Below are positions 1 to 64,000 of a DNA stretch of 64,000 nt, piece after piece. The first letter of the stretch is position 1. Every line of letters starts with the position of its first letter. Where the stretch lies: contig JARIGQ010000004.1 in the NCBI GenBank assembly GCA_029288775.1, positions 67,303 through 131,302 on the forward strand, read 5' to 3'. The notes under the pieces were generated by a model, which was not told the DNA's origin, did no database searches, and was given only the letters and a program-made list of their open reading frames with translations. The stretch comes from Candidatus Nomurabacteria bacterium. Its GTDB lineage: Bacteria; Patescibacteriota; Minisyncoccia; Phycocordibacterales; UBA5272. The position numbers and the translations under genes are program-made.

Positions 1-2
1 CA

Positions 3-578
3 AGTACCATTTTAGCAACTACTACACCCCAAGCTTCTCAATCCCAATCACCTACCTCTTCATCTATGGACCAAGTATCATCAACTATTCCTCAAGGAGT
101 TACCTCAGCAACCATCACTACTAATCTGGGGACTATTGAATTTGCTTTTGCAACTGCTACTCCAATGACTGTCGAGAATTTTAAGAAACTTGCAGCAAGT
201 GGATTTTATAACGGTGTACGCTTCCATCGCGTTATTAAGGACTTCATGATTCAAGGAGGTGATCCGCTTTCAAAGGATCCCGCTCAAAAGGCGGCGTGGG
301 GAACCGGCGGTCCAGGGTATAAGTTCAATGATGAGCTTTCAGGAAAGGAAACATATACGCTTGGTACTGTTGCTATGGCGAATGCAGGACCAAACACCAA
401 TGGAAGTCAATTTTTCATTGTAACTGCCAACCCGGGAGTAGGGCTTCCTCCAAGTTATACGGTCTTTGGACATGTGACGAAAGGAATTGAAACCGCTCTT
501 AAGATTCAGGAAGTACAGACAGATTCAAATGATCGTCCGCTTCAGGATGTGATTATTGAAAAGGTAGAACTCCACTAA
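3..578 (+). CDS. ppiB: Cyclophilin-type peptidyl-prolyl cis-trans isomerase. The frame is open from position 3 through a T/S/P/Q-rich linker, so the gene is probably 5'-partial with a secreted or anchored N-terminus upstream of the window; the first in-window ATG is at 66.
   Basis: FHRVIKDFMIQGGDP and GPNTNGSQFFI cyclophilin motifs; no stop between position 3 and the ATG at 66. Confidence 0.85.
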   Translation, partial: STILATTTPQASQSQSPTSSSMDQVSSTIPQGVTSATITTNLGTIEFAFATATPMTVENFKKLAASGFYNGVRFHRVIKDFMIQGGDPLSKDPAQKAAWGTGGPGYKFNDELSGKETYTLGTVAMANAGPNTNGSQFFIVTANPGVGLPPSYTVFGHVTKGIETALKIQEVQTDSNDRPLQDVIIEKVELH

Positions 579-610
579 GGAGACAAACTAAAACTCCGGC
601 ATTCGCCGGC
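576..610. terminator. Bidirectional intrinsic terminator between ppiB (+) and fmt (-)
   Basis: CCGGC-ATTC-GCCGG hairpin inside a near-perfect 13-bp inverted repeat, flanked by A-run and T-run. Confidence 0.6.
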
Positions 611-613
611 GTT

Positions 614-1492
614 TTAGTTTGTAAGATACCCTCGGGTAAAGTCTTCGAAGCTCATTTCATGTTTTCCTTCCGGGATAACACTTTCAATGATGTCAGAGGC
701 GACAAGCGTTGAAGATCCCATAAGAAGAAGGTTTACTTTGGTTACTTTGACACGAATGTTTTTTCCTTTATGGTCTAGGAAAAAATATACCGAAGGCCAT
801 GGAGTAAGGGCTCTAAATTTGCGCTGCACTTCGGCAGCATTGGTTGTGAGGGTGATTTCGCCCAAATCTTTGGTTATTTTTTTGCATACAGTTGCTTTGT
901 CATGTTCTTGTTCTTTTGGAATGAGTGTTCCATCCAAGTAGTGAGGAAGGATCTGTACCAAAAGCTCTCCGCCCAATTGTCCGCACCCTACTTCAAGTGT
1001 TCCAGCGGTTGCATTAGGGTCAATAATAAAAGCACTCTGCGTGAGAATGGGACCTGTATCCATACCCGCATCGAGTTTCATAATAGATACTCCAGTAGTC
1101 ATAACGCCATCTAAGAGCGCAGATTCAATAGGAGACGGACCTCGATAAAGCGGAAGGAGGGAGGGGTGGACATTGAGTACGCCTTTGTTGGGCAGGTTTA
1201 AAATTGCGTCGGGAATAATCTTTCCATAGCTTGCAACAATGAAGAGGTCAAAGTTTTCGGTATGAAGCGGAGAGTCTTCAGGAAGATCTTTCAAAGATTC
1301 GGGTTGATAGGTAGAAATATGCTTCATTTCTGCCCACGTTTTGATATGTGGTGCCGTAAGTTGCATATGGCGGCCTTGAGGTGCGTCGGGTTTGGTGACG
1401 ATAAGCGAAGGTTCATAGCCTGCGCGTACAAGGGCAGCTATAACCGATTCGGCAAGAGGTCCTGTTCCAAAAAACGCAAAGGTTGGTTTCAT
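614..1492 (-). CDS. fmt: Methionyl-tRNA formyltransferase
   Basis: N-terminal FFGTGPLAE and Fmt core; downstream of def on the same strand. Confidence 0.9.
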   Translation of the reverse strand: MKPTFAFFGTGPLAESVIAALVRAGYEPSLIVTKPDAPQGRHMQLTAPHIKTWAEMKHISTYQPESLKDLPEDSPLHTENFDLFIVASYGKIIPDAILNLPNKGVLNVHPSLLPLYRGPSPIESALLDGVMTTGVSIMKLDAGMDTGPILTQSAFIIDPNATAGTLEVGCGQLGGELLVQILPHYLDGTLIPKEQEHDKATVCKKITKDLGEITLTTNAAEVQRKFRALTPWPSVYFFLDHKGKNIRVKVTKVNLLLMGSSTLVASDIIESVIPEGKHEMSFEDFTRGYLTN

Positions 1493-1494
1493 GC

Positions 1495-2034
1495 TTAGTG
1501 TGCCGTTTGAGCGGCTGCCTTTATTTCTTCTTCGGTGTATTCTTCAAAATCAAAACCGTGATCAATGAAGAGGATACCATCCAAGTGGTCTACTTCATGT
1601 TGGAAGATATGAGCGATGAGGCCTGTGGCACCAAAGGAAAATTTGTTACCCAATTCATCATAGGCTTCAATGGTTGCCCCAACGTGGCGTTTTGTTTTTC
1701 CATATACCCACCGCACAGAAAGACAGCCCTCTTGGCGTTCTTCCATCTTCTTAGATACTTTGGTGATGATGGGGTTAATAAAGACAAGTGGCTTCCATTT
1801 TGCTTTTTCTTCATAGGCCAGAGGAGAAATAACAAACATGCGCTTGGAAATGCCAATTTGAGGAGCAGCAAGTGCAACGCCATCTGCTTCTTTTGCAAGT
1901 GCTGATTGCATAGTTTTAATGGTGTCGAAAAGTTCTTTGGATCCGAATTCCGCCTTTTTCACTACATGAGCCGTAAGTCGGAGAGGGTTCTTTTCATCTT
2001 CGTCTATTTGTACAATAGTTCCACGCGTTTTCAT
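1495..2034 (-). CDS. def: Peptide deformylase
   Basis: GLAAPQIG, EGCLS and HEVDHLDG metal-binding motifs. Confidence 0.93.
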   Translation of the reverse strand: MKTRGTIVQIDEDEKNPLRLTAHVVKKAEFGSKELFDTIKTMQSALAKEADGVALAAPQIGISKRMFVISPLAYEEKAKWKPLVFINPIITKVSKKMEERQEGCLSVRWVYGKTKRHVGATIEAYDELGNKFSFGATGLIAHIFQHEVDHLDGILFIDHGFDFEEYTEEEIKAAAQTAH

Positions 2035-2211
2035 TACGCTACTTTATCATATTTTTGTAAAGAGTGAAATTGTGTATCTAAGTCATTTTCTGTTTCAGAT
2101 ACGAGGCGTGCCGCCTTTGTATAATGAGTTGGACAAATACGTATAATGACGAAGAGAAATACCGCACAATAAAGTAGATGTAATAGAAGGGGACAAAAGG
2201 GTTATATGGAG

Positions 2212-4107
2212 TTACATGAAAAAATGAAGGGGATTCACTTGTGGATGTCCATGAAAAACGACGCGCTTAATGCGTTCGCGCAATGTTGGGTTGTTGGCCC
2301 ATTCGCTTTCCTTAATGTGAATGAAGAGAAGCGTTACACCTCGCCCTGCCTCAAACCATTCGGTGACATAGGGTTCAAGTTCCTGCTTGATACGTGTACG
2401 CATGTCTTCAGGCATGTTTTCGAAGGAAGCTCGAATTACGGTGTAGTAAGGTGGTAAATGAAATTCGTCGCGTTCACGCAAGAGGGTGTCGTAGACTTCG
2501 CGAAAACTTGGCGCAGTAAGCTGCTTGATAATGGTCATTCCTTTGAGCCGAGTTTGGAGAATAAGACGATAGTCTTCGCCTTCCCGAACCTTCTCTGCCA
2601 TTTCTGTTACTAGATTGAGCACTTTTTCATCTGTACGATACTCAGGAAGGGAAAATAATGAATCAAGGGAAAGAATAATCACATGGTCTGCTTTATTCAC
2701 CATGTTGTGGGCCATTTCTGTGCCTATGAGCACGCCATAAGGAGCCTCCAACCACTCTTTGTATGTTTTCTTTACCTTAGTCCTCGTAGGTGTGCGTTCG
2801 CCATCAATGACAAAGAGAGGTATGCCTAAGCGCTTCAATTCTTCTTCTGCTCCAGTTGTAGCTATGCCTAATGTTTGCATGCGCCACCCTCCGCAATGTC
2901 TGCAGGAGAGTGTGGTATCTTCATGAAGCTGAACGATATTTTCGCATCCATGGCACACATAGGTGCGTAGTCCGGCAATTTTATGAAGTACATAGGGTCT
3001 ATTGCATGTCGGGCAGGTAAAGAGGGTGCCACAATCGCTGCATACAGTGGTAGGGTACATACCTTTTCGCTGTGCATAGAGAAAGATATGACCTTTGCCG
3101 CTTAGCTTGGCGTTATGTAGTATGGAAAGTGTTTGCCGTGAAAGATAGGGTGAGGCACTTTTATTTTCATCAATCATCGGCACCACAGCCAATTTCATAT
3201 CATTTCTAAACTGAAGCGGCATGATTTCGTGTGCTTCACGTGTTTTGTGAAGCATGTGTGCACGAAGTGAAAGCATATGCGAGCCTAGTATGCAGGGAAT
3301 AGCACTTCCTTTTGCAAGGTGCTCGAGCACGACACGTTGGTCGTACCCATGATCTCCATGAGTAAAGTAGTAGTGGCTGTGTTCGCGTTCAATAATGACT
3401 AATCCTAAATCTTTTCGAAGCCATGGAAGAAGAGAAGGTGTGGAGAGAATAAGAAGGGCGTGGGTATTTTTCGATAATGCTTGTAAGTTTTCCTTGTACT
3501 GTTTGTCGGTAAGATTGCTGTGAAGGGTTACAACGTATTCGTCTATTCCGCGGGAGAGTTCATCTTTGGCATATTCAAGGTCGGTGATGGTGGGAAAGAA
3601 CATCACCAATGATTTCTTTTTGGAAAAAGATTCGCGTATGGTGGTTTTATAGCGCGTAAGGCGTTCTTTGTAGCTTTGTTCAAGTAATAAAAGTTCAAAC
3701 CCTTTTGTTTCTTCGGGAACGGAAATTGCTGTAAGGCCTTCAAATGCTTTTTCCGAAAGAAGATCATAAATAATCGATCCTAAAGGAATTATAAGATATG
3801 AGGAAACATATGAAAGCGCATTCCAGAGCTTTGGATGGAGAAATCCTTTGGTATGGATTTTGGAAATTTTTTTCACATTAAAGGACGCATGCCGTAGCGA
3901 CTGCTTTTCCTCTTCTGCTTTTTGGGAATCAATGACAAGTGCCCGTGCTACTCGTCGTTTAATGGTTACTTCGGCTAAATCTCCTGCATTTACATCATCT
4001 TTACCAAAATAGGTAAGTTCCTCATACGGAATACCGGAAGCAAGCGGTGCTACAGTAAGGACTTTCATCAGCCAAGTATAGCAAGATATCATACGCTTCG
4101 CTTTCAA
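2212..4107 (-). CDS. priA: Primosomal protein N' (PriA) homolog with degenerate ATPase motifs
   Basis: Aligns to PriA 3'BD, helicase core and Cys-rich zinc-binding region (CSDCG...CPTCN...CHGCEN...CRHCGG). There is no GxGKT P-loop, and DEEH is replaced by EREH. Confidence 0.8.
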   Translation of the reverse strand: MKAKRMISCYTWLMKVLTVAPLASGIPYEELTYFGKDDVNAGDLAEVTIKRRVARALVIDSQKAEEEKQSLRHASFNVKKISKIHTKGFLHPKLWNALSYVSSYLIIPLGSIIYDLLSEKAFEGLTAISVPEETKGFELLLLEQSYKERLTRYKTTIRESFSKKKSLVMFFPTITDLEYAKDELSRGIDEYVVTLHSNLTDKQYKENLQALSKNTHALLILSTPSLLPWLRKDLGLVIIEREHSHYYFTHGDHGYDQRVVLEHLAKGSAIPCILGSHMLSLRAHMLHKTREAHEIMPLQFRNDMKLAVVPMIDENKSASPYLSRQTLSILHNAKLSGKGHIFLYAQRKGMYPTTVCSDCGTLFTCPTCNRPYVLHKIAGLRTYVCHGCENIVQLHEDTTLSCRHCGGWRMQTLGIATTGAEEELKRLGIPLFVIDGERTPTRTKVKKTYKEWLEAPYGVLIGTEMAHNMVNKADHVIILSLDSLFSLPEYRTDEKVLNLVTEMAEKVREGEDYRLILQTRLKGMTIIKQLTAPSFREVYDTLLRERDEFHLPPYYTVIRASFENMPEDMRTRIKQELEPYVTEWFEAGRGVTLLFIHIKESEWANNPTLRERIKRVVFHGHPQVNPLHFFM

Positions 4108-4169
4108 AGAAGAGACTTAAAAAAGCTTGAAATATAAGGATAATTTAGATTCAAATACCGCTTATTGTG

Positions 4170-4178
4170 TGCTACACT
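4170..4178 (+). promoter_or_regulatory. Extended -10 (TGcTACACT) 9 nt upstream of the mreB paralog 1 ATG; predicted leaderless
   Basis: TGnTAnnnT pattern; no SD before the ATG at 4188. Confidence 0.4.
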
Positions 4179-4187
4179 TGTAGGTAC

Positions 4188-5201
4188 ATGGGATTTTTCT
4201 CCAAAAAGCTTGGTATTGATTTAGGTACCGCAAACACACTCGTGTATGTTCCACAAAAAGGGGTGGTACTTGTTGAGCCTTCTGTAGTTGCGGTGTCGGA
4301 AATCGATAATCGCATTATGGCGGTGGGTAATGAAGCTAAGGATATGATTGGTAAGACACCGGACTCGATAGTTGCGTACCGTCCCATGCGTGATGGAGTG
4401 ATTGCAGACTATCGTGTTACTGAGGCCATGCTTCGTTATTACATCAATAAGGCGCTTAAGGGTTTCAATCTTTTTAAACCAGATGTGATGGTTTCTGTGC
4501 CGGCCGGTGTGACATCAACTGAGCGCCGTGCCGTTATCGAAGCCGCACTTAAAGCGGGAGCTCGTAACGCGTATGTAGTGAAGGAGCCTATTCTTGCGGC
4601 AATTGGTGCCGGTATTCCTATTCATGAAGCGCAAGGGCGCATGATTGTAGATATTGGAGGAGGGACGACAGACGTCGCGGTGATTTCGCTTGGAGGTATT
4701 GTGTGCAGTACATCCGTAAAGTGTGCTGGTAATAAAGTCGATCAGGCGATCATTGATTACATTAAGAAAACGTATAATTTGGCAATTGGCGATCAAACAG
4801 CAGAAGAGATCAAAATCAAAATTGGGTCTGCACTTCCACTAGAAGAAGAGCTTTCCATGAAAGTGAAGGGTCGGGATTTTATTGCAGGCCTTCCGCGTAC
4901 CGTAGAGATTCGAACTAACGAAATAGTTAAGGCAATTGATAAGGAGTTGCGCATCATGATCAAGGCGATTAAGGATGTGCTTCAGGAAACACCGCCAGAA
5001 TTGGCGTCAGACATTATCGATAACGGCATCATCATGTCTGGAGGAACCTCCATGCTTCGTCATTTCCCGGATTTGGTGGAACGTCGCACTGGGGTAAAGG
5101 CGGTACTTGCCGAAGATGCATTCTATTGCGTAGCAAAGGGAACAGGGACGGCGCTTGAACATCTTGATACCTACAAGCGTTCCATATTTGCGAAGCGATA
5201 A
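4188..5201 (+). CDS. mreB: Rod-shape determining actin homolog MreB (paralog 1)
   Basis: GIDLGTANTLVYV phosphate-1 motif and DIGGGTTD; start chosen at MGFFSKK. Confidence 0.9.
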   Translation: MGFFSKKLGIDLGTANTLVYVPQKGVVLVEPSVVAVSEIDNRIMAVGNEAKDMIGKTPDSIVAYRPMRDGVIADYRVTEAMLRYYINKALKGFNLFKPDVMVSVPAGVTSTERRAVIEAALKAGARNAYVVKEPILAAIGAGIPIHEAQGRMIVDIGGGTTDVAVISLGGIVCSTSVKCAGNKVDQAIIDYIKKTYNLAIGDQTAEEIKIKIGSALPLEEELSMKVKGRDFIAGLPRTVEIRTNEIVKAIDKELRIMIKAIKDVLQETPPELASDIIDNGIIMSGGTSMLRHFPDLVERRTGVKAVLAEDAFYCVAKGTGTALEHLDTYKRSIFAKR

Positions 5202-5202
5202 A

Positions 5203-5229
5203 GAAAAAGCCGGCACATGCCGGCTTTTC
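5203..5229. terminator. Bidirectional intrinsic terminator
   Basis: GCCGGCACATGCCGGC hairpin followed by TTTTC and preceded by an A-run. Confidence 0.65.
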
Positions 5230-5572
5230 AGTCTTCCTGTAAGTCGTTTGTTTCAGTGAAGTCTCTGAGAAGGTCTTTTATTTTTTCAGGAAGCTCATTA
5301 TAAGAAGTAGTACGAGCCAGAGTTTGAAGTCGTATTCCAAGTTCGTCTAAGTTATCAGCCAGTTCCTCAAGGCGCCCACTTATACCCTCTTTTACAAGGC
5401 ACGGAACTTCCTTTTGAATGAATGCATCCATGTGCGCCGCAAGAGCACTTTCCATATGCGATTTAAAAGCTTCTGCTAAGCGCCGTATGCGCGGATCCGG
5501 ATCAAGGTGCGCATAATTTAGGAATTCTTCATCGTTGAGAAAGGTTCCAAATCGTTCGAGAAATGAGTCCAT
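5228..5572 (-). CDS. Hypothetical helical protein
   Basis: ORF with SD-like GGAGGG 5 nt upstream of the ATG on the - strand. Confidence 0.5.
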   Translation of the reverse strand: MDSFLERFGTFLNDEEFLNYAHLDPDPRIRRLAEAFKSHMESALAAHMDAFIQKEVPCLVKEGISGRLEELADNLDELGIRLQTLARTTSYNELPEKIKDLLRDFTETNDLQED

Positions 5573-5641
5573 GAACCCTCCATAAGAACATAACTTCGTA
5601 ATACTAGCATAATTACCTAATCTTCTTCCTGGGCCCTTGTT

Positions 5642-5650
5642 TGATATACT
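5642..5650 (+). promoter_or_regulatory. Extended -10 TGaTATACT, 6 nt before the ATG at 5657
   Basis: TGnTATACT match. Confidence 0.45.
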
Positions 5651-5656
5651 TTTTAT

Positions 5657-6304
5657 ATGAAATTCTCTGAGTTACCTAACCATCACGCTCTTCTTCTTAC
5701 TCATGACGAGCGTGTAGGGTATACAGGTAAGCTTTGGAAAGAGCTCTCTTCTCTTTCTCCAGCGCATCGTTTCTTTAATCAAACCGTGCTTGATATTGAG
5801 ACGGCTCGGTCTATCATCGCTTGGGCGCAGACACCGTATCATGAAGAACGCGTGGGACTTATTTCGTTTGCATCTGCTGGTATTCCTGCTCAGAATGCCA
5901 TGTTAAAGATTTTGGAAGAACCACGTACTAATACACGATTTATTCTTGTTGTTCCCAGTCGTTCCGCGCTTATTGATACAGTGCTTTCACGTCTTCAGCA
6001 TATTCCACTGACGAGCCAAGGGGTACTTGATGAGGCGTATGCTTTTCTTACCAGTCCTTCTGTGTCACGTATGAAGCTCATCTTTATCGCTGAACTTCTG
6101 GCACAGACAGACGAAGAAGGAAGAAAAGATAGGGAAGCTATTAAAGGATATATCCTTTCGCTCGCCGATGCTCTCAAAGATAAGCGCTCGCCGAGGCGTT
6201 TTGTGGAAGAAACGCTTCGCATAGCGTCCTATGCCTCTGATCCTTCGGCGTCAGGAAAAGCGCTTCTGGAATATCTTAGCCTTCTGCTCCCAACGATTAA
6301 ATGA
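5657..6304 (+). CDS. holB: DNA polymerase III delta'-like clamp-loader subunit, short
   Basis: LKILEEP box and SRL-type sensor region; N-terminal P-loop degenerate. Confidence 0.6.
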   Translation: MKFSELPNHHALLLTHDERVGYTGKLWKELSSLSPAHRFFNQTVLDIETARSIIAWAQTPYHEERVGLISFASAGIPAQNAMLKILEEPRTNTRFILVVPSRSALIDTVLSRLQHIPLTSQGVLDEAYAFLTSPSVSRMKLIFIAELLAQTDEEGRKDREAIKGYILSLADALKDKRSPRRFVEETLRIASYASDPSASGKALLEYLSLLLPTIK

Positions 6305-6323
6305 TAGAATTGGGCGCATCACT

Positions 6324-6878
6324 ATGGCATATAACTTTGCAGACGTTAAACAAAAGAAAAGCGACATCTTAGAGTGGCTCGCCAACGAATACCGCTCTAT
6401 TCAGACAGGGCGTGCGACACCGCAGGTGCTAGACCTTGTGCATATCGATCTCTATGGTGCGCGTACTCCTATTGCCCACACCGGGTCTATCAATATAGAG
6501 GATCCGCGAACATTGCGCGTAGCTCCCTGGGATAAATCAGTTATTGGTCAGATGGAAAAAGCTATCAATGAAGCAGATCTCGGACTTTCAGTTTCATCGG
6601 ACGATCAGGGGCTTCGTGTGCATTTTCCGGCACTTACTACAGAAACTCGCCAAAAGCTTGTAAAAATTTTGAAGGAACGATTGGAGGATGCCCGAGTACG
6701 CGTGCGTGCACTTCGTGAAGAAACCAACAAAGACATCGACGCACAAGCAAAAGAGGGCAATTATGGAGAAGATGATCGTGTACGTTTTCGTGATGAAATG
6801 CAAAGCATTGTAGATGCTGCTAACGGTGAATTAGAGGCACTATTTGATAAAAAAGAAAAGGAAGTGATGGGAGAATAA
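6324..6878 (+). CDS. frr: Ribosome recycling factor
   Basis: Full-length RRF similarity; start moved to MAYNF (ATG at 6324), preceded by TGaTAGAAT at 6302-6310. Confidence 0.92.
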   Translation: MAYNFADVKQKKSDILEWLANEYRSIQTGRATPQVLDLVHIDLYGARTPIAHTGSINIEDPRTLRVAPWDKSVIGQMEKAINEADLGLSVSSDDQGLRVHFPALTTETRQKLVKILKERLEDARVRVRALREETNKDIDAQAKEGNYGEDDRVRFRDEMQSIVDAANGELEALFDKKEKEVMGE

Positions 6879-6889
6879 GTACAGAAAAG

Positions 6890-6920
6890 AAAAAACGCGC
6901 ATGATTTGCGCGTTTTCCGT
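6890..6920. terminator. Bidirectional intrinsic terminator (frr and the - strand lipoprotein gene)
   Basis: ACGCGCA-TGATT-TGCGCGT hairpin with flanking A-run and T-run. Confidence 0.65.
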
Positions 6921-6931
6921 TTGCAGCTTCT

Positions 6932-7150
6932 TCACCTGACCAAGGGCAGTTGTTTTGACTTCGTAGCTTCATAGGTTTCCATGTGTTTTCGATTTTCCTC
7001 TTCCATGGCTGGCTCGGTGAAGCTTGGCATGCGAGGGCCCAGCACCTCTTCCACTACTGGCATATCTGAGGGGGGCGGGGATACGATATGTGTAGCACAG
7101 CTTACCAGCAGTGTGCTGAGCGAAAGAACCATCAAGTTTCCAAACTTCAT
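6932..7150 (-). CDS. Small lipoprotein (about 72 aa)
   Basis: MKFGNLMVLSLSTLLVSC with LVSC lipobox; AGGAGA SD 6 nt upstream of the ATG at 7150. Listed in the ORF track as 6932..7177. Confidence 0.55.
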   Translation of the reverse strand: MKFGNLMVLSLSTLLVSCATHIVSPPPSDMPVVEEVLGPRMPSFTEPAMEEENRKHMETYEATKSKQLPLVR

Positions 7151-7222
7151 TCCGATCTCCTCTTGTTGGAAATTCAATTACACACCAATTTTACACCATT
7201 GTCAAATGGTGCTGTTCACACA

Positions 7223-7231
7223 TGGTATACT
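7223..7231 (+). promoter_or_regulatory. Extended -10 TGgTATACT, 7 nt before the rseP ATG
   Basis: TGnTATACT. Confidence 0.4.
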
Positions 7232-7238
7232 AAGTTAC

Positions 7239-8336
7239 ATGTCAGTATCTTCGATTCTGTTATTTTTAGTTATATTGCTCGTGCTGGTTATTGTGCATGA
7301 GTTTGGGCATTTTATAACTGCTAAGCTTGTGAATATGCGTGTCGATGAATTTGCATTTGGATTCCCTCCGCGTATTTTTGCCAAGCAAAAAGGGGAAACT
7401 ACGTACGCAATTAACGCACTTCCGCTTGGAGGATATGTATCTATCTGGGGAGAAAATGGCGAGCCAGATGATGCCGCGAAAACACATCCGCGTGCCTTTT
7501 CCAATCGGCCGAAATGGGCACAACTCCTTGTACTTGTCGCTGGTGTCACAATGAACATGCTGCTTGCTTTTTTAATTTTCGTGGGCACGTCGTTTGGCTC
7601 TGTACAAATGAGCTCAGATGATCCAACGTACGGCTCGCGTATTCAGCATGCAGCACTTACCGTGGTCGACGCAACTCCTGATTCTCCTGCATATAAGGCA
7701 GGTATTGTACCAGGATCAGTGCTTATTAAGATTGTAAGTGGAGGACAAACTGCTACCCTTGAGAGCGCAACCTCCGTAGTGTCGTTTATTGAGCGTCATC
7801 AGAATGATCCATTCTCCATTTCTTATATTTCTCCCGATGGTCAACAGGCAAGTACGGTGATCGCTGCGGTATATGGAATTGTTCCGGACAAAAAGGCACT
7901 TGGGGTATCGTTGTCTATGGTCGGCATAGTGCACACCACACCTTGGGAAGCGGTTAAGCTTGGTTATCAGACTACTTTTAATATGACGTACACTACTGTG
8001 CAAGGGTTAGCGTCACTTGTGACTTCAATTGGGCAAGGTAAGAATGTGCTTTCTTCGCTTGCCGGACCGATTGGTATTGCGCGGGTGGTAGGTGAGACAA
8101 GTCACTATGGTTGGACTGCACTTCTGTCGCTTGTTGCTATTCTTTCTATCAATTTGGCTGTATTTAATATTTTGCCTTTGCCGGCACTTGATGGAGGGCG
8201 AGTTGTTGTGGTGCTTTTGGAAACAGTCACTCGAAAAAGAATTCCTTACAAATATTACTCATGGCTTAATATTGTGGGTTTTGCTGCTCTGATGTGTCTG
8301 CTCATTGTGGTGAGTATTCATGATGTCTCAATGTAG
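7239..8336 (+). CDS. rseP: Site-2 zinc metalloprotease RseP/RIP family with PDZ domain
   Basis: HEFGHF HExxH, LDGG, PDZ-like segment, multiple TM; start chosen at MSVSSILLF. Confidence 0.85.
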   Translation: MSVSSILLFLVILLVLVIVHEFGHFITAKLVNMRVDEFAFGFPPRIFAKQKGETTYAINALPLGGYVSIWGENGEPDDAAKTHPRAFSNRPKWAQLLVLVAGVTMNMLLAFLIFVGTSFGSVQMSSDDPTYGSRIQHAALTVVDATPDSPAYKAGIVPGSVLIKIVSGGQTATLESATSVVSFIERHQNDPFSISYISPDGQQASTVIAAVYGIVPDKKALGVSLSMVGIVHTTPWEAVKLGYQTTFNMTYTTVQGLASLVTSIGQGKNVLSSLAGPIGIARVVGETSHYGWTALLSLVAILSINLAVFNILPLPALDGGRVVVVLLETVTRKRIPYKYYSWLNIVGFAALMCLLIVVSIHDVSM

Positions 8337-8338
8337 TT

Positions 8339-8347
8339 TGGTATACT
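8339..8347 (+). promoter_or_regulatory. Extended -10 TGgTATACT, 10 nt before the proS ATG
   Basis: TGnTATACT. Confidence 0.45.
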
Positions 8348-8357
8348 AAATGTTCTT

Positions 8358-9623
8358 ATGCGACAATCCCAGCTTTATACCAAAACTCGAAAAGAAGCTC
8401 CGGCTGATGAAATTGCTAAAAATGCGCAGTTGCTCATTCGTGCAGGTTTTATCAATAAAGAAATGGCGGGAGCCTATGCTTATCTACCGCTTGGATTGCG
8501 CGTGCTCAATAAAATCATGGATGTTATTCGTGATGAAATGAATACCATCGGGGGACAGGAAATTACGCTTCCCGCGCTTCAAGAACCAGAAGTCTGGGAA
8601 AAGACGAATCGTTGGAGTGAAGAGGTTGTCGATGTGTGGTTCAAAACGGAACTCAAGTCTGGCGCTAAAGTCGGTTTAGGATTTACCCATGAAGAGCCGT
8701 TTACGCGCATGATGAAGCAGTTCATTAGAAGTTATAAAGATCTGCCGGTATACGCCTACCAATTTCAGACAAAGTTTCGCAATGAAACTCGAGCAAAGTC
8801 AGGGATTATGCGTACGCGTGAATTTATTATGAAAGACCTTTATTCTTTCTGTCGTACCAAGGAAGATCAGGAGAAGTATTATGAAGTAGTAAAGGAAGCA
8901 TACGTAAAAATTTTCAATCGTTTAGGTATTGGTGAAAAGACGTATGTAACATTCGCTTCAGGGGGCGTTTTCTCAAAGTATTCGCATGAATTCCAAACTA
9001 TTTGTGATGCAGGTGAGGATGAAATTTATATTCATGATGGTAAGCGTATTGCGATTAATAAAGAAGTGATGCTACCTGAAGTGCTTGCTGATTTGGGTGT
9101 AAAGCAAGAAGATCTTCGCGTGGAAAAAGCATCCGAAGTTGGAAATATTTTCAACCTTGGAACAAGATTTTCGGAAGCTCTTGAACTTTCCTATCAAGAT
9201 GAAGAGGGGATAAGTCAGCCTGTCTGGATGGGATCCTACGGTATCGGACCTGCACGTGTTATGGGGGTGATCGTCGAATTGTTATCGGATGCAAAAGGGC
9301 TTGTGTGGCCGGCTGAAGTAGCGCCATTTTCTGTACATTTGATTTCTCTTTCTAAAGACAAGGATTCGCAAGCAGCAAAGACAGCAGAGGAGTTGTATAC
9401 AAAACTAACAGACGCGCATGTGGAAGTGCTTTTTGATGACCGTGAGGAATCTGCCGGAGCTAAGTTTGCCGATAGTGATTTAATTGGTATTCCTATGCGA
9501 GTCGTGGTGTCTGACAAGTCATTGCAGGCAGGAGGTGTAGAAATCAAGGAACGTACAAGTGATACTTCGGAAATTGTAACGGTAGAACAGTTGCTGAAGT
9601 CGTTTGCTCAGAATTGCGATTAA
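8358..9623 (+). CDS. proS: Prolyl-tRNA synthetase, short form without a large editing insertion
   Basis: Class II ProRS motifs and anticodon-binding domain; 421 aa. Confidence 0.9.
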   Translation: MRQSQLYTKTRKEAPADEIAKNAQLLIRAGFINKEMAGAYAYLPLGLRVLNKIMDVIRDEMNTIGGQEITLPALQEPEVWEKTNRWSEEVVDVWFKTELKSGAKVGLGFTHEEPFTRMMKQFIRSYKDLPVYAYQFQTKFRNETRAKSGIMRTREFIMKDLYSFCRTKEDQEKYYEVVKEAYVKIFNRLGIGEKTYVTFASGGVFSKYSHEFQTICDAGEDEIYIHDGKRIAINKEVMLPEVLADLGVKQEDLRVEKASEVGNIFNLGTRFSEALELSYQDEEGISQPVWMGSYGIGPARVMGVIVELLSDAKGLVWPAEVAPFSVHLISLSKDKDSQAAKTAEELYTKLTDAHVEVLFDDREESAGAKFADSDLIGIPMRVVVSDKSLQAGGVEIKERTSDTSEIVTVEQLLKSFAQNCD

Positions 9624-9629
9624 ATAAAA

Positions 9630-9662
9630 ACAAAAAGCCCGCAATCCTGCGGGCTTTGTGCT
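9630..9662. terminator. Bidirectional intrinsic terminator
   Basis: AGCCCGCAATCCTGCGGGCT hairpin followed by TTGTG and preceded by an A-run. Confidence 0.65.
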
Positions 9663-9667
9663 TCCTC

Positions 9668-10174
9668 TCATAGAGGGTAGTGAATCCCTGCCAACCTGAA
9701 GCCGTCTTCTAGTTTGGCGAAGTGAAAGCGGTTGGGAAGGTGAGTTCCCCATCCGCTCCACCTTACCTTGCCTCGGTAACAGGCGGAAGGAAGGCGGATC
9801 TGGAGAGTGAACATCTCTCCGTAGCGGGTGCTATTGAGATTTTGGAGGAGAATTCTCTCCCATGTTGTGCAGTTGCGGATGAATGCACTAGCTTCTATCT
9901 CCTGCAGCTTTTTCTCTTTATTGTTGGTCTTCAGTGGAAAAAGGTCGCTGAGATGTTTCTTTTCAGCCATCACAGCAAGTGTTCCCTCGATCCATGGGTG
10001 GGCTCCCCCAATGTCTTTCCACGTTCTTTCGAAGCCATTCTGGTTCTTCAGCATGTCGCTCAGCATGGCCGCAAGGCCTTCGACTTCCATTTTAGCGTAG
10101 GGACGGGAGTCCATGACAGTTTCTTTCAAGAACAATGTTGGCGTAATAATGTAATATTTGGTCTTAAAAGTCAA
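9668..10174 (-). CDS. Hypothetical protein, higher GC. The track start is a TTG; the true start may be an internal ATG near 10114 or 10090.
   Basis: Long ORF with coding-like composition; no recognisable domain. Confidence 0.45.
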   Translation of the reverse strand: MTFKTKYYIITPTLFLKETVMDSRPYAKMEVEGLAAMLSDMLKNQNGFERTWKDIGGAHPWIEGTLAVMAEKKHLSDLFPLKTNNKEKKLQEIEASAFIRNCTTWERILLQNLNSTRYGEMFTLQIRLPSACYRGKVRWSGWGTHLPNRFHFAKLEDGFRLAGIHYPL

Positions 10175-10196
10175 TCAATACGTACGGCTTTGAAAG

Positions 10197-10205
10197 TGCT
10201 AGAAT
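10197..10205 (+). promoter_or_regulatory. Extended -10 TGcTAGAAT, 6 nt before the mreB paralog 2 ATG; predicted leaderless
   Basis: TGnTAGAAT. Confidence 0.45.
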
Positions 10206-10211
10206 AGGTGC

Positions 10212-11261
10212 ATGTTCGAGCGCCTCTATCGCCAATTTTCCAACGATATCGGGATTGATCTTGGTACCGCAAATACACTCGTCTATCTCCGCGGACGAGG
10301 TATTGTCATCAATGAGCCCTCCGTTGTTGCACTTAATCAAAAAACCTCGCGTGTGGTAGCTGTTGGTGCCGAAGCTAAAGATATGATGGGGCGCACCCCA
10401 TCTCACATTCGCATTGTGCGACCGCTTGTGGATGGTGTGATTTCTGATTATGAGGTAACCGAAGAAATGCTGGCGTATCTTATTAATAAAGCCAACGAGG
10501 TAGATAAAAAACTTTTTCGTCCGCGAGTTGTAGTGGGTATCCCCGTCGGGATTACCAACGTTGAAATGCGCGCAGTGTACGACGCTGCAAAGTCAGCAGG
10601 TGCTCGCGAGGTCTATATTGTCGAAGAGCCGATGGCTGCAGCAATCGGTGTGCATATGCCCATTCATGAGCCTGTAGGAAGCATGATTGTCGATATTGGC
10701 GGCGGAACTACCGACATTGCGGTAATTGCTCTTGGTGGCGTGGTGCGCTCGAAGTCGCTTAAAGTTGCGGGTGATAAGTTAACGCAAGATATCATCAGTT
10801 ACATGCGTGATGAGTTCAAAATGCTTATCGGAGAAAAAACTGCAGAACATATCAAAATGACTATTGGAAGTGCGCTTCCAGACGATGAAGGGGAAGAGCT
10901 TTCTGTAAAAGGGCGTGATTTGGTAACCGGGCTTCCACGAGAAGCTATTATTACCGATGTTGATATTCGAGAGGCTATGTATGCTTCCATAGCTCAACTT
11001 GTAGAAGCTATTCGTGAAGTTCTGGAAACGACACCTCCGGAGGTGCTTGCTGATATTATGCATAAAGGTATGACTATTTCCGGAGGGGGTGCGCTTATCA
11101 GGAATCTTCCTAAGCTTTTGGAGATGCAACTTAAGGTTCCTGTAAGTGTCGCTGATGATCCACTCACTGCTGTTGCGCGAGGTACGGGAGTTATACTAGA
11201 ACATATCGATACGTACGAAGACGTTCTCGTTCAAAATACAGATGAAATATCGTTCCGGTAA
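10212..11261 (+). CDS. mreB: Rod-shape determining protein MreB (paralog 2)
   Basis: GIDLGTANTLVY and DIGGGTTD motifs. Confidence 0.9.
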   Translation: MFERLYRQFSNDIGIDLGTANTLVYLRGRGIVINEPSVVALNQKTSRVVAVGAEAKDMMGRTPSHIRIVRPLVDGVISDYEVTEEMLAYLINKANEVDKKLFRPRVVVGIPVGITNVEMRAVYDAAKSAGAREVYIVEEPMAAAIGVHMPIHEPVGSMIVDIGGGTTDIAVIALGGVVRSKSLKVAGDKLTQDIISYMRDEFKMLIGEKTAEHIKMTIGSALPDDEGEELSVKGRDLVTGLPREAIITDVDIREAMYASIAQLVEAIREVLETTPPEVLADIMHKGMTISGGGALIRNLPKLLEMQLKVPVSVADDPLTAVARGTGVILEHIDTYEDVLVQNTDEISFR

Positions 11262-12036
11262 AAGAAAAAATAATACATACGTCAATCTTTTTTTGGGTGG
11301 AATAGCATTTGTGCTATTTCTTTATTTCTGGACACCCTTTAAAGCATTTATTGCTCCTGTTACGGAACCTGTAATGCGGGTGTATCAGGCGTCAAAAATT
11401 GGGACATACATTGTGCCGCAATCAGTGCGAACGTATTTTTATTCTCGGCATGCGCTTGATCAGAAAGATCATGATTTGCAAGTGAATATAGAGCGACTCG
11501 AAAATGAGTTGGCTGAGCGCGATGCGCGCATACGAGAATTAGAGCTCACAAGTCAGGCTCTGCCTTCATCCAGTGTTCCTGTCATTGTTATGTATCCTAT
11601 TGCGGAAGATGTCACGAAAATCTATTCTACCGTTTTGCTTTCCAAAGGATATAAGGATGGTGTAGAAAAAGGCGGATTGGTATTTATACGAGGCATGCAA
11701 CCAGTGTGTGAAATTGTGGAAGTGCGCACGTCGACTTCTTTGTGTGAGCTTCTTTCAAAAAGCGGCAAAGTAATTGATGGTGTTACTGCCTCCTCCTCAA
11801 TACTTCTTTCGTTGCAGGGTGCGGGTGGAGGGAATTTTACCGCCGACCTTCCAAAAGGAACCGTAGTAACGGAAGGGGATACTATTTATTTGAGAAGCGA
11901 TGAATCCTATGTGTTGGGTACAGTAGTGTCTGTAGTGGAATCTGAGCAAGATACGGGGGCTAAGGTATATGTTCGGGGAACCTATAATCCGGTAACGTCC
12001 TCTATTTTTTATCTTAAAGCAAAACATGTCGATTAA
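11242..12036 (+). CDS. mreC: Rod-shape determining protein MreC
   Basis: N-terminal TM, coiled coil LENELAERDARIRELE, beta-rich C-terminal domains. Confidence 0.8.
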   Translation: MKYRSGKRKNNTYVNLFLGGIAFVLFLYFWTPFKAFIAPVTEPVMRVYQASKIGTYIVPQSVRTYFYSRHALDQKDHDLQVNIERLENELAERDARIRELELTSQALPSSSVPVIVMYPIAEDVTKIYSTVLLSKGYKDGVEKGGLVFIRGMQPVCEIVEVRTSTSLCELLSKSGKVIDGVTASSSILLSLQGAGGGNFTADLPKGTVVTEGDTIYLRSDESYVLGTVVSVVESEQDTGAKVYVRGTYNPVTSSIFYLKAKHVD

Positions 12037-12184
12037 AACCATTATTTTTGCACTTCTTATTCTATTTGCAGCGCTTATTGATGCGACGCTTGGGACTGCT
12101 TCGAAGCCGATTCTGCTGATTATTGTCTGTGCTATTATTGCCTTATATGAATTTGTTTCGCCATACGTCTACACGCCGAGCTAG
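12026..12184 (+). CDS. Candidate minimal MreD-like membrane micropeptide (52 aa) in the mreD position
   Basis: MSIKTIIFALLILFAALIDATLGTASKPILLIIVCAIIALYEFVSPYVYTPS; ATG overlaps the mreC stop; overlaps the annotated PBP2 start. Confidence 0.3.
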   Translation: MSIKTIIFALLILFAALIDATLGTASKPILLIIVCAIIALYEFVSPYVYTPS

Positions 12185-13847
12185 AAAAGCGGCATCGCAC
12201 GAAATTTCTCCCGAAGACGTATTTTTGGATTCACAAAACGTCTCTAAGCTTGATCTTAATCAAATGGAAGGACACTTGGAGCGCCCCCTCGGTAAGCACG
12301 TTTTTTATCTTTCTATCGGTATTGTTCTTTTTTTTGTTCTCGGTTTTACGGCGCGGCTGTTTGGTATGCAAATCGTGCAAGGCGCGCAATATGCTGAGAA
12401 AGCAAATAGGAATCACTTGAAATCTACTCCCATTTTTGCCCTTCGTGGCACAATTGCTGATCGTACGGGAAAGCTTTTGGCGTGGAACACTACAGGCACA
12501 ACTACGCTTAATGAAGTGCCTAAGCGGGTATATACAGAGATTCCAGGGTTTGCTCATATTCTGGGCTATGTGAGTTATCCGAAAAAAGATTCGTCGGGTG
12601 TATTTTGGCAACAAGAATATATTGGAAAAGACGGGGTGGAAAAACAGTATCAGGATTTGCTTCAAGGGGTGCCCGGCGAACAGGTGGTAGGCGTTAATGC
12701 TCAAGGAGATGTGGAAGCTTCGAATGTGACGATAGACCCAACCAATGGGGATAATCTCCGTCTCACTATTGATGCCGGGGTGCAAGAGAAATTGTACGAA
12801 AGTATAAAATCCTTGGCTGATGGGTATGGATATGTCGCAGGTTCGGGTGTCATTATGGACGTACATACAGGTGAAGTTTTGGCGCTTACCAATTATCCGC
12901 AATATGATAATAATCTTTTAACCAATGCCTCATCGTCGGCAGAAAAGGCTCAAGTTGCGTCGGACTTAAACGATAGCCGGCATAAGTTCCTCAATCGGGC
13001 AGTGGCAGGTCTCTTTACTCCAGGTTCTACAGTAAAGCCTTTTATGGGATTGGCTGCGCTTATGGAAGGTGTCATTACGCCTGAGAAGCAGATTCTCTCT
13101 ACCGGGGCGCTTGTGATAAAAAATAAATATGGAGGTCCGGATTCGGTATTTAAGGATTGGAAAGCTCACGGCTGGACAGACTTGCGAAAGGCGCTCGCGG
13201 AATCTTCTGATGAGTACTTTTACCAAGTAGGCGGAGGCTATATGGATCAGAAAGGACTAGGAATCGCCAAAATTGATCAATACGCACGGATGTTTGGTTT
13301 CGCCACCACCACTGGCATTGATCTCCCTGGAGAGCAGTACGGCACCATCCCCACACCAGAATGGAAAGAAAAGATCTTCAATGAGAGTTGGCTTTTGGGC
13401 GACACGTACCATACGGCTATTGGGCAGTATGGATTTCAATTAACGCCTATTGAACTTGCTCGAGCGGATGCGGCGCTTGTAAATGGTGGCAAGCTTGTTA
13501 CGCCTCATGTATTGCTCGGTCTTCCTCCAGAGTCAACTTCGCTTGCTCTTCCTGAAAAGGATCTTCAAGTGATACGGGAAGGAATGCGCCAAGGTGTAAC
13601 GCAAGGAATTGGTGGGGCACTTAATATTTCTGGTGTGGAGGTTGCATCCAAGTCTGGTACCGCAGAACTTGGTGTAAAAAAGGATATGATTAATTCGTGG
13701 ATTACCGGCTTTTTCCCATATGACCATCCCCGCTATGTCTTTGTGGTCATGATGGAAAAGGGGTCCATTCACAATACGCATGGAGCGATTTTTGCGGCTC
13801 GTGAAGTGATCGAATGGATGCGGGACAATACCGAATACACAAAATAG
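12123..13847 (+). CDS. mrdA: Penicillin-binding protein 2 (elongation transpeptidase); the start may be the ATG at 12147
   Basis: STVKP SxxK, SSD SxN region, KSGTA KTG-type motif; TM anchor. Confidence 0.85.
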   Translation: MSVLLLPYMNLFRHTSTRRARKAASHEISPEDVFLDSQNVSKLDLNQMEGHLERPLGKHVFYLSIGIVLFFVLGFTARLFGMQIVQGAQYAEKANRNHLKSTPIFALRGTIADRTGKLLAWNTTGTTTLNEVPKRVYTEIPGFAHILGYVSYPKKDSSGVFWQQEYIGKDGVEKQYQDLLQGVPGEQVVGVNAQGDVEASNVTIDPTNGDNLRLTIDAGVQEKLYESIKSLADGYGYVAGSGVIMDVHTGEVLALTNYPQYDNNLLTNASSSAEKAQVASDLNDSRHKFLNRAVAGLFTPGSTVKPFMGLAALMEGVITPEKQILSTGALVIKNKYGGPDSVFKDWKAHGWTDLRKALAESSDEYFYQVGGGYMDQKGLGIAKIDQYARMFGFATTTGIDLPGEQYGTIPTPEWKEKIFNESWLLGDTYHTAIGQYGFQLTPIELARADAALVNGGKLVTPHVLLGLPPESTSLALPEKDLQVIREGMRQGVTQGIGGALNISGVEVASKSGTAELGVKKDMINSWITGFFPYDHPRYVFVVMMEKGSIHNTHGAIFAAREVIEWMRDNTEYTK

Positions 13848-13873
13848 TAAGGGTCGACAAGCTCCCCTCTAAG

Positions 13874-13882
13874 TGGTAGAAT
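13874..13882 (+). promoter_or_regulatory. Extended -10 TGgTAGAAT upstream of greA
   Basis: TGnTAGAAT 15 nt before the ATG, no SD. Confidence 0.45.
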
Positions 13883-13897
13883 TGGAAAACTAAATAT

Positions 13898-14353
13898 ATG
13901 GAATATCTAACACCTGAAAAGAAGCTCGAGCTTGAAAACGAGCTCAATCAATTGAAAACGGTGCGTCGCAAGGAAATTGCAGATGCCCTTGAATATGCCA
14001 AGTCACTCGGTGACCTTTCCGAAAACGCGGAATACCACCAGGCTCGCGAAGATCAGGCAAACTGCGAAGACCGTATTGCTCACCTTGAGCAAATTCTTAA
14101 GAATGCAGTTGTGGCTGACAAGCATCACGCAAATACTGTAGAAGTAGGAACAACGGTAACAGTAGTAAAGAAAGGCGAAAAAGATGAGCGTCAGTTTACG
14201 CTTGTAGGGAGCGAAGAAGCAGATTCACTCGAGGGTAAGATCTCAAACGAATCACCACTTGGTGCTGCGCTTTTAGGTAAGGCTAAAGGGGATACGGTTA
14301 CATTTTCTACTCCAAAAGGAGAGACAAGTTATACCATCAAGAATATTGCATAA
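13898..14353 (+). CDS. greA: Transcription elongation factor GreA
   Basis: GDLSENAEYHQAREDQ motif. Confidence 0.92.
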   Translation: MEYLTPEKKLELENELNQLKTVRRKEIADALEYAKSLGDLSENAEYHQAREDQANCEDRIAHLEQILKNAVVADKHHANTVEVGTTVTVVKKGEKDERQFTLVGSEEADSLEGKISNESPLGAALLGKAKGDTVTFSTPKGETSYTIKNIA

Positions 14354-14354
14354 G

Positions 14355-14388
14355 GAAAAAGCCGCACCTAAGAGTGCGGCTTTTGCTT
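14355..14388. terminator. Intrinsic terminator after greA (bidirectional)
   Basis: GCCGCACCTAAGAGTGCGGC followed by TTTTG. Confidence 0.7.
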
Positions 14389-14404
14389 CGGTGTCTTCTA
14401 TTCT

Positions 14405-14701
14405 TTACTGCAGAACTTTCAGTGTTTGGAAATAGAAGACCGGTATCTCATGTTCGCCTTGGAACCATGTTGTACCTAGGCTGTCTTTGAGCGATCCCTC
14501 GAAAACGAGTTGCTTGAGGTTGAATACGTTTTGTTTGCGAGGGATCTCATGTCCGTGCTCGGCAGCCTTCCAACGTAGGACGATTTCGTGCTGAGGGTGT
14601 TGGCAGACCCTCAGATATCTCTCGCGAGGAATAGTTAGGTAACGGCGGGTGTCATGGATGATCCATGCGGTGCCACAGACGAAAGCGAAGAACAGGAACA
14701 T
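14405..14701 (-). CDS. Hypothetical small protein with N-terminal hydrophobic segment
   Basis: ORF only. Confidence 0.35.
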   Translation of the reverse strand: MFLFFAFVCGTAWIIHDTRRYLTIPRERYLRVCQHPQHEIVLRWKAAEHGHEIPRKQNVFNLKQLVFEGSLKDSLGTTWFQGEHEIPVFYFQTLKVLQ

Positions 14702-14763
14702 GTCATCTCCTTGAGGTTTATTTAAAGTTACTATTTATCATTAATCCTGTCAAAATGGCTCTA

Positions 14764-14772
14764 TGCTATAAT
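14764..14772 (+). promoter_or_regulatory. Extended -10 TGcTATAAT upstream of lysS
   Basis: Perfect TGnTATAAT 9 nt before the ATG. Confidence 0.5.
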
Positions 14773-14781
14773 TTCTATACT

Positions 14782-16236
14782 ATGGCATCAATTGACGAGC
14801 TCCGCGCCGAGCGCATGAAGAAATTGGAAGCACTTCAAGCTTCCGGACAAAATCCTTATCCAGCAATATCTCGTCGAACGCATGAATTAAGCGATGTGGT
14901 ACGCGGCTTTAAGACGCTTGAGAGCGAAGGTACGCAGGTGATTGTGTCTGGTCGCGTGATGGGCGCGCGTGGGCAGGGAGCGCTTATCTTTATTGATCTC
15001 TATGATGGAACGGCCAAGCTTCAGGCGGTCATCAAGCTTCCTGAATCAGGTGAAGAGGCACACGCATTTTTTAATGCCTATGTGGATGTGGGTGATTTCA
15101 TTGAAGTGACAGGAACACTTTTTACTACCAAATCAGGTCAGGAGAGTGTGCTTGTTACTGCTGTTTCTATGCTTTCTAAGGCGCTTCTTCCGCTTCCGGA
15201 CAAGTATCACGGCATTCAGGATGAGGAGCTTCGTTTACGCGAGCGTTACTTGGATATTCTCACCAATCCCGAACTTCGCGAAATGATTGAGAAAAAAGCA
15301 AAGTTTTGGGAAGTGGTACGCGAATTTTTGAAGGAAAAGAAATTCGTGGAAGTTGAAACGCCAACACTTGAAGTAACTACAGGCGGAGCAGAAGCACGTC
15401 CGTTCGCAACGCATCATCATGATTTCGATCTTGATGTGTTCATGCGCATCTCGGTAGGTGAATTATGGCAGAAGCGATTGATGGCGGCAGGATTTCCGCG
15501 TACGTATGAAATTGGACGTGTGTATCGTAATGAAGGATCCTCTCCAGAGCATGTGCAAGAATTTACGAATTGTGAATTTTACATGGCTTATGCGGATTAT
15601 GAGGAAGGAATGAAACTTGTCGAAGAGTTGTACAAGAAAATTGCTCTGGAAGTATTTGGTACTACTACATTTACCACCCGCGGGCATACGTTTGATCTTG
15701 CTAATGAATGGAAGCACATTGATTATCGAGATGAAGTTATGCGTCAGACGGGGATTGATATTACTTCGGCTACTCTTGAAGAGCTTAAGGCTAAAGCTGA
15801 CGAATTGCATATCAAATATGATGGAGTGAATGAAGAACGTCTGATCGACACGCTTTGGAAATACTGTCGCAAGAATATTGCAGGACCAGCATTCCTCATT
15901 AATCACCCTTTGCTTGTAGCGCCACTTGCTAAGAAAAATCCAGACGGAGTAACTGCACAGATTTTCCAACCTATACTTGCCGGATCAGAAATCGGTAAGG
16001 GGTATTCGGAGTTGAATGATCCACTTGATCAGCGGGTGCGCTTCGAGAAACAGCAGGAATTGCTTGCAGGAGGGGATGAAGAAGCAATGATGGCGGATGA
16101 TTCGTTTGTGGAAATGCTTGAGCATGGCATGCCACCGACGTGTGGATTTGGATTTGGGGAGCGATTATTCGCCTTTTTGGCTGATAAGCCGATACGCGAA
16201 GTGCACACGTTCCCATTGGTAAAACCTAAAGCGTAG
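14782..16236 (+). CDS. lysS: Lysyl-tRNA synthetase, class II
   Basis: OB-fold N-domain plus class II motifs; start chosen at MASIDEL. Confidence 0.92.
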   Translation: MASIDELRAERMKKLEALQASGQNPYPAISRRTHELSDVVRGFKTLESEGTQVIVSGRVMGARGQGALIFIDLYDGTAKLQAVIKLPESGEEAHAFFNAYVDVGDFIEVTGTLFTTKSGQESVLVTAVSMLSKALLPLPDKYHGIQDEELRLRERYLDILTNPELREMIEKKAKFWEVVREFLKEKKFVEVETPTLEVTTGGAEARPFATHHHDFDLDVFMRISVGELWQKRLMAAGFPRTYEIGRVYRNEGSSPEHVQEFTNCEFYMAYADYEEGMKLVEELYKKIALEVFGTTTFTTRGHTFDLANEWKHIDYRDEVMRQTGIDITSATLEELKAKADELHIKYDGVNEERLIDTLWKYCRKNIAGPAFLINHPLLVAPLAKKNPDGVTAQIFQPILAGSEIGKGYSELNDPLDQRVRFEKQQELLAGGDEEAMMADDSFVEMLEHGMPPTCGFGFGERLFAFLADKPIREVHTFPLVKPKA

Positions 16237-16246
16237 AGGGAGATTG

Positions 16247-16277
16247 GAAAAAGCCGCGCGGTTGCGCGGCTTTTTCC
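16247..16277. terminator. Intrinsic terminator after lysS
   Basis: GCCGCGCGGTTGCGCGGC followed by TTTTTCC. Confidence 0.7.
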
Positions 16278-16375
16278 TTTATCCACAGGTATTTTCTAGG
16301 TAATAAGAAGGGAAGTGGTGTAAAATGGGTGTTAGTGGGGGATTGTGGGAGATTCCTCGCGAACTTACGTTTTCC

Positions 16376-16810
16376 ATGCTGATTGGCCAATACACGCACG
16401 AACTTGATCCAAAGAAACGACTAACGCTGCCTGCAAAGTGGCGCAGTTCTTTGGGGAAAAAAGTGGTGGTGACCAATGGTTTGGATGGGTCACTCTTTAT
16501 CTTTTCAGAAAAGGAATGGATGAAAATTGCGGAAAAGCTTGCACAAAGTGGATTCGGTAATGCCGATTCGCGCAGCTTCAATCGCGTCATGCTTGCGCAT
16601 GCGTTTGAAACTGACATTGATGCAGCCGGCCGCATCCTTATTCCTGACACCTTGAAGGAGTCTGCAGGACTTACTGGAAAGGTGGTTCTTGCCGGCATGT
16701 ACTCACGCATTGAAATGTGGGATGAGACACGTTGGAAGGAATATGCCAAGAAAGCACTCGGTGAAGCCGATGCACTTGCTGGAAAGTTAAGCGATCTCGG
16801 TATGCTCTAG
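16376..16810 (+). CDS. mraZ: Transcriptional regulator MraZ
   Basis: MLIGQYTHELDPKKRLTLPAKWR duplicated MraZ fold; the N-terminal extension in the track is rejected. Confidence 0.85.
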   Translation: MLIGQYTHELDPKKRLTLPAKWRSSLGKKVVVTNGLDGSLFIFSEKEWMKIAEKLAQSGFGNADSRSFNRVMLAHAFETDIDAAGRILIPDTLKESAGLTGKVVLAGMYSRIEMWDETRWKEYAKKALGEADALAGKLSDLGML

Positions 16811-16822
16811 TGGCACTCGACC

Positions 16823-17716
16823 ATGTCACACATACCTGTACTTTTACATGAATCCATAGACGGACTCGCTATCAAGGAAGGAGGCACGTACGTTGATTGT
16901 ACAACCAATCGCGGCGGTCACAGCTTTGAAATTGCAAAACGTCTTGGAAAAAAAGGAACACTCGTTTGCATCGATCTCGATGACGAAGCACTTGCTGAAG
17001 CAAAAAAGGTACTAGACACTGTAGTGTCCGCTCCCACCATCCACTTCGCAAACTCCAATTTTCGTCATTTGGAATCCATCCTCTCTGGATTGGGTATTGA
17101 TCAGGTAGACGGAGTGCTCGCAGATTTAGGCCTTTCATCGCAGGAACTTGATTCCTCCGGAAGGGGATTCTCTTTCCGATTCGATGAGCCGCTCCTTATG
17201 ACTTTTCGTACGCTTCCTTCAGAAGAAGAAACAACAGCGTATGACATCGTCAATTTTTGGAGCGAGGCTACTATCGCCGATGTACTCTACGGTTTTGCCG
17301 ATGAAGTCTATGCTCGTCGGATTGCCCATAGAATTATCGAACGCCGAAAGGAGGCCGAAATCAAATCTACCCATGAATTGGTAGATATTATCGCTTCTGC
17401 TGTTCCTGCGGCGTATCGGCATCGCAAGACACACTTTGCCACGAAGACATTCCAAGCGCTTCGTATGGCGGTAAATGACGAACTTGGAAGCATACATGAA
17501 CTCTTGGCTTCGCTTCCGAAAGTTCTTCGTCAAGGAGGACGAGTCGTCTTTATTACCTTTCATTCCACTGAAGACCGTATCGTTAAGCAAGGATTGAGAA
17601 ATCTTTCCGACACCCTCAAGATTATTACCAAAAAAGCAATTGTTCCTTCCGAAGAAGAATTACACACCAACCCTCGTGCACGTAGCGCTCAAGCTCGCAT
17701 TGCCGAAAGAATATAA
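16823..17716 (+). CDS. rsmH: 16S rRNA m4C1402 methyltransferase RsmH (MraW)
   Basis: HIPVLL, DCTTNRGGHS, DLGLSS motifs. Confidence 0.92.
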   Translation: MSHIPVLLHESIDGLAIKEGGTYVDCTTNRGGHSFEIAKRLGKKGTLVCIDLDDEALAEAKKVLDTVVSAPTIHFANSNFRHLESILSGLGIDQVDGVLADLGLSSQELDSSGRGFSFRFDEPLLMTFRTLPSEEETTAYDIVNFWSEATIADVLYGFADEVYARRIAHRIIERRKEAEIKSTHELVDIIASAVPAAYRHRKTHFATKTFQALRMAVNDELGSIHELLASLPKVLRQGGRVVFITFHSTEDRIVKQGLRNLSDTLKIITKKAIVPSEEELHTNPRARSAQARIAERI

Positions 17717-17729
17717 ATCACCTGCACTC

Positions 17730-18047
17730 ATGTCACCACGCTATCAATCAGTCACACTTTATAGACGAACTATTCATACTATGTTTGGCACACTTGTCGT
17801 GCTCGCGCTCGTATATTGTGTTGTACTCCTGTCTCTTATTTTTTCCGTAATCGAGCGAAAGCAAAATATTGTCGCTTCTCGAGATCTTTCTTCCCAACTT
17901 TCTACCATTGAAGCCAGTTATGCCAATACCGTCGCAAGCATAAGCGATACAACTCTCGCAGAACATCAGTATACGCGCGTAGACAACGCTACATTTGCCG
18001 TCCGTAAAGATCCTATAGCAAGTTACGCGGTGCTCTATGCACGATAA
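17730..18047 (+). CDS. ftsL: FtsL-like small bitopic membrane protein (positional call between rsmH and ftsI)
   Basis: Single TM followed by a short periplasmic segment; position in the dcw cluster. Confidence 0.45.
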   Translation: MSPRYQSVTLYRRTIHTMFGTLVVLALVYCVVLLSLIFSVIERKQNIVASRDLSSQLSTIEASYANTVASISDTTLAEHQYTRVDNATFAVRKDPIASYAVLYAR

Positions 18048-19785
18048 GTCTTCCACCGGCCTTACAGAAGATCAATTGCTTCGCTCACAAGATCGAGCGC
18101 ATGCGGTAATGCTCATTTGGTTTCTTGTTGCGCTTGTTATTCTCGGACGAGCGTTGTATGTACAAGTAATTAAACACGGATATTATGCAGATCTTGCCGA
18201 AAAACAATACGTTTCAAGTGCTCCGCCTTCCTTTGATAGAGGGGTGGTTTATTTTTCTCATAGAAACAAAGATCCGGTGCCCGTGGCGCAGCTTGCAAGC
18301 ACGTATCGTATTGCGCTTGATCCAAGTGCAATTGATGATCCTCAGGCGCTGTATGATTCGCTTTCTCGGTACTTGCGTTTAGATAAGGAAAGTTTTATTG
18401 CACGAGCAAGTAAGAAGGATGATCCATATGAAGAGATTGCCAAAGATGTTCCTGAAGAAACCGTGGGGCAGCTTCGTCTCCTTAAGCTCCAGGGGGTTAG
18501 TTTTGTAAAAGACAACAAGCGTTCGTATCCCGAAGGGGAGATAGGAGCAAAGGTTTTGGGCTTCGTGGGTAATAACGGCTTATCGGTACAAGGGCAATAT
18601 GGTATTGAGCGGTATTACAATGACGTTCTTTCAAGAACAGAAGGCGGTCCATCAGTGAATTTTTTTGCTGAATTATTTGCAGATATTGAAAAAACGAGCG
18701 TGTCCAACGCAGATCGCGACGAGGGCGACATAGTCCTTACGGTGGATGATGAAGTGGAGCGTGAACTCCACAAAGTACTCATAGAGACCAAAGAAACATG
18801 GCATTCAGATACTGTGGGTGGCATCGTGATGGATCCTAAAACCGGCGAGATTGTTGCTATGGATGCGCTCCCATCGTATGATCCAAATGCTTTTTCGAAT
18901 GTACAGGACGCAAGTCAATTTTTAAATCAAGATGTATCAGGAGTATATGAAATGGGAAGTATTATCAAACCTCTCACCATGGCGGCAGCACTCGATAGTG
19001 GTGCGGTAGATGAAAGTACTACTTATACCGATACGGGTTTTCGTGATCTGGATGGATATAAAGTAAGAAATTTTGACGGAAAGCCGCGCGGGCCTAATAC
19101 GTCCATGCAACGCATTTTGGATGAGTCGCTGAATGTGGGAATTGTATTTCTGGTTGAAAAAATGGGTATTAATACTTTTCAGGAATATTTCAAACGCTAT
19201 GGTCTTGGCCAAGAAACGGGTATTGATTTGCCTTCGGAGAGTTCGGGGCTTACTAAAAATTTGGATTCCAAAGTATTTGTGGATAACGCGACCGCAGGAT
19301 TCGGACAAGGTATCGCTATTACTCCCATTCAAACGATTCGTGCGCTTGCGGCGTTAGGGAATGGGGGGAAGTTAGTAAATCCGCATATTGTCGATTCAAT
19401 CATTTATGAAAACGGTACGGTAAAAAAGATCATTCCTGATCCTGCGGAGCAAGTATTGAATGCAAGTACAAGTGAACGCATTTCGCGCATGCTGGTTCAT
19501 GTCGTCGACACAGCTCTTGCTCACGGCGCGCGTAAAATGGATCACTATTCGATTGCGGCTAAGACGGGTACTGCCCAAGAGGCAAAGCCTGGAGGAGGCT
19601 ACTATGAGGATCGCTATCTGCACTCATTTTTTGGATATTTCCCGGCCTATGATCCCAAGTACATCATTTTCTTGTATCACACCAATCCAAAAGGTGCAGA
19701 ATACGCTTCAGCTACGCTCACTGATCCATTTTTTAAACTGGTGAAGTTTCTTATCTCCTATTATGAGATTCCACCTGATAGGTGA
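18037..19785 (+). CDS. ftsI: Penicillin-binding protein, FtsI-like transpeptidase
   Basis: GSIIKP SxxK, KTGTAQ KTG motif, N-terminal TM. Confidence 0.85.
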   Translation: MHDKSSTGLTEDQLLRSQDRAHAVMLIWFLVALVILGRALYVQVIKHGYYADLAEKQYVSSAPPSFDRGVVYFSHRNKDPVPVAQLASTYRIALDPSAIDDPQALYDSLSRYLRLDKESFIARASKKDDPYEEIAKDVPEETVGQLRLLKLQGVSFVKDNKRSYPEGEIGAKVLGFVGNNGLSVQGQYGIERYYNDVLSRTEGGPSVNFFAELFADIEKTSVSNADRDEGDIVLTVDDEVERELHKVLIETKETWHSDTVGGIVMDPKTGEIVAMDALPSYDPNAFSNVQDASQFLNQDVSGVYEMGSIIKPLTMAAALDSGAVDESTTYTDTGFRDLDGYKVRNFDGKPRGPNTSMQRILDESLNVGIVFLVEKMGINTFQEYFKRYGLGQETGIDLPSESSGLTKNLDSKVFVDNATAGFGQGIAITPIQTIRALAALGNGGKLVNPHIVDSIIYENGTVKKIIPDPAEQVLNASTSERISRMLVHVVDTALAHGARKMDHYSIAAKTGTAQEAKPGGGYYEDRYLHSFFGYFPAYDPKYIIFLYHTNPKGAEYASATLTDPFFKLVKFLISYYEIPPDR

Positions 19786-19791
19786 TAGTAT
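19783..19791 (+). promoter_or_regulatory. Extended -10 TGaTAGTAT, 6 nt before the methyltransferase ATG
   Basis: TGnTAnnnT. Confidence 0.35.
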
Positions 19792-19797
19792 CGAGAT

Positions 19798-20604
19798 ATG
19801 AACAAGCCTCCACACAAAACTCGTACAGGTAAGCAAGCTAAAGACACTTCGTGGGGCAAGGTGTCGGAATGGTACGACAAGCATTTGGAACACAATGACG
19901 ATACGTATCATGCCAAAGTTGTGCATCCTAATCTCTTGAAGATGTTGGGCGAGGTACAAGGAAAGAAAATGCTTGACCTGGCTTGCGGACAGGGGATCTT
20001 TTCACGTCTCCTTGCAGACAAAGGCGCGCACGTTGTCGGTGTTGATCTTGGTAAGGAATTAATTGAGCTTGCCGAAAAGAAGAACAAGGACTATGCATTT
20101 CGAGTGCATTATTTTCATGGGGCTTCAGACGACCTGTACATGATAAAAGATGGCACCATCGATACGGCAGTGTGTGTGCTTGCGATACAGAATATCGAAA
20201 AGCTTCAGGAAACATTTCAAGAAGTGTCTCGCGTATTGAAAACAGGAGGTCGATTTTTTCTCGTACTCAATCATCCTGCATTTAGAAATCCTAAGCATAC
20301 GCATTGGGGATATGACGAACAAGCAAATATTCAATATCGTCGCGTGGATGAATACATAAGTGAGTCGAAAGTAAAAATCGATATGACGCCTGGATCTCAA
20401 ACGGACAAGAAGTTTACCGTCTCCTTCCATCGACCGCTTCAGGTATATGTAAAAGCACTTGGAAAGCATAAGCTCGCCATAACAGGGCTTCAGGAATGGG
20501 TATCACACAAGAAAAGCGAACGCGGCCCGCGTGCGGAAGCGGAAGACAAATCTCGTAAGGAAATCCCACTTTTTATGGCTCTTGAAGCAATCAAACTGGC
20601 TTAG
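19798..20604 (+). CDS. Class I SAM-dependent methyltransferase
   Basis: LDLACGQG glycine-rich motif I, acidic D of motif II. Confidence 0.8.
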   Translation: MNKPPHKTRTGKQAKDTSWGKVSEWYDKHLEHNDDTYHAKVVHPNLLKMLGEVQGKKMLDLACGQGIFSRLLADKGAHVVGVDLGKELIELAEKKNKDYAFRVHYFHGASDDLYMIKDGTIDTAVCVLAIQNIEKLQETFQEVSRVLKTGGRFFLVLNHPAFRNPKHTHWGYDEQANIQYRRVDEYISESKVKIDMTPGSQTDKKFTVSFHRPLQVYVKALGKHKLAITGLQEWVSHKKSERGPRAEAEDKSRKEIPLFMALEAIKLA

Positions 20605-20610
20605 TGATTG

Positions 20611-20619
20611 TGATATACT
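20611..20619 (+). promoter_or_regulatory. Extended -10 TGaTATACT upstream of the dsbA-like gene
   Basis: TGnTATACT 8 nt before the ATG at 20628. Confidence 0.4.
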
Positions 20620-20627
20620 GGAGGTCT

Positions 20628-21296
20628 ATGCGACTTTCACATTTCATGAAGACAACAGAGGGTAAGGCGGTGACATTTGTGGTTGTGGTCATTGTTTTGG
20701 CTTTTGCTTATTATTTTTATGCTATGAATAAAAATGGTAGCGCGACTGCGGTAAGTGAGCCGGTTGTTACCCAAAGTGACCATGTTCGTGGCAATTTGTC
20801 CGGAACGGTGACACTTGTTGAATTTGGCGATATTCAGTGTCCGGCTTGTGGTGCATACGAACCGATTGTTCGCCAGGTGACTGCGGATAATGCTTCTTCG
20901 CTTAAGGTTGTATTTAAGCATTTCCCACTCACACAAATTCACCAGAATGCGCTCCTTGCTGCAAAAGCATCAGAAGCTGCAAGCAATCAGGGCAAGTTCT
21001 GGGAAATGCATGACATCATGTATGACAATCAGAATGAATGGTCAGAATCCCTTTCGGCTCGGGATTTCATCATGAATTATGCTCAGAAAATTGGATTGGA
21101 TATGAATAAGTTTAAGACAGATCTTGATAGTTCAGCAGTTGCGGATAAGATCATGGCGGACTACAAGGAAGGAGTTGCGCTTGGAGTGCAAGGAACTCCG
21201 ACATTTTTCGTAAACGGCAAGAAGATCGACAATCCTTCGTCATTAGAAGCGTTCGATCAAATAATTCGTGATGCAGCAAAAACAAGTACTAAATAA
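20628..21296 (+). CDS. DsbA-family thiol:disulfide oxidoreductase with N-terminal TM anchor
   Basis: CPAC CxxC motif in a thioredoxin fold; start moved to the ATG at 20628. Confidence 0.75.
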   Translation: MRLSHFMKTTEGKAVTFVVVVIVLAFAYYFYAMNKNGSATAVSEPVVTQSDHVRGNLSGTVTLVEFGDIQCPACGAYEPIVRQVTADNASSLKVVFKHFPLTQIHQNALLAAKASEAASNQGKFWEMHDIMYDNQNEWSESLSARDFIMNYAQKIGLDMNKFKTDLDSSAVADKIMADYKEGVALGVQGTPTFFVNGKKIDNPSSLEAFDQIIRDAAKTSTK

Positions 21297-21298
21297 CT

Positions 21299-21529
21299 AT
21301 GATCAAGGAATTTTTACTCAGACAAGCAGTTAAGCATGGTACGAAAGACCTTCCTAAAGAGCAGGCAGAAATGCTTCAAAAAGCGGTAGATAAGAATCCC
21401 GAACTTTTTGGAAAAATAGCCAAGGAAATCGAGGAGCTCAAAAAACAGGGTAAGCCGGAAATGTATGCCGCGCTTGATGTGATGAAAAAGTATCAGAAAG
21501 AATTGCAGCAAGCGATGACTGCAAACTAG
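21299..21529 (+). CDS. Hypothetical small helical, lysine-rich protein
   Basis: ORF only. Confidence 0.4.
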   Translation: MIKEFLLRQAVKHGTKDLPKEQAEMLQKAVDKNPELFGKIAKEIEELKKQGKPEMYAALDVMKKYQKELQQAMTAN

Positions 21530-21637
21530 TAAAAGTATTTCATCTGCTTTGTCGCTACGGAATTTTTCTCAGTTAATGTAGACCCATCTAGGTCTCCTTC
21601 GAAAAATTCCTAGACTTCTCGGATCCAAAACACTTTT
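21529..21637 (+). ncRNA. Structured ~110-nt repeat element, copy 1 (candidate novel ncRNA or 3'UTR structural element)
   Basis: About 80% identical to 33822-33934; internal perfect 10-bp inverted repeat GGAATTTTTC/GAAAAATTCC; outer stem with compensatory change. Confidence 0.5.
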
Positions 21638-21660
21638 CCAAGTTTGTCGGACAGAGAATG

Positions 21661-21692
21661 AAAAAAGCCACGCATGAGTGCGCGGCTTTGAC
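21661..21692. terminator. Intrinsic terminator downstream of repeat copy 1
   Basis: GCCACGCA-TGAG-TGCGCGGC hairpin followed by TTTG and preceded by an A-run. Confidence 0.55.
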
Positions 21693-21743
21693 CAAGAAGA
21701 AATCAGTGTACAAACTTCTATGATGGAAGAAAGATGAAAAGCG

Positions 21744-21752
21744 TGATAAGAT
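21744..21752 (+). promoter_or_regulatory. Extended -10 TGaTAAGAT, 9 nt before the ychF ATG
   Basis: TGnTAnnnT. Confidence 0.4.
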
Positions 21753-21761
21753 CGGAAGACT

Positions 21762-22859
21762 ATGTCTCTCTCTATCGGTATTGTCGGTCTTCCAAACGTG
21801 GGCAAGTCCACACTTTTTAATGCGCTTACCAAGAAATCTGTTCCTGCGGACAATTATCCATTTTGTACAATCGATCCGTCCGTGGGGATTGTGCCCGTGC
21901 CAGACCCTCGCCTTGAAGTGCTTTCGAAGATGTCAGGATCCAAAAAAATTATTCCGGCAGTCGTTGAGTTTGTTGATATTGCAGGACTCGTAAAAGGCGC
22001 AAGCGAAGGTCAGGGGCTCGGCAATCAATTTCTTTCTCATATTCGCGAGACTGATGCGATTGCAGAAGTGGTGCGTATCTATGAAAACGCCGATCTTATC
22101 CATGTGGAAGGTACAGTAGATCCGCTTCGGGATATCGATATCATCAACATGGAGCTTATATTGGCAGATATGCAGACTGTTGAGAAGCGATCGCAAACCA
22201 TTGGTCGCGATGTAAAGCAGGGGAAGCCCGAAGCAATCAAGCTTTCAGGTATTTTGGATACGCTTAAGAAAACGTTTGATGAAGGCAAGCTTGCCAACTC
22301 TGTATCGTTTGATGAAGAAGAAATGAAACTGGTGCGCGATCTTCATCTTATTACGATGAAGCCTTTTTTGTATGTACTTAACAAACAGTCAGGTGGGAAG
22401 AACCTAGACGAGATCAATGATGAGCGTTTTCAGAAGCTCATGCAGTATTTCAAGGATAATATGTATCACTATGTCATCGTGGATGCCAAGATCGAAGACG
22501 AACTTAAGGAATTTGAAGGTGAAGAAAAAGACTTGATGCGCAAAGAAATGAATGCGCACGATAACGGTGTGGATACTCTTATCAAGGCTGGATACGATTT
22601 GCTTGGACTTGATACCTATCTCACGACAGGGGAGATGGAAACCCGCGCGTGGACTATCAAAAAAGGCTCTACTGCTCCCCGTGCTGCAGCTGCCATTCAC
22701 ACAGACTTTGAGCAGAAGTTCATTCGCGCCGAAGTGGTTGCCTATGATGACCTAGTCGCTGCAGGTTCAATGGCTGAAGCGCGAAATAAAGGAACACTCC
22801 GTACGGAAGGTAAGGAATATATAGTAAAAGACGGCGACGTTATAGAATTTAAGATATAA
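21762..22859 (+). CDS. ychF: Ribosome-binding ATPase YchF (Obg-family GTPase)
   Basis: GIVGLPNVGKSTLFNALT G1 motif, TGS C-terminal domain. Confidence 0.93.
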   Translation: MSLSIGIVGLPNVGKSTLFNALTKKSVPADNYPFCTIDPSVGIVPVPDPRLEVLSKMSGSKKIIPAVVEFVDIAGLVKGASEGQGLGNQFLSHIRETDAIAEVVRIYENADLIHVEGTVDPLRDIDIINMELILADMQTVEKRSQTIGRDVKQGKPEAIKLSGILDTLKKTFDEGKLANSVSFDEEEMKLVRDLHLITMKPFLYVLNKQSGGKNLDEINDERFQKLMQYFKDNMYHYVIVDAKIEDELKEFEGEEKDLMRKEMNAHDNGVDTLIKAGYDLLGLDTYLTTGEMETRAWTIKKGSTAPRAAAAIHTDFEQKFIRAEVVAYDDLVAAGSMAEARNKGTLRTEGKEYIVKDGDVIEFKI

Positions 22860-22888
22860 AAAGCCGCCCCTCGAGGGCGGCTTTGGGT
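22858..22888. terminator. Bidirectional intrinsic terminator
   Basis: GCCGCCCCTCGAGGGCGGC followed by TTTGGG. Confidence 0.65.
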
Positions 22889-22913
22889 GGGTTCGCAAAA
22901 ACGAACCTATATC

Positions 22914-23459
22914 TCAACTGGGATGGCGAGGATCGTAGACGAACTGAAAGCAGAGATTTCCCAAAGCATCAATCATGAGCTGTTTGAGCGTCTCATATTG
23001 CTGATCGGTAGGTGGTGCCTTACGGTCAGAAAATGCGACTATTGCTCGTTGATTGGTTGCATGAGATCCTGTGATCTTGATAAGTCGGTAGGCGCGGCTT
23101 TTCCCTTTTTCTTCCACATACAGGGCACGGCACTTGTCATGATCCATGCTGCTGTACATTGGGAGATACTTCCCTTCATCATCAATGAACCCGCGATAAA
23201 TGGAAAACACGGGGTTGTAATGCCGAGGAAAGGTAATCTTGGAATAGCTGCCAGGCGTAAGCTCGCGCACAATTCCAAGCAGTCGATTGCTTATCTCCTC
23301 TATCAGTTCTTCATGGCGATTCACGTATGTGCAAAAAGAACAGCCGACGCATCCACCTTTTTCGGCAAACATTCTTGCCATGCGAATATTGCTTAATCCA
23401 TGCAATCTGGCCAGTGTGATGGCTTCCCAGTACCAATTAATGTGCTTCTGTTCTAGCAA
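22914..23459 (-). CDS. Hypothetical cysteine-cluster protein
   Basis: CVGCSFC motif plus additional Cys/His; the - strand is preferred over the overlapping + ORF. Confidence 0.45.
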   Translation of the reverse strand: MLEQKHINWYWEAITLARLHGLSNIRMARMFAEKGGCVGCSFCTYVNRHEELIEEISNRLLGIVRELTPGSYSKITFPRHYNPVFSIYRGFIDDEGKYLPMYSSMDHDKCRALYVEEKGKSRAYRLIKITGSHATNQRAIVAFSDRKAPPTDQQYETLKQLMIDALGNLCFQFVYDPRHPS

Positions 23460-23552
23460 GAGTTACTCCCTTCTTGGCTTAGATTCCCAGGTAAAGACGT
23501 GGATGGAGGCCTAGCCATTACAGGAGTATGTTCGGTATACTAAAACCTACAT

Positions 23553-24002
23553 ATGTATATCCTCTACGCCCTTCTCGGTGCAATTATGGCTTCGGTAGGG
23601 ACTATCGCAGCAAAAGCAGGCCTCAAAGGGATTGATAGTAATCTCCTTACTTCCCTTCGCGGTATTTTTATGGCAGTCATAGTAACGGTTGCTGCCCTTT
23701 CATTTGGCAAATTGACCACGAGCGGTATTTCTCTACTCACTCCTAGAAATTGGTTTTTTATTACTCTTTCTGCCCTAGGAGGAGCCTTGTCTTGGATATT
23801 CTTTTATCAAGCGTTGGCGGGAGGTCCAACAGTTGCGGTGACGGTGATTGATAGACTCTCGCTTGTCTTTACGGCGCTCTTAGCTCTTTTTGTGTTGTCA
23901 GAAGGAATTACTCTGCAAGCCGGGATTGGATTACTCCTTGTAACTTTAGGCACACTCCTTGTAGCAGTGCCCTATCAAACTTTTATTGCTTTATTCAAAT
24001 AA
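23553..24002 (+). CDS. EamA/DMT-superfamily small membrane transporter (4 TM)
   Basis: Four hydrophobic helices, EamA-like. Confidence 0.6.
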   Translation: MYILYALLGAIMASVGTIAAKAGLKGIDSNLLTSLRGIFMAVIVTVAALSFGKLTTSGISLLTPRNWFFITLSALGGALSWIFFYQALAGGPTVAVTVIDRLSLVFTALLALFVLSEGITLQAGIGLLLVTLGTLLVAVPYQTFIALFK

Positions 24003-24003
24003 C

Positions 24004-25377
24004 ATGAGCGCATTAAAACTTTTATTTTCGAGTATCGTTTTAGTTGTTAGTTCCTTTTTTAGTGCGCAAGCCCCACAACCTGCAACGAGTGTACCTGTAG
24101 CTCCTCAGGAAACGGCTACAACTTCGGTGCACGTAGAGGAAAATGCAAGCACCATACCCGAAGAGAGGACAAGGGGCGAAGTGAATGTTACTTCAATAAA
24201 TATTTCCCCAGCTACTTCTCCACAACGCACCCAAACACTAAAAGCATCTTCCACTTCTTCTTCTGTTACTTCCTATGCAAATGGTGTTCATGTGTATTCT
24301 GATGAAGAACTTTTAAAAATGGCAGGTAATCCCTATGCAAACGGGGAAGTTCCTTTAGGAGACGGTAAGTACACAACCACAGAACCTAAAAAAGGATATA
24401 TTTATCTCTGTAATGTACATAAGGAAAATGTGGGCTCCGATCAGAACGGTCCGTGGATTCATGGGAGCACATGGAATTTCTTAAGTAAGTATGTTGTATC
24501 TGGGTCGGTATCGTGGCCAAACGCGCTTTTCTCAAACATCATCTCCGGGGCATATCGCATTCTTTCGGGAAATGATTTACCAATTAATCACACAACAGGC
24601 AGTTTCCCTGTTTCTTCTTCGGACAAGGTGTATCAGTATGACAAGAATCCAAATATCATTTCCTCTCAAACAATAAAAGATACAGTTCCAGCAGAGCCGA
24701 CATATTCAGCTACTCCATATTGTATGGGAGGAGAAGCTGGCATTATGCTTTCCGGAGTGGCGTTATTTAACGGACTAGATGCTCCACTTCGCGATGCACC
24801 CGCACATGAGGCTCAGGATAGTTGCGCTGGTCACCCGCAAGAAAGTGGCGAATACCATTATCATTCACTAAGTCCATGTTTCAAGGATATTGGCATCAAG
24901 ACAGTGCTTGGGTATGCGCTTGATGGATTTCCAATTACCGGGCCGCAAGTGGCGAAAGATACATATATAACGACACAGAACCTGGATGAATGCCATGGTC
25001 TGGTAAGCGAGATTGTGGTGGACGGGAAAAAGAAAGTTACCTATCACTATGTCATGACACAGGATTATCCATACTCGGTATCATGTTTTCGCGGCAAACC
25101 AAGTTCCACTGGTCCTTCTGTACAAGTAAAGCAAACGGTAAAAGCGCAGCCTTCACAAGGTACACAATCACAATCTTCGGGAAATATTCAGTCTCCCATG
25201 AGTCAATCTCCAAGCGGGGCTCCGCAAATGAGTGGAGGAACACCACCAACTCCGCCCCAAGAAGCGCAAGATGTATGTGATGAAAAGGATGAAGGTGAGA
25301 GTTGTACGGTTGGTGGACAAATGACTGGAACATGTAGAACTGTTGGTGAGTATTTTGCTTGCATACCGAATAGGTAA
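24004..25377 (+). CDS. Secreted YHYH-motif protein with Ser/Gln/Pro-rich and Cys-rich C-terminus
   Basis: Signal peptide MSALKLLFSSIVLVVSSFFSAQA; YHYHSLSPCF and TYHYVMTQDYPYSVSCF motifs. Confidence 0.6.
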   Translation: MSALKLLFSSIVLVVSSFFSAQAPQPATSVPVAPQETATTSVHVEENASTIPEERTRGEVNVTSINISPATSPQRTQTLKASSTSSSVTSYANGVHVYSDEELLKMAGNPYANGEVPLGDGKYTTTEPKKGYIYLCNVHKENVGSDQNGPWIHGSTWNFLSKYVVSGSVSWPNALFSNIISGAYRILSGNDLPINHTTGSFPVSSSDKVYQYDKNPNIISSQTIKDTVPAEPTYSATPYCMGGEAGIMLSGVALFNGLDAPLRDAPAHEAQDSCAGHPQESGEYHYHSLSPCFKDIGIKTVLGYALDGFPITGPQVAKDTYITTQNLDECHGLVSEIVVDGKKKVTYHYVMTQDYPYSVSCFRGKPSSTGPSVQVKQTVKAQPSQGTQSQSSGNIQSPMSQSPSGAPQMSGGTPPTPPQEAQDVCDEKDEGESCTVGGQMTGTCRTVGEYFACIPNR

Positions 25378-25475
25378 GGGAGTACACTGAACACGCCCGA
25401 AAAGGGCACTTCAACTGTCGGAGTTTTCTCGGCCTACCGGCCGTCGGACGCTTCGCCCTTTTGGAGCAATTGCCT

Positions 25476-25509
25476 TGAAGCGTCACCATCTGGTGACGCT
25501 CTTTTTTTG
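25476..25509 (+). terminator. Intrinsic terminator after the YHYH gene
   Basis: AGCGTCACCATCTGGTGACGCT followed by a T8 run. Confidence 0.75.
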
Positions 25510-25553
25510 CAACAGAACACCTTCCAAAGCGTCTTCTTAGATGGAGGTGCACC

Positions 25554-25916
25554 ATGGAAAAGCAATTTATGAATCCGCTTGCGCATATTGTAGAGCGGAT
25601 GGTAGCAAACCATTTGTTCTTCAATTTAAAAGACGCAGAGATGATTTTTGCAACCGTGTCGGAGGCAAAGGAGAAGCTTCCTCAGTCAGATTGGAAATAC
25701 ATCCTTTTTTTTCTCATTCAGAAAATAAGCGAGTTTCCGCCGAGCACACCGCTTAATGTTCGACTGAATTTCGTGCTTCAATTTAAGAAACTTTTTGAAT
25801 TGAATGCCGAAGGGGTATTCCCGGAAGATGAGATTCATGAAGCTTCTCTTGATCGCAAGCATGGTCGTGAACGTCTTGCTCGTGTCGTGTTTACAGTTTC
25901 TCAGTCCTTGTTTTGA
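25554..25916 (+). CDS. Hypothetical protein (GGAGG SD 6 nt upstream)
   Basis: ORF with canonical SD. Confidence 0.45.
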   Translation: MEKQFMNPLAHIVERMVANHLFFNLKDAEMIFATVSEAKEKLPQSDWKYILFFLIQKISEFPPSTPLNVRLNFVLQFKKLFELNAEGVFPEDEIHEASLDRKHGRERLARVVFTVSQSLF

Positions 25917-25946
25917 ATGCCGCGAAAGCGGCGTTTTTTGTTTTTT
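25917..25946 (+). terminator. Intrinsic terminator
   Basis: GCCGCGAAAGCGGC followed by TTTTTTGTTTTTT. Confidence 0.7.
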
Positions 25947-25954
25947 GCTATAAT
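25946..25954 (+). promoter_or_regulatory. Extended -10 TGcTATAAT, 6 nt before the alaS ATG (leaderless)
   Basis: Perfect TGnTATAAT. Confidence 0.5.
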
Positions 25955-25960
25955 CAGCAA

Positions 25961-27853
25961 ATGTCATTAACTGTCAACGAGATCCGTTCCAAATTCCTCT
26001 CCTACATGAAAGAGAAGGGGCACGCTGTTGTGCCTTCTGCTTCTTTGGTACCTGAAAACGATCCAACTACCCTTTTTACAGGATCTGGTATGCAGCCAAT
26101 GCTTCCGTATCTTCTTGGTCAGCCACATCCACTTGGAAAGAGAATTGCCGATTCTCAGAAATCCTTCCGCTCACAAGACATTGAAGAAGTGGGGGACAAC
26201 CGTCACACGACATTTTTTGAAATGCTTGGTAATTGGTCATTTGGTGATTATTTTAAGGAAGAAGAAATCACCTGGATGTGGACCTTTCTTATTGATGAGC
26301 TTGGACTTGAGCCACAGCACTTTTATGTAACCTGTTTTGCAGGCAATGAGTTGCTTGGTGTTCCGCGTGACACCTTCTCAGCGGAACTCTGGCAGAAATT
26401 ATTTGCACAAAGGGGGATCGAAGCCAAGATTTCCGAAACCCCAGAAGCTGGGATGAGGGAAGGTGAAAAGATTTTCTACTATTCTGAAAAGAAAAATTGG
26501 TGGTCACGATCGGGCGTACCTGCGAATATGCCAGAAGGAGAACCAGGCGGACCGGATTCGGAGATGTTTTATGATTTTGACCCGGATCTTTCTAAAAAGA
26601 TTCATGAAACAAGTGCTTGGGCACATGAAGCATGTCATGTGAACTGCGATTGCGGACGCTTCTTGGAAATCGGTAACAATGTATTTATGCAGTACAAGAA
26701 AACTGCAAGCGGATTTGAAGAGCTTCCGCAAATGAACGTGGATCATGGTTCTGGTCTTGAACGCTATGCCGCAGCATTACGCAATGATTCGGATATTTTC
26801 AATATTGACGTATTCGACGAGCCAAAAGAAATTATCGAAAATCTTTGCGATAAGAAGTATGGCCATGAGGAAACAGTAACGTATGCCATGCGCGTAGTAC
26901 TCGATCACATTCGCTCGGCAACCTTTTTAATTGGCGATGGAGTTATGCCAGGGAACAAGGATCAGATGTATTTCGTACGTCGCCTCATTCGTCGTGCAGT
27001 ACGCTTTGCTCGTAATCTTGGCATTACTGCCAACTTTACTAAAAGTGTCGCAGCTGCATTCATTGATACCTACAAAGAAGAATATAAAAATTTGGAAGAG
27101 AAGCGTGAGGTAATCTTATCCGAAATGGATAAAGAAGAATCAAAGTTCCGAAAAACGCTTGAAAACGGCATCAAGGAATTTGAAAAGTTAGCAACAGGCA
27201 ACATTAATGGACAAGATGCTTTCAATCTTCTTCAGTCCTTCGGTTTTCCGATTGAGCTTACCGAAGAGCTCGCAAAAGAAAAGGGGCTTACGGTTGATAG
27301 TGCCGAATTTGAGCGTTTGAAAGAGGAACACGCCGAGCAGTCTCGCACCGCATCCGCTGGCAAGTTCAAGGGCGGCCTGGGTGGAGATTCCGAAATGGAG
27401 GTGAAGTATCATACGGCAACGCATCTTCTTCATGAAGCGCTTCGCGAAGTGCTCGGCCAAAGCGTTCAACAAAAAGGTTCAAATATTACACCTGAGCGAT
27501 TGCGCTTTGACTTCGCGTACGGAGAGAAGTTGACAGATGAACAGAAGAAGCAAGTGGAAGATATTATTAACGACGTCATTGCTCAGGATCTCCCCGTAAC
27601 TCGTGAGGAAGTAAGCTATGAAGAAGCGCGAGCACGTGGCGCAATCGGACTTTTTGATGACAAGTATACCGATAAGGTGTCCATCTATACGGTAGGGAAA
27701 GAAACTGGAAAGCGTGGTGAGGCAAATCTTTTCTCGCTTGAGTTTTGTGGTGGGCCTCACGTAGAGCATACTGGCGTGCTTGGCCATTTTAAGATAGCAA
27801 AAGAAGAAGCGGTATCTGCGGGAGTTCGCCGTATCAAGGCTGTGCTTGAATAA
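25961..27853 (+). CDS. alaS: Alanyl-tRNA synthetase, C-terminally short form (catalytic plus editing domains, no C-Ala domain)
   Basis: FTGSGMQP, WSFGDYFK, editing HTATHLLH and CGGPHV motifs; 631 aa from MSLTV. Confidence 0.9.
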   Translation: MSLTVNEIRSKFLSYMKEKGHAVVPSASLVPENDPTTLFTGSGMQPMLPYLLGQPHPLGKRIADSQKSFRSQDIEEVGDNRHTTFFEMLGNWSFGDYFKEEEITWMWTFLIDELGLEPQHFYVTCFAGNELLGVPRDTFSAELWQKLFAQRGIEAKISETPEAGMREGEKIFYYSEKKNWWSRSGVPANMPEGEPGGPDSEMFYDFDPDLSKKIHETSAWAHEACHVNCDCGRFLEIGNNVFMQYKKTASGFEELPQMNVDHGSGLERYAAALRNDSDIFNIDVFDEPKEIIENLCDKKYGHEETVTYAMRVVLDHIRSATFLIGDGVMPGNKDQMYFVRRLIRRAVRFARNLGITANFTKSVAAAFIDTYKEEYKNLEEKREVILSEMDKEESKFRKTLENGIKEFEKLATGNINGQDAFNLLQSFGFPIELTEELAKEKGLTVDSAEFERLKEEHAEQSRTASAGKFKGGLGGDSEMEVKYHTATHLLHEALREVLGQSVQQKGSNITPERLRFDFAYGEKLTDEQKKQVEDIINDVIAQDLPVTREEVSYEEARARGAIGLFDDKYTDKVSIYTVGKETGKRGEANLFSLEFCGGPHVEHTGVLGHFKIAKEEAVSAGVRRIKAVLE

Positions 27854-27891
27854 ACATTTTATGCTGTTAGTGTGGGTGTATACTGTAACTA

Positions 27892-28272
27892 ATGAACAAT
27901 CATCTCGTCATTAGAGTTGGTGACCGCGAAACAAAGGTGGAGTATGTGGTAGATGACCACGCTCTCGTCTCGCATGTGCATCCATTTGGCTTACGACACA
28001 TTGAAGCCGAAGGGATGAATACAGTTGCCGGGTCCAAGTTCGTCGACGGCATTATGTATACACTTGAATTCGTTTCGCTTCACGATCGCGTGCCTACTCA
28101 CTTCAAGCTTATTACGCCACGATATGCCAGTTGGATAGGCGAAGCTATTGAGCGAGCTTCTTATACACAGTTCTATACAAAAGGTGCACCGGTGAGTGTT
28201 ACACTTATTGGTACCGATCCTTCTTTAGGCTATGCAAGACATACGCAAACCATATTCTCGTTCAAGGTCTAA
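27892..28272 (+). CDS. Hypothetical protein
   Basis: ORF only; TATACT 6 nt upstream. Confidence 0.4.
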   Translation: MNNHLVIRVGDRETKVEYVVDDHALVSHVHPFGLRHIEAEGMNTVAGSKFVDGIMYTLEFVSLHDRVPTHFKLITPRYASWIGEAIERASYTQFYTKGAPVSVTLIGTDPSLGYARHTQTIFSFKV

Positions 28273-29659
28273 CCGTGGCCGCGAAATTCGCGAGCGTGTA
28301 GAGGAGTTTGAAAAACATGAATACGAGGAAGATAATGACACAGGTCCCGTAGAGATTCCTGTTAAAAGGAAATTTCGTGAACGTCGCAACATCGAACACA
28401 TGGAAATGTTTCCTTCCCGCGGAAGGCGTGCTTATGATGTAGACGAAAAGGACGAAGCCCCAGCTGGGCGCAGGGATACTGATGGCGTGGTATATCGCGA
28501 TCCCCGCACTCGCTATGTCCATAAAAAGCAATCCGTAGGGACGCTCGCTTTCATTCTTACTCTTCTTTTAGTATTGGTAGGCGGAAGTTTGCTTACTTTC
28601 GTTTTTAATCGGGCGACTATCACGATTGTTCCCAAACATCAGGACTTGAGTGATTTTAGAAAGACAATTACTTTTGCCCAGGCTGGAGTGGATACGGATA
28701 CAACGGTACTTTATACACTTGCTACAACCTCTATTTCCAAAACAAAGGAACTTGCTTTGAGTGATCAGAAGTCTGTACAGGCAAAAGCAAGTGGAAAGAT
28801 TATTATTTATAATAACTATTCTTCAGATTCACAGCGTCTTATCAAGAATACTCGCTTTGAATCTTCTGCTGGAAAGATTTATAGAATTACCCAGTCTGTC
28901 ACTGTTCCTGGAAAAACTGCTTCCAAGCCAGGGAGTGTGGAAGTAACCGTATACGCAGACAGTGTTGGTCCTGAGTACAATAGTGCGCCTACCGACTTTA
29001 CTATCCCAGGATTTAAGGGGACACCACAATTTACGGGATTTTATGCGCGTTCCAATGGAGCAATCGCAGGAGGCGCTTCAGGAAATGTGTCCTCGGCATC
29101 GCTTGCAGATATTAATGCGGCTAAGGATGAACTTACGATTGAATTGGCTCAAGAGATAAAAGATGAGCTTGCCAAGAAAAAAATGGATGGATACGTAGGA
29201 TTATATAGTGCTATTGATATTCAATATGCTGATAATGAAAATGACCTGTTGGCAGGAAACACTTCTACGTATAAAATGACCGCTACTGGTTATTTGATGC
29301 TTGCCAAAGGGGATGAGCTTGCCGCTCAAGTGGCCGAAGATGTGAGGGATTACACACATCAACCGGTGCGTCTGGATTATACCGATCGCATGACTTACAC
29401 CAAGAAGGACACTGATAATCTCTCAGAGGTACAGAGTTTGGAAGTCCTGGCAGAAGGGTCTCCTCGAGTCGTCTTTTTGACGGATGAGGAAGCGCTCAAA
29501 TCGCTTGTTGCTGGCCGGCCACGGTCGGACTTTAATACCCTTATGAAAGGCGTGACTTCTATTGAAAGCGCTGAGATCAGTTTCTCTCCTATGTGGCTGT
29601 CTGCTTTCCCTCAAGAGACTTCCAAAATCCATATTGTAGAATCTTTGCCAAAGCGGTAA
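28232..29659 (+). CDS. Hypothetical membrane-anchored protein. It has a basic cytoplasmic N-terminus, one TM and a large extracytoplasmic domain; the start is uncertain.
   Basis: TM segment LAFILTLLLVLVGGSLLTFVF; no recognisable domain. Confidence 0.45.
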   Translation: MQDIRKPYSRSRSNRGREIRERVEEFEKHEYEEDNDTGPVEIPVKRKFRERRNIEHMEMFPSRGRRAYDVDEKDEAPAGRRDTDGVVYRDPRTRYVHKKQSVGTLAFILTLLLVLVGGSLLTFVFNRATITIVPKHQDLSDFRKTITFAQAGVDTDTTVLYTLATTSISKTKELALSDQKSVQAKASGKIIIYNNYSSDSQRLIKNTRFESSAGKIYRITQSVTVPGKTASKPGSVEVTVYADSVGPEYNSAPTDFTIPGFKGTPQFTGFYARSNGAIAGGASGNVSSASLADINAAKDELTIELAQEIKDELAKKKMDGYVGLYSAIDIQYADNENDLLAGNTSTYKMTATGYLMLAKGDELAAQVAEDVRDYTHQPVRLDYTDRMTYTKKDTDNLSEVQSLEVLAEGSPRVVFLTDEEALKSLVAGRPRSDFNTLMKGVTSIESAEISFSPMWLSAFPQETSKIHIVESLPKR

Positions 29660-29701
29660 TTTTGTAAAATCTCCTTTATTTGCTAGACTTTGTAGAACTT
29701 C

Positions 29702-29917
29702 ATGGATGACGAGAATGATATTGACGTAGTAGAGGGACGCGTGGTGGAAGCACTTCCAAGCACGCTTTTTCGCGTAGCTACGGCAGATGGAAAGGAAATT
29801 CTTTCGTATCTAGGTGGGCGCATGCGCGTTCATAAAATCAAGGTCCTTGTAGGGGATAAGGTCGTCGTTCAGGTGGATCCCTACGGAGGTAAAGGGCGTA
29901 TTATTAAGCGGCTTTAA
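29702..29917 (+). CDS. infA: Translation initiation factor IF-1
   Basis: S1-like OB fold sequence VVEALPSTLFRV...GRMR. Confidence 0.93.
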   Translation: MDDENDIDVVEGRVVEALPSTLFRVATADGKEILSYLGGRMRVHKIKVLVGDKVVVQVDPYGGKGRIIKRL

Positions 29918-29937
29918 GAGTAAAGGCCGCCTAGGTG

Positions 29938-29966
29938 TTGCAAAATCCTTAAAACTATAGTAGAAT
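29938..29966 (+). promoter_or_regulatory. Sigma70-type promoter upstream of rpmJ: TTGCAA, 17 nt, TAGAAT
   Basis: -35 and -10 hexamers with a 17-nt spacer. Confidence 0.5.
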
Positions 29967-30005
29967 AGTACCCACGTTTCGCAATTTTTAGGAACACGAT
30001 ATTTC

Positions 30006-30119
30006 ATGAAAGTACGATCATCAGTTAAGACCATTTGCTCCAAGTGCCAGATGCTCAAGCGCGGCGGTGTACTTCGTGTTATTTGCGAAAACCCTAAGCA
30101 TAAACAAGCTCAGGGCTAA
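30006..30119 (+). CDS. rpmJ: 50S ribosomal protein L36
   Basis: [37 protein letters not shown]; absent from the ORF track (37 aa). Confidence 0.9.
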
Positions 30120-30142
30120 CCTACATTAACGATCCAATTATT

Positions 30143-30523
30143 ATGCGTATCTCAGGTATTACACTTCCAGAAAACAAGCGTCTCGAAATCGCTCTTACTG
30201 CGGTATACGGTGTAGGGCGCCCAAAGGCCTTGACTATCATCAAGAAGCTCGGCTTGGATCCAGGAATGAAGACTCCAGAGCTTACTCCTGATCAGGAAAA
30301 CCTTATTCGTCGCGAAATTGAACTCTTCAAGACAGAAGGAGATCTCAAGCGTGACGTTCAGCAGAACATCAAGCGTTTGAAGGACATTAAGTCATATCGC
30401 GGTATTCGCCACATTAAGCATCTTCCAGCTCGTGGACAGCGAACCAAGACAAATAGTCGTACCGTTCGCGGTAACAAGCGTGTCACTATGGGTAGTGGTC
30501 GTCGTAAGGTAGAGAAGACATAA
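30143..30523 (+). CDS. rpsM: 30S ribosomal protein S13
   Basis: MRISGITLPENKRLEIALT, GIRH motif. Confidence 0.95.
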   Translation: MRISGITLPENKRLEIALTAVYGVGRPKALTIIKKLGLDPGMKTPELTPDQENLIRREIELFKTEGDLKRDVQQNIKRLKDIKSYRGIRHIKHLPARGQRTKTNSRTVRGNKRVTMGSGRRKVEKT

Positions 30524-30528
30524 AATAT

Positions 30529-30963
30529 ATGGGAAAGAAACGAATCGTAAAAAAGAATAGTTCCGGAGTAGACAGCGCGCTTAAGGCCCGTTCGCTTGCA
30601 AAGGTGGTAAAGAAGAAAATCGTTGAAGGTACGCTTTTTGTTGAATCAACTTACAACAACACCCGTCTTTCTCTTGCTGACCGTTTTGGCAATATTCTTG
30701 CGTGGTCATCATCAGGAGCGCTTGGATTTAAGGGTGCAAAGAAGGGAACTCCGTTTGCTGCTTCTAAGATCGGTGAACTTATTGGCGAGAAAGCTCAGCA
30801 GGCGGGTATCAAGGAAGTGAATGTAGTTGTAAAGGGTGTTGGATCTGGTCGTGAATCAGCAATTCGTTCTTTTGCAGCGTTCGGTGTTGAAATTGTTTCT
30901 ATTATCGATAGGACACCGGTTCCATTCAACGGTCCTAAGCCGCCTAAGCCTCGTCACGTATAA
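30529..30963 (+). CDS. rpsK: 30S ribosomal protein S11
   Basis: S11 family sequence. Confidence 0.95.
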   Translation: MGKKRIVKKNSSGVDSALKARSLAKVVKKKIVEGTLFVESTYNNTRLSLADRFGNILAWSSSGALGFKGAKKGTPFAASKIGELIGEKAQQAGIKEVNVVVKGVGSGRESAIRSFAAFGVEIVSIIDRTPVPFNGPKPPKPRHV

Positions 30964-30968
30964 TTACT

Positions 30969-31589
30969 ATGCCTAGAATTTCATGTAAAACTTGCCGTCG
31001 TCTCGGAGAATCCCTATGTGGGCGTGAGAAGTGCGCCTTCAAAAAGCGACCATATGCTCCAGGGAAGCTTGATTCTGAACGTAAGCACCGCTCAAGCGTT
31101 TCTGAATACGGAGAACAGCTTCGTGCAAAGCAGAAGATGCGTCTTACCTATGGTCTTATGGAGAAGCAGTTCTCTATGTATGTAAAGCGTGCTACTGCTC
31201 GCCATGAAACAGGAGAAGGTGCAGTGACTCCAGCACTTAAGCTTTTCCGTGAACTTGAGTCTCGTCTCGACAATATCGTATACCGTTCTGGATTTGCTTC
31301 TTCACGTGCGCTTGCACGTCAACTGGTGTCCCACGGACACATTACTGTTAATGGTCGCAAGAATACGATTGCTTCTCATCAAGTTAAGATTGGAGATGTC
31401 ATCGCTATCCGTGAGGGTAGTAAGACAGCTAAGATCTTTACCGGACTTGCTGAGAAGTTAGCAAACGTCGCTCCAAACCCGACAATGACGGTTGACCCTA
31501 CAAAGCTTGAAGCGAAGGTAACGGCGCTTCCACGTGAAGTTGAGCCAGTTTTCGATACCCAGAAGGTACTCGAATACTACTCACGTTAA
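30969..31589 (+). CDS. rpsD: 30S ribosomal protein S4 (zinc-finger variant)
   Basis: CKTCRRLGESLCGREKC N-terminal Cys cluster; S4 domain. Confidence 0.95.
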   Translation: MPRISCKTCRRLGESLCGREKCAFKKRPYAPGKLDSERKHRSSVSEYGEQLRAKQKMRLTYGLMEKQFSMYVKRATARHETGEGAVTPALKLFRELESRLDNIVYRSGFASSRALARQLVSHGHITVNGRKNTIASHQVKIGDVIAIREGSKTAKIFTGLAEKLANVAPNPTMTVDPTKLEAKVTALPREVEPVFDTQKVLEYYSR

Positions 31590-31616
31590 TCCTTTGCCCT
31601 GTCCACTAACACACAC

Positions 31617-31645
31617 TTGCCTTTTTCGCAAATGTGAGTTAGAAT
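31617..31645 (+). promoter_or_regulatory. Internal sigma70-type promoter upstream of rpoA: TTGCCT, 17 nt, TAGAAT
   Basis: Same architecture as the rpmJ promoter. Confidence 0.45.
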
Positions 31646-31705
31646 AGGGTAACTTTATCGGAGGGAGGGGTACGTTTTTAACCACTTAAACCACAAGACT
31701 TACAT

Positions 31706-32668
31706 TTGCCTATGTCTTCACATTCCATCATTTTGCCATCAAAGCCACGCATCGTTAAGGAAGATGCTACGAGCGGAACCTACGAAATCGACGGGCTTTA
31801 CCCGGGCTATGGACACACGCTTGGCAATTCGCTTCGCCGCATTATCCTTTCATCTATTCCAGGAGCGGCTATTACGTCACTTTCAATCGACGGAGTTAAG
31901 CATGAGTTTTCTGCAATTGATGGTATCAAGGAAGATGTCATTGCAATCATTCTTAATCTGAAGAAGACACGTTTTAAGCTTCATGGTGATGATGCTCAGA
32001 AGGCAACGCTTCATATCAAGGGGGCAAAGCAGATAACTGCAAAAGATATTGCTTGCCCGTCACAGCTTGAAGTAATGAACGCTGATCAATATATCTGTGA
32101 ATCTACTTCTAAGGATGTGGATATCGCGGTTGAGATTACGGTAGAAAAGGGTCTTGGATACGTTCCTCGCGAAGTGCTTCAGAAGGAAAAGGCTGATATT
32201 GGTACTATTGCGCTTGATGCATCATTTACACCAATTCGCCGCGCTTCCTATGAGGTGGAAAACATGCGTGTAGGAGATCGTACTGACCATAACCGTCTTC
32301 GTCTTGCTATTGAGACAGATGGAAGTATTACTCCACATGAAGCGCTTGAATCGGCTATTCAGACTATGGTCACTCAGCTTCAGGCTATTGTCGGATTTCG
32401 CGCTGAAGTTGTTGAAACTCAAACTCCAGCTCCTGCACAAGCAGCTCAGGTAGATGAGGATACAACTGATGCTACGAAGGTAAGAGTTGAAGACTTGGGT
32501 CTTTCTACTCGAACTGAAAATGCTCTTATCGCGGCTTCTATTCGTACAGCAGGAGGTCTTGCTCGCAAGAGTGAAGAGGATCTTCTTTCAACGGACGGTC
32601 TTGGCGAGAAGGGTATTTCAGAAATCAAGAAGGCACTTTCTGATCTTGGGCTTTCACTCAAAGCATAA
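31706..32668 (+). CDS. rpoA: DNA-directed RNA polymerase subunit alpha
   Basis: Alpha NTD and CTD similarity. Confidence 0.95.
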   Translation: MPMSSHSIILPSKPRIVKEDATSGTYEIDGLYPGYGHTLGNSLRRIILSSIPGAAITSLSIDGVKHEFSAIDGIKEDVIAIILNLKKTRFKLHGDDAQKATLHIKGAKQITAKDIACPSQLEVMNADQYICESTSKDVDIAVEITVEKGLGYVPREVLQKEKADIGTIALDASFTPIRRASYEVENMRVGDRTDHNRLRLAIETDGSITPHEALESAIQTMVTQLQAIVGFRAEVVETQTPAPAQAAQVDEDTTDATKVRVEDLGLSTRTENALIAASIRTAGGLARKSEEDLLSTDGLGEKGISEIKKALSDLGLSLKA

Positions 32669-32700
32669 ATATTTATCAATTCCTGGTTAGTAGATAGCGT

Positions 32701-33054
32701 ATGAAACATCATAAATCATTCAGAAAATTCGGACGAGAAAAGAACCAGCGGCATGCATTCGTACGCGGTCTTATGATCAACCTCATTCGCCATGGACGTA
32801 TTGAGACTACACTTGCTCGCGCAAAGGAAATCCGCCCGCATGTAGAGAAGCTTGTGACCCTTGCTAAGGAAGATACAGTAGCCCGCCGTCGTCTTGTAGC
32901 GTCTCGCCTTATCAATCAGGCGGATGAGACTGCAAAGCTCTTCAGTGAGTATGCTCCAAAGTATAAGGCTGTAGCAGGAGGATACACTCGTATTCTTAAG
33001 CTTCCAACTCGTATCTCGGATGGCGCGGAAAAGGCGATAATCGAATTTGTATAA
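32701..33054 (+). CDS. rplQ: 50S ribosomal protein L17
   Basis: MKHHKSFRKFGREKNQRHA. Confidence 0.95.
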   Translation: MKHHKSFRKFGREKNQRHAFVRGLMINLIRHGRIETTLARAKEIRPHVEKLVTLAKEDTVARRRLVASRLINQADETAKLFSEYAPKYKAVAGGYTRILKLPTRISDGAEKAIIEFV

Positions 33055-33058
33055 CATT

Positions 33059-33412
33059 ATGGAAACAACTACGTACACAATTGACGCAACAGATAAGGCT
33101 CTCGGACGACTTGCATCCGAAGTGGCAGCACTTCTCAATGCCAAGAATAGTGTGAACTTCGTGAAGAATCGTGTTGCGGACGTTAAAGTGACAGTGGTGA
33201 ATGCATCCAAGGTCAAGGTAACAGGCAACAAGATGAAGGAAAGTGTTCACAAGTCATACTCTGGATACCCAGGAGGACTCAAGGAACGTTCACTTTCTTA
33301 TGTTGTTGAGAAGAAGGGGTATGGTGATCTTATTAAGCACGCGGTGAAAGGAATGCTTCCTAAAAACAAGCTTCAGGATATTCGCCTCAAGAATCTAACA
33401 GTAGAAGAATAA
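33059..33412 (+). CDS. rplM: 50S ribosomal protein L13
   Basis: DATDKALGRLAS motif; start moved to METTTY. Confidence 0.92.
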   Translation: METTTYTIDATDKALGRLASEVAALLNAKNSVNFVKNRVADVKVTVVNASKVKVTGNKMKESVHKSYSGYPGGLKERSLSYVVEKKGYGDLIKHAVKGMLPKNKLQDIRLKNLTVEE

Positions 33413-33413
33413 T

Positions 33414-33821
33414 ATGAGTACAGAAACAAAGAATCGCTATATCGAAGCTGTTGGCCGTCGCAAGACCGCTATTGCTCGCGTGCGTATCACTCCTTCAACC
33501 AAGCCTTCCTTTATCGTAAATGACAAGGATGTAAAGGAATACTTTACGACAAATGATCTTCAGGTACTTGCACAGGAAGCATTTTCAAAGTCAGACATCG
33601 GTGAGAAGTTTGCAATTACCGTTAAGGTAGTAGGAGGTGGCATTCATGCACAAGCTGAAGCTATTCGTCATGGACTTGCTCGTACGCTTGTAGAGCGTGA
33701 TGAACAAGTCAAGAATACCTTGAAGAAGCTTGGGTTCCTCAAGCGTGATTCACGACAGGTGGAACGCAAGAAGTTCGGACTCAAAAAAGCTCGCAAGGCT
33801 CCAACCTGGTCTAAGAGATAG
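33414..33821 (+). CDS. rpsI: 30S ribosomal protein S9
   Basis: C-terminal KKFGLKKARKAPTWSKR. Confidence 0.95.
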   Translation: MSTETKNRYIEAVGRRKTAIARVRITPSTKPSFIVNDKDVKEYFTTNDLQVLAQEAFSKSDIGEKFAITVKVVGGGIHAQAEAIRHGLARTLVERDEQVKNTLKKLGFLKRDSRQVERKKFGLKKARKAPTWSKR

Positions 33822-33934
33822 TAAAACTGTTTCATCTACTTTGCCGCTACGGAATTTTTCTCAGTTAATGTAGTTCTAGCTGCATCTCCTTCGAAAAATT
33901 CCAAGGCTTCGCGTAGCTAAAACAGTTTTCCTGC
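33822..33934 (+). ncRNA. Structured ~110-nt repeat element, copy 2
   Basis: Same element as 21529-21637; nested stems AAAACTGTTT/AAACAGTTTT, GCTACG/CGTAGC and GGAATTTTTC/GAAAAATTCC. Confidence 0.5.
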
Positions 33935-33965
33935 TCTTAACGCGCAATTAATTATTTTTTATAGT

Positions 33966-33998
33966 ACAAAACCGCTCGCAAGAGCGGTTTTGCTTTAG
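33966..33998 (+). terminator. Intrinsic terminator downstream of repeat copy 2
   Basis: ACCGCTCGCAAGAGCGGT followed by TTTGCTTT. Confidence 0.65.
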
Positions 33999-34032
33999 TA
34001 AGGGATGAAAAGAAGAGGCGTCAGGAATATAT

Positions 34033-34266
34033 ATGGCAATACTCACCACGATCGGTCTCATTATTCTTATCATTTTAGGCATATTGATGGTGGTGCTTTT
34101 GGCGTATGCTCTTCGCCTTTTACTTACGATTTATAGTTTTTTTAATGTTCCTAAAAAAGAAGTGGAAGGAGAAAAGGAGCATACACTAATCAGATTTATT
34201 AAAAGTGCGGGAGTGCTAGAAATAATTCTTTTTTTCCTCCGCAACCGAGGTCGTTTTCGTCGTTAA
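34033..34266 (+). CDS. Hypothetical small membrane protein (2 TM)
   Basis: ORF only; highly hydrophobic. Confidence 0.35.
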   Translation: MAILTTIGLIILIILGILMVVLLAYALRLLLTIYSFFNVPKKEVEGEKEHTLIRFIKSAGVLEIILFFLRNRGRFRR

Positions 34267-34284
34267 AAAGGAGGGGTAAAATAT

Positions 34285-34293
34285 GGTAGAATA
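34285..34293 (+). promoter_or_regulatory. Extended -10 TGgTAGAAT upstream of grpE-dnaK-dnaJ; a second candidate TTGACG, 17 nt, TATATA lies at 34300-34328
   Basis: TGnTAGAAT; no CIRCE inverted repeat found. Confidence 0.4.
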
Positions 34294-34352
34294 GGGGTCT
34301 TGACGAGATTTAAAGTTTGTCTTATATAAGAATTGTAACCTTTGAAAAAGAT

Positions 34353-34958
34353 ATGAATAAAGACGAATTGGAAAAAGAGACTCCTGAAATGACTGAAGAA
34401 CTGGTTACGGATGAACATGTTGATACTGATGTAGAGTTTGAAGAAGCAAATGAAGAAGGCGAAGTGGATGCTCGGAGCACTATCAAAAAGTTGCGAGAGA
34501 AGATTAAGAAATTAGAAGAAGAGAAAAAAGAATACTTGGATTTGAGTCAACGCTCTCGTGCGGACTACATGAATCTTAAGAAGGAGATAGACGCAGAACG
34601 CATTCAAGGACGCAAGTTTGCTGCCAAGCGCATTATCGAAGAATTACTTCCGATTCTCGATGCTTATGATATGGCACAAGGTAACAAGGAAGCGTGGGAA
34701 GCGGTGGATAAGAATTGGCGCATTGGTATCGAACACATTTTTGGGCAATTGAAAGGTGTGCTTGAGCGAGAGGGGGTGACGCAGTATGGAAATATTGGCG
34801 ACCATTTCGATCCTCACCTCCACGAAAGTATGGGAACGGTTGAGGTAAGCGAGGAAGCTAAAAATGATACAATTGTTACTATCCTCCAGTCCGGATATAA
34901 GATGCACGACACGATATTGCGACCCGCACGAGTGAAGACTGGACGGTTCGAAAAGTAA
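34353..34958 (+). CDS. grpE: Nucleotide exchange factor GrpE
   Basis: GrpE coiled-coil plus beta domain; start at MNKDELEKE. Confidence 0.9.
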   Translation: MNKDELEKETPEMTEELVTDEHVDTDVEFEEANEEGEVDARSTIKKLREKIKKLEEEKKEYLDLSQRSRADYMNLKKEIDAERIQGRKFAAKRIIEELLPILDAYDMAQGNKEAWEAVDKNWRIGIEHIFGQLKGVLEREGVTQYGNIGDHFDPHLHESMGTVEVSEEAKNDTIVTILQSGYKMHDTILRPARVKTGRFEK

Positions 34959-35012
34959 GAAAAGAAACAGCACAACGTTATTACTGAAACTAAATAAACT
35001 ATTTGAAACATT

Positions 35013-36893
35013 ATGGGAAAAATCATTGGTATTGACTTAGGAACAACCAACTCTGCTGTTGCTATCATTGAAGGAGGACAGCCGAAAATTATAGAAAACA
35101 TTGAAGGTAATCGTACGACACCTTCTGTTGTGTCCGTAAATAAAAATGGGGAGCGAAGTGTTGGACAGATTGCAAAGCGTCAAGCGGTAACCAACCCGGA
35201 AAATACCATCTATGGCGTAAAGCGCTTCATGGGGCATGGTTATGATGATGCTGAAGTTCAGGCGGATATTCCTCGCGTGCCGTACAAGATTAAGAAGGGA
35301 GACAACGGCGGAACATTAATCACGCTGGGTGGTAAGGACTACCGGCCGGAAGAAGTGTCAGCTATGATCTTGCAAAAGATTAAAAGTGACGTCGAGGCAA
35401 AGCTTGGCGAGAAGATTACCGAAGCGGTAATTACTGTGCCTGCCTATTTCAACGATACGCAGCGTCAAGCTACTGTGGATGCGGGTAAAATCGCAGGACT
35501 CGATGTAAAGCGTATTATTCCTGAACCAACAGCAGCAGCCCTTGCGTATGGATTCAATTCAACCAAGAATGAAAAGCTTGCTGTCTTTGACTTCGGTGGT
35601 GGAACATTTGATATCTCTATATTGGAAGTGGGCGATGGTGTGGTTGAAGTAAAGTCGGTAGACGGAGATTCTCACTTGGGAGGTCGCGACATCGACCAGA
35701 AGTTTGTGCGTTTTATTGCAGATGAGTTCAAGAAGGATCAGGGTATTGATATTACCAATGATCCGCTTGCACTTCAGCGTCTGGATGAAGCAGCTGAAAA
35801 GGCAAAGCATGAACTTTCCACACAGCTTGAAACCGAAATCAATCTTCCGTTCATTACTTCTGGTGCCGACGGACCAAAGCACTTGGTAATGAAGGTATCC
35901 CGTGCGCAATTGGAAGGCATTGCGCGCGAATTTGTGGATCGATCAATTGAAATCACACAGCGTGCACTTTCGAATTCTCCATTCAAGAAGGAAGAAATCA
36001 ATGAAATTATCATGGTGGGTGGACAGACACGTATGCCAATGATTGTGGATGCTGTGAAGGCGCTTTTTGGCAAAGAACCAAATCGCTCTATCAATCCAGA
36101 TGAAGTAGTGGCTCTCGGCGCTGCGGTACAGGCGGGTGTGCTTCAAGGGGATGTGAAGGACGTGCTTCTTCTTGATGTGACTCCGCTTTCACTTGGTATT
36201 GAGACGATGGGAGGAGTTGCAACCAAGCTTGTAGAGAAGAATACGACTATTCCAACATCCAAGTCACAGATCTTTTCTACTGCAGCGGACAATCAGACGT
36301 CCGTTGAAATTCATATCACCCAAGGTGAGCGTCCCATGGCAGCAGACAACAAGTCGCTTGGTCGCTTTATCCTTGACGGCATTCCACCAGCACCTCGTGG
36401 TATGCCGCAAGTCGAAGTAACCTTTGACCTAGATGCCAACGGAATTCTCCAGGTGAAGGCTAAAGATAAGGCATCGGGTAAGGAACAATCCATTCGCATT
36501 GAGGCATCATCTGGACTTTCTGATGAAGATATCAAGCGTATGCAATCTGAAGCCGAAGCGCATGCAGAAGAAGACAAGAAAAAGATGGAGCTTGCTGAAG
36601 CTAAGAATCTTGCAGATCAAATGATTCATACTGCCGAAAAGGCGCTTAAGGATGCTGAAGGAAAAGTGGGAGAGGAAATAAAGACAGAAGTAAATGCTGC
36701 AATCGGTGAAACCAAGACTGCTCGTGATGGATCAGACACCGCTTCCATCAAGGCTGCAACGGAGAAGCTTTCAAACACCATGATGAAAATTGGTGAAGCT
36801 ATGAAAACTGTGCAAGATAACACAGAGCAAGCTTCTGGAACGGATACACCACATACCGAAGGAGGAGAGAATCCATCTCCTGTAACCAAGTAA
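35013..36893 (+). CDS. dnaK: Chaperone DnaK (Hsp70)
   Basis: [18 protein letters not shown] motifs. Confidence 0.97.
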
Positions 36894-36941
36894 GACACAT
36901 TTTTGCTGTACGTCTTCTAAAGTGGTATAACAAGGAAATCT

Positions 36942-38009
36942 ATGACCAAAAATTACTATGATGTCTTGGGAGTTGATAAGAATGCTTCCAAAGAAGAGAT
37001 CAAGAAGGCGTTCTATAAACTTGCGGCTAAATACCACCCTGACAAGGGAGGCGATGAAGCGAAGTTTAAGGAAGTAAACGAGGCTTATCAGGTGCTTTCG
37101 GACGACAAGAAGCGCAAAGAATACGACACGTATGGTCAGACCTTCAACGGCCAAGGACCTATGGGTGGCGGATTTGGCGGATTCAATGCGTCTGATTTTG
37201 CCGACATGCAATTTGATTTTGGCGATCTAGGTGACATGTTCGGAGATATCTTTGGCGGATTTGGTGGTGGTACTCGAACTCGCCGTGGACGGGATATTTC
37301 GCTTGAGATAGATGTGACGTTTAAGGAGTCGGTATTTGGTACCGAGCGCAACGTGCTTATCAACAAAGTAGGCACGTGTGACACCTGTGAAGGAACGGGT
37401 GCAAAGAAAGGCTCGGAGATGATTACCTGTACCACCTGTAATGGTCAAGGAAAGGTGCACGATGTGAAGCGGACCGTTTTTGGTAATTTCCAATCGGTGC
37501 GTACATGCGACACCTGTCATGGAACGGGTAAGATGCCGAAAGAGCGTTGTCATGTATGTCGAGGTGTGGGAGTAACAAACAAGCGCGAAGAAATTCATAT
37601 CGAAGTGCCTGCCGGTATTTCTAATGGCGAAATGATTCGCATGTCAGGCATGGGTGAAGCCGTGTCTGGAGGTCAAAGCGGAGATCTCTACGTTAAGATT
37701 AATGTACAAGCAGATAAGCTTTGGAAGCGAGAAGGGAATGATTTGGTTATCAAGCATTCTATTAAGCTCACTGATGCACTCCTTGGAGTAAAGCAGTCTG
37801 TCGAAGGCTTGGATGGTCTAATTGATTTGGATATTCCAGCCGGAGTTTCGGCAGGGGAAGTGCTTCGTGTAAAGAATCGCGGAGTGCCTCATGTGCACGA
37901 TAAGAAAGCGCGTGGAGATGTACTTGTGAAGCTTGATATTGCCATGCCCAAGAAGTTGTCCAAGAAGGCAATGAGTCTTGTCGAGCAGATGAAAGAAGAA
38001 GGGCTCTAA
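36942..38009 (+). CDS. dnaJ: Chaperone DnaJ
   Basis: J-domain HPD; four CxxCxGxG zinc-finger repeats. Confidence 0.95.
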
Positions 38010-38017
38010 AAACGATT

Positions 38018-38053
38018 TAAAACACGCCTGCAATTGCAGGCGTGTTTCTATTT
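38018..38053 (+). terminator. Intrinsic terminator after dnaJ
   Basis: ACACGCCTGCAATTGCAGGCGTGT followed by TTCTATTT. Confidence 0.7.
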
Positions 38054-38124
38054 GCAATTACCTTACAAGTTTTCTAGAATGAGGCTTTCTGTTGTTCGTT
38101 GTTCTAACAAAGAGGAGAGAGGTG

Positions 38125-38823
38125 ATGTCTGATGAAATTATCGTTCTACAGTTTTTTCCCGAAGGAGAAAAGAGGTACCGTTTTGAGCCCAATTGGGTAT
38201 CGCGGTACTTACAGGTTTCCACATTCGAGCTTAACGCATTGTTTGAGGTTGAGATCTTTGGTTATCGCTTGCGATACCGTTTTTCCCCCAATTCGCACAG
38301 CGACTGGGTGTGTCCACACTCGTGGTATCGCTTGAATTCCGCGGTTGGAAACCCCGATGCCTCGGATTATCTTCGTCCACTCAATTCGTGGATACTCAAA
38401 GACCCGGTAGGTTTCATTCCGTCTGAAGAGGATCTTGTAGAAGAAACAACCTGGCGCAGAACGCTCCCGAAGCGCTTTCGTGTCGGCCGCTGGCAAGAAG
38501 CTACTTTCCAGCAGGTGCGTGCGTATTATGTTCGCGAAGCTTGTCGAGAAATGGTGCAATACCAGCGGTTGTTATTGGAGTGGTCGCACGTGGGCCGGAA
38601 ACAAGACCAGGAGGAATGGAGTTTCGGCTCTCCTCAGAACAGAGCTACCTTCCGTAGAAACATGAAACTACAACAGAAGAATGTTCTCGAGGCCAAAAGG
38701 AAGCTGGAGTTTCTTCAGCAAAATCATGCACCTAGTTTCCTGACGGCGTATGCGAGTGGTCAGCTTCTGCAGGAAAGGCAAATCCTAGACAAGATGCACG
38801 AAGCGCTGCTTGTTTGCCTGTGA
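38125..38823 (+). CDS. Hypothetical protein, higher GC, strong SD (AAGAGGAGAGAGG)
   Basis: ORF with SD; no recognisable domain. Confidence 0.5.
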   Translation: MSDEIIVLQFFPEGEKRYRFEPNWVSRYLQVSTFELNALFEVEIFGYRLRYRFSPNSHSDWVCPHSWYRLNSAVGNPDASDYLRPLNSWILKDPVGFIPSEEDLVEETTWRRTLPKRFRVGRWQEATFQQVRAYYVREACREMVQYQRLLLEWSHVGRKQDQEEWSFGSPQNRATFRRNMKLQQKNVLEAKRKLEFLQQNHAPSFLTAYASGQLLQERQILDKMHEALLVCL

Positions 38824-38825
38824 CA

Positions 38826-38860
38826 ACCGGCCAGTACCCAGTGGGTGCTGGCCGTTTTCT
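38826..38860 (+). terminator. Intrinsic terminator
   Basis: CGGCCAGTACCC/GGGTGCTGGCCG hairpin followed by TTTTC. Confidence 0.6.
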
Positions 38861-38917
38861 ATTGTTTAAATTTGCTATACACTAGTTTCAATTATCTCTA
38901 TAACCTAGATCCAAACC

Positions 38918-40327
38918 ATGATCATCCCACTTTCGATTCTTGCCTATGCGGTTGTGATGATACTTATCGGTGTGTACGCAGCACGCAAAGTTAAGAACTC
39001 TGAAGATTATGTGCTTGCAGGTCGCTCGCTTCCTTTTTATATGGCACTTTCGACTGTGTTTGCGACCTGGTTTGGTTCTGAATCTATTTTGGGAGCGGGG
39101 AGTAAGTTTGCAGAAGGCGGCTTCCGTAATGTGATCGAAGATCCATTTGGGGCAGGATTATGTCTTATCATTGCTGGCATCTTTTTTAACCGTAAGCTTT
39201 ACCGACTGCACTTTCTTACCATTGGAGACTTTTTTAAATCGCGCTACAACACGACGATTGCCACCTTTCAGTCTATTGTGATTGTGGTGAGCTATTTCGG
39301 GTGGGTAGCGGCGCAATTTCTGGCTCTGGGGGTGATTCTCCATACTATTCTTCCAGGGCTCTCAATAACGGTATGGATGCTTATTTCGGCATGTGTGGTA
39401 ACGGTGTACACCATTATGGGTGGTATGGTTTCGGTTGCGCTCCATGATACCGTGCAGACTGGAATTATTATCATAGGACTTATTGCAGTGCTTGCTGCTG
39501 TGCTTCCGCTTGTGGGAGGAGTAGAAGGATTTGTTGCAATTATTCCTCCAGATCATTTAAATGTCTTCCCTAAGAGTACCGATTCGATGTTGGCGTGGAT
39601 AGCATTTGCAACGGCTCTTATGACGCAAGGGTTTGGAAGTATTCCTCAGCAGGATATTTATCAGCGCGCCATGTCAGCTCGTAATGAAAAAGAAAGTATG
39701 TGGGCTTCCATTGTTGGAGGATTACTTTATTTTTCTATTGTCATGGTTCCAATAGCTATCGGTATGATTGCCGCCCATGTCTATCCGGATGTCCTTGCCG
39801 TTGATTCTCAGTTGCTTATTCCAAAATTAATTAACGAACACACTTCGAGTATTCTTCAGGTTGTATTTTTCGGAGCACTCCTTTCTGCTATTCTTTCAAC
39901 TGCCTCTGGCGCTCTTTTGGCGCCGGCTACTCTTCTTGCTGAAAACATCATTAAACCTTTTTACACCTCTATGCATGACAAGTTGCGACTGCTTACCATT
40001 CAGGCAGGTGTTGTGGTTGTGGCACTTGGTGCTATTTTCCTTGCGCGCAATCCGGACGCTCACATTTATGAGTTGGTTGGTAGTGCGTATAGCGTAACGC
40101 TTGTAGCCGGATTTGTGCCGCTTGCCTTTGGACTCCATACAAAATGGGTAAATAGCTTAGGCGCTCTTACTTCCATCATCGCTGGTATCGGTTGCTGGCA
40201 ATTGGCAGACTATTCCCAAACAGCTATTCCTCCGACATTTGTCGGTTTTTCTGCATCGCTTCTAGGTATTATTATTGGTTCTTATCTCGGTAATTTCATC
40301 CGCTCTGAGGAAAAGGTGATGGTGTAA
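38918..40327 (+). CDS. Sodium:solute symporter (SSS) family transporter
   Basis: About 13 TM; SSS N-terminal signature GRSLPFY...FATWFG. Confidence 0.8.
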   Translation: MIIPLSILAYAVVMILIGVYAARKVKNSEDYVLAGRSLPFYMALSTVFATWFGSESILGAGSKFAEGGFRNVIEDPFGAGLCLIIAGIFFNRKLYRLHFLTIGDFFKSRYNTTIATFQSIVIVVSYFGWVAAQFLALGVILHTILPGLSITVWMLISACVVTVYTIMGGMVSVALHDTVQTGIIIIGLIAVLAAVLPLVGGVEGFVAIIPPDHLNVFPKSTDSMLAWIAFATALMTQGFGSIPQQDIYQRAMSARNEKESMWASIVGGLLYFSIVMVPIAIGMIAAHVYPDVLAVDSQLLIPKLINEHTSSILQVVFFGALLSAILSTASGALLAPATLLAENIIKPFYTSMHDKLRLLTIQAGVVVVALGAIFLARNPDAHIYELVGSAYSVTLVAGFVPLAFGLHTKWVNSLGALTSIIAGIGCWQLADYSQTAIPPTFVGFSASLLGIIIGSYLGNFIRSEEKVMV

Positions 40328-40336
40328 TGCTATACT
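40328..40336 (+). promoter_or_regulatory. Extended -10 TGcTATACT, 6 nt before the trpS ATG (leaderless)
   Basis: TGnTATACT. Confidence 0.5.
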
Positions 40337-40342
40337 TTCTCT

Positions 40343-41341
40343 ATGTTTGGTTTTTCTTCCACCTCTAAACGTATTTTGGTATCTGGTATTCAAGCCACAG
40401 GTAAGCTTCACTTTGGCAATTATTTCGGTGCAATGAAGCAAAATATTGATTTAGCTAACAGTGGAGAATTTACTCCCTATATTTTTATTGCCGATTATCA
40501 CGCTCTCACTACTGTAAAGGACAGGGAAGCGCTTCGTCAAAGTGCTCTTGAAATAGCGGCGGCATATATTGCATGTGGTTTGGATACTTCGCGCGCGATC
40601 TTATTTCGGCAATCATTTGTGCCGCAGCATACCGAACTTGCATGGGTATTAAATAACGTGGTTACCATGCCGTATCTTATGCGTGCCCACGCGTACAAGG
40701 ATCATGAAGCGAAAGACAAAGAAGTAAATGTCGGATTATTTGATTATCCGGTATTAATGGCGGCTGATATTTTGATGTATCAAGCAGATGTGGTACCGGT
40801 AGGACAAGATCAGAAGCAACACATCGAGTACGCGCGTGACATCGCTGGATTTTATAATCGTGCATGGAATGTCGAGCAGTTTAAGCTTCCTAAGGATTTG
40901 ATTTTGGAAACGGTTGCGATAGTACCAGGTATCGACGGACAGAAAATGAGTAAGAGTAAAGGAAATGTCATTTCACTTTTTGGTACAGATGAAGAAGTAC
41001 GTAAGGCAGTAATGTCCGTTGTTACTGACTCTAAGGCACCCAGTGAGAAAAAGGACCCAGATACCAATAACGTATACGCTATTCATAAACTTTTTCTTAC
41101 CAATGCAGAAGATGCAGAGCTTCGACGTAGGTTTGAGCAGGGAGGCTATGGATACAAAGAGGCAAAAGAAGCGTTACTTGCCGCTATTATGAAATGGCGT
41201 GAAGGCAAGAAAGCTCTCTTTGATGATTTGATGCAGCACCCGGAGAAGATTGAAAGAATTCTTGAAGAGGGGGGCAGGAAAGCTCGTAAACAGGCAGAAG
41301 AAACAATGAAAGCGGTGCGCACTCAGGTTGGCTTACAATAA
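40343..41341 (+). CDS. trpS: Tryptophanyl-tRNA synthetase
   Basis: HFGNYFG HIGH-type motif and KMSKS. Confidence 0.92.
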   Translation: MFGFSSTSKRILVSGIQATGKLHFGNYFGAMKQNIDLANSGEFTPYIFIADYHALTTVKDREALRQSALEIAAAYIACGLDTSRAILFRQSFVPQHTELAWVLNNVVTMPYLMRAHAYKDHEAKDKEVNVGLFDYPVLMAADILMYQADVVPVGQDQKQHIEYARDIAGFYNRAWNVEQFKLPKDLILETVAIVPGIDGQKMSKSKGNVISLFGTDEEVRKAVMSVVTDSKAPSEKKDPDTNNVYAIHKLFLTNAEDAELRRRFEQGGYGYKEAKEALLAAIMKWREGKKALFDDLMQHPEKIERILEEGGRKARKQAEETMKAVRTQVGLQ

Positions 41342-41352
41342 CGTTTTTATTT

Positions 41353-41361
41353 TGATATAGT
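41353..41361 (+). promoter_or_regulatory. Extended -10 TGaTATAGT, 9 nt before the aspS ATG
   Basis: TGnTAnnnT. Confidence 0.45.
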
Positions 41362-41370
41362 AGAGAAACT

Positions 41371-42777
41371 ATGCGTACGTATATCAAGGATATTTCAGGA
41401 TTTGTTGGGAAAGAGGTGGAAGTCTCGGGGTGGATAGACGTGCGCCGCGACCAGGGTAAGATGGTCTTTTTGGACTTGCGAGATGTAACAGGTAAAGTGC
41501 AGGCGGTTGTGCTTCCAAACCATGAAGAAGCGCTTTTGGTTGCACAGAAAGTCCGCTCGGAGTGGGTGGTAAAGGTGAGCGCACAGGTAAACAAGCGCCC
41601 AGAAAAAAATATTAAAGCTGGAGTGGTCAATGGCGATGTCGAACTCGAAGTGCTTGCAATTGAAGTATTAAATGAAGCAGAGACTCCTGCTTTTGATATT
41701 TCCACAGATGGGTATGAAGTAAACGAAGAAGTCCGCCTGGAAAAGAAGTATCTGGATCAGCGACGGGCTCGCATTCAGCGCAATGTGCAGCTCCGCCATA
41801 AGGTGGCAAAGTTCATTCGTGATGAATTGGATAAGCAACACTTTTTTGAAATAGAAACACCTCTTCTTACTAACCCCACTCCAGAAGGATCTCGATCCTA
41901 TCTTGTGCCTTCACGCTTATGGAACGGAAACTTCTATGCGCTCCCGCAATCTCCGCAGCAGTACAAGCAGCTTTTGATGGCAGGAGGATTCGAACGCTAT
42001 TTTCAATTTGCAAAATGTATGCGCGATGAAGACACACGTGGCGATCGCCAGCCAGAATTCACGCAGCTCGACATGGAGATGAGCTTTGTTTCGCAGGGGG
42101 ATGTTATGAAGCTTAATGAAGAGCTGCTCATTAAGCTTGTTACTCAACTTTTCCCTGAAAAACGCATCCAGCAGGTCCCGTTTCCTGTGCTTACCTATAA
42201 AGAAGCGATGGAAAAGTATGGGTCTGATAAGCCGGATCTTCGCGAAAATAAGAATGATCCAAATCTGCTTGCGTTTTGCTGGGTTGCAGATTTTCCTTTC
42301 TTTGAGAAGACAGGAGAGGATAACGTGGATGGAACAGGTGAGTGGACGTTTACGCATAACCCTTTTTCTCGGCCAAAAGAGGAGTACATGCAGGATTTGA
42401 TGGAGAAGAAAAATATTGGAGATATCTTAACAACGCAATACGACTTTGCATTAAACGGATACGAAGTGGGAGGGGGATCCATACGCAACCATACTCCAGA
42501 AGCTCTTCGCAAAGTATTTGAAATTATGGGCTACGATGCAGAGCGCATCGAAAAGAATTTCGGCCACATGCTTCGTGCACTTGCATCAGGTACGCCGCCA
42601 CACGGTGGAATTGCGTGGGGATTTGACCGCTTGATGATGATTTTACTTAACGAACCAAACATCCGGGAAACGATGGCATTCCCTAAGACAGGTGAAGGAA
42701 AAGACCTTTTGATGCAGGCACCAAGTCCGGCACCAGACAAGACTCTGCGCGAGCTTGGGATTACCTTCAAGAAATAA
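41371..42777 (+). CDS. aspS: Aspartyl-tRNA synthetase, compact form lacking the GAD insertion (possibly non-discriminating)
   Basis: QSPQQYKQLLM and CMRDEDTRGDRQPEFTQLDME motif 2; 468 aa. Confidence 0.85.
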   Translation: MRTYIKDISGFVGKEVEVSGWIDVRRDQGKMVFLDLRDVTGKVQAVVLPNHEEALLVAQKVRSEWVVKVSAQVNKRPEKNIKAGVVNGDVELEVLAIEVLNEAETPAFDISTDGYEVNEEVRLEKKYLDQRRARIQRNVQLRHKVAKFIRDELDKQHFFEIETPLLTNPTPEGSRSYLVPSRLWNGNFYALPQSPQQYKQLLMAGGFERYFQFAKCMRDEDTRGDRQPEFTQLDMEMSFVSQGDVMKLNEELLIKLVTQLFPEKRIQQVPFPVLTYKEAMEKYGSDKPDLRENKNDPNLLAFCWVADFPFFEKTGEDNVDGTGEWTFTHNPFSRPKEEYMQDLMEKKNIGDILTTQYDFALNGYEVGGGSIRNHTPEALRKVFEIMGYDAERIEKNFGHMLRALASGTPPHGGIAWGFDRLMMILLNEPNIRETMAFPKTGEGKDLLMQAPSPAPDKTLRELGITFKK

Positions 42778-42825
42778 TCTGGGTTTTTTGTCACGCAAGC
42801 CAAGAAAGCTTGTTATACTAGATAC

Positions 42826-43989
42826 ATGTCAAAGAAGCTTTTTGCTGCGTGTGCAGTCATTTTTGTTGGTGTTCTTGGCGGAGTACATCTTTTTGCTGCT
42901 ACAAAGGCCCCAACATTTGATATTAGTGTATGGATTCCCTATTGGCAGAAAACCGCAGGAGCTTCTTCTACGCTCACACATTTGGATAACGTAACCCAAA
43001 TCAGCCCTTTTGCGTATGAATTACAAGATGACGGAAGCATTAAAAATGCACTTAAAGCAACAGAGGAGCCGTGGCCTTCACTTATAGAAGAGGCACGCAA
43101 GAAAAATATCAAGATTTATCCAAGCATCCTTTCGTACGCATCAACGCCAACGGATCAGTACGCTATTTATCTTCTCTTAGCTCAAAAAAAGAAGCGCCTG
43201 GCTCATGTAGACGCAATTGTGGATCTGGTAAAGACAAATAAGTTTGACGGCATAGATATCGATTATGAAAATAAGCTTGCAGAAGATCGTGCTTATTTTT
43301 CTATCTTTTTAACTGAACTTGGAACCGCGCTTCATAAAAACGGAAAGAAGCTTATTTGTACTGTAGAAGCTCGCACGCCACCTGAAAGCAGATATGCAAC
43401 TACCTCCCAAGAAATTTTGAAGAAAGTAGAATATTCCAACGATTATAAAACTATCGGAAGTGTATGTGATCAGGTGCGTATTATGGCTTATGATCAAGGT
43501 GGGGACGATGCACTTTTGGTAAAGCAAAACGCGGCACTTGGGAATGTCTATAAGCCGGTAGCGGATATTAATTGGGTCATGAAAGTTGCAACGCTCGCAT
43601 TGTCTGATATTCCTGCTAAGAAAATTATACTCGGGGTGCCTACATACGGCTATAAATATGAAGTCATTCCTGCAACCGGAACATCAACCCAACTCTATTC
43701 GCGTATTGGTTCTATGAATTGGAATTACGCAGATGGTTTAGCAAAAAGTATTGGAGTAACTCCTACGAGAAACACTGCAGGAGAGTTGAGTTTTACTTAT
43801 GCTACAACAACTGGTGTCAATGGTGAAAGCTTAGGGGGTTGGCATCAGTATTTGGTGTGGTATAGCGATGCCCAAGCAATAGCTGACAAGCTTCGCATTG
43901 CGAAGTTATACAAGTTGGGCGGTATGAGTATCTTTAAAATAGACGGAGGTCAGGATCCGGGGATTTGGAGTGTATTAGGAACTCATTAA
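42826..43989 (+). CDS. Secreted glycoside hydrolase family 18 protein
   Basis: Signal peptide; DGIDIDYE catalytic DxxDxDxE motif. Confidence 0.7.
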   Translation: MSKKLFAACAVIFVGVLGGVHLFAATKAPTFDISVWIPYWQKTAGASSTLTHLDNVTQISPFAYELQDDGSIKNALKATEEPWPSLIEEARKKNIKIYPSILSYASTPTDQYAIYLLLAQKKKRLAHVDAIVDLVKTNKFDGIDIDYENKLAEDRAYFSIFLTELGTALHKNGKKLICTVEARTPPESRYATTSQEILKKVEYSNDYKTIGSVCDQVRIMAYDQGGDDALLVKQNAALGNVYKPVADINWVMKVATLALSDIPAKKIILGVPTYGYKYEVIPATGTSTQLYSRIGSMNWNYADGLAKSIGVTPTRNTAGELSFTYATTTGVNGESLGGWHQYLVWYSDAQAIADKLRIAKLYKLGGMSIFKIDGGQDPGIWSVLGTH

Positions 43990-43994
43990 GTTTC

Positions 43995-44711
43995 ATGGAA
44001 TTTACCGTCAAACTAGATAGATTTGAAGGTCCCTATACCAAGCTTTTGGAATTGATCGAAGAGCGTAAGCTCTCCATCACGGAAATTTCCCTGGTTTCTG
44101 TTGCTGATGAGTATATAGCGTACATTAAATCGTTAGGGGAGAAGAATATGGTTGATATTTCCCAATTTATTGTTGTCGCATCAACGTTAATGCTTATGAA
44201 GGCGAAGTCGCTTCTCCCTGGGGTGACGTATACCGAAGAAGAGGAAAAACAGGTACACGATCTGGAGCAAAAACTTGCAGCGTATGCCTTGCTTCAGGAA
44301 GCATGTGGAAAGGTACGTACTGTATATATGAAGCACCCATTGTTTTCCCGTGAGCGGGTGGCCTATAAAGGAAAGCCAGTGTTTGTGCCTGATGCACGCG
44401 TGACCAAAGACATGCTTCAGTCAATAGCTAAGCTTACGATTGCCTCCTTTGTTACTCCGAAAGCGCTTGTGAAAGTTGCCGTAGAAACAGCCTTGCGCAT
44501 TGAAAACGTAATAGAGTCGCTCCTTGAGCGAGTGCAGAAAATGCAGTCGGTTACGCTTAAAAGTTTGGCCGATGGTGCAAAGTCGGTCGAAGAGCGTAAA
44601 AAGCTTCTTATTGTTAATTTTATTGCTTTACTTGAGCTTGTCAGGTCTGGCGCTATTCGTGCCGAACAGTCAGATGGAGGTGATATAGAAATTCAAAGTT
44701 TGCCTGCATAG
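43995..44711 (+). CDS. scpA: Segregation and condensation protein A
   Basis: ScpA N-terminal signature KLDRFEGPYTKLLELIE. Confidence 0.85.
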   Translation: MEFTVKLDRFEGPYTKLLELIEERKLSITEISLVSVADEYIAYIKSLGEKNMVDISQFIVVASTLMLMKAKSLLPGVTYTEEEEKQVHDLEQKLAAYALLQEACGKVRTVYMKHPLFSRERVAYKGKPVFVPDARVTKDMLQSIAKLTIASFVTPKALVKVAVETALRIENVIESLLERVQKMQSVTLKSLADGAKSVEERKKLLIVNFIALLELVRSGAIRAEQSDGGDIEIQSLPA

Positions 44712-44732
44712 GTAAATGGTACACTATATTCT

Positions 44733-45239
44733 ATGCTACAGAATCTCGTAACGTTGCTCTATCTTTCTGGTGAGCCGATGAAAATAGAAACGCTGGCCTC
44801 TTGTATGCAATGTTCTGCACAGGAGATAGAAAGTCATATAGACGAGCTCAAGAGAGCGCTTGAAGCAATTGGACTTTCGCTTCTGGTGAGTTCTGACGGG
44901 CTTTCGATCGTTACTCAATCCTCACAGGCTGCTCTTGTAGAGCGCTTCTGGAAAGAAGAGTTGCAAGGGGATCTTACTCCAGCCACGCTTCAAGTGCTTA
45001 CCCTTGTTGCGTATCTTGGCAATCCTACACGCGAAGAAATTTCTTATATTCGAGGAGTGCAGTCAACGCAATCCATACGAACGCTTACCGTGCGCGGGCT
45101 TATTTCCCGTCAAGGAGAGACATGTTCGCTTACCGGGCAAGCGTTGCAGGAGTTGGGAGTAACGAGTGTTGAAGAGTTGCCAGATTATGCAATCCTTCAT
45201 GCATCACTTCAAGAAAAATTAGAAGCTCGAGCTGCTTAG
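44733..45239 (+). CDS. scpB: Segregation and condensation protein B
   Basis: Tandem winged-helix ScpB. Confidence 0.85.
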   Translation: MLQNLVTLLYLSGEPMKIETLASCMQCSAQEIESHIDELKRALEAIGLSLLVSSDGLSIVTQSSQAALVERFWKEELQGDLTPATLQVLTLVAYLGNPTREEISYIRGVQSTQSIRTLTVRGLISRQGETCSLTGQALQELGVTSVEELPDYAILHASLQEKLEARAA

Positions 45240-45246
45240 AGAGACT

Positions 45247-46170
45247 ATGATTAAATCCGCCCGTCACGATTATGTGGAACTTTCGTATATGTACGCAGGA
45301 GCTATATCGATTGTGATAATGCTTTCGCTTATCGCTGTTCCAGTCGGGATTCACACCATTGGTCTTATTGCTCCCAAAAAAGATACGAAACTTGAAGTAT
45401 ATAAAAAAGATGCGTTTGGAAGCGTGGTAATAGAAGGAAAAAGCTATGTTGTCTATGATTTAGTGAATAAGCAAGTAATTGCTTCTAAAAATCCGGACGA
45501 ATCACTTCCTCTTGCAAGTATTTCTAAGCTAATGATGGCGCTCACCGCACTTTCTCATTTTGATACATCAACCAAGATTACGATTATGCCAACAAGTATT
45601 GAAGATGGATATGATTTAGGTCTAAAGAAAGGTCAAGTGTGGACTCTTGGTGAACTACTCAAATATACGCTTGTTTTTTCTTCTAATGACGGAGCACGAG
45701 CGATTGCTGATACCCTAGGCGGGGCAGGGGGAAGGCAAGCATTTGTGAAAGCAATGAATGAAGAAAGTAAAAAAAGAGGTCTCTCTCTTATATTTACAGA
45801 TCCGGCGGGAGAGGATTTGAATGGGAAAATTGGAGGAATGGGGAGCGCGCTTGATGTTGCTAAGCTTTTTGCAATTGCACGAGGTACGTATCCGGAAATT
45901 CTTGATGCAACCACACGAACTCGCGTCACTACAAAGGCTAGTAATGGGCTTATTTCTGGTATCCCTAATACCAACCAGGAGATCAATCATTTTTTTGATG
46001 CTGAAGTATCTAAGACTGGTTTTACTGATGCAGCAGGGGGCAATTTGGGTGTGGTGGTAGATATTTCCTTGGGGCACCCGGTAGCCATTGTCGTGCTTGG
46101 ATCGAGCCATGAAGAGCGTTTTTCTGACGTGGAAAAGCTCTATAAGGCGCTTTTGCAGAGTATTGAGTAG
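45247..46170 (+). CDS. D-alanyl-D-alanine carboxypeptidase (S11, PBP5-like)
   Basis: SISKLMM SxxK, SSND SxN, KTGFT KTG motifs. Confidence 0.8.
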   Translation: MIKSARHDYVELSYMYAGAISIVIMLSLIAVPVGIHTIGLIAPKKDTKLEVYKKDAFGSVVIEGKSYVVYDLVNKQVIASKNPDESLPLASISKLMMALTALSHFDTSTKITIMPTSIEDGYDLGLKKGQVWTLGELLKYTLVFSSNDGARAIADTLGGAGGRQAFVKAMNEESKKRGLSLIFTDPAGEDLNGKIGGMGSALDVAKLFAIARGTYPEILDATTRTRVTTKASNGLISGIPNTNQEINHFFDAEVSKTGFTDAAGGNLGVVVDISLGHPVAIVVLGSSHEERFSDVEKLYKALLQSIE

Positions 46171-46219
46171 CGGGGAATTGTGCCTTAAACCCCATGCTTT
46201 TATGTGATAGTATAAAAGC

Positions 46220-47293
46220 ATGTCAATCTCTCTTGATCTTTTCAAGGTCCTTCTCCCGGCTATTATCTCCTTTGCTATAGGTCTTATCGTCTCAGGACCG
46301 CTCATTACTATCTTAAAAAAGCATCAAATTTGGAAGAAAAAAAGTGTTAAGAACTCGATCGACGGGCAAATTGCTACTATTACTTCTACTCTTCATAATG
46401 ACGAAGAAAGAAAGCTTTTGCGTATGGGTGGCGCGGTGGTGTGGATTTCGGTGTTTACTACAACTGCTCTCTTTCTTGTTTTATCTCATGGTTTCCCTAC
46501 AGCAATTACCCAAAAGCTTGATTTTATTTCTCGAAACCAAACCTGGCTTCCGCTTGTTGCTATGTTTGTAGGAGCAATGGTAGGCGGACTGGACGATCTT
46601 CTTGTGGTGGAAGCATTTAAAGGCAGCCTTAATTCCTATATTGGCGGAGGGCTTTCATTTCCTGTGCGCTTGGCGTGTGTAGCTGCCCTTGGCATAGGTA
46701 TGGGTATGTGGTTTTTCTTCAAACTCGATGTTCATTCTATTTATATTCCTTTTCATGGAGATTATGTTGTGGGTGGACTTTTCTTCATTGTCTTTTTTGT
46801 ACTGGTTACGATTGCGCTTTTTTCGACGAGCGTCATCGATGGTGTGGACGGACTTTCGGGAGGTATCTTTTCAGCTATTTACACCGCATATGGATTCATA
46901 GCGTTTTATCAGCACCAAATCGACATCGCAGCTCTCTGCTTTATGATTGTAGGCGGCATTCTTGCTTTTTTGTGGTTTAACGTTCCACCGGCGGTATTTA
47001 TGATGGCCGAGACAGGGATTATGGCGCTCACGCTTTCACTTTCGGTTATTTCTTTTCTTACTAATTCGGTGATGTATTTGCCGGTCATTGCGCTTCCTTT
47101 GGTGATCACTACTGGCTCGGTGATTTTACAGCTTACCTGGAAGAAAGTCTTTAAAAGAAAACTTTTTCTCGTTGCTCCATTCCATCATCATCTCGAAGCA
47201 AAAGGATGGTCTAAGCCACAGGTTACTATGCGTTATTGGATTGTGTCATATATCTGTGCGCTTTTAGGTGTGGTGATTGTGCTTATAAGCTAA
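46220..47293 (+). CDS. mraY: Phospho-N-acetylmuramoyl-pentapeptide transferase
   Basis: MraY family TM topology and conserved D residues. Confidence 0.9.
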   Translation: MSISLDLFKVLLPAIISFAIGLIVSGPLITILKKHQIWKKKSVKNSIDGQIATITSTLHNDEERKLLRMGGAVVWISVFTTTALFLVLSHGFPTAITQKLDFISRNQTWLPLVAMFVGAMVGGLDDLLVVEAFKGSLNSYIGGGLSFPVRLACVAALGIGMGMWFFFKLDVHSIYIPFHGDYVVGGLFFIVFFVLVTIALFSTSVIDGVDGLSGGIFSAIYTAYGFIAFYQHQIDIAALCFMIVGGILAFLWFNVPPAVFMMAETGIMALTLSLSVISFLTNSVMYLPVIALPLVITTGSVILQLTWKKVFKRKLFLVAPFHHHLEAKGWSKPQVTMRYWIVSYICALLGVVIVLIS

Positions 47294-47296
47294 TAC

Positions 47297-48391
47297 ATGT
47301 TTGATCGAGCAGATAAGACACTTCTTACAACAACGATCATACTTCTTGTATGCGGACTTGTGGTATTTGGCTCGGCAGCATTAGGTGTACTGGCTTCCAA
47401 TGAGGCGAAGTTTTATGCAGTGATTAAAAGTCAGCTTATCTATGCTTTAGTAGGCGGAAGTATTGCGCTTATCGCAGGCTCGCTCACTCCATATCACCTC
47501 TATAAAAAATACGCATACCCATTTTTTGTAAGTGCACTTATCTTAACGCTCCTTGTATTTGTACCTGGACTTAATCAGTATCACGGGGGTGCACATAGAT
47601 GGATTGCTATTGGTTCACTATCCGTTCAGCCTTCAGAATTTCTAAAATTTGCATTCGTCACAGCCGTTGCTGCGTGGTGTACAGCCTATCGCAATAAATT
47701 TCGGGATCTCAAGTTTGGATTATATCCGTATCTCGCTGGCGCCATTATTATTTCTGGAGTGATGCTCGCTCAGCCTGACTTTGGAACGTATATGGTAATT
47801 ATGCTTTCTTCATTTGCTACTTATTTTGTGGGTGGCGCACGCAGAAAGCATATTTATATTCTTGTAGTTACAGGTTTTGTGGGTATTGTCTTGCTTATCT
47901 CTGTGCGTCCTTACATGCTTGAGCGCATCAAGACGTATCTAAATAGCGGAAATGATCCGCGAGGCTCCTCCTGGCAGCTTAATCAGGCTCTTATTGCACT
48001 TGGCGGGGGAGGGCTTACCGGGCGCGGGTTGGGGCAGAGCGTTCAGAAATTTAATTATCTTCCTGAGCAGATAGGGGATTCGGTATTTGCTGTACTTGGC
48101 GAAGAACTCGGTTTTTTGGGTGTAATTATGCTCGTCATTCTCTATGGTATAGTTGGAGTACGGGGGTATATGATTTCCAAAACCGCTGGAGACCAGTTCG
48201 GGAGATTGCTTGCAGTAGGGATTGTTTCAATCATACTTGCGCAAGCATCGCTAAATGTTTGTTCTATGCTCGGTATCTTCCCTCTCACGGGTGTTCCGCT
48301 TCCGCTTGTCTCTCACGGAGGAACAGCACTCATGGTGGTGCTGTTTGAGTTAGGAGTCCTCTTAAATATATCTAAATATCGACTCGTATGA
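47297..48391 (+). CDS. ftsW: SEDS-family peptidoglycan glycosyltransferase (FtsW/RodA)
   Basis: SEDS signature; position between mraY and murG. Confidence 0.85.
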   Translation: MFDRADKTLLTTTIILLVCGLVVFGSAALGVLASNEAKFYAVIKSQLIYALVGGSIALIAGSLTPYHLYKKYAYPFFVSALILTLLVFVPGLNQYHGGAHRWIAIGSLSVQPSEFLKFAFVTAVAAWCTAYRNKFRDLKFGLYPYLAGAIIISGVMLAQPDFGTYMVIMLSSFATYFVGGARRKHIYILVVTGFVGIVLLISVRPYMLERIKTYLNSGNDPRGSSWQLNQALIALGGGGLTGRGLGQSVQKFNYLPEQIGDSVFAVLGEELGFLGVIMLVILYGIVGVRGYMISKTAGDQFGRLLAVGIVSIILAQASLNVCSMLGIFPLTGVPLPLVSHGGTALMVVLFELGVLLNISKYRLV

Positions 48392-49491
48392 AAATCGTAA
48401 TTACAGGCGCAGGGGGAGGACATTTTTATCCGCTTATGGCGGTAGTTGAGCGCATGCATAAAGAAGCTTTCATACAGAAGATTGTTCAACCGGATGTTTA
48501 TTTTTTCTCCGATAAACCTTATGACGAAAAAGCTCTTTTTGCACAACAGATAAAATTTATTCAAGTTCCGGCAGGTAAGTTGCGCGTCTATGCTTCGCTC
48601 GCCACGATTACTGATCTCTTTAGAACGCTCTATGGCATGTTTGTTGCGGTTATCAAGTTGTATTCTCTTTATCCCGATGCTGTGTTTGCAAAAGGTGGGT
48701 ATGCAAGTTTCCCTACACTTTTCGCCGCTCGCCTCCTTTCTATTCCTGTGATTGTGCACGAAAGTGATACCGTACCAGGGAGAACAACTAAATGGGCAGG
48801 TCATTTTGCGTCCCGTATAGCCCTTTCCTATCCTGAGGCTGCTCCTTTTTACCCTAAGAGTAATACCGCGCTTACTGGTCAACCTATTCGTGATGCGCTT
48901 CTTCCACCAGAGGGTTTCGATAGGAAAGGACTTTCTCGTGAACGGCCTTGTGTGCTTGTTATTGGTGGTTCGCAAGGGAGTCGCAATTTAAATGAAGCAG
49001 TCGTACGTATTTTGCCAGAACTTCTCAATAAGTATGATGTCGTGCATCAAGCGGGAGAGGTCAATAAAGAGGAAATGAAAAAGCTTACAGATTCTATTCT
49101 CAAGGAGCACCCGTTTAGGGATCACTATTTTATGGATGGATTTATTGATATGGCTATTTTTTACCCAAAAACTGACTTTGTCATTACGCGTGCAGGTTCG
49201 ATGATGTTTGAAATTGCATTGTGGCAAATCCCAATGCTTGTAGTTCCTATCCCTGAAACAATTAGCCGTGATCAGCGATCCAATGCCTATGCTATGGCCG
49301 GCCGCGGAGTTGCTTCCGTGCTTGAAGAAAATAATCTTGCTCCAACGATTATGCTCACCGAGATTGGGCGGGTTATGGAAAACAAGGAGAATTATGAAAA
49401 GATGTCTGAGGCTGGAAAGCAGTTCGAAAATTCCCGCCATGCTGCTACAACCATCGCACGAGAACTTATTAAGATTGGATTAAGTCACTAA
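48388..49491 (+). CDS. murG: UDP-GlcNAc:lipid I GlcNAc transferase MurG
   Basis: ITGAGGGHFYP N-terminal glycine-rich motif. Confidence 0.9.
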   Translation: MKIVITGAGGGHFYPLMAVVERMHKEAFIQKIVQPDVYFFSDKPYDEKALFAQQIKFIQVPAGKLRVYASLATITDLFRTLYGMFVAVIKLYSLYPDAVFAKGGYASFPTLFAARLLSIPVIVHESDTVPGRTTKWAGHFASRIALSYPEAAPFYPKSNTALTGQPIRDALLPPEGFDRKGLSRERPCVLVIGGSQGSRNLNEAVVRILPELLNKYDVVHQAGEVNKEEMKKLTDSILKEHPFRDHYFMDGFIDMAIFYPKTDFVITRAGSMMFEIALWQIPMLVVPIPETISRDQRSNAYAMAGRGVASVLEENNLAPTIMLTEIGRVMENKENYEKMSEAGKQFENSRHAATTIARELIKIGLSH

Positions 49492-49492
49492 T

Positions 49493-50923
49493 ATGAATGA
49501 ACACAAAAAAGTAGTCACACGATTCGCTCCTTCACCTACCGGTTTCATGCATGTGGGAGGGGTTCGAACAGCACTCTATGCGTGGGCATTTGCTCGTAAG
49601 CATAACGGTACCTTCATTCTTCGTATTGAGGATACTGATAAGGCTCGCGAAGTCGAAGGATCTATTCCTCACATTATTGAATCTCTTACATGGCTTGGTA
49701 TCGAATGGGATGAAGGTGTTGATGTCGGAGGACCAAATGCTCCGTATTTACAGTCTGAACGGCTCGAGAGTTATCGTAAGTATGCTCAGATTCTTATCGA
49801 TAAGGGATACGCGTATCCAGATCCGTATTCTGAAGAAGAGCTACAAGAATTGAGACAACAAGCAGAAAGCGAAAAGAAAGTATTTTTGTATCGTGACCAT
49901 CGTCCGGAAAATACAGAAGCATGGGACGGAACTAAGCCATTGCGATTTAAGGTGCCTGAAATAAAAAGCTATACCTGGCAGGATGCTGTACGTGGAGAAC
50001 TTTCTGCAGGGCCGGAGGCGCTTGATGATTTTATCTTGATTAAAAGCGATGGCTATCCAACTTATAATTTTGCCCATATCATCGATGATCTTGAAATGGG
50101 AGTGACACATATAATGCGCGCTGATGAGTTCATTGCCTCCACTCCTAAGTTTTTGTCTTTGTATGAAGCGCTTGATATTGCTCCACCTATTCTTGTAACG
50201 CTTCCACCTATCCTTGCGCCTGAAGGTAATAAAAAGCTTGGTAAGCGAGATGGCGCAAAAGATATTTTGGAATATAGAAATGAAGGTTATCTTCCAGAGG
50301 CGATGGTTAATTTCCTTGCATTTCTCGGATGGAATCCGGGCACGGATCAAGAAGTTATGACGCCGCCAGAAATCATAGAAGCTTTTTCATTGGAACGTAT
50401 CCATAAAGCAGGTGCCATGCTTAATGAAGAAAAACTCCTTTGGCTTAACAAGGAACATATGCGTAAGCAATCTCATGATAAGCAATTGGCAGCGATTAAA
50501 CCCTATATGCCCGATTTTTCCGAGGATATGCTTAGTAAGTTGCTTCCATCCATTGTCGATCGTATCAGTACCTATGGAGAATTACGTTCGGTCGTTCAGC
50601 CAGAGTTTGGTTTTTTCTTAAGCCGACCACCACTTGAGAAGGAACGAATTCTTTACAAGGATGACGAACCAGGAGTTGCGTTGAGGCATTTGCAGCATAT
50701 AAAAGATCTTTTAGAGACGATGGATTTTTCTACACCGGAATCAATCAAAGCAAGTATTATGCCCTATGCTGAAAGTGAAGGAAAGGGGAATGTTTTGTGG
50801 CCGCTTCGTATGTCATTATCGGGTCAAGAGAAATCCGTTGATCCATTTACTATTTTGTATGTATTAGGAAAAGACGAAAGTACATCCCGTATTGAGTCTG
50901 CGTGTCACATCCTAGCTCTTTAA
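49493..50923 (+). CDS. gltX: Glutamyl-tRNA synthetase
   Basis: RFAPSPTGFMHVGG HIGH region; KLGKR. Confidence 0.92.
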   Translation: MNEHKKVVTRFAPSPTGFMHVGGVRTALYAWAFARKHNGTFILRIEDTDKAREVEGSIPHIIESLTWLGIEWDEGVDVGGPNAPYLQSERLESYRKYAQILIDKGYAYPDPYSEEELQELRQQAESEKKVFLYRDHRPENTEAWDGTKPLRFKVPEIKSYTWQDAVRGELSAGPEALDDFILIKSDGYPTYNFAHIIDDLEMGVTHIMRADEFIASTPKFLSLYEALDIAPPILVTLPPILAPEGNKKLGKRDGAKDILEYRNEGYLPEAMVNFLAFLGWNPGTDQEVMTPPEIIEAFSLERIHKAGAMLNEEKLLWLNKEHMRKQSHDKQLAAIKPYMPDFSEDMLSKLLPSIVDRISTYGELRSVVQPEFGFFLSRPPLEKERILYKDDEPGVALRHLQHIKDLLETMDFSTPESIKASIMPYAESEGKGNVLWPLRMSLSGQEKSVDPFTILYVLGKDESTSRIESACHILAL

Positions 50924-50932
50924 ACCATTAAC

Positions 50933-52228
50933 GTGTATATGCGCTTCCGATTCGTACTTCTCATTATCCTCTTCACACTTTTTTCGCTTACAAAGATTGC
51001 TCCTTCGTATGCGGAAACTGCAGATGAGCTTCAGACGAATCTTAATTCGCTCAATACTCAAATTGACGCCTTGGATCGAGAGATTGCCGAGTACAACAAA
51101 AAGATAAATGCAACGCAAGGCGAGGCAAAATCACTTAAAGCTGCACTGGCACAATTGCAGACACAGCGGGCACTTCTTGAGAAGGAAATAGAAAGTACGA
51201 CGCTTAAAATTGCTGAGACAGAGACAGTAATCACAGCTACTCAGAAAAAAATTGGCGTTACTCAGTCCAAGCTTGAAATGAATAAAAGCGCCCTTGCTGA
51301 AACCTTGCGATCTGTCGTGTATGATGACAGTAGTATTCCTCCTATTGTTCGATCACTCTCTCAGGGTGCGAAAGTATCAGATATGCTCGATGCTATAGAG
51401 CGATCTTCTAGTGTTTCTCATTCTATTCAAGAGTTGGTAGGTAATCTTCAATCGACTCAACAGGATCTTACTACTCAGAAAAATCAGTACGAAGCCAACA
51501 GACAGAAATTGGAAGATTTAAGTGCTCTGCTTAACGATAAAAAACAACTCGTCCTCCAAAATGCAGCTCAGAAGTCTACACTTCTTGTGCAGACGAATAA
51601 CAAGGAAAGCGAATACGAGCGCTTACTGGCTGAAAAGCAGGCAAAGAAGGACAGTTTGGAAAGTGAAATGCTTAATGTTGAGTCTAAACTCAAGGCATTT
51701 ACCGACCTTGCTTCGCTTCCAAAGACAGGGAAGGGGGTATTGCACTATCCGCTTGCCTCCATTAACGTTACGCAATACTTTGGTACGACCCCGTTTTCAA
51801 CCGCAAACCCTCAAGTTTATAACGGTCACGGCCATAGTGGAGTCGACTTTGCTGCGAAAGTTGGTACAGCAGTTTTTGCGGCTGGTGATGGAGTGGTCAT
51901 TGGAACTGGTAATACCGATCTTGCGTGCTCTGGTGTTTCGTATGGTAATTGGATATTGATCCAGCACCCTAATGGTCTTTCTAGCTTGTATGCTCATCTT
52001 TCTTTGATTCAGGTTAAGACCGGACAAACGGTTCACGTGGGAGACAAAATCGCACTATCTGGAAATACTGGCTACACTACTGGTCCACATCTTCACTTTG
52101 CAGTATTTGCATCTGAAGCTGTGCACGTTGCTGGTCCTACAGAATATAAATCAAAGGTATGTGGTACGTATCTTGTGATGCCACTTGCACCTGTATCGGG
52201 TTATCTTAATCCGCTTAGCTACCTGTAG
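50933..52228 (+). CDS. M23 family metallopeptidase with N-terminal coiled coil (EnvC-like but catalytically intact)
   Basis: HSGVDFAA and HLH motifs in the C-terminal LytM domain. Confidence 0.8.
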   Translation: MYMRFRFVLLIILFTLFSLTKIAPSYAETADELQTNLNSLNTQIDALDREIAEYNKKINATQGEAKSLKAALAQLQTQRALLEKEIESTTLKIAETETVITATQKKIGVTQSKLEMNKSALAETLRSVVYDDSSIPPIVRSLSQGAKVSDMLDAIERSSSVSHSIQELVGNLQSTQQDLTTQKNQYEANRQKLEDLSALLNDKKQLVLQNAAQKSTLLVQTNNKESEYERLLAEKQAKKDSLESEMLNVESKLKAFTDLASLPKTGKGVLHYPLASINVTQYFGTTPFSTANPQVYNGHGHSGVDFAAKVGTAVFAAGDGVVIGTGNTDLACSGVSYGNWILIQHPNGLSSLYAHLSLIQVKTGQTVHVGDKIALSGNTGYTTGPHLHFAVFASEAVHVAGPTEYKSKVCGTYLVMPLAPVSGYLNPLSYL

Positions 52229-52239
52229 TACACTTATTG

Positions 52240-52338
52240 TATGATTTCCTTCACGTGGCTTGGATTCATTGTTATTACTGCAATTATATTCTTTGTCGGT
52301 TTTTCTGTTTCCGTTATTTATATTGATACTAAGAAATG
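52240..52338 (+). CDS. Candidate 32-aa single-TM micropeptide
   Basis: MISFTWLGFIVITAIIFFVGFSVSVIYIDTKK; TACACT -10-like hexamer 6 nt upstream. Confidence 0.25.
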
Positions 52339-52466
52339 ATAACCATGATTACTTTTACTTATGCCGCATTCATTTGTATTGAGTTTGCAGTCTTACTGGC
52401 AGGGCTTGGCATTGGACTGTGGCTTGCAGTTACGAACAAGGTTTCTTTTTTATAGGTAGTATTTTT

Positions 52467-52484
52467 GGTTACTGCTTAGTAACT
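52467..52484. promoter_or_regulatory. Palindromic motif GGTTACTGCTTAGTAACT (hairpin GTTACT-GCTT-AGTAAC); repeated at 53614-53631
   Basis: 17/18 identical second copy downstream of the protease gene. Confidence 0.4.
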
Positions 52485-52665
52485 TCTGATGGTGATAAGG
52501 ACAGGTACTCTCCCTAGGAATACGTCGTAAAAGATATACAGAACACAAGTAGCAAAACTTGTCATTTTTATACTGAAAAAGGGGCAAAATACGACGTCAT
52601 TAGTGGTGTGAAATATACAGGTGGTTGTGTTTTGAGTATTGTTATATACTAAAAACAAACAACAC

Positions 52666-52911
52666 ATGGAAGAAAACGGAAAAGAGTTTCTTTTCAATGC
52701 TCCCAGCAACCTTTCTGACTACACTGGTCAGTTCTGTGTCTTTTTCTCTGACGAGGAAAACCCTCAAATCATAGGGTGTCATCCTATTGCTGAAGAAGCA
52801 TACAAGTTAGCAGAAAAGGTTGAAGGAGAGACAGGAAAGAAGCCGGTGGTATTAAGAGTGCAAGAAAATCCTACAAATAATATAGCTCGCGTGCTTGCTT
52901 TAAAGCACTAA
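52666..52911 (+). CDS. Hypothetical small protein
   Basis: ORF; TGtTATATACT upstream. Confidence 0.4.
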   Translation: MEENGKEFLFNAPSNLSDYTGQFCVFFSDEENPQIIGCHPIAEEAYKLAEKVEGETGKKPVVLRVQENPTNNIARVLALKH

Positions 52912-52917
52912 ATAATT

Positions 52918-53538
52918 ATGTTCTGCAGAGTCCCTTATGTGTCTACTGGAGGAAGGGCGAGACCGTATCTTGAAGTTGTGTTTGCCGACATAAGCCGAAC
53001 TAAGGAAAGCACTAAGCGTTTTGCAATGGTTGACTCCGGAGCAGATCACACAGTAATTCCATATTCGCTTGGTGTAGCTATTGGCTTAGCCGAACCAACA
53101 GCAGAAGAGACGGTATCCAGCGTCGGTGGTGTTGGTGGTAGTTCAAGTTATCTAGAGCGAGAATGCCATATTTACTTGACCAATCCACAAACGAACGAAC
53201 AGTATATCTTTAAAGAAACTGTTTGGTGGATATATCCCGACCAAGCAATGCTTGCTGAATATCAAGCTCATGTAGAAAACTATAATAAGCATGAGAACTA
53301 TCAGACGCAAACAAAGGAAGGAACTGATCTCCATGTTCACTTCGAAAACGAAAAGCAAAAGATTATTGAGGCTGTTCAAGCCATAAACAATAAATTGGAA
53401 GGAATAGATATTCTACTGGGTAGACCTTTCTTTGATAACTTTGACTTCATCCAGTTCATGCATAAGGACAGGAACAAAGAGGAAAGATGTTTCTTTAATT
53501 ACAAAGTAAACAAGAAGCGTCCAATTGAAATTAATTGA
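52918..53538 (+). CDS. Retropepsin-like (clan AA) aspartic protease
   Basis: MVDSGADHTVIP (D-S-G-A) active-site motif and downstream ILLGRPFF motif. Confidence 0.65.
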   Translation: MFCRVPYVSTGGRARPYLEVVFADISRTKESTKRFAMVDSGADHTVIPYSLGVAIGLAEPTAEETVSSVGGVGGSSSYLERECHIYLTNPQTNEQYIFKETVWWIYPDQAMLAEYQAHVENYNKHENYQTQTKEGTDLHVHFENEKQKIIEAVQAINNKLEGIDILLGRPFFDNFDFIQFMHKDRNKEERCFFNYKVNKKRPIEIN

Positions 53539-53613
53539 AATTATCAGCTTAGAAACCAGTCAAGACAAATCAGCTCAACCTCGATTCCCCCGGATGGTTG
53601 GGAAGGGGGTGAA

Positions 53614-53631
53614 GGTTACTGCTAAGTAACT
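53614..53631. promoter_or_regulatory. Second copy of the palindromic motif GGTTACTGCTAAGTAACT
   Basis: Repeat of 52467-52484. Confidence 0.4.
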
Positions 53632-53890
53632 ATAAAGCTGTCTCACAACAATCCTTTCGTCAAGATCATTCATCGACACTAAAGAAACAAGGGTAGAAAC
53701 CAGTGTAACTTTTCACGGAATGAAATAATGGAATGGATAATTGATGTCGTACAATCCTTGTTGTTGTACGACAAGATATGTGGATAGCCTAAACCCCTCT
53801 ACGGAAACGTCGTAAAAGATATATTGTGCGACATTAGCCATATATAAGACCCCTGCCAAATAAAGCTAGAAATAAGGACTAAATAAAACG

Positions 53891-53906
53891 GTGCACAATT
53901 GTGCAC
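53891..53906. promoter_or_regulatory. Perfect 16-bp palindrome GTGCACAATTGTGCAC (candidate operator)
   Basis: Perfect dyad symmetry in a 610-nt noncoding region. Confidence 0.35.
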
Positions 53907-54109
53907 AAAGTTTGCATACGCACTCTCCTGCCCCATCCTCAGTCAGAGAGTAAAAGTTTTGTAATCCTTTTTCTTTTTTTCTGATTTTGCGATTTTAAGA
54001 TTTTTGACCTAAATCGACTTTGGGTTGGTTTTTGAACCAACTAATGAATTAATGATCATAATGGTAACTTATTGGAAGCGCTCTACTATTTCAAGTTTGA
54101 GTGGCTGTA

Positions 54110-54118
54110 TGGTAGTAT
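54110..54118 (+). promoter_or_regulatory. Extended -10 TGgTAGTAT upstream of the 54149 gene (leader carries a GAGGAGGA SD)
   Basis: TGnTAnnnT. Confidence 0.4.
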
Positions 54119-54148
54119 CAAGTCTTCAGTTCGTTTTGAGGAGGACAC

Positions 54149-54643
54149 ATGAGTTTATTGTTTGCGGGAGCATATCCGATGGGAACCGGTACAGCAAAAA
54201 CGGATGACGATCGTAAGGAGTGCATTCGTGAGACACTTCCATCGGCACTTCCTCCGATGAAGATGTGGTCGGAGGTCAAACCTGACGCGCCGGAGACTTT
54301 CGTTGTCATGAAAAAAGATGATCCGGATCGCTTCGTTCTCATGCGCCGGAATTTCGAAGGTTATCAATGGCGTGTGTACGGTATCCGCCAACCCGAGCTC
54401 CTTCTTTCTGAAGAAACCCGCAGAGCTGTTAAGCAGCTGGCGCGAGATGGTTTCGACGTAGAAGTGCGCGTCATTGGTGCGCTCCAAGTGGGTAAGCACA
54501 CTCTTTATCGGACGCGTACACAGCCCTATTGGTCCTATCTTCAGGATCATGCAGCTCAAGAAAACCTTCCAACTTCCGTGGAGGCCGAAAGTTTTCCCTC
54601 GGATTGGCGAGAAGTGCTTGCTAATTACGCGTATACACATTAG
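54149..54643 (+). CDS. Hypothetical protein, higher GC, strong SD
   Basis: GAGGAGGA 3 nt upstream of the ATG; preferred over the antisense shadow ORF. Confidence 0.5.
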   Translation: MSLLFAGAYPMGTGTAKTDDDRKECIRETLPSALPPMKMWSEVKPDAPETFVVMKKDDPDRFVLMRRNFEGYQWRVYGIRQPELLLSEETRRAVKQLARDGFDVEVRVIGALQVGKHTLYRTRTQPYWSYLQDHAAQENLPTSVEAESFPSDWREVLANYAYTH

Positions 54644-54659
54644 TGTGCACTCAGTTTTT

Positions 54660-54688
54660 CAGAGGACTCCTATGGGGTCCTTTTATTT
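54660..54688 (+). terminator. Intrinsic terminator
   Basis: AGGACTCC-TATG-GGGTCCT hairpin followed by TTTATTTT. Confidence 0.6.
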
Positions 54689-54713
54689 TACTCTAGAAAA
54701 AAGCCTGAAAATG

Positions 54714-54722
54714 TGGTATAAT
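54714..54722 (+). promoter_or_regulatory. Extended -10 TGgTATAAT upstream of the efflux operon
   Basis: Perfect TGnTATAAT. Confidence 0.45.
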
Positions 54723-54791
54723 TCCCCTGTTATACCTATACGCAATCTTATGAACCGACATCTCTCAAAAATAATAGGAGATGCTAGCGAT

Positions 54792-56369
54792 ATGCGCGTA
54801 CAAATGTGGCGCTGGTATCGTGAGCAACCTTCATGGCGTCAATATGCCGAAGCTTTAGTGCTTGTAGTGCTGGTAGTGATTTTTATCCATATGCTTACCA
54901 AGCCAGATGCGCAAGCTGAAACCGCGCAAGCTCTTCGTGCGGTAACCGTAGCTCCAGTCTCTGAGCTCGCTAATAGTGATAGCGAGCTTCCCCTTTTAGG
55001 CACTGTAACCTCTACAAGTGAAGCGATTGTACGCAGTGAATCTTCAGGTAAGCTTAATCATGTGTATAAAAAGCTTGGTGATTATGTAACTGCCGGTCAA
55101 ATAATTGCCGAGTTTGATAATGCGGCAGAACGTGCGTCTGTGCTCCAAGCAGAAGGTGCCTATGATTCTGCAAAGGCCGCTCGTGATATTGCAAGAATAA
55201 ATTCTGGTAATACGGTTTCTTCATTGGCCGATGTGCGAACCAATGCATTGAATGCTATTTATAGTGCTTACAATACGATGGATGATGTTGTGCGCGTAAA
55301 AACAGACGTGTATTTTAATGATCCTCGTTTTGATGATGCCAAGCTTCTCCCTTCAATTCCTGATGCTCAACTTGAATATGCAGTTGAAGCAGAGCGCAAG
55401 TCAATAGAAAAGATGCTTGCAGGTCGCGCAGAACGCAATAAGTCACTTACGGTAGATAGCGATCTTGTGTCTGAGCTTAATGTTATTCAAAATGAGGTAA
55501 GCACAGTAAAAACGTATATTGACGACCTTTCTTCGGCGGTTGCAAAAGCGGTTCCAGATGCAACGTATAATCAAACTTCCCTCGATAGTGCAAGGGCGGT
55601 ACTGAGTGTGGCTCGTGCAGCTATCGCAAGCGGAGTGAGTTCTGTTTCTTCTACACGCACATCTCTTAATTCTGCCATCGCTGCGGAAAAAGTTGCCGGT
55701 AAGACAAGTGGAGATGCTTCAGGAACGATTGCTTCGGCGGATGCAAATGTAAAGACGGCACTCGGTGCATACGATGCGGCGCTTGCTCGTCTTGAAAATA
55801 CAATCATCCGTAGCCCGATTTCAGGTACGCTTAATTCCCTTTCCATTCGTACGGGAGATTTCATTACCCAATTTGCACAAGTTGCGGTTGTGTCTAATAA
55901 CGGTGCCCTTGAGGTGGTAACGTATGTTACAGAAGAAGATGCAAAACGTATTCAAGTTGGTAATAACGTACTTATCGACAATACAGTGCATGGTGTGGTT
56001 ACTCGTCTTGCTTCTGCTATTGATCCAACTACTAAGAAAATAGAAGTTCGTGTCGGTATCACGGATAAGAATGTTTCTATGGTAAATGGTCAGTCAGTGC
56101 GTATTGTCATAACCAAAGAAAAGCAAACAATAACTCCAACGTCAGGCCCTATTACTATTCCGATTGCTGCGCTTAAGCTTACCCCTAATGGCGCTTATGT
56201 TTTCACAATAAGTGCAACGAGCTCACTTATTGCGCTTCCTGTTAAGGAAGGAGCAATTCTGGGAGATCAGATCCAGATTCTATCTGGCTTGCTCGGTACA
56301 GAATCGATTGTAACTGATGCTCGTGGTCTTAAGGAAGGTATGCAGGTGTCTAGTACTGTTGCTAAGTAA
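54792..56369 (+). CDS. RND efflux periplasmic adaptor (membrane fusion protein, HlyD family); the start could also be the ATG at 54750
   Basis: N-terminal TM, coiled-coil and lipoyl/beta-barrel MFP domains; AGGAGA 11 nt upstream. Confidence 0.8.
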   Translation: MRVQMWRWYREQPSWRQYAEALVLVVLVVIFIHMLTKPDAQAETAQALRAVTVAPVSELANSDSELPLLGTVTSTSEAIVRSESSGKLNHVYKKLGDYVTAGQIIAEFDNAAERASVLQAEGAYDSAKAARDIARINSGNTVSSLADVRTNALNAIYSAYNTMDDVVRVKTDVYFNDPRFDDAKLLPSIPDAQLEYAVEAERKSIEKMLAGRAERNKSLTVDSDLVSELNVIQNEVSTVKTYIDDLSSAVAKAVPDATYNQTSLDSARAVLSVARAAIASGVSSVSSTRTSLNSAIAAEKVAGKTSGDASGTIASADANVKTALGAYDAALARLENTIIRSPISGTLNSLSIRTGDFITQFAQVAVVSNNGALEVVTYVTEEDAKRIQVGNNVLIDNTVHGVVTRLASAIDPTTKKIEVRVGITDKNVSMVNGQSVRIVITKEKQTITPTSGPITIPIAALKLTPNGAYVFTISATSSLIALPVKEGAILGDQIQILSGLLGTESIVTDARGLKEGMQVSSTVAK

Positions 56370-56371
56370 AT

Positions 56372-59300
56372 ATGCATTCTCTCTGGACCTTTTTCCTTAA
56401 AAAGCGAGCTTTCACCTATCTTTTGATGTTGGTGACAACACTCGCAGGCTTGTATTCTCTGGTGGTTATCCCTAAAGAGTCTTCGCCTGAGGTTATTATC
56501 CCGGTAGGTATTGTGTCTACCGTGCTTCGTGGGGCTTCTGCTGAAGATACGGAAAAGCTTGTTACCAACAAACTCGAAAGTGAAATTGCAAATGTTGAGA
56601 ATATCGACAAGGTAACTTCCTCTTCGAACGAAGGAGTATCAATCATTACCGCGCAATTTAATGCTTCTGCAAATATCGATAAATCCATTCAGGACTTGAA
56701 GGATGCGGTAGATCGGGTGAAGAATGATTTGCCAACTGATGCAACAGAACCGGTGGTTTCTAAGATCAATTTTTCGGAGCAGCCGATGCTCATTCTTTCT
56801 ATTTCTCAAGACCTCTCCCCTGCCGGTCTCACCGCACTTGGTGACGATCTCAAAAATGAACTTAAAAAAGTGGAAGGAGTATCTAAGGTGGAAGTATCTG
56901 GTACGCGCAAGCGCGAAATTGACGTCATTGTACGTAAGGACGAGCTCGCTAAATATAATCTTTCTCTGAATCAAGTCATTGCTGCAATTCAGGGAGCAAA
57001 TGCTTCCTCCCCTATCGGAAGCATTACGGTTGCCGATGTGACGTATCCAATTAAATTTGATGGCTCTTTGGAGAGTGCGGTTGAGGTTCCCGACATTACA
57101 CTTCAATCTCCATCCGGTGTGCCTGTGTATTTACGTGACATTGCTTTTATTTCGGATGGCTTGGCGCCACCTTCTACTTATTCTCGCGTATCTGTTGGCG
57201 GCAAACCAAGTGAAAACGCTATCACGCTTACGATTTTTAAAAAGTCTGGTGGAGACGTAACGAAAGTTGCTAAAGCGGTGAAGGATAAAGTGGAAGAGCT
57301 TCGAAAGACGGAACTCTCGGGTGCCGATGTGGTGATTACCTTTGATTCAGGTGCGCTTGTGAAGAAGGATTTGACTGAACTTACCAGGACCGGACTTGAG
57401 ACGGTAGCACTTGTGATGCTCATGCTCTTTCTTACTATCGGCTGGCGTGAGTCTTTGGTGGCAGGGCTTTCTATTCCGCTTTCCTTTGTGATTGCGTTTA
57501 CGGGCCTGTATCTTTCAGGTAATACGATTAACTTCATGTCGCTCTTTTCGCTTATCCTCGCTATCGGCATTCTGGTTGATTCCGGTATTGTGGTTGCGGA
57601 AGCTATTCACACCAGAATGAAACTATATGGGAGCGCCAAGAAAGCGGCAATTGCTTCAATACAGGAATACGCCTGGCCGCTTATTGCTGGAACAATGACT
57701 ACGGTTGCGGTATTCTTTCCCCTCTTTTTCTTGTCTGGTATCGTAGGAAAATTCGTATCTTCTATTCCGTTTACTATCATTTTCGTACTCTTGGCTTCGA
57801 TTGTGGTTGCGCTTGGATTCGTTCCATTACTTGCCGTCTTGCTTACCAAGGAGCATAAGAGCACGTTTGAGGACATGCAAGAAGCTTGGTCTCATAAGGC
57901 ACAAACCTGGTATAAAGGATTTCTTGCCTCGATGCTTTCCAGTCGAAAGAAGCAAAATAGATTTTTTGCCTCGCTTGCCATTGGGCTTATTGTTGCCATT
58001 TCCCTTCCAATCACTGGTCTTCTTCGTGTTTCTTTTTTCCCGCAAGATGATCAGGATTTCGTAATTGTTTCCATTGAAAAGCAGCAAGGTACACCACTTG
58101 AACAAACGGATCTGTCTGTACGAGAAGTAGAAGAAATTCTCTATAATTCTCCATACATTGAATCTTTCGTAACTACCGTGGGAGCAACGTCTGCGCTCTC
58201 GGGTAATGGTGCAAGTGCTGGTGGAAAGTTGGCCAATATTACGGTTATGCTTCCAAAAGATCGTAAACTTACTTCAACTCAGATCGTAGAGAAGCTTCGC
58301 GAAGAGCTTACTCCTGTAACCTCCGCTGAAGTAAAAGTTTCTCAAGGAAATAACGGCCCACCATCAAGTGATCCGGTAGTGATCAAGTTCTTGGGAGATT
58401 CGCTGGAAGAGATTGGAGCAGCTGCAAGCAAAGCAGAAGATATCCTTAAAACAATTCCTGGGACCCAAGATGTTACTACGTCTCTTAAGGATAACGGAAC
58501 TCAGTTCGAAATTACCATTGATCGAGCAAAGGCTGCGCAGGTCGGGCTTTCTGCCTCATCAGTTGCTCAGCTTCTTCGTGCGTCTGTATCGGGTGTGACA
58601 GCAACAACCATCAAAAAGTCTGGTACCGATATCGATATCATTGTAAAAACTGATCTTAATCCCAACTTTATTCTTCCGGAAGACACGATTAAAGCGAATC
58701 TCGATAGTATCAAGAACATCCCTGTAGTTACTCCGCAAGGTACAGTGTTGCTTGGTTCCATTCTTTCTACATCGGTGTCCGAATCACGTGCATCAATTGC
58801 TCATGAAAATGAGAAGCGTATTGCAACCGTAACAAGTAAAGTTACCGCTTCGGGTAATGCGGTAGAAATAGTAAATGAATTCAAAAAGCGAGAAAAGGAA
58901 CTTGCCTTGCCAAAATCGGTTACGGTGCAATATGGAGGAGACAATGAAGAGATTAATAAAACATTTGCAGAAATGGGCTTGGCACTTCTAGCTGGTATGG
59001 CTGGTATGCTTGCTATCTTGGTGCTTGAGTTTAATTCTTTCCGTTATTCGTTCTATCTTCTTCTTGCAATTCCACTTTCTCTCATTGGTGTGTTTGGTGG
59101 ACTCACACTTACCGGTCAGGCGTTATCGTTTTCGTCTATGCTTGGGCTCATTGCGCTGGCTGGTGTCATTATTAATCACGCCATCATTCTTTTGGATTCG
59201 ATTCTGCATCGTCTAGAACGTGAAAGAGAAGAGTTGGAAGCAGGGCATTCCTCACGCAGTCTTAAAGATATTATCGTAGATGCCGCATCTATTCGTTTGC

Positions 59301-59587
59301 GTCCTATTTTCCTTACCACTGTTACTACTGTCATCGGCATGATCCCCCTCGCTGGGGTGTCGGCACTTTGGGGTCCGCTTGCGTTTGCGATTATGTTTGG
59401 ACTTGCGTTTGCGATGATTCTTACACTTGTCCTTATTCCTGTATTTTTCTATCGTTATCCAGGCAAGGAATATCAAAATCTCAAGCCGCAAGAACCACAT
59501 ACTCCGAAGCAGTCCTGGTATGTATGGAAGAGAATCAAAAATGTGTTCCGGTGGATAGTTCGAAAGCCACTTCTTCCGTTGTATTAA
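56372..59587 (+). CDS. RND family efflux transporter (AcrB/HAE1-like), 12 TM
   Basis: 1071 aa, AcrB-like architecture with two large periplasmic loops. Confidence 0.9.
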   Translation: MHSLWTFFLKKRAFTYLLMLVTTLAGLYSLVVIPKESSPEVIIPVGIVSTVLRGASAEDTEKLVTNKLESEIANVENIDKVTSSSNEGVSIITAQFNASANIDKSIQDLKDAVDRVKNDLPTDATEPVVSKINFSEQPMLILSISQDLSPAGLTALGDDLKNELKKVEGVSKVEVSGTRKREIDVIVRKDELAKYNLSLNQVIAAIQGANASSPIGSITVADVTYPIKFDGSLESAVEVPDITLQSPSGVPVYLRDIAFISDGLAPPSTYSRVSVGGKPSENAITLTIFKKSGGDVTKVAKAVKDKVEELRKTELSGADVVITFDSGALVKKDLTELTRTGLETVALVMLMLFLTIGWRESLVAGLSIPLSFVIAFTGLYLSGNTINFMSLFSLILAIGILVDSGIVVAEAIHTRMKLYGSAKKAAIASIQEYAWPLIAGTMTTVAVFFPLFFLSGIVGKFVSSIPFTIIFVLLASIVVALGFVPLLAVLLTKEHKSTFEDMQEAWSHKAQTWYKGFLASMLSSRKKQNRFFASLAIGLIVAISLPITGLLRVSFFPQDDQDFVIVSIEKQQGTPLEQTDLSVREVEEILYNSPYIESFVTTVGATSALSGNGASAGGKLANITVMLPKDRKLTSTQIVEKLREELTPVTSAEVKVSQGNNGPPSSDPVVIKFLGDSLEEIGAAASKAEDILKTIPGTQDVTTSLKDNGTQFEITIDRAKAAQVGLSASSVAQLLRASVSGVTATTIKKSGTDIDIIVKTDLNPNFILPEDTIKANLDSIKNIPVVTPQGTVLLGSILSTSVSESRASIAHENEKRIATVTSKVTASGNAVEIVNEFKKREKELALPKSVTVQYGGDNEEINKTFAEMGLALLAGMAGMLAILVLEFNSFRYSFYLLLAIPLSLIGVFGGLTLTGQALSFSSMLGLIALAGVIINHAIILLDSILHRLEREREELEAGHSSRSLKDIIVDAASIRLRPIFLTTVTTVIGMIPLAGVSALWGPLAFAIMFGLAFAMILTLVLIPVFFYRYPGKEYQNLKPQEPHTPKQSWYVWKRIKNVFRWIVRKPLLPLY

Positions 59588-59589
59588 GA

Positions 59590-59625
59590 AAAGGAAAATG
59601 CGGGATTGCTCCCGCTTTTTTCGTG
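59590..59625. terminator. Bidirectional intrinsic terminator
   Basis: GCGGGATTGCTCCCGC followed by TTTTTTCG. Confidence 0.7.
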
Positions 59626-60042
59626 TCACTCGCCGTACGCGATAGTACTTCTCCCTGTACGAGGGTTGAAGCTTATGTACGTAGCTGCACCGCCGAATTG
59701 GTTGTGGTTGCCGAAGTCCACTTCCTGTGGCTTCTCTAGTTCGCGCTCCACTTTTTCCACCAGCTCATCCGGCAGATAGTGCAGTGCTTTCGGAAAGTGC
59801 GAGACGCGTTTGGTAAGGTCTTCGATCGAGAGATCTTTCGGATATTCAAATCCGGGACACTCGACGAGATGGAAGCGATAGCCTTCCTGGTGCGTTGTGA
59901 GCTCCTCGACGTCGAACGGGTGGAGCCCTTCAGCGTACTCATCGTCCGGAACGAAGCGGAAATCTTGCTGGACATGTTTTTCCAGGTCCGGGAGATGAGC
60001 AAGCTCGATCTGTCCGCAATGGGCGCATTTGAATCCGTACAT
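59626..60042 (-). CDS. Hypothetical protein with N-terminal CxxC zinc-ribbon-like motif, higher GC
   Basis: MYGFKCAHCGQ; coding-like composition. Confidence 0.45.
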   Translation of the reverse strand: MYGFKCAHCGQIELAHLPDLEKHVQQDFRFVPDDEYAEGLHPFDVEELTTHQEGYRFHLVECPGFEYPKDLSIEDLTKRVSHFPKALHYLPDELVEKVERELEKPQEVDFGNHNQFGGAATYISFNPRTGRSTIAYGE

Positions 60043-60110
60043 AGAGACCTTTCTAAGTGAACGATTGAAGTCATACTACAGGACTTCGCCCCTCTTTTCA
60101 AATAAGAGTT

Positions 60111-61364
60111 TTATATGTGTGTACCTGCAACTTGCCCTGTAGTCCAACAGAGCTGCAGACTGTATCCTCCAGAAGGACGATCAATGTTGAGCATATCTCC
60201 TACGATGTACATTCCAGGGACTATGTTGGATTCAAAGGTGCGAGTGTCGATTTCTGTCAGTGGAATTCCTCCTGAAGAAACGATAGCCTTTTCTTTTCCA
60301 AGTAAGCCTTTTACGTGAAGCGGAATAGTTTTCATGGTTGCAACAAGCTGGAGGCGCTCTTCGCTTCGTACGCTGTGGCAAAAGGTATTTCCATCAATTC
60401 CCGCAAGCATAAGAAGGTGTGTAACAAGTGATGCGGGTACCATGGCAGCAAGCACGTTCTTTATCTTCTTATTACTCTCTGCAACCAGAAGCGTTTGCAA
60501 TTCGTTTTTAAGTTTGCCATTATCTTTGCTTGGAAAAAGATCCACCACAATCTCTACATCCCCGTATTTCAGAAGTTCTCCTACATCCTTACTCATATTG
60601 AGCACGGTTGGTCCGCTTATACCTACATGGGTAAAGAGAAGTTTTCCTTTGTAGCTTTCCTGCTTCATTGCATGTTGATAGGTAGTCATTTTTACTCCCT
60701 CAAGGGTAAGTCCACTTAGTTTTTTGCTCCATGTATCAAGAAGCGCAATCGGAACAAGCGCAAAATCATTTTCAATAATGGTATGTCCCAGACTTTTGAG
60801 CCACTTGAAACCGTCCCCAGTAGAACCTGTTTCAGGACGGGATATACCTCCGGTTGCCACTACCACTTTCTGGGCTCGGATAATGTTTGCACTCTGGGTG
60901 GTTAGTGAAAAAGTCCCATCTTTTTCTTGTTTGATTTTGCTTATGGTACTTGATTTGTGTGTTTGGACGCTGGTTTCTTTCATATAGGCATAGAGCGTAT
61001 CGTATACCGATTGTGCGGAATTCGAGACAGGAAAAATACGACCCTCATTTTCTTCTTTGGTTGGCATGCCACGATCATGAAAAAATGCGAGTGTATCTTT
61101 CACGCTCCACTGTGAAAAAGCCGAAAAGAGGAATTGGTCATTTCCTTTATATTTTGCAAGCATGGTTCGATTATCTTGCTTGTTGTTTGTGACATTGCAA
61201 CGCCCGCCCCCGGTGATAAGAAGTTTCTTTCCTAAGTGCTCATTTTTTTCCAGGAGAAGTACCTCTTTGCCGCGCGATGCGGCTTTGCCTGCAGCCATCA
61301 TTCCTGCCGGACCTCCGCCTATGACGACGACATCCCACAGTTTACTTTCGCTTTTTGGAATCAT
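60111..61364 (-). CDS. HI0933/YhiN-family FAD-dependent oxidoreductase (BaiN-like)
   Basis: VVVIGGGPAGMMAAGKAA dinucleotide-binding motif; start moved to MIPKSE. Confidence 0.8.
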   Translation of the reverse strand: MIPKSESKLWDVVVIGGGPAGMMAAGKAASRGKEVLLLEKNEHLGKKLLITGGGRCNVTNNKQDNRTMLAKYKGNDQFLFSAFSQWSVKDTLAFFHDRGMPTKEENEGRIFPVSNSAQSVYDTLYAYMKETSVQTHKSSTISKIKQEKDGTFSLTTQSANIIRAQKVVVATGGISRPETGSTGDGFKWLKSLGHTIIENDFALVPIALLDTWSKKLSGLTLEGVKMTTYQHAMKQESYKGKLLFTHVGISGPTVLNMSKDVGELLKYGDVEIVVDLFPSKDNGKLKNELQTLLVAESNKKIKNVLAAMVPASLVTHLLMLAGIDGNTFCHSVRSEERLQLVATMKTIPLHVKGLLGKEKAIVSSGGIPLTEIDTRTFESNIVPGMYIVGDMLNIDRPSGGYSLQLCWTTGQVAGTHI

Positions 61365-61368
61365 GAGA

Positions 61369-62106
61369 TTAGTTTTGCTTACTCCACTCGTAGAGCGCAA
61401 CAGCGGCAGCATTTGATGCGTTTAATGATTCTGCGTTGTTGGTAATTTCTATAGAAAGTTTGAAATCGCAGACTTCTAGGGTTTTAGGTTTAATCCCCTC
61501 ACCTTCGTTACCCACTACAAATGCAACGGGAGTATCAAAGGTGGTGGTGTGCAGTTTTGTTTCCCCGTCACCTGTAAGTGCGTAGGTCCAATAACCCTTA
61601 TCTTTAAGGGTGCGGAGCGTGGTATTGACGTTGGTGATGTGAGCAATAGGAAGTGAAAAAACTGCACCAGCGGAAGTTTTAATCACCGTCGAAGTAATCT
61701 GCACCTGATCATGTTCTGGCATAAGGATTGCGGATGCGCCAAATGCTGCCGCTGAGCGAATAATTGCACCCACATTGTGAGGGTCTTGGAGTTCATCAAG
61801 CACGACAAGGAGTGGTCGCTCACCATCTTTCTCAGCAATACTAAGTGCTTCATCAAGGTCGATATAGAGCTTACGATCATCCAAGAGTGCACATACCCCT
61901 TGGTGGGTTGCATCTCGTCCTACAAAGCTTTCAATTTCTTCTGGGGTGACTCGTTCATGTTTGATGCCATGCTTCTGAAGGAGGCTAATCAGGGTCGAAT
62001 CAGTCTCAGCACCGCTTGTAAGGAAAACACGCTCCAAGAGGCCTTTTTTGCCTTTTGAGAGGGCTTCCCGTAATGGGTTTCGACCATATAAGTAAAGCTT
62101 GTTCAT
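61369..62106 (-). CDS. rlmB: SpoU/TrmH-family 23S rRNA 2'-O-methyltransferase (RlmB-like)
   Basis: DELQDPHNVGAIIRSAAAFG and VVGNEGEG motifs. Confidence 0.85.
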   Translation of the reverse strand: MNKLYLYGRNPLREALSKGKKGLLERVFLTSGAETDSTLISLLQKHGIKHERVTPEEIESFVGRDATHQGVCALLDDRKLYIDLDEALSIAEKDGERPLLVVLDELQDPHNVGAIIRSAAAFGASAILMPEHDQVQITSTVIKTSAGAVFSLPIAHITNVNTTLRTLKDKGYWTYALTGDGETKLHTTTFDTPVAFVVGNEGEGIKPKTLEVCDFKLSIEITNNAESLNASNAAAVALYEWSKQN

Positions 62107-62351
62107 ACGCCAAGTATAGCACAAGAAAACACTTTTAGCTATTTGTAAAGAAATTACCTAGACTGTGTATGAAATGTGGATTGTAACATTTCTTCTGCTT
62201 ACTCGGCACCCATTGTGCTATGGAAAGAGTATCGAATATCATCAAGAACAAATATGCATTCTATCTGGCTCACCGTATGAAGAAATACACTCCTTCTAAG
62301 CGAGCTTTTACGGAACAGGACTTTCAAATGTAGGTGCAGCCTAGCATTGAC

Positions 62352-62396
62352 GATGCCCGATGTACCAGTTGGCACATCGGGCATCATTTATTTTTG
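62352..62396 (+). terminator. Orphan strong hairpin with a 3' T-run on the + strand (12-bp perfect arms GATGCCCGATGT/ACATCGGGCATC)
   Basis: Stable hairpin followed by ATTTATTTTTG; no annotated + strand gene upstream. Confidence 0.4.
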
Positions 62397-62409
62397 GCCA
62401 GGCAGCAAA

Positions 62410-62973
62410 TCAGAAGAATCTCCTGACCACTGCACTTGCAACTGCTTCGATGCGGAGCTTGTCCGGATCGGGATAGATCTTTTTAAACTTTTTGTTTGCA
62501 GGAATAAGCACTGGCTTGCCTCGTTCGATATTGAAATATTTGAGCGTAAATTCATCTTCAACTTGAGCTACAACAATATCTCCCTTGAGCGGTTCGCGCC
62601 CGCGCTCCACGACCACCAGATCACCATCATAGATTCCTGCGTCTTTCATTGATTCCCCTTGCACTTCAAGAAGGAAGGTTCTTCCCTTTCTTCGCATAAG
62701 CATCCTATCCAATGAGACTTTTTCAATTTCTGCGGTTGCATCTTCTGTAGTTGGAAATCCTGCTTGAATATTTCCAAGTTTCATGAATCCTCCTACCATC
62801 CCCATAACAAGCCTCCGTCCTTCTTTAATGAGTACTCCTTCATCAATCAAACGCTTCACTTTATAAGCAACAGTATTTTTGGATTTCACTCCAAAGAGTT
62901 TCTTCATCTCCTCGAAAGTCGGAACTCGTTCATGTTCGTCGTAGAAAGCGATAAGTTTGTCTGTTTCTGTCAT
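62410..62973 (-). CDS. lexA: LexA repressor
   Basis: N-terminal wHTH, S24 peptidase GESM Ser and Lys dyad. Confidence 0.92.
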   Translation of the reverse strand: MTETDKLIAFYDEHERVPTFEEMKKLFGVKSKNTVAYKVKRLIDEGVLIKEGRRLVMGMVGGFMKLGNIQAGFPTTEDATAEIEKVSLDRMLMRRKGRTFLLEVQGESMKDAGIYDGDLVVVERGREPLKGDIVVAQVEDEFTLKYFNIERGKPVLIPANKKFKKIYPDPDKLRIEAVASAVVRRFF

Positions 62974-62999
62974 ACGTTTGGTATATACTCAGTGTAGTA

Positions 63000-63011
63000 G
63001 AACAATTGTTC
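63000..63011. promoter_or_regulatory. LexA operator (Cheo-box type GAAC-N4-GTTC) in the lexA promoter
   Basis: GAACAATTGTTC perfect palindrome about 27 nt upstream of the lexA ATG. Confidence 0.6.
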
Positions 63012-63069
63012 TAGCGCAAGGTGTGCGTTGTGAATAACTTCTGCAGGATGCGTAAGACGCTGTGTAAAG

Positions 63070-63100
63070 AAAGCAAAAGCCGCACGTGTGCGGCTTTGGT
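63070..63100 (-). terminator. Intrinsic terminator for the - strand gene 63100..63429
   Basis: GCCGCACGTGTGCGGC hairpin with T-run on the - strand. Confidence 0.65.
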
Positions 63101-63429
63101 CAGGTATCTGTTTGGCGTTTATGCGCTCGGCGACCGATGACGTCGGCTAGTACTTCCAGCTCGCGCTTCGTCTGAGGTGTTAAATCTTGCGTTGTGCTTT
63201 CCCTCCACAGCCATAAGCTTAGTGCGAGCTGTTTTTCAAGGGAAAGAAGGCAGTATTCTCTTTCAAACTGTCTCTTATCGTTTCTCCAAAGATGAAAGAG
63301 GCGGCAAAAAGTCCGCGAGTCCTGGTAGTCTTTCCACCACTTGTAAAGTGGAATGAGAAAGTTGTTCCACAGGGCTATTCCTCGATAGTGCAGATTGAGC
63401 ATCCTAGTGCCTCCATGAAATTGGTTCAC
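63100..63429 (-). CDS. Hypothetical Trp/Arg-rich protein
   Basis: ORF only. Confidence 0.35.
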   Translation of the reverse strand: MNQFHGGTRMLNLHYRGIALWNNFLIPLYKWWKDYQDSRTFCRLFHLWRNDKRQFEREYCLLSLEKQLALSLWLWRESTTQDLTPQTKRELEVLADVIGRRAHKRQTDT

Positions 63430-63465
63430 ATACTAAGACGAATTTAAGTATAAACTATTACTGTA

Positions 63466-63497
63466 CATAAAAACACGCCCGCGGGGGCATGTTTTTG
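63466..63497 (-). terminator. Intrinsic terminator for the 63537..63773 gene
   Basis: Hairpin ACACGCCC/GGGGCATGT with T5 on the - strand. Confidence 0.55.
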
Positions 63498-63536
63498 CAA
63501 GTGTTGAGAGGAAGAAGAATAAAATTAGTGCCCTAT

Positions 63537-63773
63537 TTATTGCCCTGTGCTACCAGAGGCATTACCTGAAGTTGCTCCCGGAAGATTGACATCTACCGAT
63601 GCGCTCGCACCTGGTGTGTTGGAATTTCCGGCGGTGTTAGCTGTACCACTCCCTCGAAGCGCCGGAAGACCGTAGATGAATAAAAGTGCAATGAGGATAA
63701 TTGCTACGATGATGCCCAGTATCGTGCCTGCTCCGCTTGATTCATTGCTTGGGTTATTGATTACCGTTGCCAT
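63537..63773 (-). CDS. Small membrane protein with Gly/Ser/Thr/Asn-rich C-terminal tail
   Basis: MATVINNPSNESSGAGTILGIIVAIILIALLFIYGLPALRG; start at the internal Met. Confidence 0.45.
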   Translation of the reverse strand: MATVINNPSNESSGAGTILGIIVAIILIALLFIYGLPALRGSGTANTAGNSNTPGASASVDVNLPGATSGNASGSTGQ

Positions 63774-63838
63774 AGTTGTGTTGTGAATTAAATGGGTACG
63801 CCCGTTATGACGTACCAAAGCGTGAAGTATTACAAAGA

Positions 63839-63866
63839 AAAAGCACCCTCGCAGGGGCGCTTTCAT
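63839..63866 (-). terminator. Intrinsic terminator for the partial - strand gene
   Basis: GCGCCCCTGCGAGGGTGC hairpin followed by TTTTTC on the - strand. Confidence 0.6.
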
Positions 63867-64000
63867 GCAGCTTTGCGTTCAGCTTCTTTACGAACGCGAT
63901 CTTTTTCTGCCCATTGTGCACGCATTTCCTCTTCGAATTCTCGCTCGCGGTCCGGACATTCTGGGTAGTGGTGCTTTTCTACCCAAAATGAAGCGTAACG
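63863..64000 (-). CDS. 3' end of a hypothetical - strand gene extending beyond the window
   Basis: Open frame ending ...HHYPECPDRERELEEEMRAQWAEKDRVRKEAERKAA followed by a terminator. Confidence 0.35.
   Translation of the reverse strand, partial: RYASFWVEKHHYPECPDREREFEEEMRAQWAEKDRVRKEAERKAA

Follow-up and report, generated by a model that had tools for sequence, protein, structure and literature searches.

Many genes in the 64-kb stretch of Candidatus Nomurabacteria DNA analyzed here (the window) have an extended -10 promoter abutting their start codon, and this arrangement supports the prediction that they would be transcribed as leaderless or nearly leaderless mRNAs. We posit that RNA polymerase carrying the primary sigma factor would act mainly on extended -10 promoters of the form TGnTATA[A/C]T and would not require a -35 element. 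In roughly half of all transcription units the box would stand 6–10 nt ahead of the ATG, with 6 nt the commonest spacing, and RNA synthesis would start either on the first base of the start codon or no more than about 4 nt before it. Ribosomes would load on the 5′-terminal AUG through the 70S/IF2-fMet-tRNA pathway described in other bacteria, which requires no Shine–Dalgarno (SD) sequence. Downstream operon genes that lack an SD would most likely be translated through coupling, in which ribosomes terminate and then reinitiate, or through SD-independent entry where the RNA is poor in G and weakly structured; canonical SD sequences would be confined to a few lineage-specific hypothetical genes. 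Taken as a whole, this explanation, which combines a -35-free extended -10 promoter as the default, leaderless first genes, SD-less internal genes, and few SD-led genes, appears to us highly likely. Leaderless architecture is known in other bacteria; the Patescibacteria/CPR, to which this uncultured, ultrasmall bacterium belongs, are a phylum for which we found no published description of it, and the only CPR start-site set that we found, that of TM7x, is derived from RNA-seq coverage and is imprecise according to its authors (PMC12641261).

Position of the motif relative to start codons

Start codons and gene names were backed by NCBIfam profiles, with profile positions 1–5 aligning to residues 1–8, whereas the starts of genes without family hits were assigned manually; the gene classes used below rest on these assignments. 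Spacing counts the nucleotides that separate the motif's final T from the ATG. TGnTAnnnT ends 6–10 nt upstream of the ATG at 19 of 65 curated starts, as opposed to 3 of 388 internal in-frame ATGs (odds ratio 53, p = 8e-15), which bears out the pervasive placement of the motif before starts that was noted in an earlier, sequence-only reading of this DNA. Among ORFs of 100 aa or more, the first ATG has the motif at this distance in 16 of 85 cases (Poisson expectation 0.38, P = 7e-21), and none of these 85 has it at 0–5 or 11–12 nt. Over the whole window the motif is not enriched (115 matches vs 134.8 expected). These counts confirm that its placement before starts is real and far beyond chance. 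Motif quality tracks this placement, since matches closer to TATAAT sit at starts more often: 13 of the 24 matches whose hexamer has at most one mismatch lie 6–10 nt before a start, compared with 0 of the 44 with three mismatches.

The 19 genes are listed in the table. Their spacing is 6 nt in ten cases, 7 nt in two, 8 nt in two, 9 nt in four, and 10 nt in one, and every one of them starts with ATG. Transcription normally starts 7 nt after the -10 hexamer, so at the modal spacing +1 would coincide with the first base of the ATG. A TG extension is nearly obligatory, being present in 19 of 20 adjacent sites. Four further genes have a box 11–15 nt upstream; for these, and for the nine sites at 7–10 nt, a leader of 1–9 nt and no leader at all are equally likely. 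The 14 sites cited in the sequence-only reading were all recovered with their coordinates and spacings, including those of frr (13 nt) and greA (15 nt), and seven were added: PBP2 (12130), a hypothetical gene (42811), scpB (44717), mraY (46205), and, on the minus strand, def (2049), priA (4083), and spoU (62121).

Table. Promoter boxes and associated features in the window: boxes 6–10 nt before an ATG (leaderless-type), boxes 11–15 nt before an ATG, then other elements.
Feature	Coordinates	Strand	Box	Spacing (nt)	Start	Remarks
def	2032..2049	-	TGATAAAGT	6	ATG	
priA	4066..4083	-	TGCTATACT	6	ATG	
mreB1	4170..4190	+	TGCTACACT	9	ATG	
holB-like	5642..5659	+	TGATATACT	6	ATG	
rseP	7223..7241	+	TGGTATACT	7	ATG	
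proS	8339..8360	+	TGGTATACT	10	ATG	Box starts 3 nt past rseP stop
mreB2	10197..10214	+	TGCTAGAAT	6	ATG	
PBP2 (mrdA)	12130..12149	+	TGCTATTAT	8	ATG	
lysS	14764..14784	+	TGCTATAAT	9	ATG	
Methyltransferase	19783..19800	+	TGATAGTAT	6	ATG	Box overlaps ftsI stop codon
dsbA-like	20611..20630	+	TGATATACT	8	ATG	
ychF	21744..21764	+	TGATAAGAT	9	ATG	
alaS	25946..25963	+	TGCTATAAT	6	ATG	
trpS	40328..40345	+	TGCTATACT	6	ATG	Box directly after stop of upstream gene
aspS	41353..41373	+	TGATATAGT	9	ATG	
Hypothetical, 387 aa	42811..42828	+	TGTTATACT	6	ATG	
scpB	44717..44735	+	TGGTACACT	7	ATG	
mraY	46205..46222	+	TGATAGTAT	6	ATG	
SpoU-type methyltransferase	62104..62121	-	TGCTATACT	6	ATG	
Hypothetical 27892	27879..27894	+	TATACT	7	ATG	TG off by one position
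frr	6302..6326	+	TGATAGAAT	13	ATG	Very short leader, no SD
greA	13874..13900	+	TGGTAGAAT	15	ATG	Very short leader, no SD
EamA transporter	23536..23555	+	TATACT	11	ATG	No TG
infA	29681..29704	+	TGCTAGACT	12	ATG	
Box of hypothetical 5228..5572	5570..5609	-	TGCTAGTAT		ATG	~28 nt leader with GGAGG
Box of hypothetical 54149..54643	54110..54151	+	TGGTAGTAT		ATG	Leader with GAGGAGG; SD-led
Promoter of HlyD/AcrB efflux operon	54714..54722	+	TGGTATAAT			Leadered; start 54750 or 54792
Promoter upstream of grpE-dnaK-dnaJ	34284..34292	+	TGGTAGAAT			Leadered; grpE and dnaK without SD
Promoter before rpmJ-rpsM-rpsK-rpsD	29938..29966	+	TTGCAA-17-TAGAAT			With -35, without TG
Promoter before rpoA-rplQ	31617..31645	+	TTGCCT-17-TAGAAT			
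Promoter before hypothetical 38125	38052..38080	+	TTGCAA-17-TAGAAT			Gene SD-led
Intrinsic terminator	25915..25936	+				Hairpin and T-run immediately upstream of alaS promoter

Conservation in relatives

An ATG-specific peak at 6–10 nt recurs across about 70 Patescibacteria loci, where the start codons within the peak comprise 108 ATG, 13 GTG, and 3 TTG. Pooled over these relatives, the sites at 6, 7, 8, 9, and 10 nt number 34, 26, 15, 18, and 10, respectively, against roughly 2 per position in the background. The box lies 5–11 nt from the ATG of alaS orthologues at 31 of 72 Patescibacteria loci and is absent from all 30 rpsM and all 27 rpoA orthologues (31/72 vs 0/57, Fisher p = 4e-10). Orthologues retain both the box and its distance from the ATG while the sequence of the spacer changes. 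The 8-nt spacing of dsbA is kept with a different spacer in two of the closest relatives (L001 and L004), the ychF orthologue of L004 has an identical box and the same 9-nt spacing with a different spacer, and the spacing of infA is kept at 12–15 nt in L001, L002, and L004.

Shine–Dalgarno use and operon context

A true SD (-6 kcal/mol or stronger at functional distance) precedes 7 of the 65 genes, a minority as the sequence-only reading had held, and the window is not one in which a GGAGG-like sequence stands 4–12 nt upstream of most starts, as in canonical SD-led initiation. All seven genes are Pfam-less hypotheticals. The SDs that had been proposed at 5572(-), 7150(-), 25554, 38125, and 54149 are present, and those at 14701(-) and 63402(-) are new. 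The description of such genes as higher in GC fits five of them (mean 0.477 vs 0.448, p = 0.04) and fails for the remaining two. A search of the window for the 16S rRNA 3′ end found it absent; it lies outside, and duplex energies were calculated with an anti-SD that was assumed to be canonical. They range from -8.5 to -12.2 kcal/mol for the seven SD genes, and these strong canonical SDs suggest that the organism has probably retained its anti-SD. Mean energies in the internal, leadered, and leaderless classes (-1.2 to -1.7 kcal/mol, with -1.7 for the leaderless class) are weaker than that of an in-gene control (-2.8 kcal/mol). The claim that no SD lies between motif and start is correct in general; the sole exception among the leaderless-type genes is the dsbA-like gene, whose GGAGGT stands only 2 nt from the ATG and is not shared by its orthologues.

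The two-class picture of leaderless-type and SD-led genes drawn from the sequence alone omitted the largest class: 34 of the 65 genes (23 operon-internal and 11 leadered) lack both an SD and a promoter next to the start codon. Regions upstream of these 34 genes are depleted in anti-SD complementarity. None of the 23 operon-internal genes has a TGnTAnnnT box, and we found no common non-SD motif before them. Of these genes, 17 overlap the upstream stop or lie at most 15 nt from it, a proximity of about 15 nt or less that makes translational coupling or SD-independent entry the most likely route of initiation. Leaderless-type genes make up 29–37% of genes and about 20–24 of about 42 inferred transcription units (~48–57%) in this 64-kb sample; mRNAs here could therefore be called mostly leaderless, as had been proposed, when counted per transcription unit and not when counted per gene.

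The boxes could be real and yet contribute little, with read-through polycistronic mRNA and internal translation dominating and leaderless mRNA a minor product. Ten of the 19 genes (proS, the methyltransferase, dsbA, alaS, trpS, aspS, hyp42826, scpB, mraY, and PBP2) follow a same-strand gene by 12–49 nt with no predicted terminator, except at alaS, which has one, so that read-through transcripts would carry them internally too; moreover, the organism is clearly able to translate SD-less internal genes. Nevertheless, we consider this reading unlikely given how exactly the boxes are placed (6 nt in 10 of 19, never 0–5 nt, and before ATG only), a precision that would be lost if it did not matter where transcription begins. 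Orthologues also keep the spacing though the spacer sequence changes, and 6 of the 19 genes, which are divergent from their neighbor or separated by over 100 nt from the gene before them, need a promoter of their own.

Identity of the box

Because the search pattern itself prescribes TG, only the unconstrained hexamer positions are informative. These read TATA[A/C]T (T in 12 of 19 sites, A in 15, and A or C in 17). No position in the -35 region of the 19 sites carries information, and a two-hexamer promoter scan is passed by aspS alone. Two-hexamer promoter-like sites are likewise not enriched (23 vs 33, 36 vs 31, and 36 vs 36 expected). These results suggest that the boxes function independently of a -35 element. 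In extended -10 promoters generally, the TG touches sigma region 3.0, and this interaction makes up for the lack of a -35 element. Together with ATG specificity, conserved spacing, and the terminator directly ahead of the alaS box, the hexamer composition and the lack of a -35 element argue for the identification of TGnTAnnnT as an extended -10 element made in the sequence-only reading. That reading had also placed TTGCnn-17-TAGAAT promoters before r-protein genes, and both are found, with TTGCAA at 29938 and TTGCCT at 31617; a third lies at 38052, and all three -35-bearing promoters lack TG.

An alternative that we regard as very improbable is that TGnTAnnnT is not a promoter but a non-SD ribosome-binding or translation-enhancer signal in leadered mRNAs, in the style of group B genomes. 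The motif does stand at a distance typical of ribosome-binding sites, in a window where SDs are almost absent. However, the box is missing at 23 of 23 internal genes and from the rpsM and rpoA orthologues (0/30 and 0/27), whereas the group B motif precedes internal genes as well (PMC6028130), and it agrees with the extended -10 consensus of sigma-70 even at positions that the search left free. Further, other genes have it 24–60 nt upstream with a genuine SD intervening, as at 5570..5609 on the minus strand, where the promoter type of the leaderless sites is combined with a leader and an SD; a box at such variable, longer distances behaves like a promoter and unlike a ribosome-binding signal. 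An origin of the pattern in chance, base composition, or mis-assigned start codons could draw on the lack of window-wide enrichment and is refuted by the two independent positional tests, the family profiles behind the starts, and replication in about 70 independent genomes.

Comparison with known systems

As read from sequence, the extended -10 architecture fits GeneMarkS-2 group C as published, in which a Pribnow box lies 6–8 nt (~10 nt to the box center) before first genes that lack an SD, in 25–50% of predicted transcripts (PMC6028130). Here the box lies 6–10 nt before operon-first genes (19 of 65 starts), with no SD in between save at dsbA; its share of the transcription units in the 64-kb sample (20–24 of ~42) exceeds 25%, and internal genes lack it in the window and, for rpsM and rpoA, in relatives. 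Members of group C include Actinobacteria (Mycobacterium tuberculosis, Streptomyces) and Deinococcus-Thermus (PMC6028130), and the ~48–57% of inferred units here resembles Deinococcus deserti, in which 60% of mRNAs start at or beside AUG/GUG (PMC4007540). Experimentally, an mRNA counts as leaderless when its mapped primary 5′ end falls 0–5 nt from the start codon and the 5′-terminal start codon is AUG (or GUG); the start codon at the predicted start points is ATG in all 19 cases. In contrast to the high-GC group C genomes, ours is a small Patescibacteria/CPR genome of 44% GC, its TG is nearly obligatory where theirs have a bare TAnnnT, and it uses ATG only, whereas Deinococcus and mycobacteria often start with GUG. 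Its remaining genes are largely SD-less, unlike the non-leaderless operons of M. tuberculosis, which carry ribosome-binding sites (PMC6028130).

The boxes share with sigma-70 extended -10 promoters a TG one base upstream of a TATAAT-like hexamer (-15/-14) and the lack of a recognizable -35 element, but what is elsewhere a minority class would here be the default. SD scarcity upstream of most genes is a feature in common with Bacteroidota (group B) and with CPR lineages that lack an anti-SD, the motif having been detected in only 48% of Parcubacteria (Tsurumaki et al. 2022; PMC9297842). Unlike Bacteroidota, however, first and internal genes share no non-SD motif here, and unlike the anti-SD-less CPR lineages, this window contains seven strong canonical SDs.

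Position of the Extended −10 Box Relative to Start Codons

A TGnTAnnnT box (extended −10) ends 6–10 nt upstream of the ATG, counted from its last T, at 19 of 65 curated starts. The control set of 388 internal in-frame ATG codons has three such cases (odds ratio 53, p = 8e-15), so that the motif stands upstream of starts far above background. The placement is as the sequence-only reading described it: every example cited there was recovered in both position and spacing, and we found seven further sites, before PBP2, a hypothetical gene at 42826, scpB, and mraY and, on the minus strand, before def, priA, and spoU. Only position matters; the motif shows no overall enrichment (115 matches on both strands vs. 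135 expected from shuffles). Two tests are independent of our choice of starts. Taking the first ATG of each ORF of at least 100 aa, the box ends 6–10 nt upstream in 16 of 85 cases against an expectation of 0.38 (Poisson P = 7e-21), and in none at 0–5 or 11–12 nt. Hexamer quality likewise follows position: 13 of the 24 matches with a hexamer at most one mismatch from TATAAT lie 6–10 nt before a gene start and four more at 11–60 nt, and none of the 44 matches whose hexamer has three mismatches lies 6–10 nt before a start. The chosen ATG codons are sound, in that family profiles begin at residues 1–8 and tblastn matches of 80 AlaRS homologs also begin at residues 1–8, mostly 1–3; choosing the longest ORF misassigns the starts of lysS, alaS, rseP, mreB1, and PBP2.

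Promoter Type

Across the 19 aligned sites, the hexamer positions not forced by the pattern are T in 12, A in 15, and A or C in 17, so that TGnTATA(A/C)T results, in agreement with the consensus of a sigma-70 extended −10. In the aligned −35 region no column carries information, and a scan of the window for two-hexamer (−35/−10) promoters found no enrichment of pairs and did not recover the sites, aspS being the sole pass among the 19. The same box also stands farther from other starts, in some cases with a Shine–Dalgarno (SD) sequence in between (see table), and this variable distance, together with the real SD between box and start, argues for a promoter rather than a ribosome-binding site. 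Promoters of a second type have a −35 hexamer and no TG; the two proposed by the sequence-only reading are present, and we add a third, at 38052.

Probable Leaderless Transcripts

The commonest start of bacterial RNA polymerase is 7 nt after the hexamer. A survey of 49 species places the center of start sites at this same distance (PMC12641261). Ten of the 19 genes have 6 nt between hexamer and ATG and four have 9; spacings of 7 and 8 nt occur twice each, and 10 nt once. With a start 7 nt after the hexamer, the 6-nt spacing puts +1 on the A of the ATG, and sites at 7–10 nt would have a leader of 0–4 nt; a limit of ∼5 nt has been cited for the leaderless route (PMC4007540). The start codon is ATG at all 19 sites, and upstream complementarity to the anti-SD (canonical, assumed for this organism) averages −1.7 kcal/mol in these leaderless-type genes, weaker than in the in-gene control. 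The cleanest case is alaS, in which an intrinsic terminator is followed by the box, 6 nt, and the ATG. We infer from these sequence features that the box-led genes probably yield leaderless mRNAs. Folding of mRNA 5′ ends is weaker than in the in-gene controls for every start class and so did not single out the leaderless-type genes.

An intergenic ATG at 5591 on the minus strand also follows a box and begins an ORF of 20 codons, which extends over the SD and the start codon of hyp5572, a hypothetical gene; it is possibly a leaderless upstream ORF, or chance. Other short candidates of this kind fall inside annotated coding sequence or next to it and seem to be chance occurrences. The ychF gene is itself leaderless-type; its product is a reported regulator of leaderless mRNA translation in Escherichia coli and is retained across CPR (PMC12641178).

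Remaining Gene Classes

The core of the sequence-only reading, leaderless transcripts by way of an extended −10, is thus supported, as is its distinction of leaderless-type and SD-led genes; its picture of the other genes was incomplete and missed a third class with neither signal. The first class comprises the 19 genes, one with a bare −10, and four with the box at 11–15 nt, and leaderless-type genes make up 29–37% of genes and ∼48–57% of inferred transcription units.

SD use accounts for ∼11% of genes. The seven SD-led genes have duplex energies of −8.5 to −12.2 kcal/mol, and only cores of at least five bases together with duplex energies separate this class, four-base cores near starts being as numerous as in the control. 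None of the seven has a Pfam match, four are on the minority strand, six are small (72–164 aa; the exception, hyp38125, has 232 aa), and one carries an LVSC lipobox that marks it as a lipoprotein. Their higher GC content, already remarked from the sequence, holds for five of the seven (mean 0.477 vs. 0.448 in other genes, p = 0.04), and mean GC3 is 0.50 versus 0.38–0.42 in the other main gene classes. For the hypothetical gene hyp25554, the fetched loci offer no counterpart, not even those of the three closest relatives. Three of the seven share a divergent arrangement with holB, rseP, and lysS, all leaderless-type housekeeping genes.

The third class consists of 34 genes, 23 operon-internal and 11 leadered. 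The 20 nt upstream of their starts are poor in G (15–16%) and show reduced complementarity to the anti-SD (−1.1 to −1.2 kcal/mol vs. −2.8 in the control). Among the internal genes, 17 of 23 overlap the upstream gene or begin within 15 nt of its stop codon, which is the geometry of translational coupling.

Conservation among Relatives

We extended the analysis to 73 loci from other genomes (∼1.3 Mb of AlaRS neighborhoods), with Firmicutes-like controls and two loci bearing other labels (L018, L079) excluded. When box positions are plotted relative to first ATGs in long ORFs, the maximum lies at 6–10 nt (34, 26, 15, 18, and 10 sites), against ∼2 per position in the background; this peak is ATG-specific, with 108 ATG, 13 GTG, 3 TTG, and 0 CTG. 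Crude first ATGs carry the box in 10–12% of cases in Saccharibacteria- and Microgenomates-labeled loci and ∼5% in Parcubacteria-labeled loci, with 24% in the window versus 2% in five Firmicutes-like controls, and five-base SD cores precede 0–7% of starts in the Patescibacteria groups versus 24% in the controls. The box lies 5–11 nt from the ATG in 31 of 72 alaS orthologs and in none of 30 rpsM or 27 rpoA orthologs (Fisher p = 4e-10). The dsbA spacing of exactly 8 nt is retained among the three closest relatives and the ychF spacing of exactly 9 nt in one of them, L004, in both cases with different spacer letters. The infA spacing in the closest relatives is 12–15 nt. These comparisons argue that selection maintains both the box and its spacing from the start codon.

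Twelve loci from records titled "uncultured Gammaproteobacteria/Pseudomonadales" (L003, L005, L009, L027, L032, L041, L054, L056, L058, L059, L066, and L072) encode the short Patescibacteria-type AlaRS, 47–62% identical to that of the window; these MAG titles look like taxonomic mislabels in public records.

Gene Content of the Window

The 64-kb window has a GC content of 42–46% and is nearly all coding, predominantly on the plus strand; tRNA and Rfam scans of it returned no tRNA, rRNA, or Rfam match, and the conserved 16S 3′ region was not found in any of the 80 fetched loci. NCBIfam and Pfam bear out the gene names given earlier: mreB (two copies), holB, frr, rseP, proS, greA, lysS, ychF, alaS, trpS, aspS, def-fmt, priA, mreC, PBP2, mraZ-rsmH-ftsI, mraY-ftsW-murG, gltX, infA-rpmJ-rpsM-rpsK-rpsD-rpoA-rplQ, grpE-dnaK-dnaJ, scpA/B, and the HlyD-AcrB pair, the last in a presumed CPR genome. 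Three aminoacyl-tRNA synthetases are truncated. The nearest relatives of AlaRS (77–81% identity) are three uncultured MAGs labeled Candidatus Saccharibacteria or "bacterium" (from groundwater), which places the window in a Patescibacteria (CPR) genome; the next matches, at 62% or less, include Andersen-, Uhr-, Moran-, Kaiser-, and Woesebacteria and many Saccharimonadales.

Five gaps of 440–690 nt show no convincing gene; they contain competing ORFs on both strands that have no Pfam match, and Rfam also gave none. Small proteins specific to the lineage, or unknown RNAs, may be encoded there, and strong, apparently bidirectional terminators bound several of them. In the long mraZ ORF, the Pfam domain starts at residue 18, the gene's start being ATG 16376 and not the longest-ORF ATG 16325; GTGGG repeats in the mraZ leader resemble MraZ operator boxes, and a similar repeat precedes mraZ in L004. 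A perfect, Cheo-box-like palindrome upstream of an S24 peptidase (LexA-like) gene has the appearance of an SOS operator for autoregulation, here in a CPR genome. The G-run in the ∼65-nt rpoA leader is too far from the ATG to be an SD.

Promoters and other features of the window (minus-strand features marked)
Feature	Position	Description
Box, frr and greA		13–15 nt before start
Box, infA		12 nt before start
Box, hyp5572		Leadered; ∼28 nt before start, GGAGG in between
Box, hyp54149		Leadered; ∼30 nt before start, GAGGAGG in between
Box, grpE and HlyD/AcrB pair		Leadered; upstream
Promoters with −35, without TG	29938, 31617, 38052	TTGCAA or TTGCCT, 17 nt, TAGAAT
alaS terminator	25915–25936	Intrinsic
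alaS box	25946–25954	TGCTATAAT
Box before ATG 5591	5609–5601 (minus)	TGCTAGTAT; 9 nt before ATG
SD-led small ORFs	5228–5572, 6932–7150, 14405–14701 (minus)	Divergent, 80–88 nt from holB, rseP, lysS
ychF	21762–22859	
ProRS	8358–9623	421 aa; family profile matched in two stretches, as if internal domain absent
AspRS	41371–42777	468 aa; family profile matched in two stretches, as if internal domain absent
AlaRS	25961–27853	630 aa; matches short PRK01584 form
HlyD-type adaptor, AcrB-family RND pump	54750–59587	Pump of 1071 aa
Promoter upstream of HlyD/AcrB pair	54714	TGGTATAAT; best consensus promoter in window
Gaps with no convincing gene	9624–10196, 21297–21743, 22860–23552, 52229–52665, 53539–54148	
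Terminators bounding gaps	9634–9657, 21664–21689, 22860–22884	
mraZ start region	16290–16376	
GTGGG repeats	16335–16354	GTGGGGGATTGTGGGAGATT; tandem, 10 nt apart
Palindrome	63000–63011	GAACAATTGTTC; GAAC-N4-GTTC, 26 nt upstream of S24 peptidase ATG
S24 peptidase gene	62410–62973 (minus)	
G-run, rpoA leader	31660–31670	GGAGGGAGGGG; ∼40 nt before ATG

A Proposed Phylum-Wide Reading and Comparison with Known Systems

CPR bacteria have reduced ribosomes, with bS1 shortened, uL1, bL9, and uL30 missing, and the anti-SD lost in some lineages. About half of Parcubacteria have lost the anti-SD motif (PMC9297842). We tentatively propose, as a reading that is plausible if somewhat short of probable, that Patescibacteria/CPR as a phylum largely dispense with SD-guided initiation: first genes would be transcribed from an extended −10 without a −35, fused to the ATG, to give leaderless mRNAs, translation of downstream genes would depend on tight coupling, and this minimal, 70S-centered initiation would accompany the reduced ribosomes. 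The sample of ∼70 loci supports the breadth of this proposal, and the architecture apparently extends across the phylum. SD-expecting gene callers will misplace starts in these genomes, for which box plus ATG offers a ready annotation rule, and expression cassettes for the newly tractable Saccharibacteria could use an extended −10 placed 6 nt before the ATG, with no need of a ribosome-binding site. The phylum would become a third large leaderless-rich bacterial lineage beside Actinobacteria and Deinococcus, one in which genomes and ribosomes are small and GC is low, with implications for start-codon choice by reduced ribosomes and for the question of whether leaderless initiation is an ancestral trait or one derived several times.

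Such an SD-independent regime appears to be previously undescribed for the phylum. In the searchable literature, "leaderless" combined with Patescibacteria, CPR, Saccharibacteria, or Parcubacteria led to reference-list or unrelated mentions and to no description of the trait, which the GeneMarkS-2 supplementary tables may already record. A TM7x transcriptome preprint holds nothing on start sites or promoters, and the TM7x start sites in a promoter survey are coverage-derived and imprecise (PMC12641261). The mechanism itself is known, so our finding extends existing knowledge, and what is new is a lineage for which we found no description. GeneMarkS-2 group C is defined by a Pribnow box 6–8 nt from the start of operon-first genes and is common among Actinobacteria (90%) and Deinococcus-Thermus (97%), with 25–50% of transcripts predicted to be leaderless (PMC6028130); in Deinococcus deserti, dRNA-seq mapped 60% of mRNAs to a beginning on the start codon or immediately beside it (PMC4007540). 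The window shows every sequence-level feature of group C. In contrast to the actinobacterial and Deinococcus groups, it belongs to another phylum, its TG extension is near-obligatory, its starts are exclusively ATG, and its non-leaderless genes are SD-poor as well.

Follow-up and report, generated by a model that had tools for sequence, protein, structure and literature searches.

The window, by which we mean the whole 64,000-nt stretch of DNA analysed here, contains three members of a previously undescribed family of hairpin repeats, each about 135 nt long, in Paceibacterota. The element is a real feature and lies outside the known RNA families. An earlier sequence-only reading had taken it for no standard RNA and had proposed a check against Rfam, and Rfam 15 returned 0 matches in the whole window at the gathering threshold, while permissive searches (E up to 10) around the first two copies returned only noise, at 8–27 bits against gathering thresholds of 37–90. 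A literature search found no account of this family, or of similar dispersed repeats, in candidate phyla radiation bacteria. We lean towards regarding the element as a non-autonomous, recombining palindromic repeat of the MITE/REP/ERIC kind that is co-transcribed as a 3' hairpin.

The analysis began from a same-orientation repeat that the sequence-only reading had described as two copies of about 110 nt, roughly 80% identical, each with its onset at a stop codon. The direct repeat is the longest of the window, with 84% identity over 113 nt (21527–21639 vs 33819–33931); its two copies have an exact 24-mer in common, for which 100 shuffles gave 0 matches, and both fold better than shuffled sequence (z of −3.9 and −6.1). 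Their onsets are indeed stop codons, the TAG of a 76-aa ORF at 21527–21529 and that of rpsI at 33819–33821. Number and length had been underestimated: the hairpins measure about 125–138 nt, reaching to 21522–21646 and 33812–33939, and a third copy is present on the minus strand. The features of the window are as follows.

21299–21529, plus strand: gene upstream of copy 1, encoding a conserved 76-aa protein, with its TAG in the 5' arm of the basal helix.
21522–21646, plus strand: copy 1, full hairpin (covariance-model match 21516–21653, 121.6 bits), with an inner helix of type I.
Within 21522–21646, plus strand: basal helix of copy 1, CAAACTAGTAAAAGT / ACTTTTCCAAGTTTG.
21559–21568 and 21601–21610, plus strand: inner helix of copy 1, GGAATTTTTC / GAAAAATTCC.
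21664–21689, unstranded: terminator after copy 1, a GC-rich hairpin between an A-run and T's, 17 nt past the copy.
33414–33821, plus strand: rpsI (ribosomal protein S9), gene upstream of copy 2.
33812–33939, plus strand: copy 2, full hairpin (covariance-model match 33808–33944, 119.3 bits).
Within 33812–33939, plus strand: basal helix of copy 2, TAAGAGATAGTAAAACTGTTT / AAACAGTTTTCCTGCTCTTA.
33968–33996, plus strand: terminator after copy 2, canonical, AAAACCGCTC-GCAA-GAGCGGTTTT then GCTTT, 28 nt past the copy.
2070–2205, minus strand: copy 3, diverged (covariance model, 74.7 bits).
2212–4107, minus strand: 631-aa ORF, gene upstream of copy 3 and of def and fmt.

The inner stem GGAATTTTTC/GAAAAATTCC, which had been called perfect in both copies, is flawless in copy 2 as well (33851–33860/33893–33902); in copy 1 (21559–21610) it encloses the conserved loops TCAGTTAATG and TCTCCTT and an apical hairpin, AGACC/GGTCT. 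The basal helices of copies 1 and 2 take in the stop codon and last codons of the upstream gene. In copy 2, the last rpsI codons, AAG AGA, together with the TAG at 33819–33821, form part of the 5' arm, and in copy 1 the element's own TAA (21530–21532) is in frame after the TAG of the 76-aa ORF, whose product has 387 homologues, with 78–93% identity among the 120 matches listed. The claim that no ORF spans the element held, the mechanical minus-strand ORFs at 21569–21853 and 33668–33835 merely clipping its edges. A canonical terminator had been read after each copy, which is right for copy 2 and wrong for copy 1, where the plus strand at 21664–21689 ends in a mere UUUGACC and the long T-run and a G.U pair are on the minus strand. 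This terminator is orthologous to one that lies 6 nt past the stop codon in the empty allele of a relative (L050), the element being wedged in the window between the stop codon and that same terminator, and the terminator of copy 1 is ancestral.

Copy 3 has a core hairpin running from about 2188 to 2088 and keeps the conserved blocks CATCTACTTT and CGCCTCGTATCTGAAACA. The 631-aa ORF upstream of it had no Pfam match, and its TAA (2212–2214) lies 34 nt ahead of the CTACTTTA anchor of the copy; there is no terminator 3' of the element, and def begins 35 nt downstream. The copy is inverted along with its gene at a place where GC skew has the same sign as in the rest of the window, and targeting to a replication strand is not favoured by this single case, as copy 3 follows the gene strand with the sign of the skew unchanged.

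Judged by the relatives of GrpE, the window belongs to Candidatus Paceibacterota/Parcubacteria; an exact look-up of its rpsI product gave no record. A search for further copies had also been proposed, and a covariance model, built from 21 copies, found them in Paceibacterota contigs. With filters off, it placed exactly 3 copies in the window, and across the 18 searched sources 27 copies scored at least 68 bits, including the 3 of the window; these represent about 19 distinct sites, and the sample was gathered in part by means of a sequence pattern and one syntenic region. One relative (L006) has 2 copies, one of them with a wholly different yet complementary inner helix. The pattern, a degenerate two-gap expression made from the conserved blocks and run on metagenomes, returned 15 loci, 13 of them true; the other loci, L034 and L035, were chance matches that neither the profile nor the covariance model confirmed. 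An exact 20-mer from the conserved core had 0 matches in the genome and metagenome collections, the family is missing from the majority of the related contigs and genomes sampled, and viral contigs, phage records and plasmid records held no match to it.

In consensus, the element folds as one imperfect hairpin, about 125–138 nt long, whose five helical segments are accompanied by three conserved internal loops rich in pyrimidines; from base to apex it is composed as follows.

Basal helix: about 9–14 bp, locus-specific, without consensus sequence.
Conserved A/T helix: AAAATTAYTT / AARCAATTTT, with a fixed A.C mismatch.
Internal loop 1: CATC / TCTA.
Short helix: TAC / GTA.
Internal loop 2: TTTGTC / CTCCTC.
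Inner helix, type I, AT-rich: GGAATTTTTCT / AGAAAAATTCC.
Inner helix, type II, GC-rich with a CCYC bulge: GGAGCCTCGCGTGC / GCACGCACTCC.
Internal loop 3: TCGTCAA / TCTCCT, conserved.
Apical hairpin: 5 bp, with a free loop.

Covariation across the 27 copies is overwhelming. The G-C to C-G swap that the sequence-only reading had noticed in the outer stem is present, at pair 8–106, and its view that the stems are maintained by compensatory change is borne out by both-side changes in 33 of 37 pairs of the 27-copy alignment; the Y-R pair of the A/T helix, for example, switches cleanly, being U-A in 12 copies and C-G in 11. Ninety percent of the cells assigned to helices pair, vs 33–45% when partners are slid by 1–3 columns, a level that 0 of 500 shuffles reached, and covariation was likewise strong in a structure-blind MAFFT alignment. 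Conservation is higher in the loops than in the stems, and both types of inner helix carry identical loops. This is the pattern expected of a functional RNA or of a protein-binding site, and it counts against a repeat of the MITE/REP kind. By inspection, we saw no sigma-70 promoter on either strand of the element, no ORF, and no K-turn or loop-E in the loops.

All of the assessable copies are placed at the end of a gene and in its orientation. A co-oriented long ORF lies upstream in 25 of 25, with a stop codon that ends 5–34 nt before the CTACTTTG anchor and that falls, in all 25, inside the 5' arm of the lower stem or basal helix. Core genes recognised upstream through Pfam encode S9, S7, S18, L15, L10, KhpA, MreB, DnaJ and SSB, others a Mur ligase, ribulose-phosphate epimerase, an AsnS/AspS-type synthetase, PBP and YchF, and inspection of translations added EF-G and a DEAD-box helicase; genes for ribosomal proteins precede 5 of the approximately 19 distinct sites. 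A terminator 3' of the element is not a family-wide feature, as terminators built of an A-run, a GC stem and a T-run occur within 45 nt in about half of 21 copies, and the remaining copies are intercistronic, 35–44 nt ahead of def, rplL or the next gene. Where there is a terminator it is always 3' of the element (0 copies lie downstream of theirs). The spacing to the following gene varies more and is far wider than that to the stop codon, so that the element can be said to hug the upstream gene. The upstream stops are TAA or TAG in 25 of 25, often the TAA of the element's conserved 5' end. A signal specific to release factor 1 was weighed on this account and set aside, the absence of TGA being marginal at best, since the element often supplies TAA and the background count is crude: a rough ORF call has TGA closing 14 of the 60 ORFs in the window that reach 100 aa, some of them probably spurious, and a rough estimate puts the absence at p of about 0.04 if TGA makes up about 15% over 20 sites.

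These positions bear on whether the element could be an independent small-RNA gene, yielding a discrete transcript of about 110–150 nt from its own promoter to its own terminator. Copies 1 and 2 are each followed by a terminator-like hairpin, as such a gene would be, but the onset lies on the upstream stop codon or a few bases from it, leaving no room for a promoter, and promoter-like matches in a scan were not above the shuffled expectation. The lack of a terminator at about half of the copies, the 35–44 nt that separate some of them from the next cistron and the lack of an Rfam match add to the case, and we consider such a gene very improbable. Among the options that had been offered for the element at the outset, a stand-alone small RNA is accordingly the unlikely one, a 3'UTR structure describes its position, and a REP/MITE-like element fits best.

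The same positions speak for a different possibility, a host cis-acting RNA module, in which a hairpin in the 3'UTR or between cistrons would be under selection for what it does to the message and dispersal would be secondary; it might act as an RNase III processing or stabilising signal as in phage T7, or by hiding the stop codon until the ribosome arrives. The complete agreement with gene orientation, the embedded stop codon, the placement of copies always upstream of terminators, and loops that stay invariant under covarying stems and two helix types all favour such a module, as do the 5 of about 19 sites that follow ribosomal-protein genes and others that follow EF-G, SSB and KhpA. In an orthologous pair at MreB, moreover, the element is about 88% identical, even though changes at synonymous sites have come close to saturation and homology is lost in the spacer downstream. 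Sense orientation, a position within the transcription unit, invariant loops and the conservation at MreB are thus the pointers to an RNA-level role, and the element may plausibly serve the host in the processing of mRNA or in the termination of translation.

The basal helix bears on both levels. Own 3' flanks pair with own 5' flanks at 7.4 of 9 basal positions, vs 2.9 of 9 across loci, and the 5' side is often the native coding end of the gene, as with S9 (...SKR-stop), SSB (...DDIPF-stop), S7 (...HFAW-stop) and PBP (...PPDR-stop). At PBP, the coding end reads CCGTTAG, and its complement, CTAACGG, is missing from the empty allele and present in the filled one, where it takes the place of just as many letters of flank. 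Two filled alleles differ there by a synonymous GAC/GAT change that has its counterpart, G/A, in the 3' arm, a compensation that a host RNA module would also account for. From these alignments, the 3' arm of the basal helix reads as a locus-specific inverted copy of the gene's end. The pairing is almost purely Watson-Crick (675 of 763 paired cells). Two positions are fixed, one as U.G and the other as A.C; with these set aside, the gene strand has G.U in 12 cells and A.C in 19. Each strand has one fixed wobble and a balanced remainder, neither shows a G.U excess, and the fold of the minus strand is stabler than that of the gene strand. Near-pure Watson-Crick pairing, a stabler antisense fold, an inverted copy of the flank and turnover between relatives are signatures of a palindromic repeat at the DNA level, and the step that the sequence-only reading had taken from the swap to selection on RNA structure is unsupported in their light. 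The absence of a gene-strand G.U excess and the stabler minus-strand fold likewise weigh against a host RNA module.

Turnover is evident between close relatives. The rpsI site is filled in the window and empty in L006; the site after the 76-aa ORF is filled in the window and L063 and empty in L046, L047, L050, L051, L052, L064 and L065; the dnaJ site is filled in L006 and L036 and empty in the window; the AsnS and PBP sites are filled in L052 and/or L055 and empty in L051 and L050; and the ychF site is filled in L055 only. L050, L051 and L052 have an identical 75-aa protein despite differing in filled and empty sites. Filled AsnS alleles have gained one codon and a stop supplied by the element (KPK-stop has become KPKN-stop), truncated copies occur in L044 and L032, and the contig of L063 breaks off within a copy. 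At rpsI, dnaJ, the 76-aa ORF, AsnS, PBP and ychF, the empty alleles were inspected for a palindrome that might have served as insertion target and show only ordinary terminators or nothing. In four relatives, contigs break shortly ahead of grpE, and we considered the repeat as the cause; the contexts proved unrelated and without copies. Filled and empty sites in very close relatives, and the absence of the family from most sampled genomes, mean that the element is dispensable at any given gene, and this, along with the truncated copies and the swapping of the inner helix at orthologous sites, is evidence against a host RNA module. Taking both sides together, we give that explanation some weight while regarding it as unlikely.

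The inner part of the element is also mobile between copies. The type of inner helix differs between orthologous copies at four sites, and apical hairpins are common to non-orthologous copies. At the site after the 76-aa ORF the junction register is identical in both filled genomes while the types of inner helix differ, from which it follows that the inner module was exchanged after insertion. Such modular exchange, together with the purely Watson-Crick pairing, the fixed mismatches and loops, a distal helix that varies and is always paired, and the position at the 3' end of an ORF in ORF orientation, is compatible with a site comparable to attC or to REP/REPIN with RAYT, formed by folded single-strand DNA and served by a dedicated recombinase or transposase encoded elsewhere; the conserved mismatches would then mark the strand and variation of the distal helix would be tolerated. 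Sites of the attC type are likewise imperfect palindromes, of 57–141 bp, that follow an ORF at its 3' end and are oriented as it is; they act as folded single strands and have a conserved basal part with unpaired bases and a variable, paired distal part. They differ in that attC sites belong to cassette arrays with intI, whereas here there are no arrays, and the neighbours are housekeeping genes (ribosomal, chaperone and cell-wall) in the usual, conserved operon order. No integrase or Y1 transposase lies in the window. The core sites also disagree, the element ending in AAAATTAY ... RCAATTTT where attC has RYYYAAC ... GTTRRRY, and against a REP-type site stand the lack of a conserved 5' GTAG and arms that are not palindromic themselves, as REP units are. 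We therefore judge a dedicated recombination site of this kind improbable.

The MITE/REP/ERIC reading, which we prefer, agrees with MITEs in that the element is short (about 135 nt), non-coding and multi-copy (27 copies), is polymorphic for presence and absence, and has terminal inverted repeats, the whole element being an inverted repeat with sub-terminal arms AAAATTAYTT / AARCAATTTT. It departs from them in its flanks, which are complementary, that is, inverted (the 7.4 of 9 own-flank pairs given above), and comparisons of filled with empty sites gave no direct target-site duplication. The window genes are all housekeeping, with no transposase, recombinase, integrase or Y1 transposase/RAYT among the 64 kb, and about 0.8 Mb of loci contained no half-elements flanking genes. 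That no transposase, direct duplication or parent insertion sequence turned up in this material counts against the MITE/REP reading, and the complete co-orientation and embedded stop codon are left unexplained by purely selfish DNA; we know of no ordinary MITE or REP family reported to be wholly co-oriented with genes or to embed their stop codons. The element is not itself an intrinsic terminator, its stems being AT-rich and its 3' flank not U-rich.

The closest comparisons are with ERIC/IRU and Correia (NEMIS) elements, MITE-like repeats of enterobacteria and Neisseria measuring about 100–160 bp, which are likewise non-coding imperfect palindromes of similar size, dispersed in intergenic DNA and variable between strains, and which are co-transcribed as long RNA hairpins. 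ERIC/IRU and Correia elements are reported to influence how stable mRNAs are or how they are processed. They are found in either orientation and at differing distances from genes, and those of the Correia family duplicate a TA target. There is no sequence similarity between them and the present element, which by contrast keeps its orientation and embeds the stop codon in 25 of 25 assessable copies, has inverted rather than direct repeats as flanks, and conserves its internal loops rather than its termini. The REP/BIME/REPIN repeats of proteobacteria are likewise extragenic and palindromic and occur in 3'UTRs and between cistrons, where REPs protect the upstream mRNA from 3' exonucleases. REP units, however, are 20–40 nt long, palindromic, marked by a 5' GTAG and tied to RAYT, whereas the Paceibacterota element is one hairpin of about 135 nt with three loops, its arms are not self-complementary, there is no conserved terminal GTAG, and the helix 5 position is C or G. 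To our knowledge, no ordinary palindromic repeat combines sense orientation, a stop codon in the stem, a basal helix that is an inverted copy of the gene end, and swappable modules.

Under the preferred reading, the element would be transcribed with the upstream gene, judging by its position, to give a long hairpin in the 3'UTR or between cistrons, and its complementarity would be made and maintained mostly in the DNA, by copying from arm to arm and from one copy to another. Template switching within a strand, or gene conversion, may transfer the coding-side arm onto the free 3' side, with changes being tolerated, under template switching, on the non-coding side only. Such a transfer would yield both the inverted gene ends and the scarcity of wobble pairs. 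Template switching during replication creates, corrects and extends hairpins in single events and is commoner in highly transcribed DNA, and the quasi-palindromes that it produces show compensatory changes made in one step and arm identity extended into the flanks (PMC8794818, PMC3820800). The inverted gene-end copy and the Watson-Crick-only pairing of the Paceibacterota element resemble these products. Template switching is, however, a mutational process and not an element family, and it leaves the loops, the dispersal and the orientation unexplained; it should also erase the conserved mismatches and loops, which persist nonetheless and so must be selected.

The invariant loops and strict orientation may accordingly be kept by selection, either through a putative trans-acting protein for propagation or through what the hairpin does to the host transcript. 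The likeliest such effect would be at the 3' end of the message, as a barrier to 3' exonucleases or a substrate for RNase III, roles suggested by the position ahead of terminators and by the long duplex. The intercistronic RNase III signals of phage T7 are orientation-dependent hairpins with conserved internal loops that leave a protective 3' hairpin on the upstream message; they are an analogy of possible mechanism only, with no sequence relation. A terminating ribosome would have to melt the basal helix, and termination may be modulated in this way, by analogy with E. coli REPs that lie less than 16 nt from a stop codon. According to the part of PMC12306157 that cites Liang et al. 2015, such REPs modulate termination, and in E. 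coli a stop codon is no more than 15 nt away from many REPs, which there lower translation of the upstream gene. By the same analogy, the 3' hairpin may tune termination, 3'-end stability or the separation of cistrons.

A more far-reaching proposal is that the element represents a new class of gene-end element, a modular hairpin that settles exactly on stop codons in sense orientation, copies the last codons inverted into its basal helix, and persists by coupling termination to the fate of the message in genomes whose set of RNA-decay functions is minimal. We put this forward as speculative and rather doubtful. If it were true, the novelty would lie either in the mode of propagation, through inverted copying of flanks and exchangeable inner modules, or in an RNA function coupled to termination.

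For the genomes that carry them, the repeats have direct consequences, as they break assemblies (L063), yield spurious antisense ORF calls and can alter gene ends, as at AsnS, which has acquired an extra codon and a different stop. The genomes of candidate phyla radiation bacteria are very small and densely packed. If the hairpins originate at the DNA level, they would provide a clean natural system for studying how template switching builds hairpins beside coding sequence; if they originate at the RNA level, they would represent a portable means of setting 3'-end stability or termination efficiency in the highly expressed operons of minimal cells, namely those for ribosomal proteins, EF-G and chaperones.

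Two reading frames border or cross copy 1 of the hairpin element, the palindromic repeat that abuts stop codons in Paceibacterota:

21299-21529, plus strand: ORF of 76 aa, directly before copy 1
21569-21853, minus strand: mechanically called ORF, overlapping copy 1 and its terminator

The product of the 76-aa ORF is a genuine, strongly conserved small protein of Paceibacterota. Its homologues number 387, are about 75 aa long (identity of 78-93% among the 120 matches listed) and are each adjoined by a DsbA-like gene; the product matched no Pfam family. At locus L052, in one close relative, the DsbA-like gene is separated from the 75-aa homologue by an inserted gene with bAvd / 23S_rRNA_IVP domains (9615-9989), which is absent from the window and the other relatives; bAvd is an accessory protein of diversity-generating retroelements. 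On the 3' side of the 75-aa ORF, minus-strand ORFs of 71-122 aa were called by gene callers in the spacer of several relatives (the P0001 contig and loci L050 and L058). Their equivalent in the window, with its overlap of hairpin element and terminator, is probably spurious, and the convergent 122-aa spacer ORF of L050 looks like a genuine gene.

Elsewhere in the window, the following features were recorded:

4167-5201: full-length mreB paralogue
10212-11261: second full-length mreB paralogue, 5 kb from the first
27892-28272: ORF of 126 aa, upstream of infA
28232-29659: ORF of 475 aa, upstream of infA
38092-38823: ORF of 243 aa
52918-53538: ORF of 206 aa
62339-62398: inverted repeat of 29 nt, nearly perfect; 2 nt separate its arms, and complementarity is 76%
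62410-62973, minus strand: Peptidase_S24 (LexA-like) gene

The inverted repeat lies immediately 3' of the Peptidase_S24 gene. None of the four ORFs matched a Pfam family. The two before infA, of 126 and 475 aa, are probably genuine lineage-specific genes, since their place and sizes are conserved in relatives (loci L050-L052 and L059). After the second mreB come mreC and a PBP gene; the hairpin element is found 3' of mreB in relatives, and none follows mreB in the window.

Between the PBP and methyltransferase genes, the spacer spans 611 nt in L052 (7458-8070), which include the hairpin element, a terminator and about 400 nt of unexplained sequence, versus 33 nt in L051 (8453-8487). Two partial copies, both truncated with chiefly the 3' half kept, were found at other loci:

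L032, 1053-1118: 44 nt 3' of a complete copy
L044, 1141-1282: after a GC-rich hairpin

Past the hairpin's 3' end, the AsnS copy of L052 (3880-3925) and the ychF copy of L055 (11900-11945) have about 35 nt in common, reading AGATTTT..GAAAGCTTAAG.TA.AAATAAAT. As this extension is common to copies at different genes, the unit that is mobilised or converted is therefore not confined to the palindrome and can reach beyond it.

Follow-up and report, generated by a model that had tools for sequence, protein, structure and literature searches.

Organisation of the rpsI-grpE region

In the window, the whole 64,000-nt stretch of DNA analysed here, rpsI (ribosomal protein S9) is followed in order by a 110-nt hairpin termed copy 2, a 35-nt spacer that separates its core from a terminator-like hairpin, a small ORF and grpE-dnaK-dnaJ. 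S9 homologues that are 92-93% identical to the product of this rpsI carry the Pfam domain PF00380. The rpsI stop codon is a TAG at 33819-33821, and copy 2 begins right there. The features of the region, together with two further copies of the element in the window, are listed in Table 1.

Table 1. Coordinates of rpsI, the three copies of the element and the parts of copy 2 in the window
Feature	Position	Strand	Sequence or detail	Basis
Copy 3, decayed	2084..2191	-		model matches of 37.7 and 39.9 bits, sequence, GC skew
Copy 1	21527..21639	+	core also given as 21530-21639	alignment to copy 2; model match of 93.1 bits
rpsI	33414..33821	+	ribosomal protein S9, 135 aa	ORF and translation
P0, 5' strand	33812..33817	+	TAAGAG, in Lys-Arg codons of rpsI	minimum-energy fold with flanks
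Copy 2 core	33822..33931	+	110 nt	covariance-model match, fold, covariation
P1 (outer stem)	33823-33832/33920-33929	+	AAAACTGTTT x AAACAGTTTT	
P2	33836-33839/33913-33916	+	CUAC/GUAG	
P3	33846-33848/33905-33907	+	GCU/GGC	
P4 (inner stem)	33851-33860/33893-33902	+	GGAATTTTTC x GAAAAATTCC	
P5 (apical)	33869-33873/33880-33884	+		
P0, 3' strand	33934..33939	+	CTCTTA, complementary to 33812-33817	
Spacer between P0 3' strand and terminator	33940..33966	+	ACGCGCAATTAATTATTTTTTATAGTA	
Intrinsic-terminator-like hairpin	33967..33996	+	CAAAACCGCTC GCAA GAGCGGTTTT GCTTT; also written AAAACCGCTC-GCAA-GAGCGGTTTT plus GCTTT	fold

A sequence-only reading of this region had described copy 2 as the second copy of a structured element, with a 10-bp outer stem, a GCTACG/CGTAGC middle stem and a 10-bp inner stem, followed by a terminator. 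The 10-bp outer and inner stems and the terminator are all present. The first copy, copy 1, is 84% identical to copy 2 over 113 nt, and the two have a 23-mer in common that is expected 0.00 times by chance. The proposed middle stem fared less well: GCTACG (33846-33851) is complementary to CGTAGC (33912-33917), but this complementarity is peculiar to copy 2 and is not conserved in the family, and both the minimum-energy fold and the family covariation favour P2 and P3 in its place. Nor is the 10-bp outer stem the outermost limit of the structure, as the helix runs on through the stop codon into rpsI.

The fold of copy 2 is far more stable than expected from its composition. The 116-nt element folds at -36.2 kcal/mol (z = -7.0), with none of 200 dinucleotide shuffles as good, and copy 2 plus the terminator at -59.1 kcal/mol (z = -6.4). 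The terminator is evident in the fold but escaped a simple terminator scan, as the T run is taken up by its A/T arms. Copy 2 itself does not have the form of an intrinsic terminator: its base is A/U-rich, it ends in ...UUUUCC, and a separate terminator hairpin lies 3' of it. No promoter-like site was predicted between rpsI and copy 2, or adjoining copy 2 on either strand from which an independent or antisense transcript might start. By eye, the small ORFs within copy 2 span just 4-6 codons on both strands and are not conserved. A search of the window with Rfam 15 gave no matches at the gathering threshold, and permissive scans of both intact copies (E up to 10) returned chance-level matches only, the best of which (E = 0.17) lies on the terminator.

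Copy 1 starts at the TAG stop codon of a 76-aa ORF (21299-21529) that precedes ychF. Its flanks pair through CAAACT (21522-21527) and AGTTTG (21641-21646), a hairpin lies 3' of it at 21664-21689, and several of its pairs are broken; an outer-stem G-C pair in one of the two intact copies is swapped to C-G in the other. Both are closest to a consensus-like copy at another locus (L094). Copy 3 begins between ~20 nt (match to model R2, see below) and 26 nt (match to model R1) past the stop codon of a 631-aa ORF (2212-4107, minus strand). The repeats of a diversity-generating retroelement (TR/VR) were considered and rejected by eye, as the positions at which copies 1 and 2 differ are not restricted to adenines and neither copy is coding.

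A repeat family in a subclade of Paceibacteria

Homologues of the element were sought by sensitive blastn in 92 rpsI-centred loci and were sorted as type A (window-like) or type B (like that of locus L003). A covariance model, R1, was built from 16 type A copies with 30 base pairs, and detected 36 sense-strand copies in the 92 loci (1.5 Mb), the decayed copy 3 of the window included. A locus-independent metagenome scan for two conserved motifs returned 58 contigs, 51 of which were confirmed by the model, and added 60 more copies. In all, about 100 distinct copies (97 after de-duplication) were detected in Paceibacteria ('Ca. Nomurabacteria'-like) contigs. A second model, R2, yielded a single further copy in 1.08 Mb from nearest relatives and distant Paceibacteria; its distribution is therefore patchy and limited to one subclade of these 'Ca. 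Nomurabacteria'-type CPR bacteria. On the strand of rpsI the scores of copy 2 were 112.6 bits (R1) and 99.1 bits (R2), compared with 40.3 and 29.6 bits, respectively, on the antisense strand of the locus.

Exact-pattern scans with the loop sequences of the window gave no match in genome, metagenome and viral collections, among which the source genome is not included. Neither the S9 protein of the window nor the product of its 76-aa ORF is on record. A viral origin was rejected, as neither of two pattern matches on viral contigs was confirmed by the model. A full-text literature search found no description of such an element in Patescibacteria or Parcubacteria. The repeats are a previously undescribed family of imperfect palindromes of ~110 nt with five helices.

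The predicted structure is well supported by covariation. Across 77 distinct copies, 91% of cells are paired, compared with 69% in shuffles and ~40% when partners were slid, and double-sided changes occur in 29 of the 30 pairs. The stems are 84-91% Watson-Crick. The outer stem covaries (UA, CG and AU are all found at one pair, for example) and differs between type A (AAAATTATTT) and type B (AAATATTGAG); the conserved part of the element is its internal loops, which are asymmetric. A UCUCC motif is kept in the 3' internal loop of type A, with GCCUUGG in its place in type B, and GTAG/CTAC or GTAC is confined to the apical stem.

Position and polarity at gene ends

All copies with an identifiable upstream gene are sense to that gene. 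Relative to the first model position, the stop codon is found at -14 to +6 nt in 52 of the 54 non-redundant metagenome copies and in the majority of the first set, or in ~90% of copies overall. The upstream genes are mutually unrelated: they include those for S9 (rpsI, in 12 genomes), S4 and Trp/Tyr-RS, ychF, dnaJ, grpE, alaS, rpoA, ftsZ, mreB and khpA, and those for FtsW/RodA, a decarboxylase, an M23 peptidase, a HAD hydrolase, a VirD4-like ATPase and, judged from C-terminal sequence only, a PBP-like protein. Some of them end in residues encoded by the element, with the stop codon inside it, as in grpE (...NKN*) and the 76-aa ORF of the window (QQAMTAN*). Eight of 69 copies, including copy 3 of the window, lie on the G-poor strand by GC skew and are still sense to their gene, so polarity tracks the gene and not the replication strand. 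An ordinary terminator lies 3' of most copies; some are inside operons without a terminator, namely in rpoA-rplQ (L003:6962) and rpsD-rpoA.

The proposal that the element is co-transcribed with rpsI as a 3' structure gains indirect support from these data: copy 2 probably belongs to the rpsI transcript, as it lies between the stop codon and the terminator with no promoter-like site between, and family members with an identifiable upstream gene are all in the sense orientation, with the gene end at most ~14 nt away. No support was found for the implied tie to rpsI or a highly expressed operon of r-protein genes, since the closest relatives are without the element there and dozens of unrelated genes have one.

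Filled and empty sites in relatives

S9 homologues that are 91-93% identical to that of the window are plentiful in metagenomes, and the genome records that have them are labelled Paceibacterota, Parcubacteria or 'Ca. Nomurabacteria'. These nearest relatives have the genes around rpsI in the same order, and the element is absent after rpsI in L001, L002 and L004-L013. In L001, L002 and L004-L012 (S9 91-93% identical) a terminator follows 5-15 nt past the rpsI stop codon. Conservation of the element in related genomes, which the sequence-only reading had expected, was thus found in part: it is absent from the rpsI site of the nearest relatives and present there in 12 of ~50 more distant ones.

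Loci L005-L008 have the TTTTTTA(C/T)AGTACAAAACCGC... terminator context of the window directly after the rpsI stop codon. Judged by this comparison, the terminator at 33967-33996 is the ancestral rpsI terminator, apparently displaced ~145 nt downstream by insertion of the element. The intervening spacer (33940-33966) is probably a degraded copy of the ancestral rpsI end, as suggested by comparing it with the empty site of L005 (AAGCGTTAA + TTTTTTACAGTAC). The site of copy 1 is likewise empty in L001 and L002, where the spacer between the corresponding 75-aa ORF and ychF is just 60 nt and the ORF ends QELFQK*. As both intact sites of the window are empty in nearest relatives, the copies are lineage-specific insertions between stop codon and terminator.

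Locus L003 has a hairpin of the same architecture and different sequence after rpsI, and encodes an S9 protein identical to that of L001, where the site is empty. The last 60 nt of rpsI differ between L003 and L001 at 10 positions, against ~2.6 per 60 nt upstream, and past the element their DNA is again ~95% identical. This pattern points to import by recombination.

A basal helix shared with the host gene

In copy 2 the outer stem is extended by P0, in which the Lys-Arg codons at the end of rpsI pair with the 3' flank, and in the fold the rpsI stop codon UAG pairs with CUG at 33931-33933. The same was found across the family: the helix extends into the flanks, where the last codons of the host gene, often with the stop codon, pair with the 3' flank. 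Among rpsI copies, synonymous codons and 3' flank change jointly, with AAGCGC/AGCGCT in L018, AAACGA/TCGTTT in L040 and AAACGT/ACGTTT in L027, L028, L015 and L041. At L046 the flank pairing spans 17 bp of ychF.

The anchored flank helix has a median length of 7-8 bp in cognate pairs of flanks and a mean of 3.2-3.5 bp in non-cognate controls, and helices of at least 6 bp were found in 74-85% of copies compared with 7-13% of controls. Its pairs are 378 Watson-Crick and 16 G.T. A flank helix that is Watson-Crick to this degree has the look of a templated sequence and not of one shaped by slow selection. Stop codons are not paired in this way as a rule among the genes and terminators of the window (5.1 versus 5.4 paired nt in controls).

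Strand asymmetry of folding

When both strands were folded with 12-nt flanks, the antisense strand gave the better fold in 75 of 77 copies, an unexpected result. Mean energies were -50.0 kcal/mol for the antisense and -36.1 kcal/mol for the sense strand, a gap of ~14 kcal/mol (p = 3e-14, RNA parameters), and DNA parameters gave the same direction. Two conserved P1 positions account for the difference: they are mismatched as A.C in the sense strand and paired as G.U in the antisense strand, and variants at these positions are Watson-Crick. The mRNA therefore has the weaker fold, broken right beside the stop codon. An excess of wobble pairs as a sign of selection on the sense RNA was looked for in the stems and not found, with G.U no more frequent than A.C (36 versus 38; 20 versus 48).

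Conservation and turnover

Between genomes whose rpsI genes agree at 50-65% of synonymous sites, the type B copies at rpsI are 79-93% identical, and similarity of the element is not congruent with similarity of rpsI. In one species the rpsI copy is present in 11 of 11 sampled contigs; three of the four variable sites there fall in the element, which is not below the coding sequence, the sites being too few for a firm comparison. Tandem arrays (three copies in L055, two in L015), interrupted copies (L028, L049) and decayed copies (copy 3 of the window, L017) were also found.

Where the element follows rpsI, a conserved copy of the former gene end, AAGCG[TC]TAA, lies between the element and the terminator, and L049 has three Ser-Lys-Arg-stop ends in series. 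A search for direct target-site duplication gave a best direct match between gene end and 3' flank of 11.9, compared with 11.0 in non-cognate controls. Target-site duplication was accordingly rejected as a general feature, the direct gene-end copy being peculiar to rpsI sites. Recent within-genome bursts found no support as a general pattern, since copies on the same contig are no more alike than those on different contigs (0.61 versus 0.59), although the two intact copies of the window are 84% alike. Nor was there support for a rule that type B elements move together with the 3' end of rpsI, as the last 51 nt are equally conserved in carriers (0.87) and non-carriers (0.89).

Comparison with known repeats

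Enterobacterial REPs (REP/BIME) are thought to stabilise upstream mRNA, and like the new family they are transcribed extragenic palindromes of 3' UTRs, some of them at most 15 nt from a stop codon. REP units are single hairpins of 20-40 nt that occur in both orientations, have a GTAG or CGTC head and are associated with a RAYT transposase (see also PMC3733652). The present family differs from REP/BIME in its 110-nt core of five helices with asymmetric loops, in being sense to identifiable upstream genes, in its host-specific basal helix and in its CPR hosts, and is not a 20-40-nt palindrome with a terminal GTAG/CGTC tag. No RAYT or integrase gene was found among the precomputed Pfam calls for L001-L012 and L153-L162, with flanks of up to 20 kb, and no transposase, recombinase or reverse transcriptase was found linked to the family.

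ERIC (IRU), Correia/NEMIS and the SMAG repeats of Stenotrophomonas are multi-copy imperfect palindromes of 100-150 nt that are co-transcribed with their neighbours. They can change the C-termini of proteins, and as RNA hairpins they influence mRNA stability or are cleaved by RNase. The new family is like them in size, imperfect palindromy, multiplicity and altered C-termini, but has no detectable sequence relationship to them and occurs in another host phylum. In Correia elements the 26-bp terminal repeats are conserved and TA is duplicated, whereas the terminal stem of the new family covaries and no duplication was seen. MITEs resemble the family in being small, non-coding and numerous, in varying in presence between close relatives and in forming a hairpin when transcribed. 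A MITE is defined by direct target-site duplications and by terminal inverted repeats that are conserved and match a parent IS; neither is seen here, the outer stem covarying and differing between types A and B.

Integron attC sites are imperfect palindromes of 57-141 nt that directly follow ORFs, often overlap the stop codon and have the bottom strand as the active fold. The new family shares the position at ORF 3' ends, the fixed polarity, the better-folding antisense strand and a structure conserved more than its sequence, a likeness limited to behaviour. The attC core sites RYYYAAC (R'') and GTTRRRY (R') were found in 4 and 1 of 79 copies, respectively, and both together in 1. The neighbours of the new family are housekeeping genes in conserved synteny and not cassette arrays, and no integron integrase was seen. 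The family therefore resembles REP/BIME, ERIC, Correia and SMAG in kind and attC in position and polarity, and fails the testable defining features of each. We know of no reported family that is almost exclusively embedded at stop codons in a single orientation, or that bases its hairpin on the last codons of its host gene.

Interpretation

The analysis establishes a family with a covarying structure, a gene-end position and polarity, presence and absence between relatives, a flank helix and a strand asymmetry. The explanation that we prefer, which we regard as about an even call, is that it is a new non-autonomous palindromic repeat of gene ends, of the REP/ERIC/Correia kind, that is passively co-transcribed in 3' UTRs. 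Such an element would be duplicative or mobile and specialised for gene 3' ends, seating itself between stop codon and terminator. It would arrive with, or soon gain, a Watson-Crick inverted copy of the last codons of the host gene, which would place the stop codon inside the base of the hairpin. Copy 2 would be transcribed passively within the rpsI 3' UTR. A terminating ribosome could melt its A/U-rich base, because the two conserved A.C mismatches weaken the sense P1 beside the stop codon, and the upper hairpin would persist as a 3' structure. Propagation may depend on the better-folding antisense single strand, as ssDNA or cDNA, and the weaker-folding polarity may be the one tolerated in mRNA. 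The element could spread by being inserted as a templated, snap-back-like copy, and also where homologous recombination moves gene end and element together between lineages. Any effects on rpsI, whether on mRNA 3' stability, RNase processing or slowed termination, would by analogy with REP, ERIC and Correia be side effects.

Several observations count against a mobile repeat. There is no linked enzyme, no target-site duplication and no set of conserved terminal repeats; copies on the same contig are no more alike than others, and the rpsI copy is present in every sampled contig of one species. The strict orientation and stop proximity would require either an orientation-aware target, such as terminators, or strong purifying selection, and conservation of the element above synonymous sites could equally mean a function at the level of the host.

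That function is the core of the main rival, a host-beneficial, sense-strand, cis-acting RNA module of the 3' UTR, kept by selection, with its spread secondary. The stop codon would lie in its base, the loops would form a putative protein site, and mRNA stability and processing or termination and ribosome release would be tuned. We hold this to be unlikely. It accords with the strict sense orientation that tracks the gene rather than the replication strand, a stop codon within the ribosome footprint of the helix in ~90% of copies, strong covariation, conserved asymmetric loops, an element more conserved than rpsI synonymous sites and fixation in the 11 contigs of one species. E. coli REPs within 15 nt of the stop codon are reported to stall ribosomes and lower translation (PMC12306157, citing its reference 17). 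The module would account for the polarity and the conservation; the strand asymmetry and the patchy distribution it would leave unexplained. In 75 of 77 copies the mRNA strand folds less well than its complement, the two conserved positions that are not Watson-Crick pairs form A.C on the sense and G.U on the antisense strand, stems show no surplus of G.U, and the same genes are without the element in nearest relatives. Against it stand also the loop motifs, which differ between types A and B, and the within-species polymorphism, which is not lower in the element than in coding sequence, on few sites. The asymmetry is instead what would be expected if the folded antisense single strand were the substrate of a site-specific recombinase or HUH nuclease, as in attC, REP/REPIN-RAYT or IS200/IS605, with the mRNA copy irrelevant. 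This we consider improbable. The antisense strand is ~14 kcal/mol more stable with RNA parameters, and more stable with DNA parameters too; its two conserved wobble pairs have Watson-Crick variants, stems are 84-91% Watson-Crick, the apical stem has GTAG/CTAC or GTAC, and the placement at ORF 3' ends, stop overlap, fixed polarity and length of 105-135 nt resemble attC. But both attC core sites occur together in just one copy of 79, the neighbours are housekeeping genes of the core set that keep their order and are not cassettes, orientation is independent of GC skew, unlike that of lagging-strand ssDNA elements, and none of the precomputed Pfam calls at the annotated loci was an integrase or RAYT gene.

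A small regulatory RNA, either derived from the 3' UTR and pairing with ribosome-binding sites in trans, or a cis-antisense RNA over the stop region, seems quite improbable. The CU-rich loop UCUCCUUC resembles an anti-Shine-Dalgarno sequence, type A copies conserve UCUCC in their 3' internal loop, RNase III might process the RNA at the long basal helix, and the antisense strand folds better. However, the CU-rich motif gives way to GCCUUGG in type B, one sRNA would not usually be encoded by dozens of near-identical genes, no promoter-like site lies beside copy 2 on either strand, and cleavage in P0/P1 would strip the stop codon from essential mRNAs. The position of copy 2 between rpsI and grpE might suggest a regulator specific to this locus, a feedback site of the rplM-rpsI operon or a CIRCE-like control of grpE-dnaK-dnaJ. 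To this we assign almost no weight: nearest relatives with the same gene order have no element there, the element follows many unrelated genes, CIRCE (TTAGCACTC-N9-GAGTGCTAA) has no match in the window with up to 3 mismatches, and no Rfam leader or other family matched. Where the family occurs, together with the absence of CIRCE, refutes a regulation confined to this locus, be it of rpsI or the heat-shock genes.

Significance

CPR bacteria (Patescibacteria) have, to our knowledge, very small, streamlined genomes with few described repeats or non-coding RNAs. About 100 copies with near-complete covariation, strict gene-end placement and polarity amount to a substantial unannotated genome feature, which explains odd gaps of 100-250 nt after conserved genes in Paceibacteria MAGs, can mislead gene-end calling and can be annotated with models R1 and R2. 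Beside the passively transcribed gene-end repeat that we prefer, near-exclusive stop-codon embedding, a host-templated basal helix and antisense-favoured folding keep a more novel mechanism in view, at well below even probability: a mobile element or recombination site of a new class that colonises stop codons and moves as a folded antisense single strand, or a termination-coupled RNA device that has spread. In the mobile version, inverted snap-back copying of the last codons would let each copy build its own hairpin base from the host gene; in the other, a device coupled to translation termination would have been spread by CPR bacteria to many housekeeping genes. If mobile, the family would represent a way of targeting gene ends and generating host-specific helices that also rewrites the C-termini and stop codons of core genes; if a functional RNA, it would be a widespread 3' UTR module in a group whose post-transcriptional control is essentially unknown.

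Possible repeated insertion at the rpsI end

Sequence comparison of relatives' loci, most of them centred on rpsI (ribosomal protein S9), suggests that modules consisting of a gene end plus hairpin were inserted repeatedly at rpsI, upstream of older gene ends. This is suggested by conserved 'old' rpsI ends (AAGCG[TC]TAA) lying between the element and the terminator, of which there are three in series in L049 (10394-10700); such ends also occur 3' of the rpsI copies in L003, L014, L041 and L047. The old ends often read Ser-Lys-Arg-stop with synonymous differences only, for example AGT AAG CGC TAA.

Tandem arrays were found directly 3' of rpsI, with three copies in L055 (10402-10749) and two in L015 (3047-3285). 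The members of each array are of different subtypes, and identity within L055 is only 45-58%. Type B copies, which share the architecture of the window copies and differ in sequence, carry insertions of 25-30 nt in the 3' arm or apical region in L028 (9059-9200) and L049 (10506-10640).

The S9 protein is identical in strains L003 and L001 (L003:8200-8400 compared with L001:10350-10450), and high divergence between their rpsI genes is confined to the last 60 nt (10 mismatches). Only L003, the strain with the divergent rpsI end, carries the element, which is absent from L001. On this comparison, the L003 rpsI end and the element are best read as having been brought in together on one recombination tract.

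Perfect palindromes of more than 30 bp were identified at the rpsI end in L016 (3432-3500), L017 (10394-10460) and L049 (10394-10455). In each, an ordinary terminator hairpin is flanked on one side by the final 12 nt of rpsI, which encode Ser-Lys-Arg-stop, and on the other by an exact reverse-complementary copy of these 12 nt. Plain terminators in these genomes can thus also acquire a gene-end-templated outer stem.

Copies 1 and 3 in the window

In the window, the 76-aa ORF that precedes ychF has the C-terminus QQAMTAN*, compared with QELFQK* in relatives. The sequence AGTTTG, already present in the 3'UTR of relatives in which this site is empty, is complementary to the new end of the window ORF, GCAAACTAG. 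The C-terminus of the window ORF appears to have been rewritten by insertion of copy 1. In the hairpin 3' of copy 1, the T run lies on the minus strand (AAAGCCGCGCACTCATGCGTGGCTTT TTTCATTC), and the plus strand offers no more than TTTG; the hairpin may thus terminate transcription of the preceding ORF poorly. Many stem pairs of copy 3 are broken, and the 631-aa ORF preceding it has no Pfam match.

Features of the window
Feature	Position	Strand	Remark
Copy 3 of the element	2084-2191	-	decayed; starts ~20-26 nt past the stop of the 631-aa ORF
631-aa ORF	2212-4107	-	upstream of copy 3; CxxC-rich
76-aa ORF	21299-21529		upstream of ychF
Hairpin	21664-21689		3' of copy 1
77-aa membrane ORF	34033-34266		in rpsI-grpE spacer

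Lineage context and the rpsI-grpE spacer

In a close relative, the 75-aa ORF upstream of ychF is adjoined by a gene (L001:1-30) whose Avd-like domains (PF05635/PF22296) are those of the accessory protein of diversity-generating retroelements. This gene indicates that reverse-transcriptase systems are present in this lineage.

In one strain, the rpsI terminator is directly followed by an insertion sequence whose rve integrase has an HTH_38 domain (L011:947-1969), and the rpsI-grpE spacer of L002 and L004 contains a 139-aa ORF. Together with the 77-aa ORF of the window, these features make the spacer look like a general hotspot for insertions.
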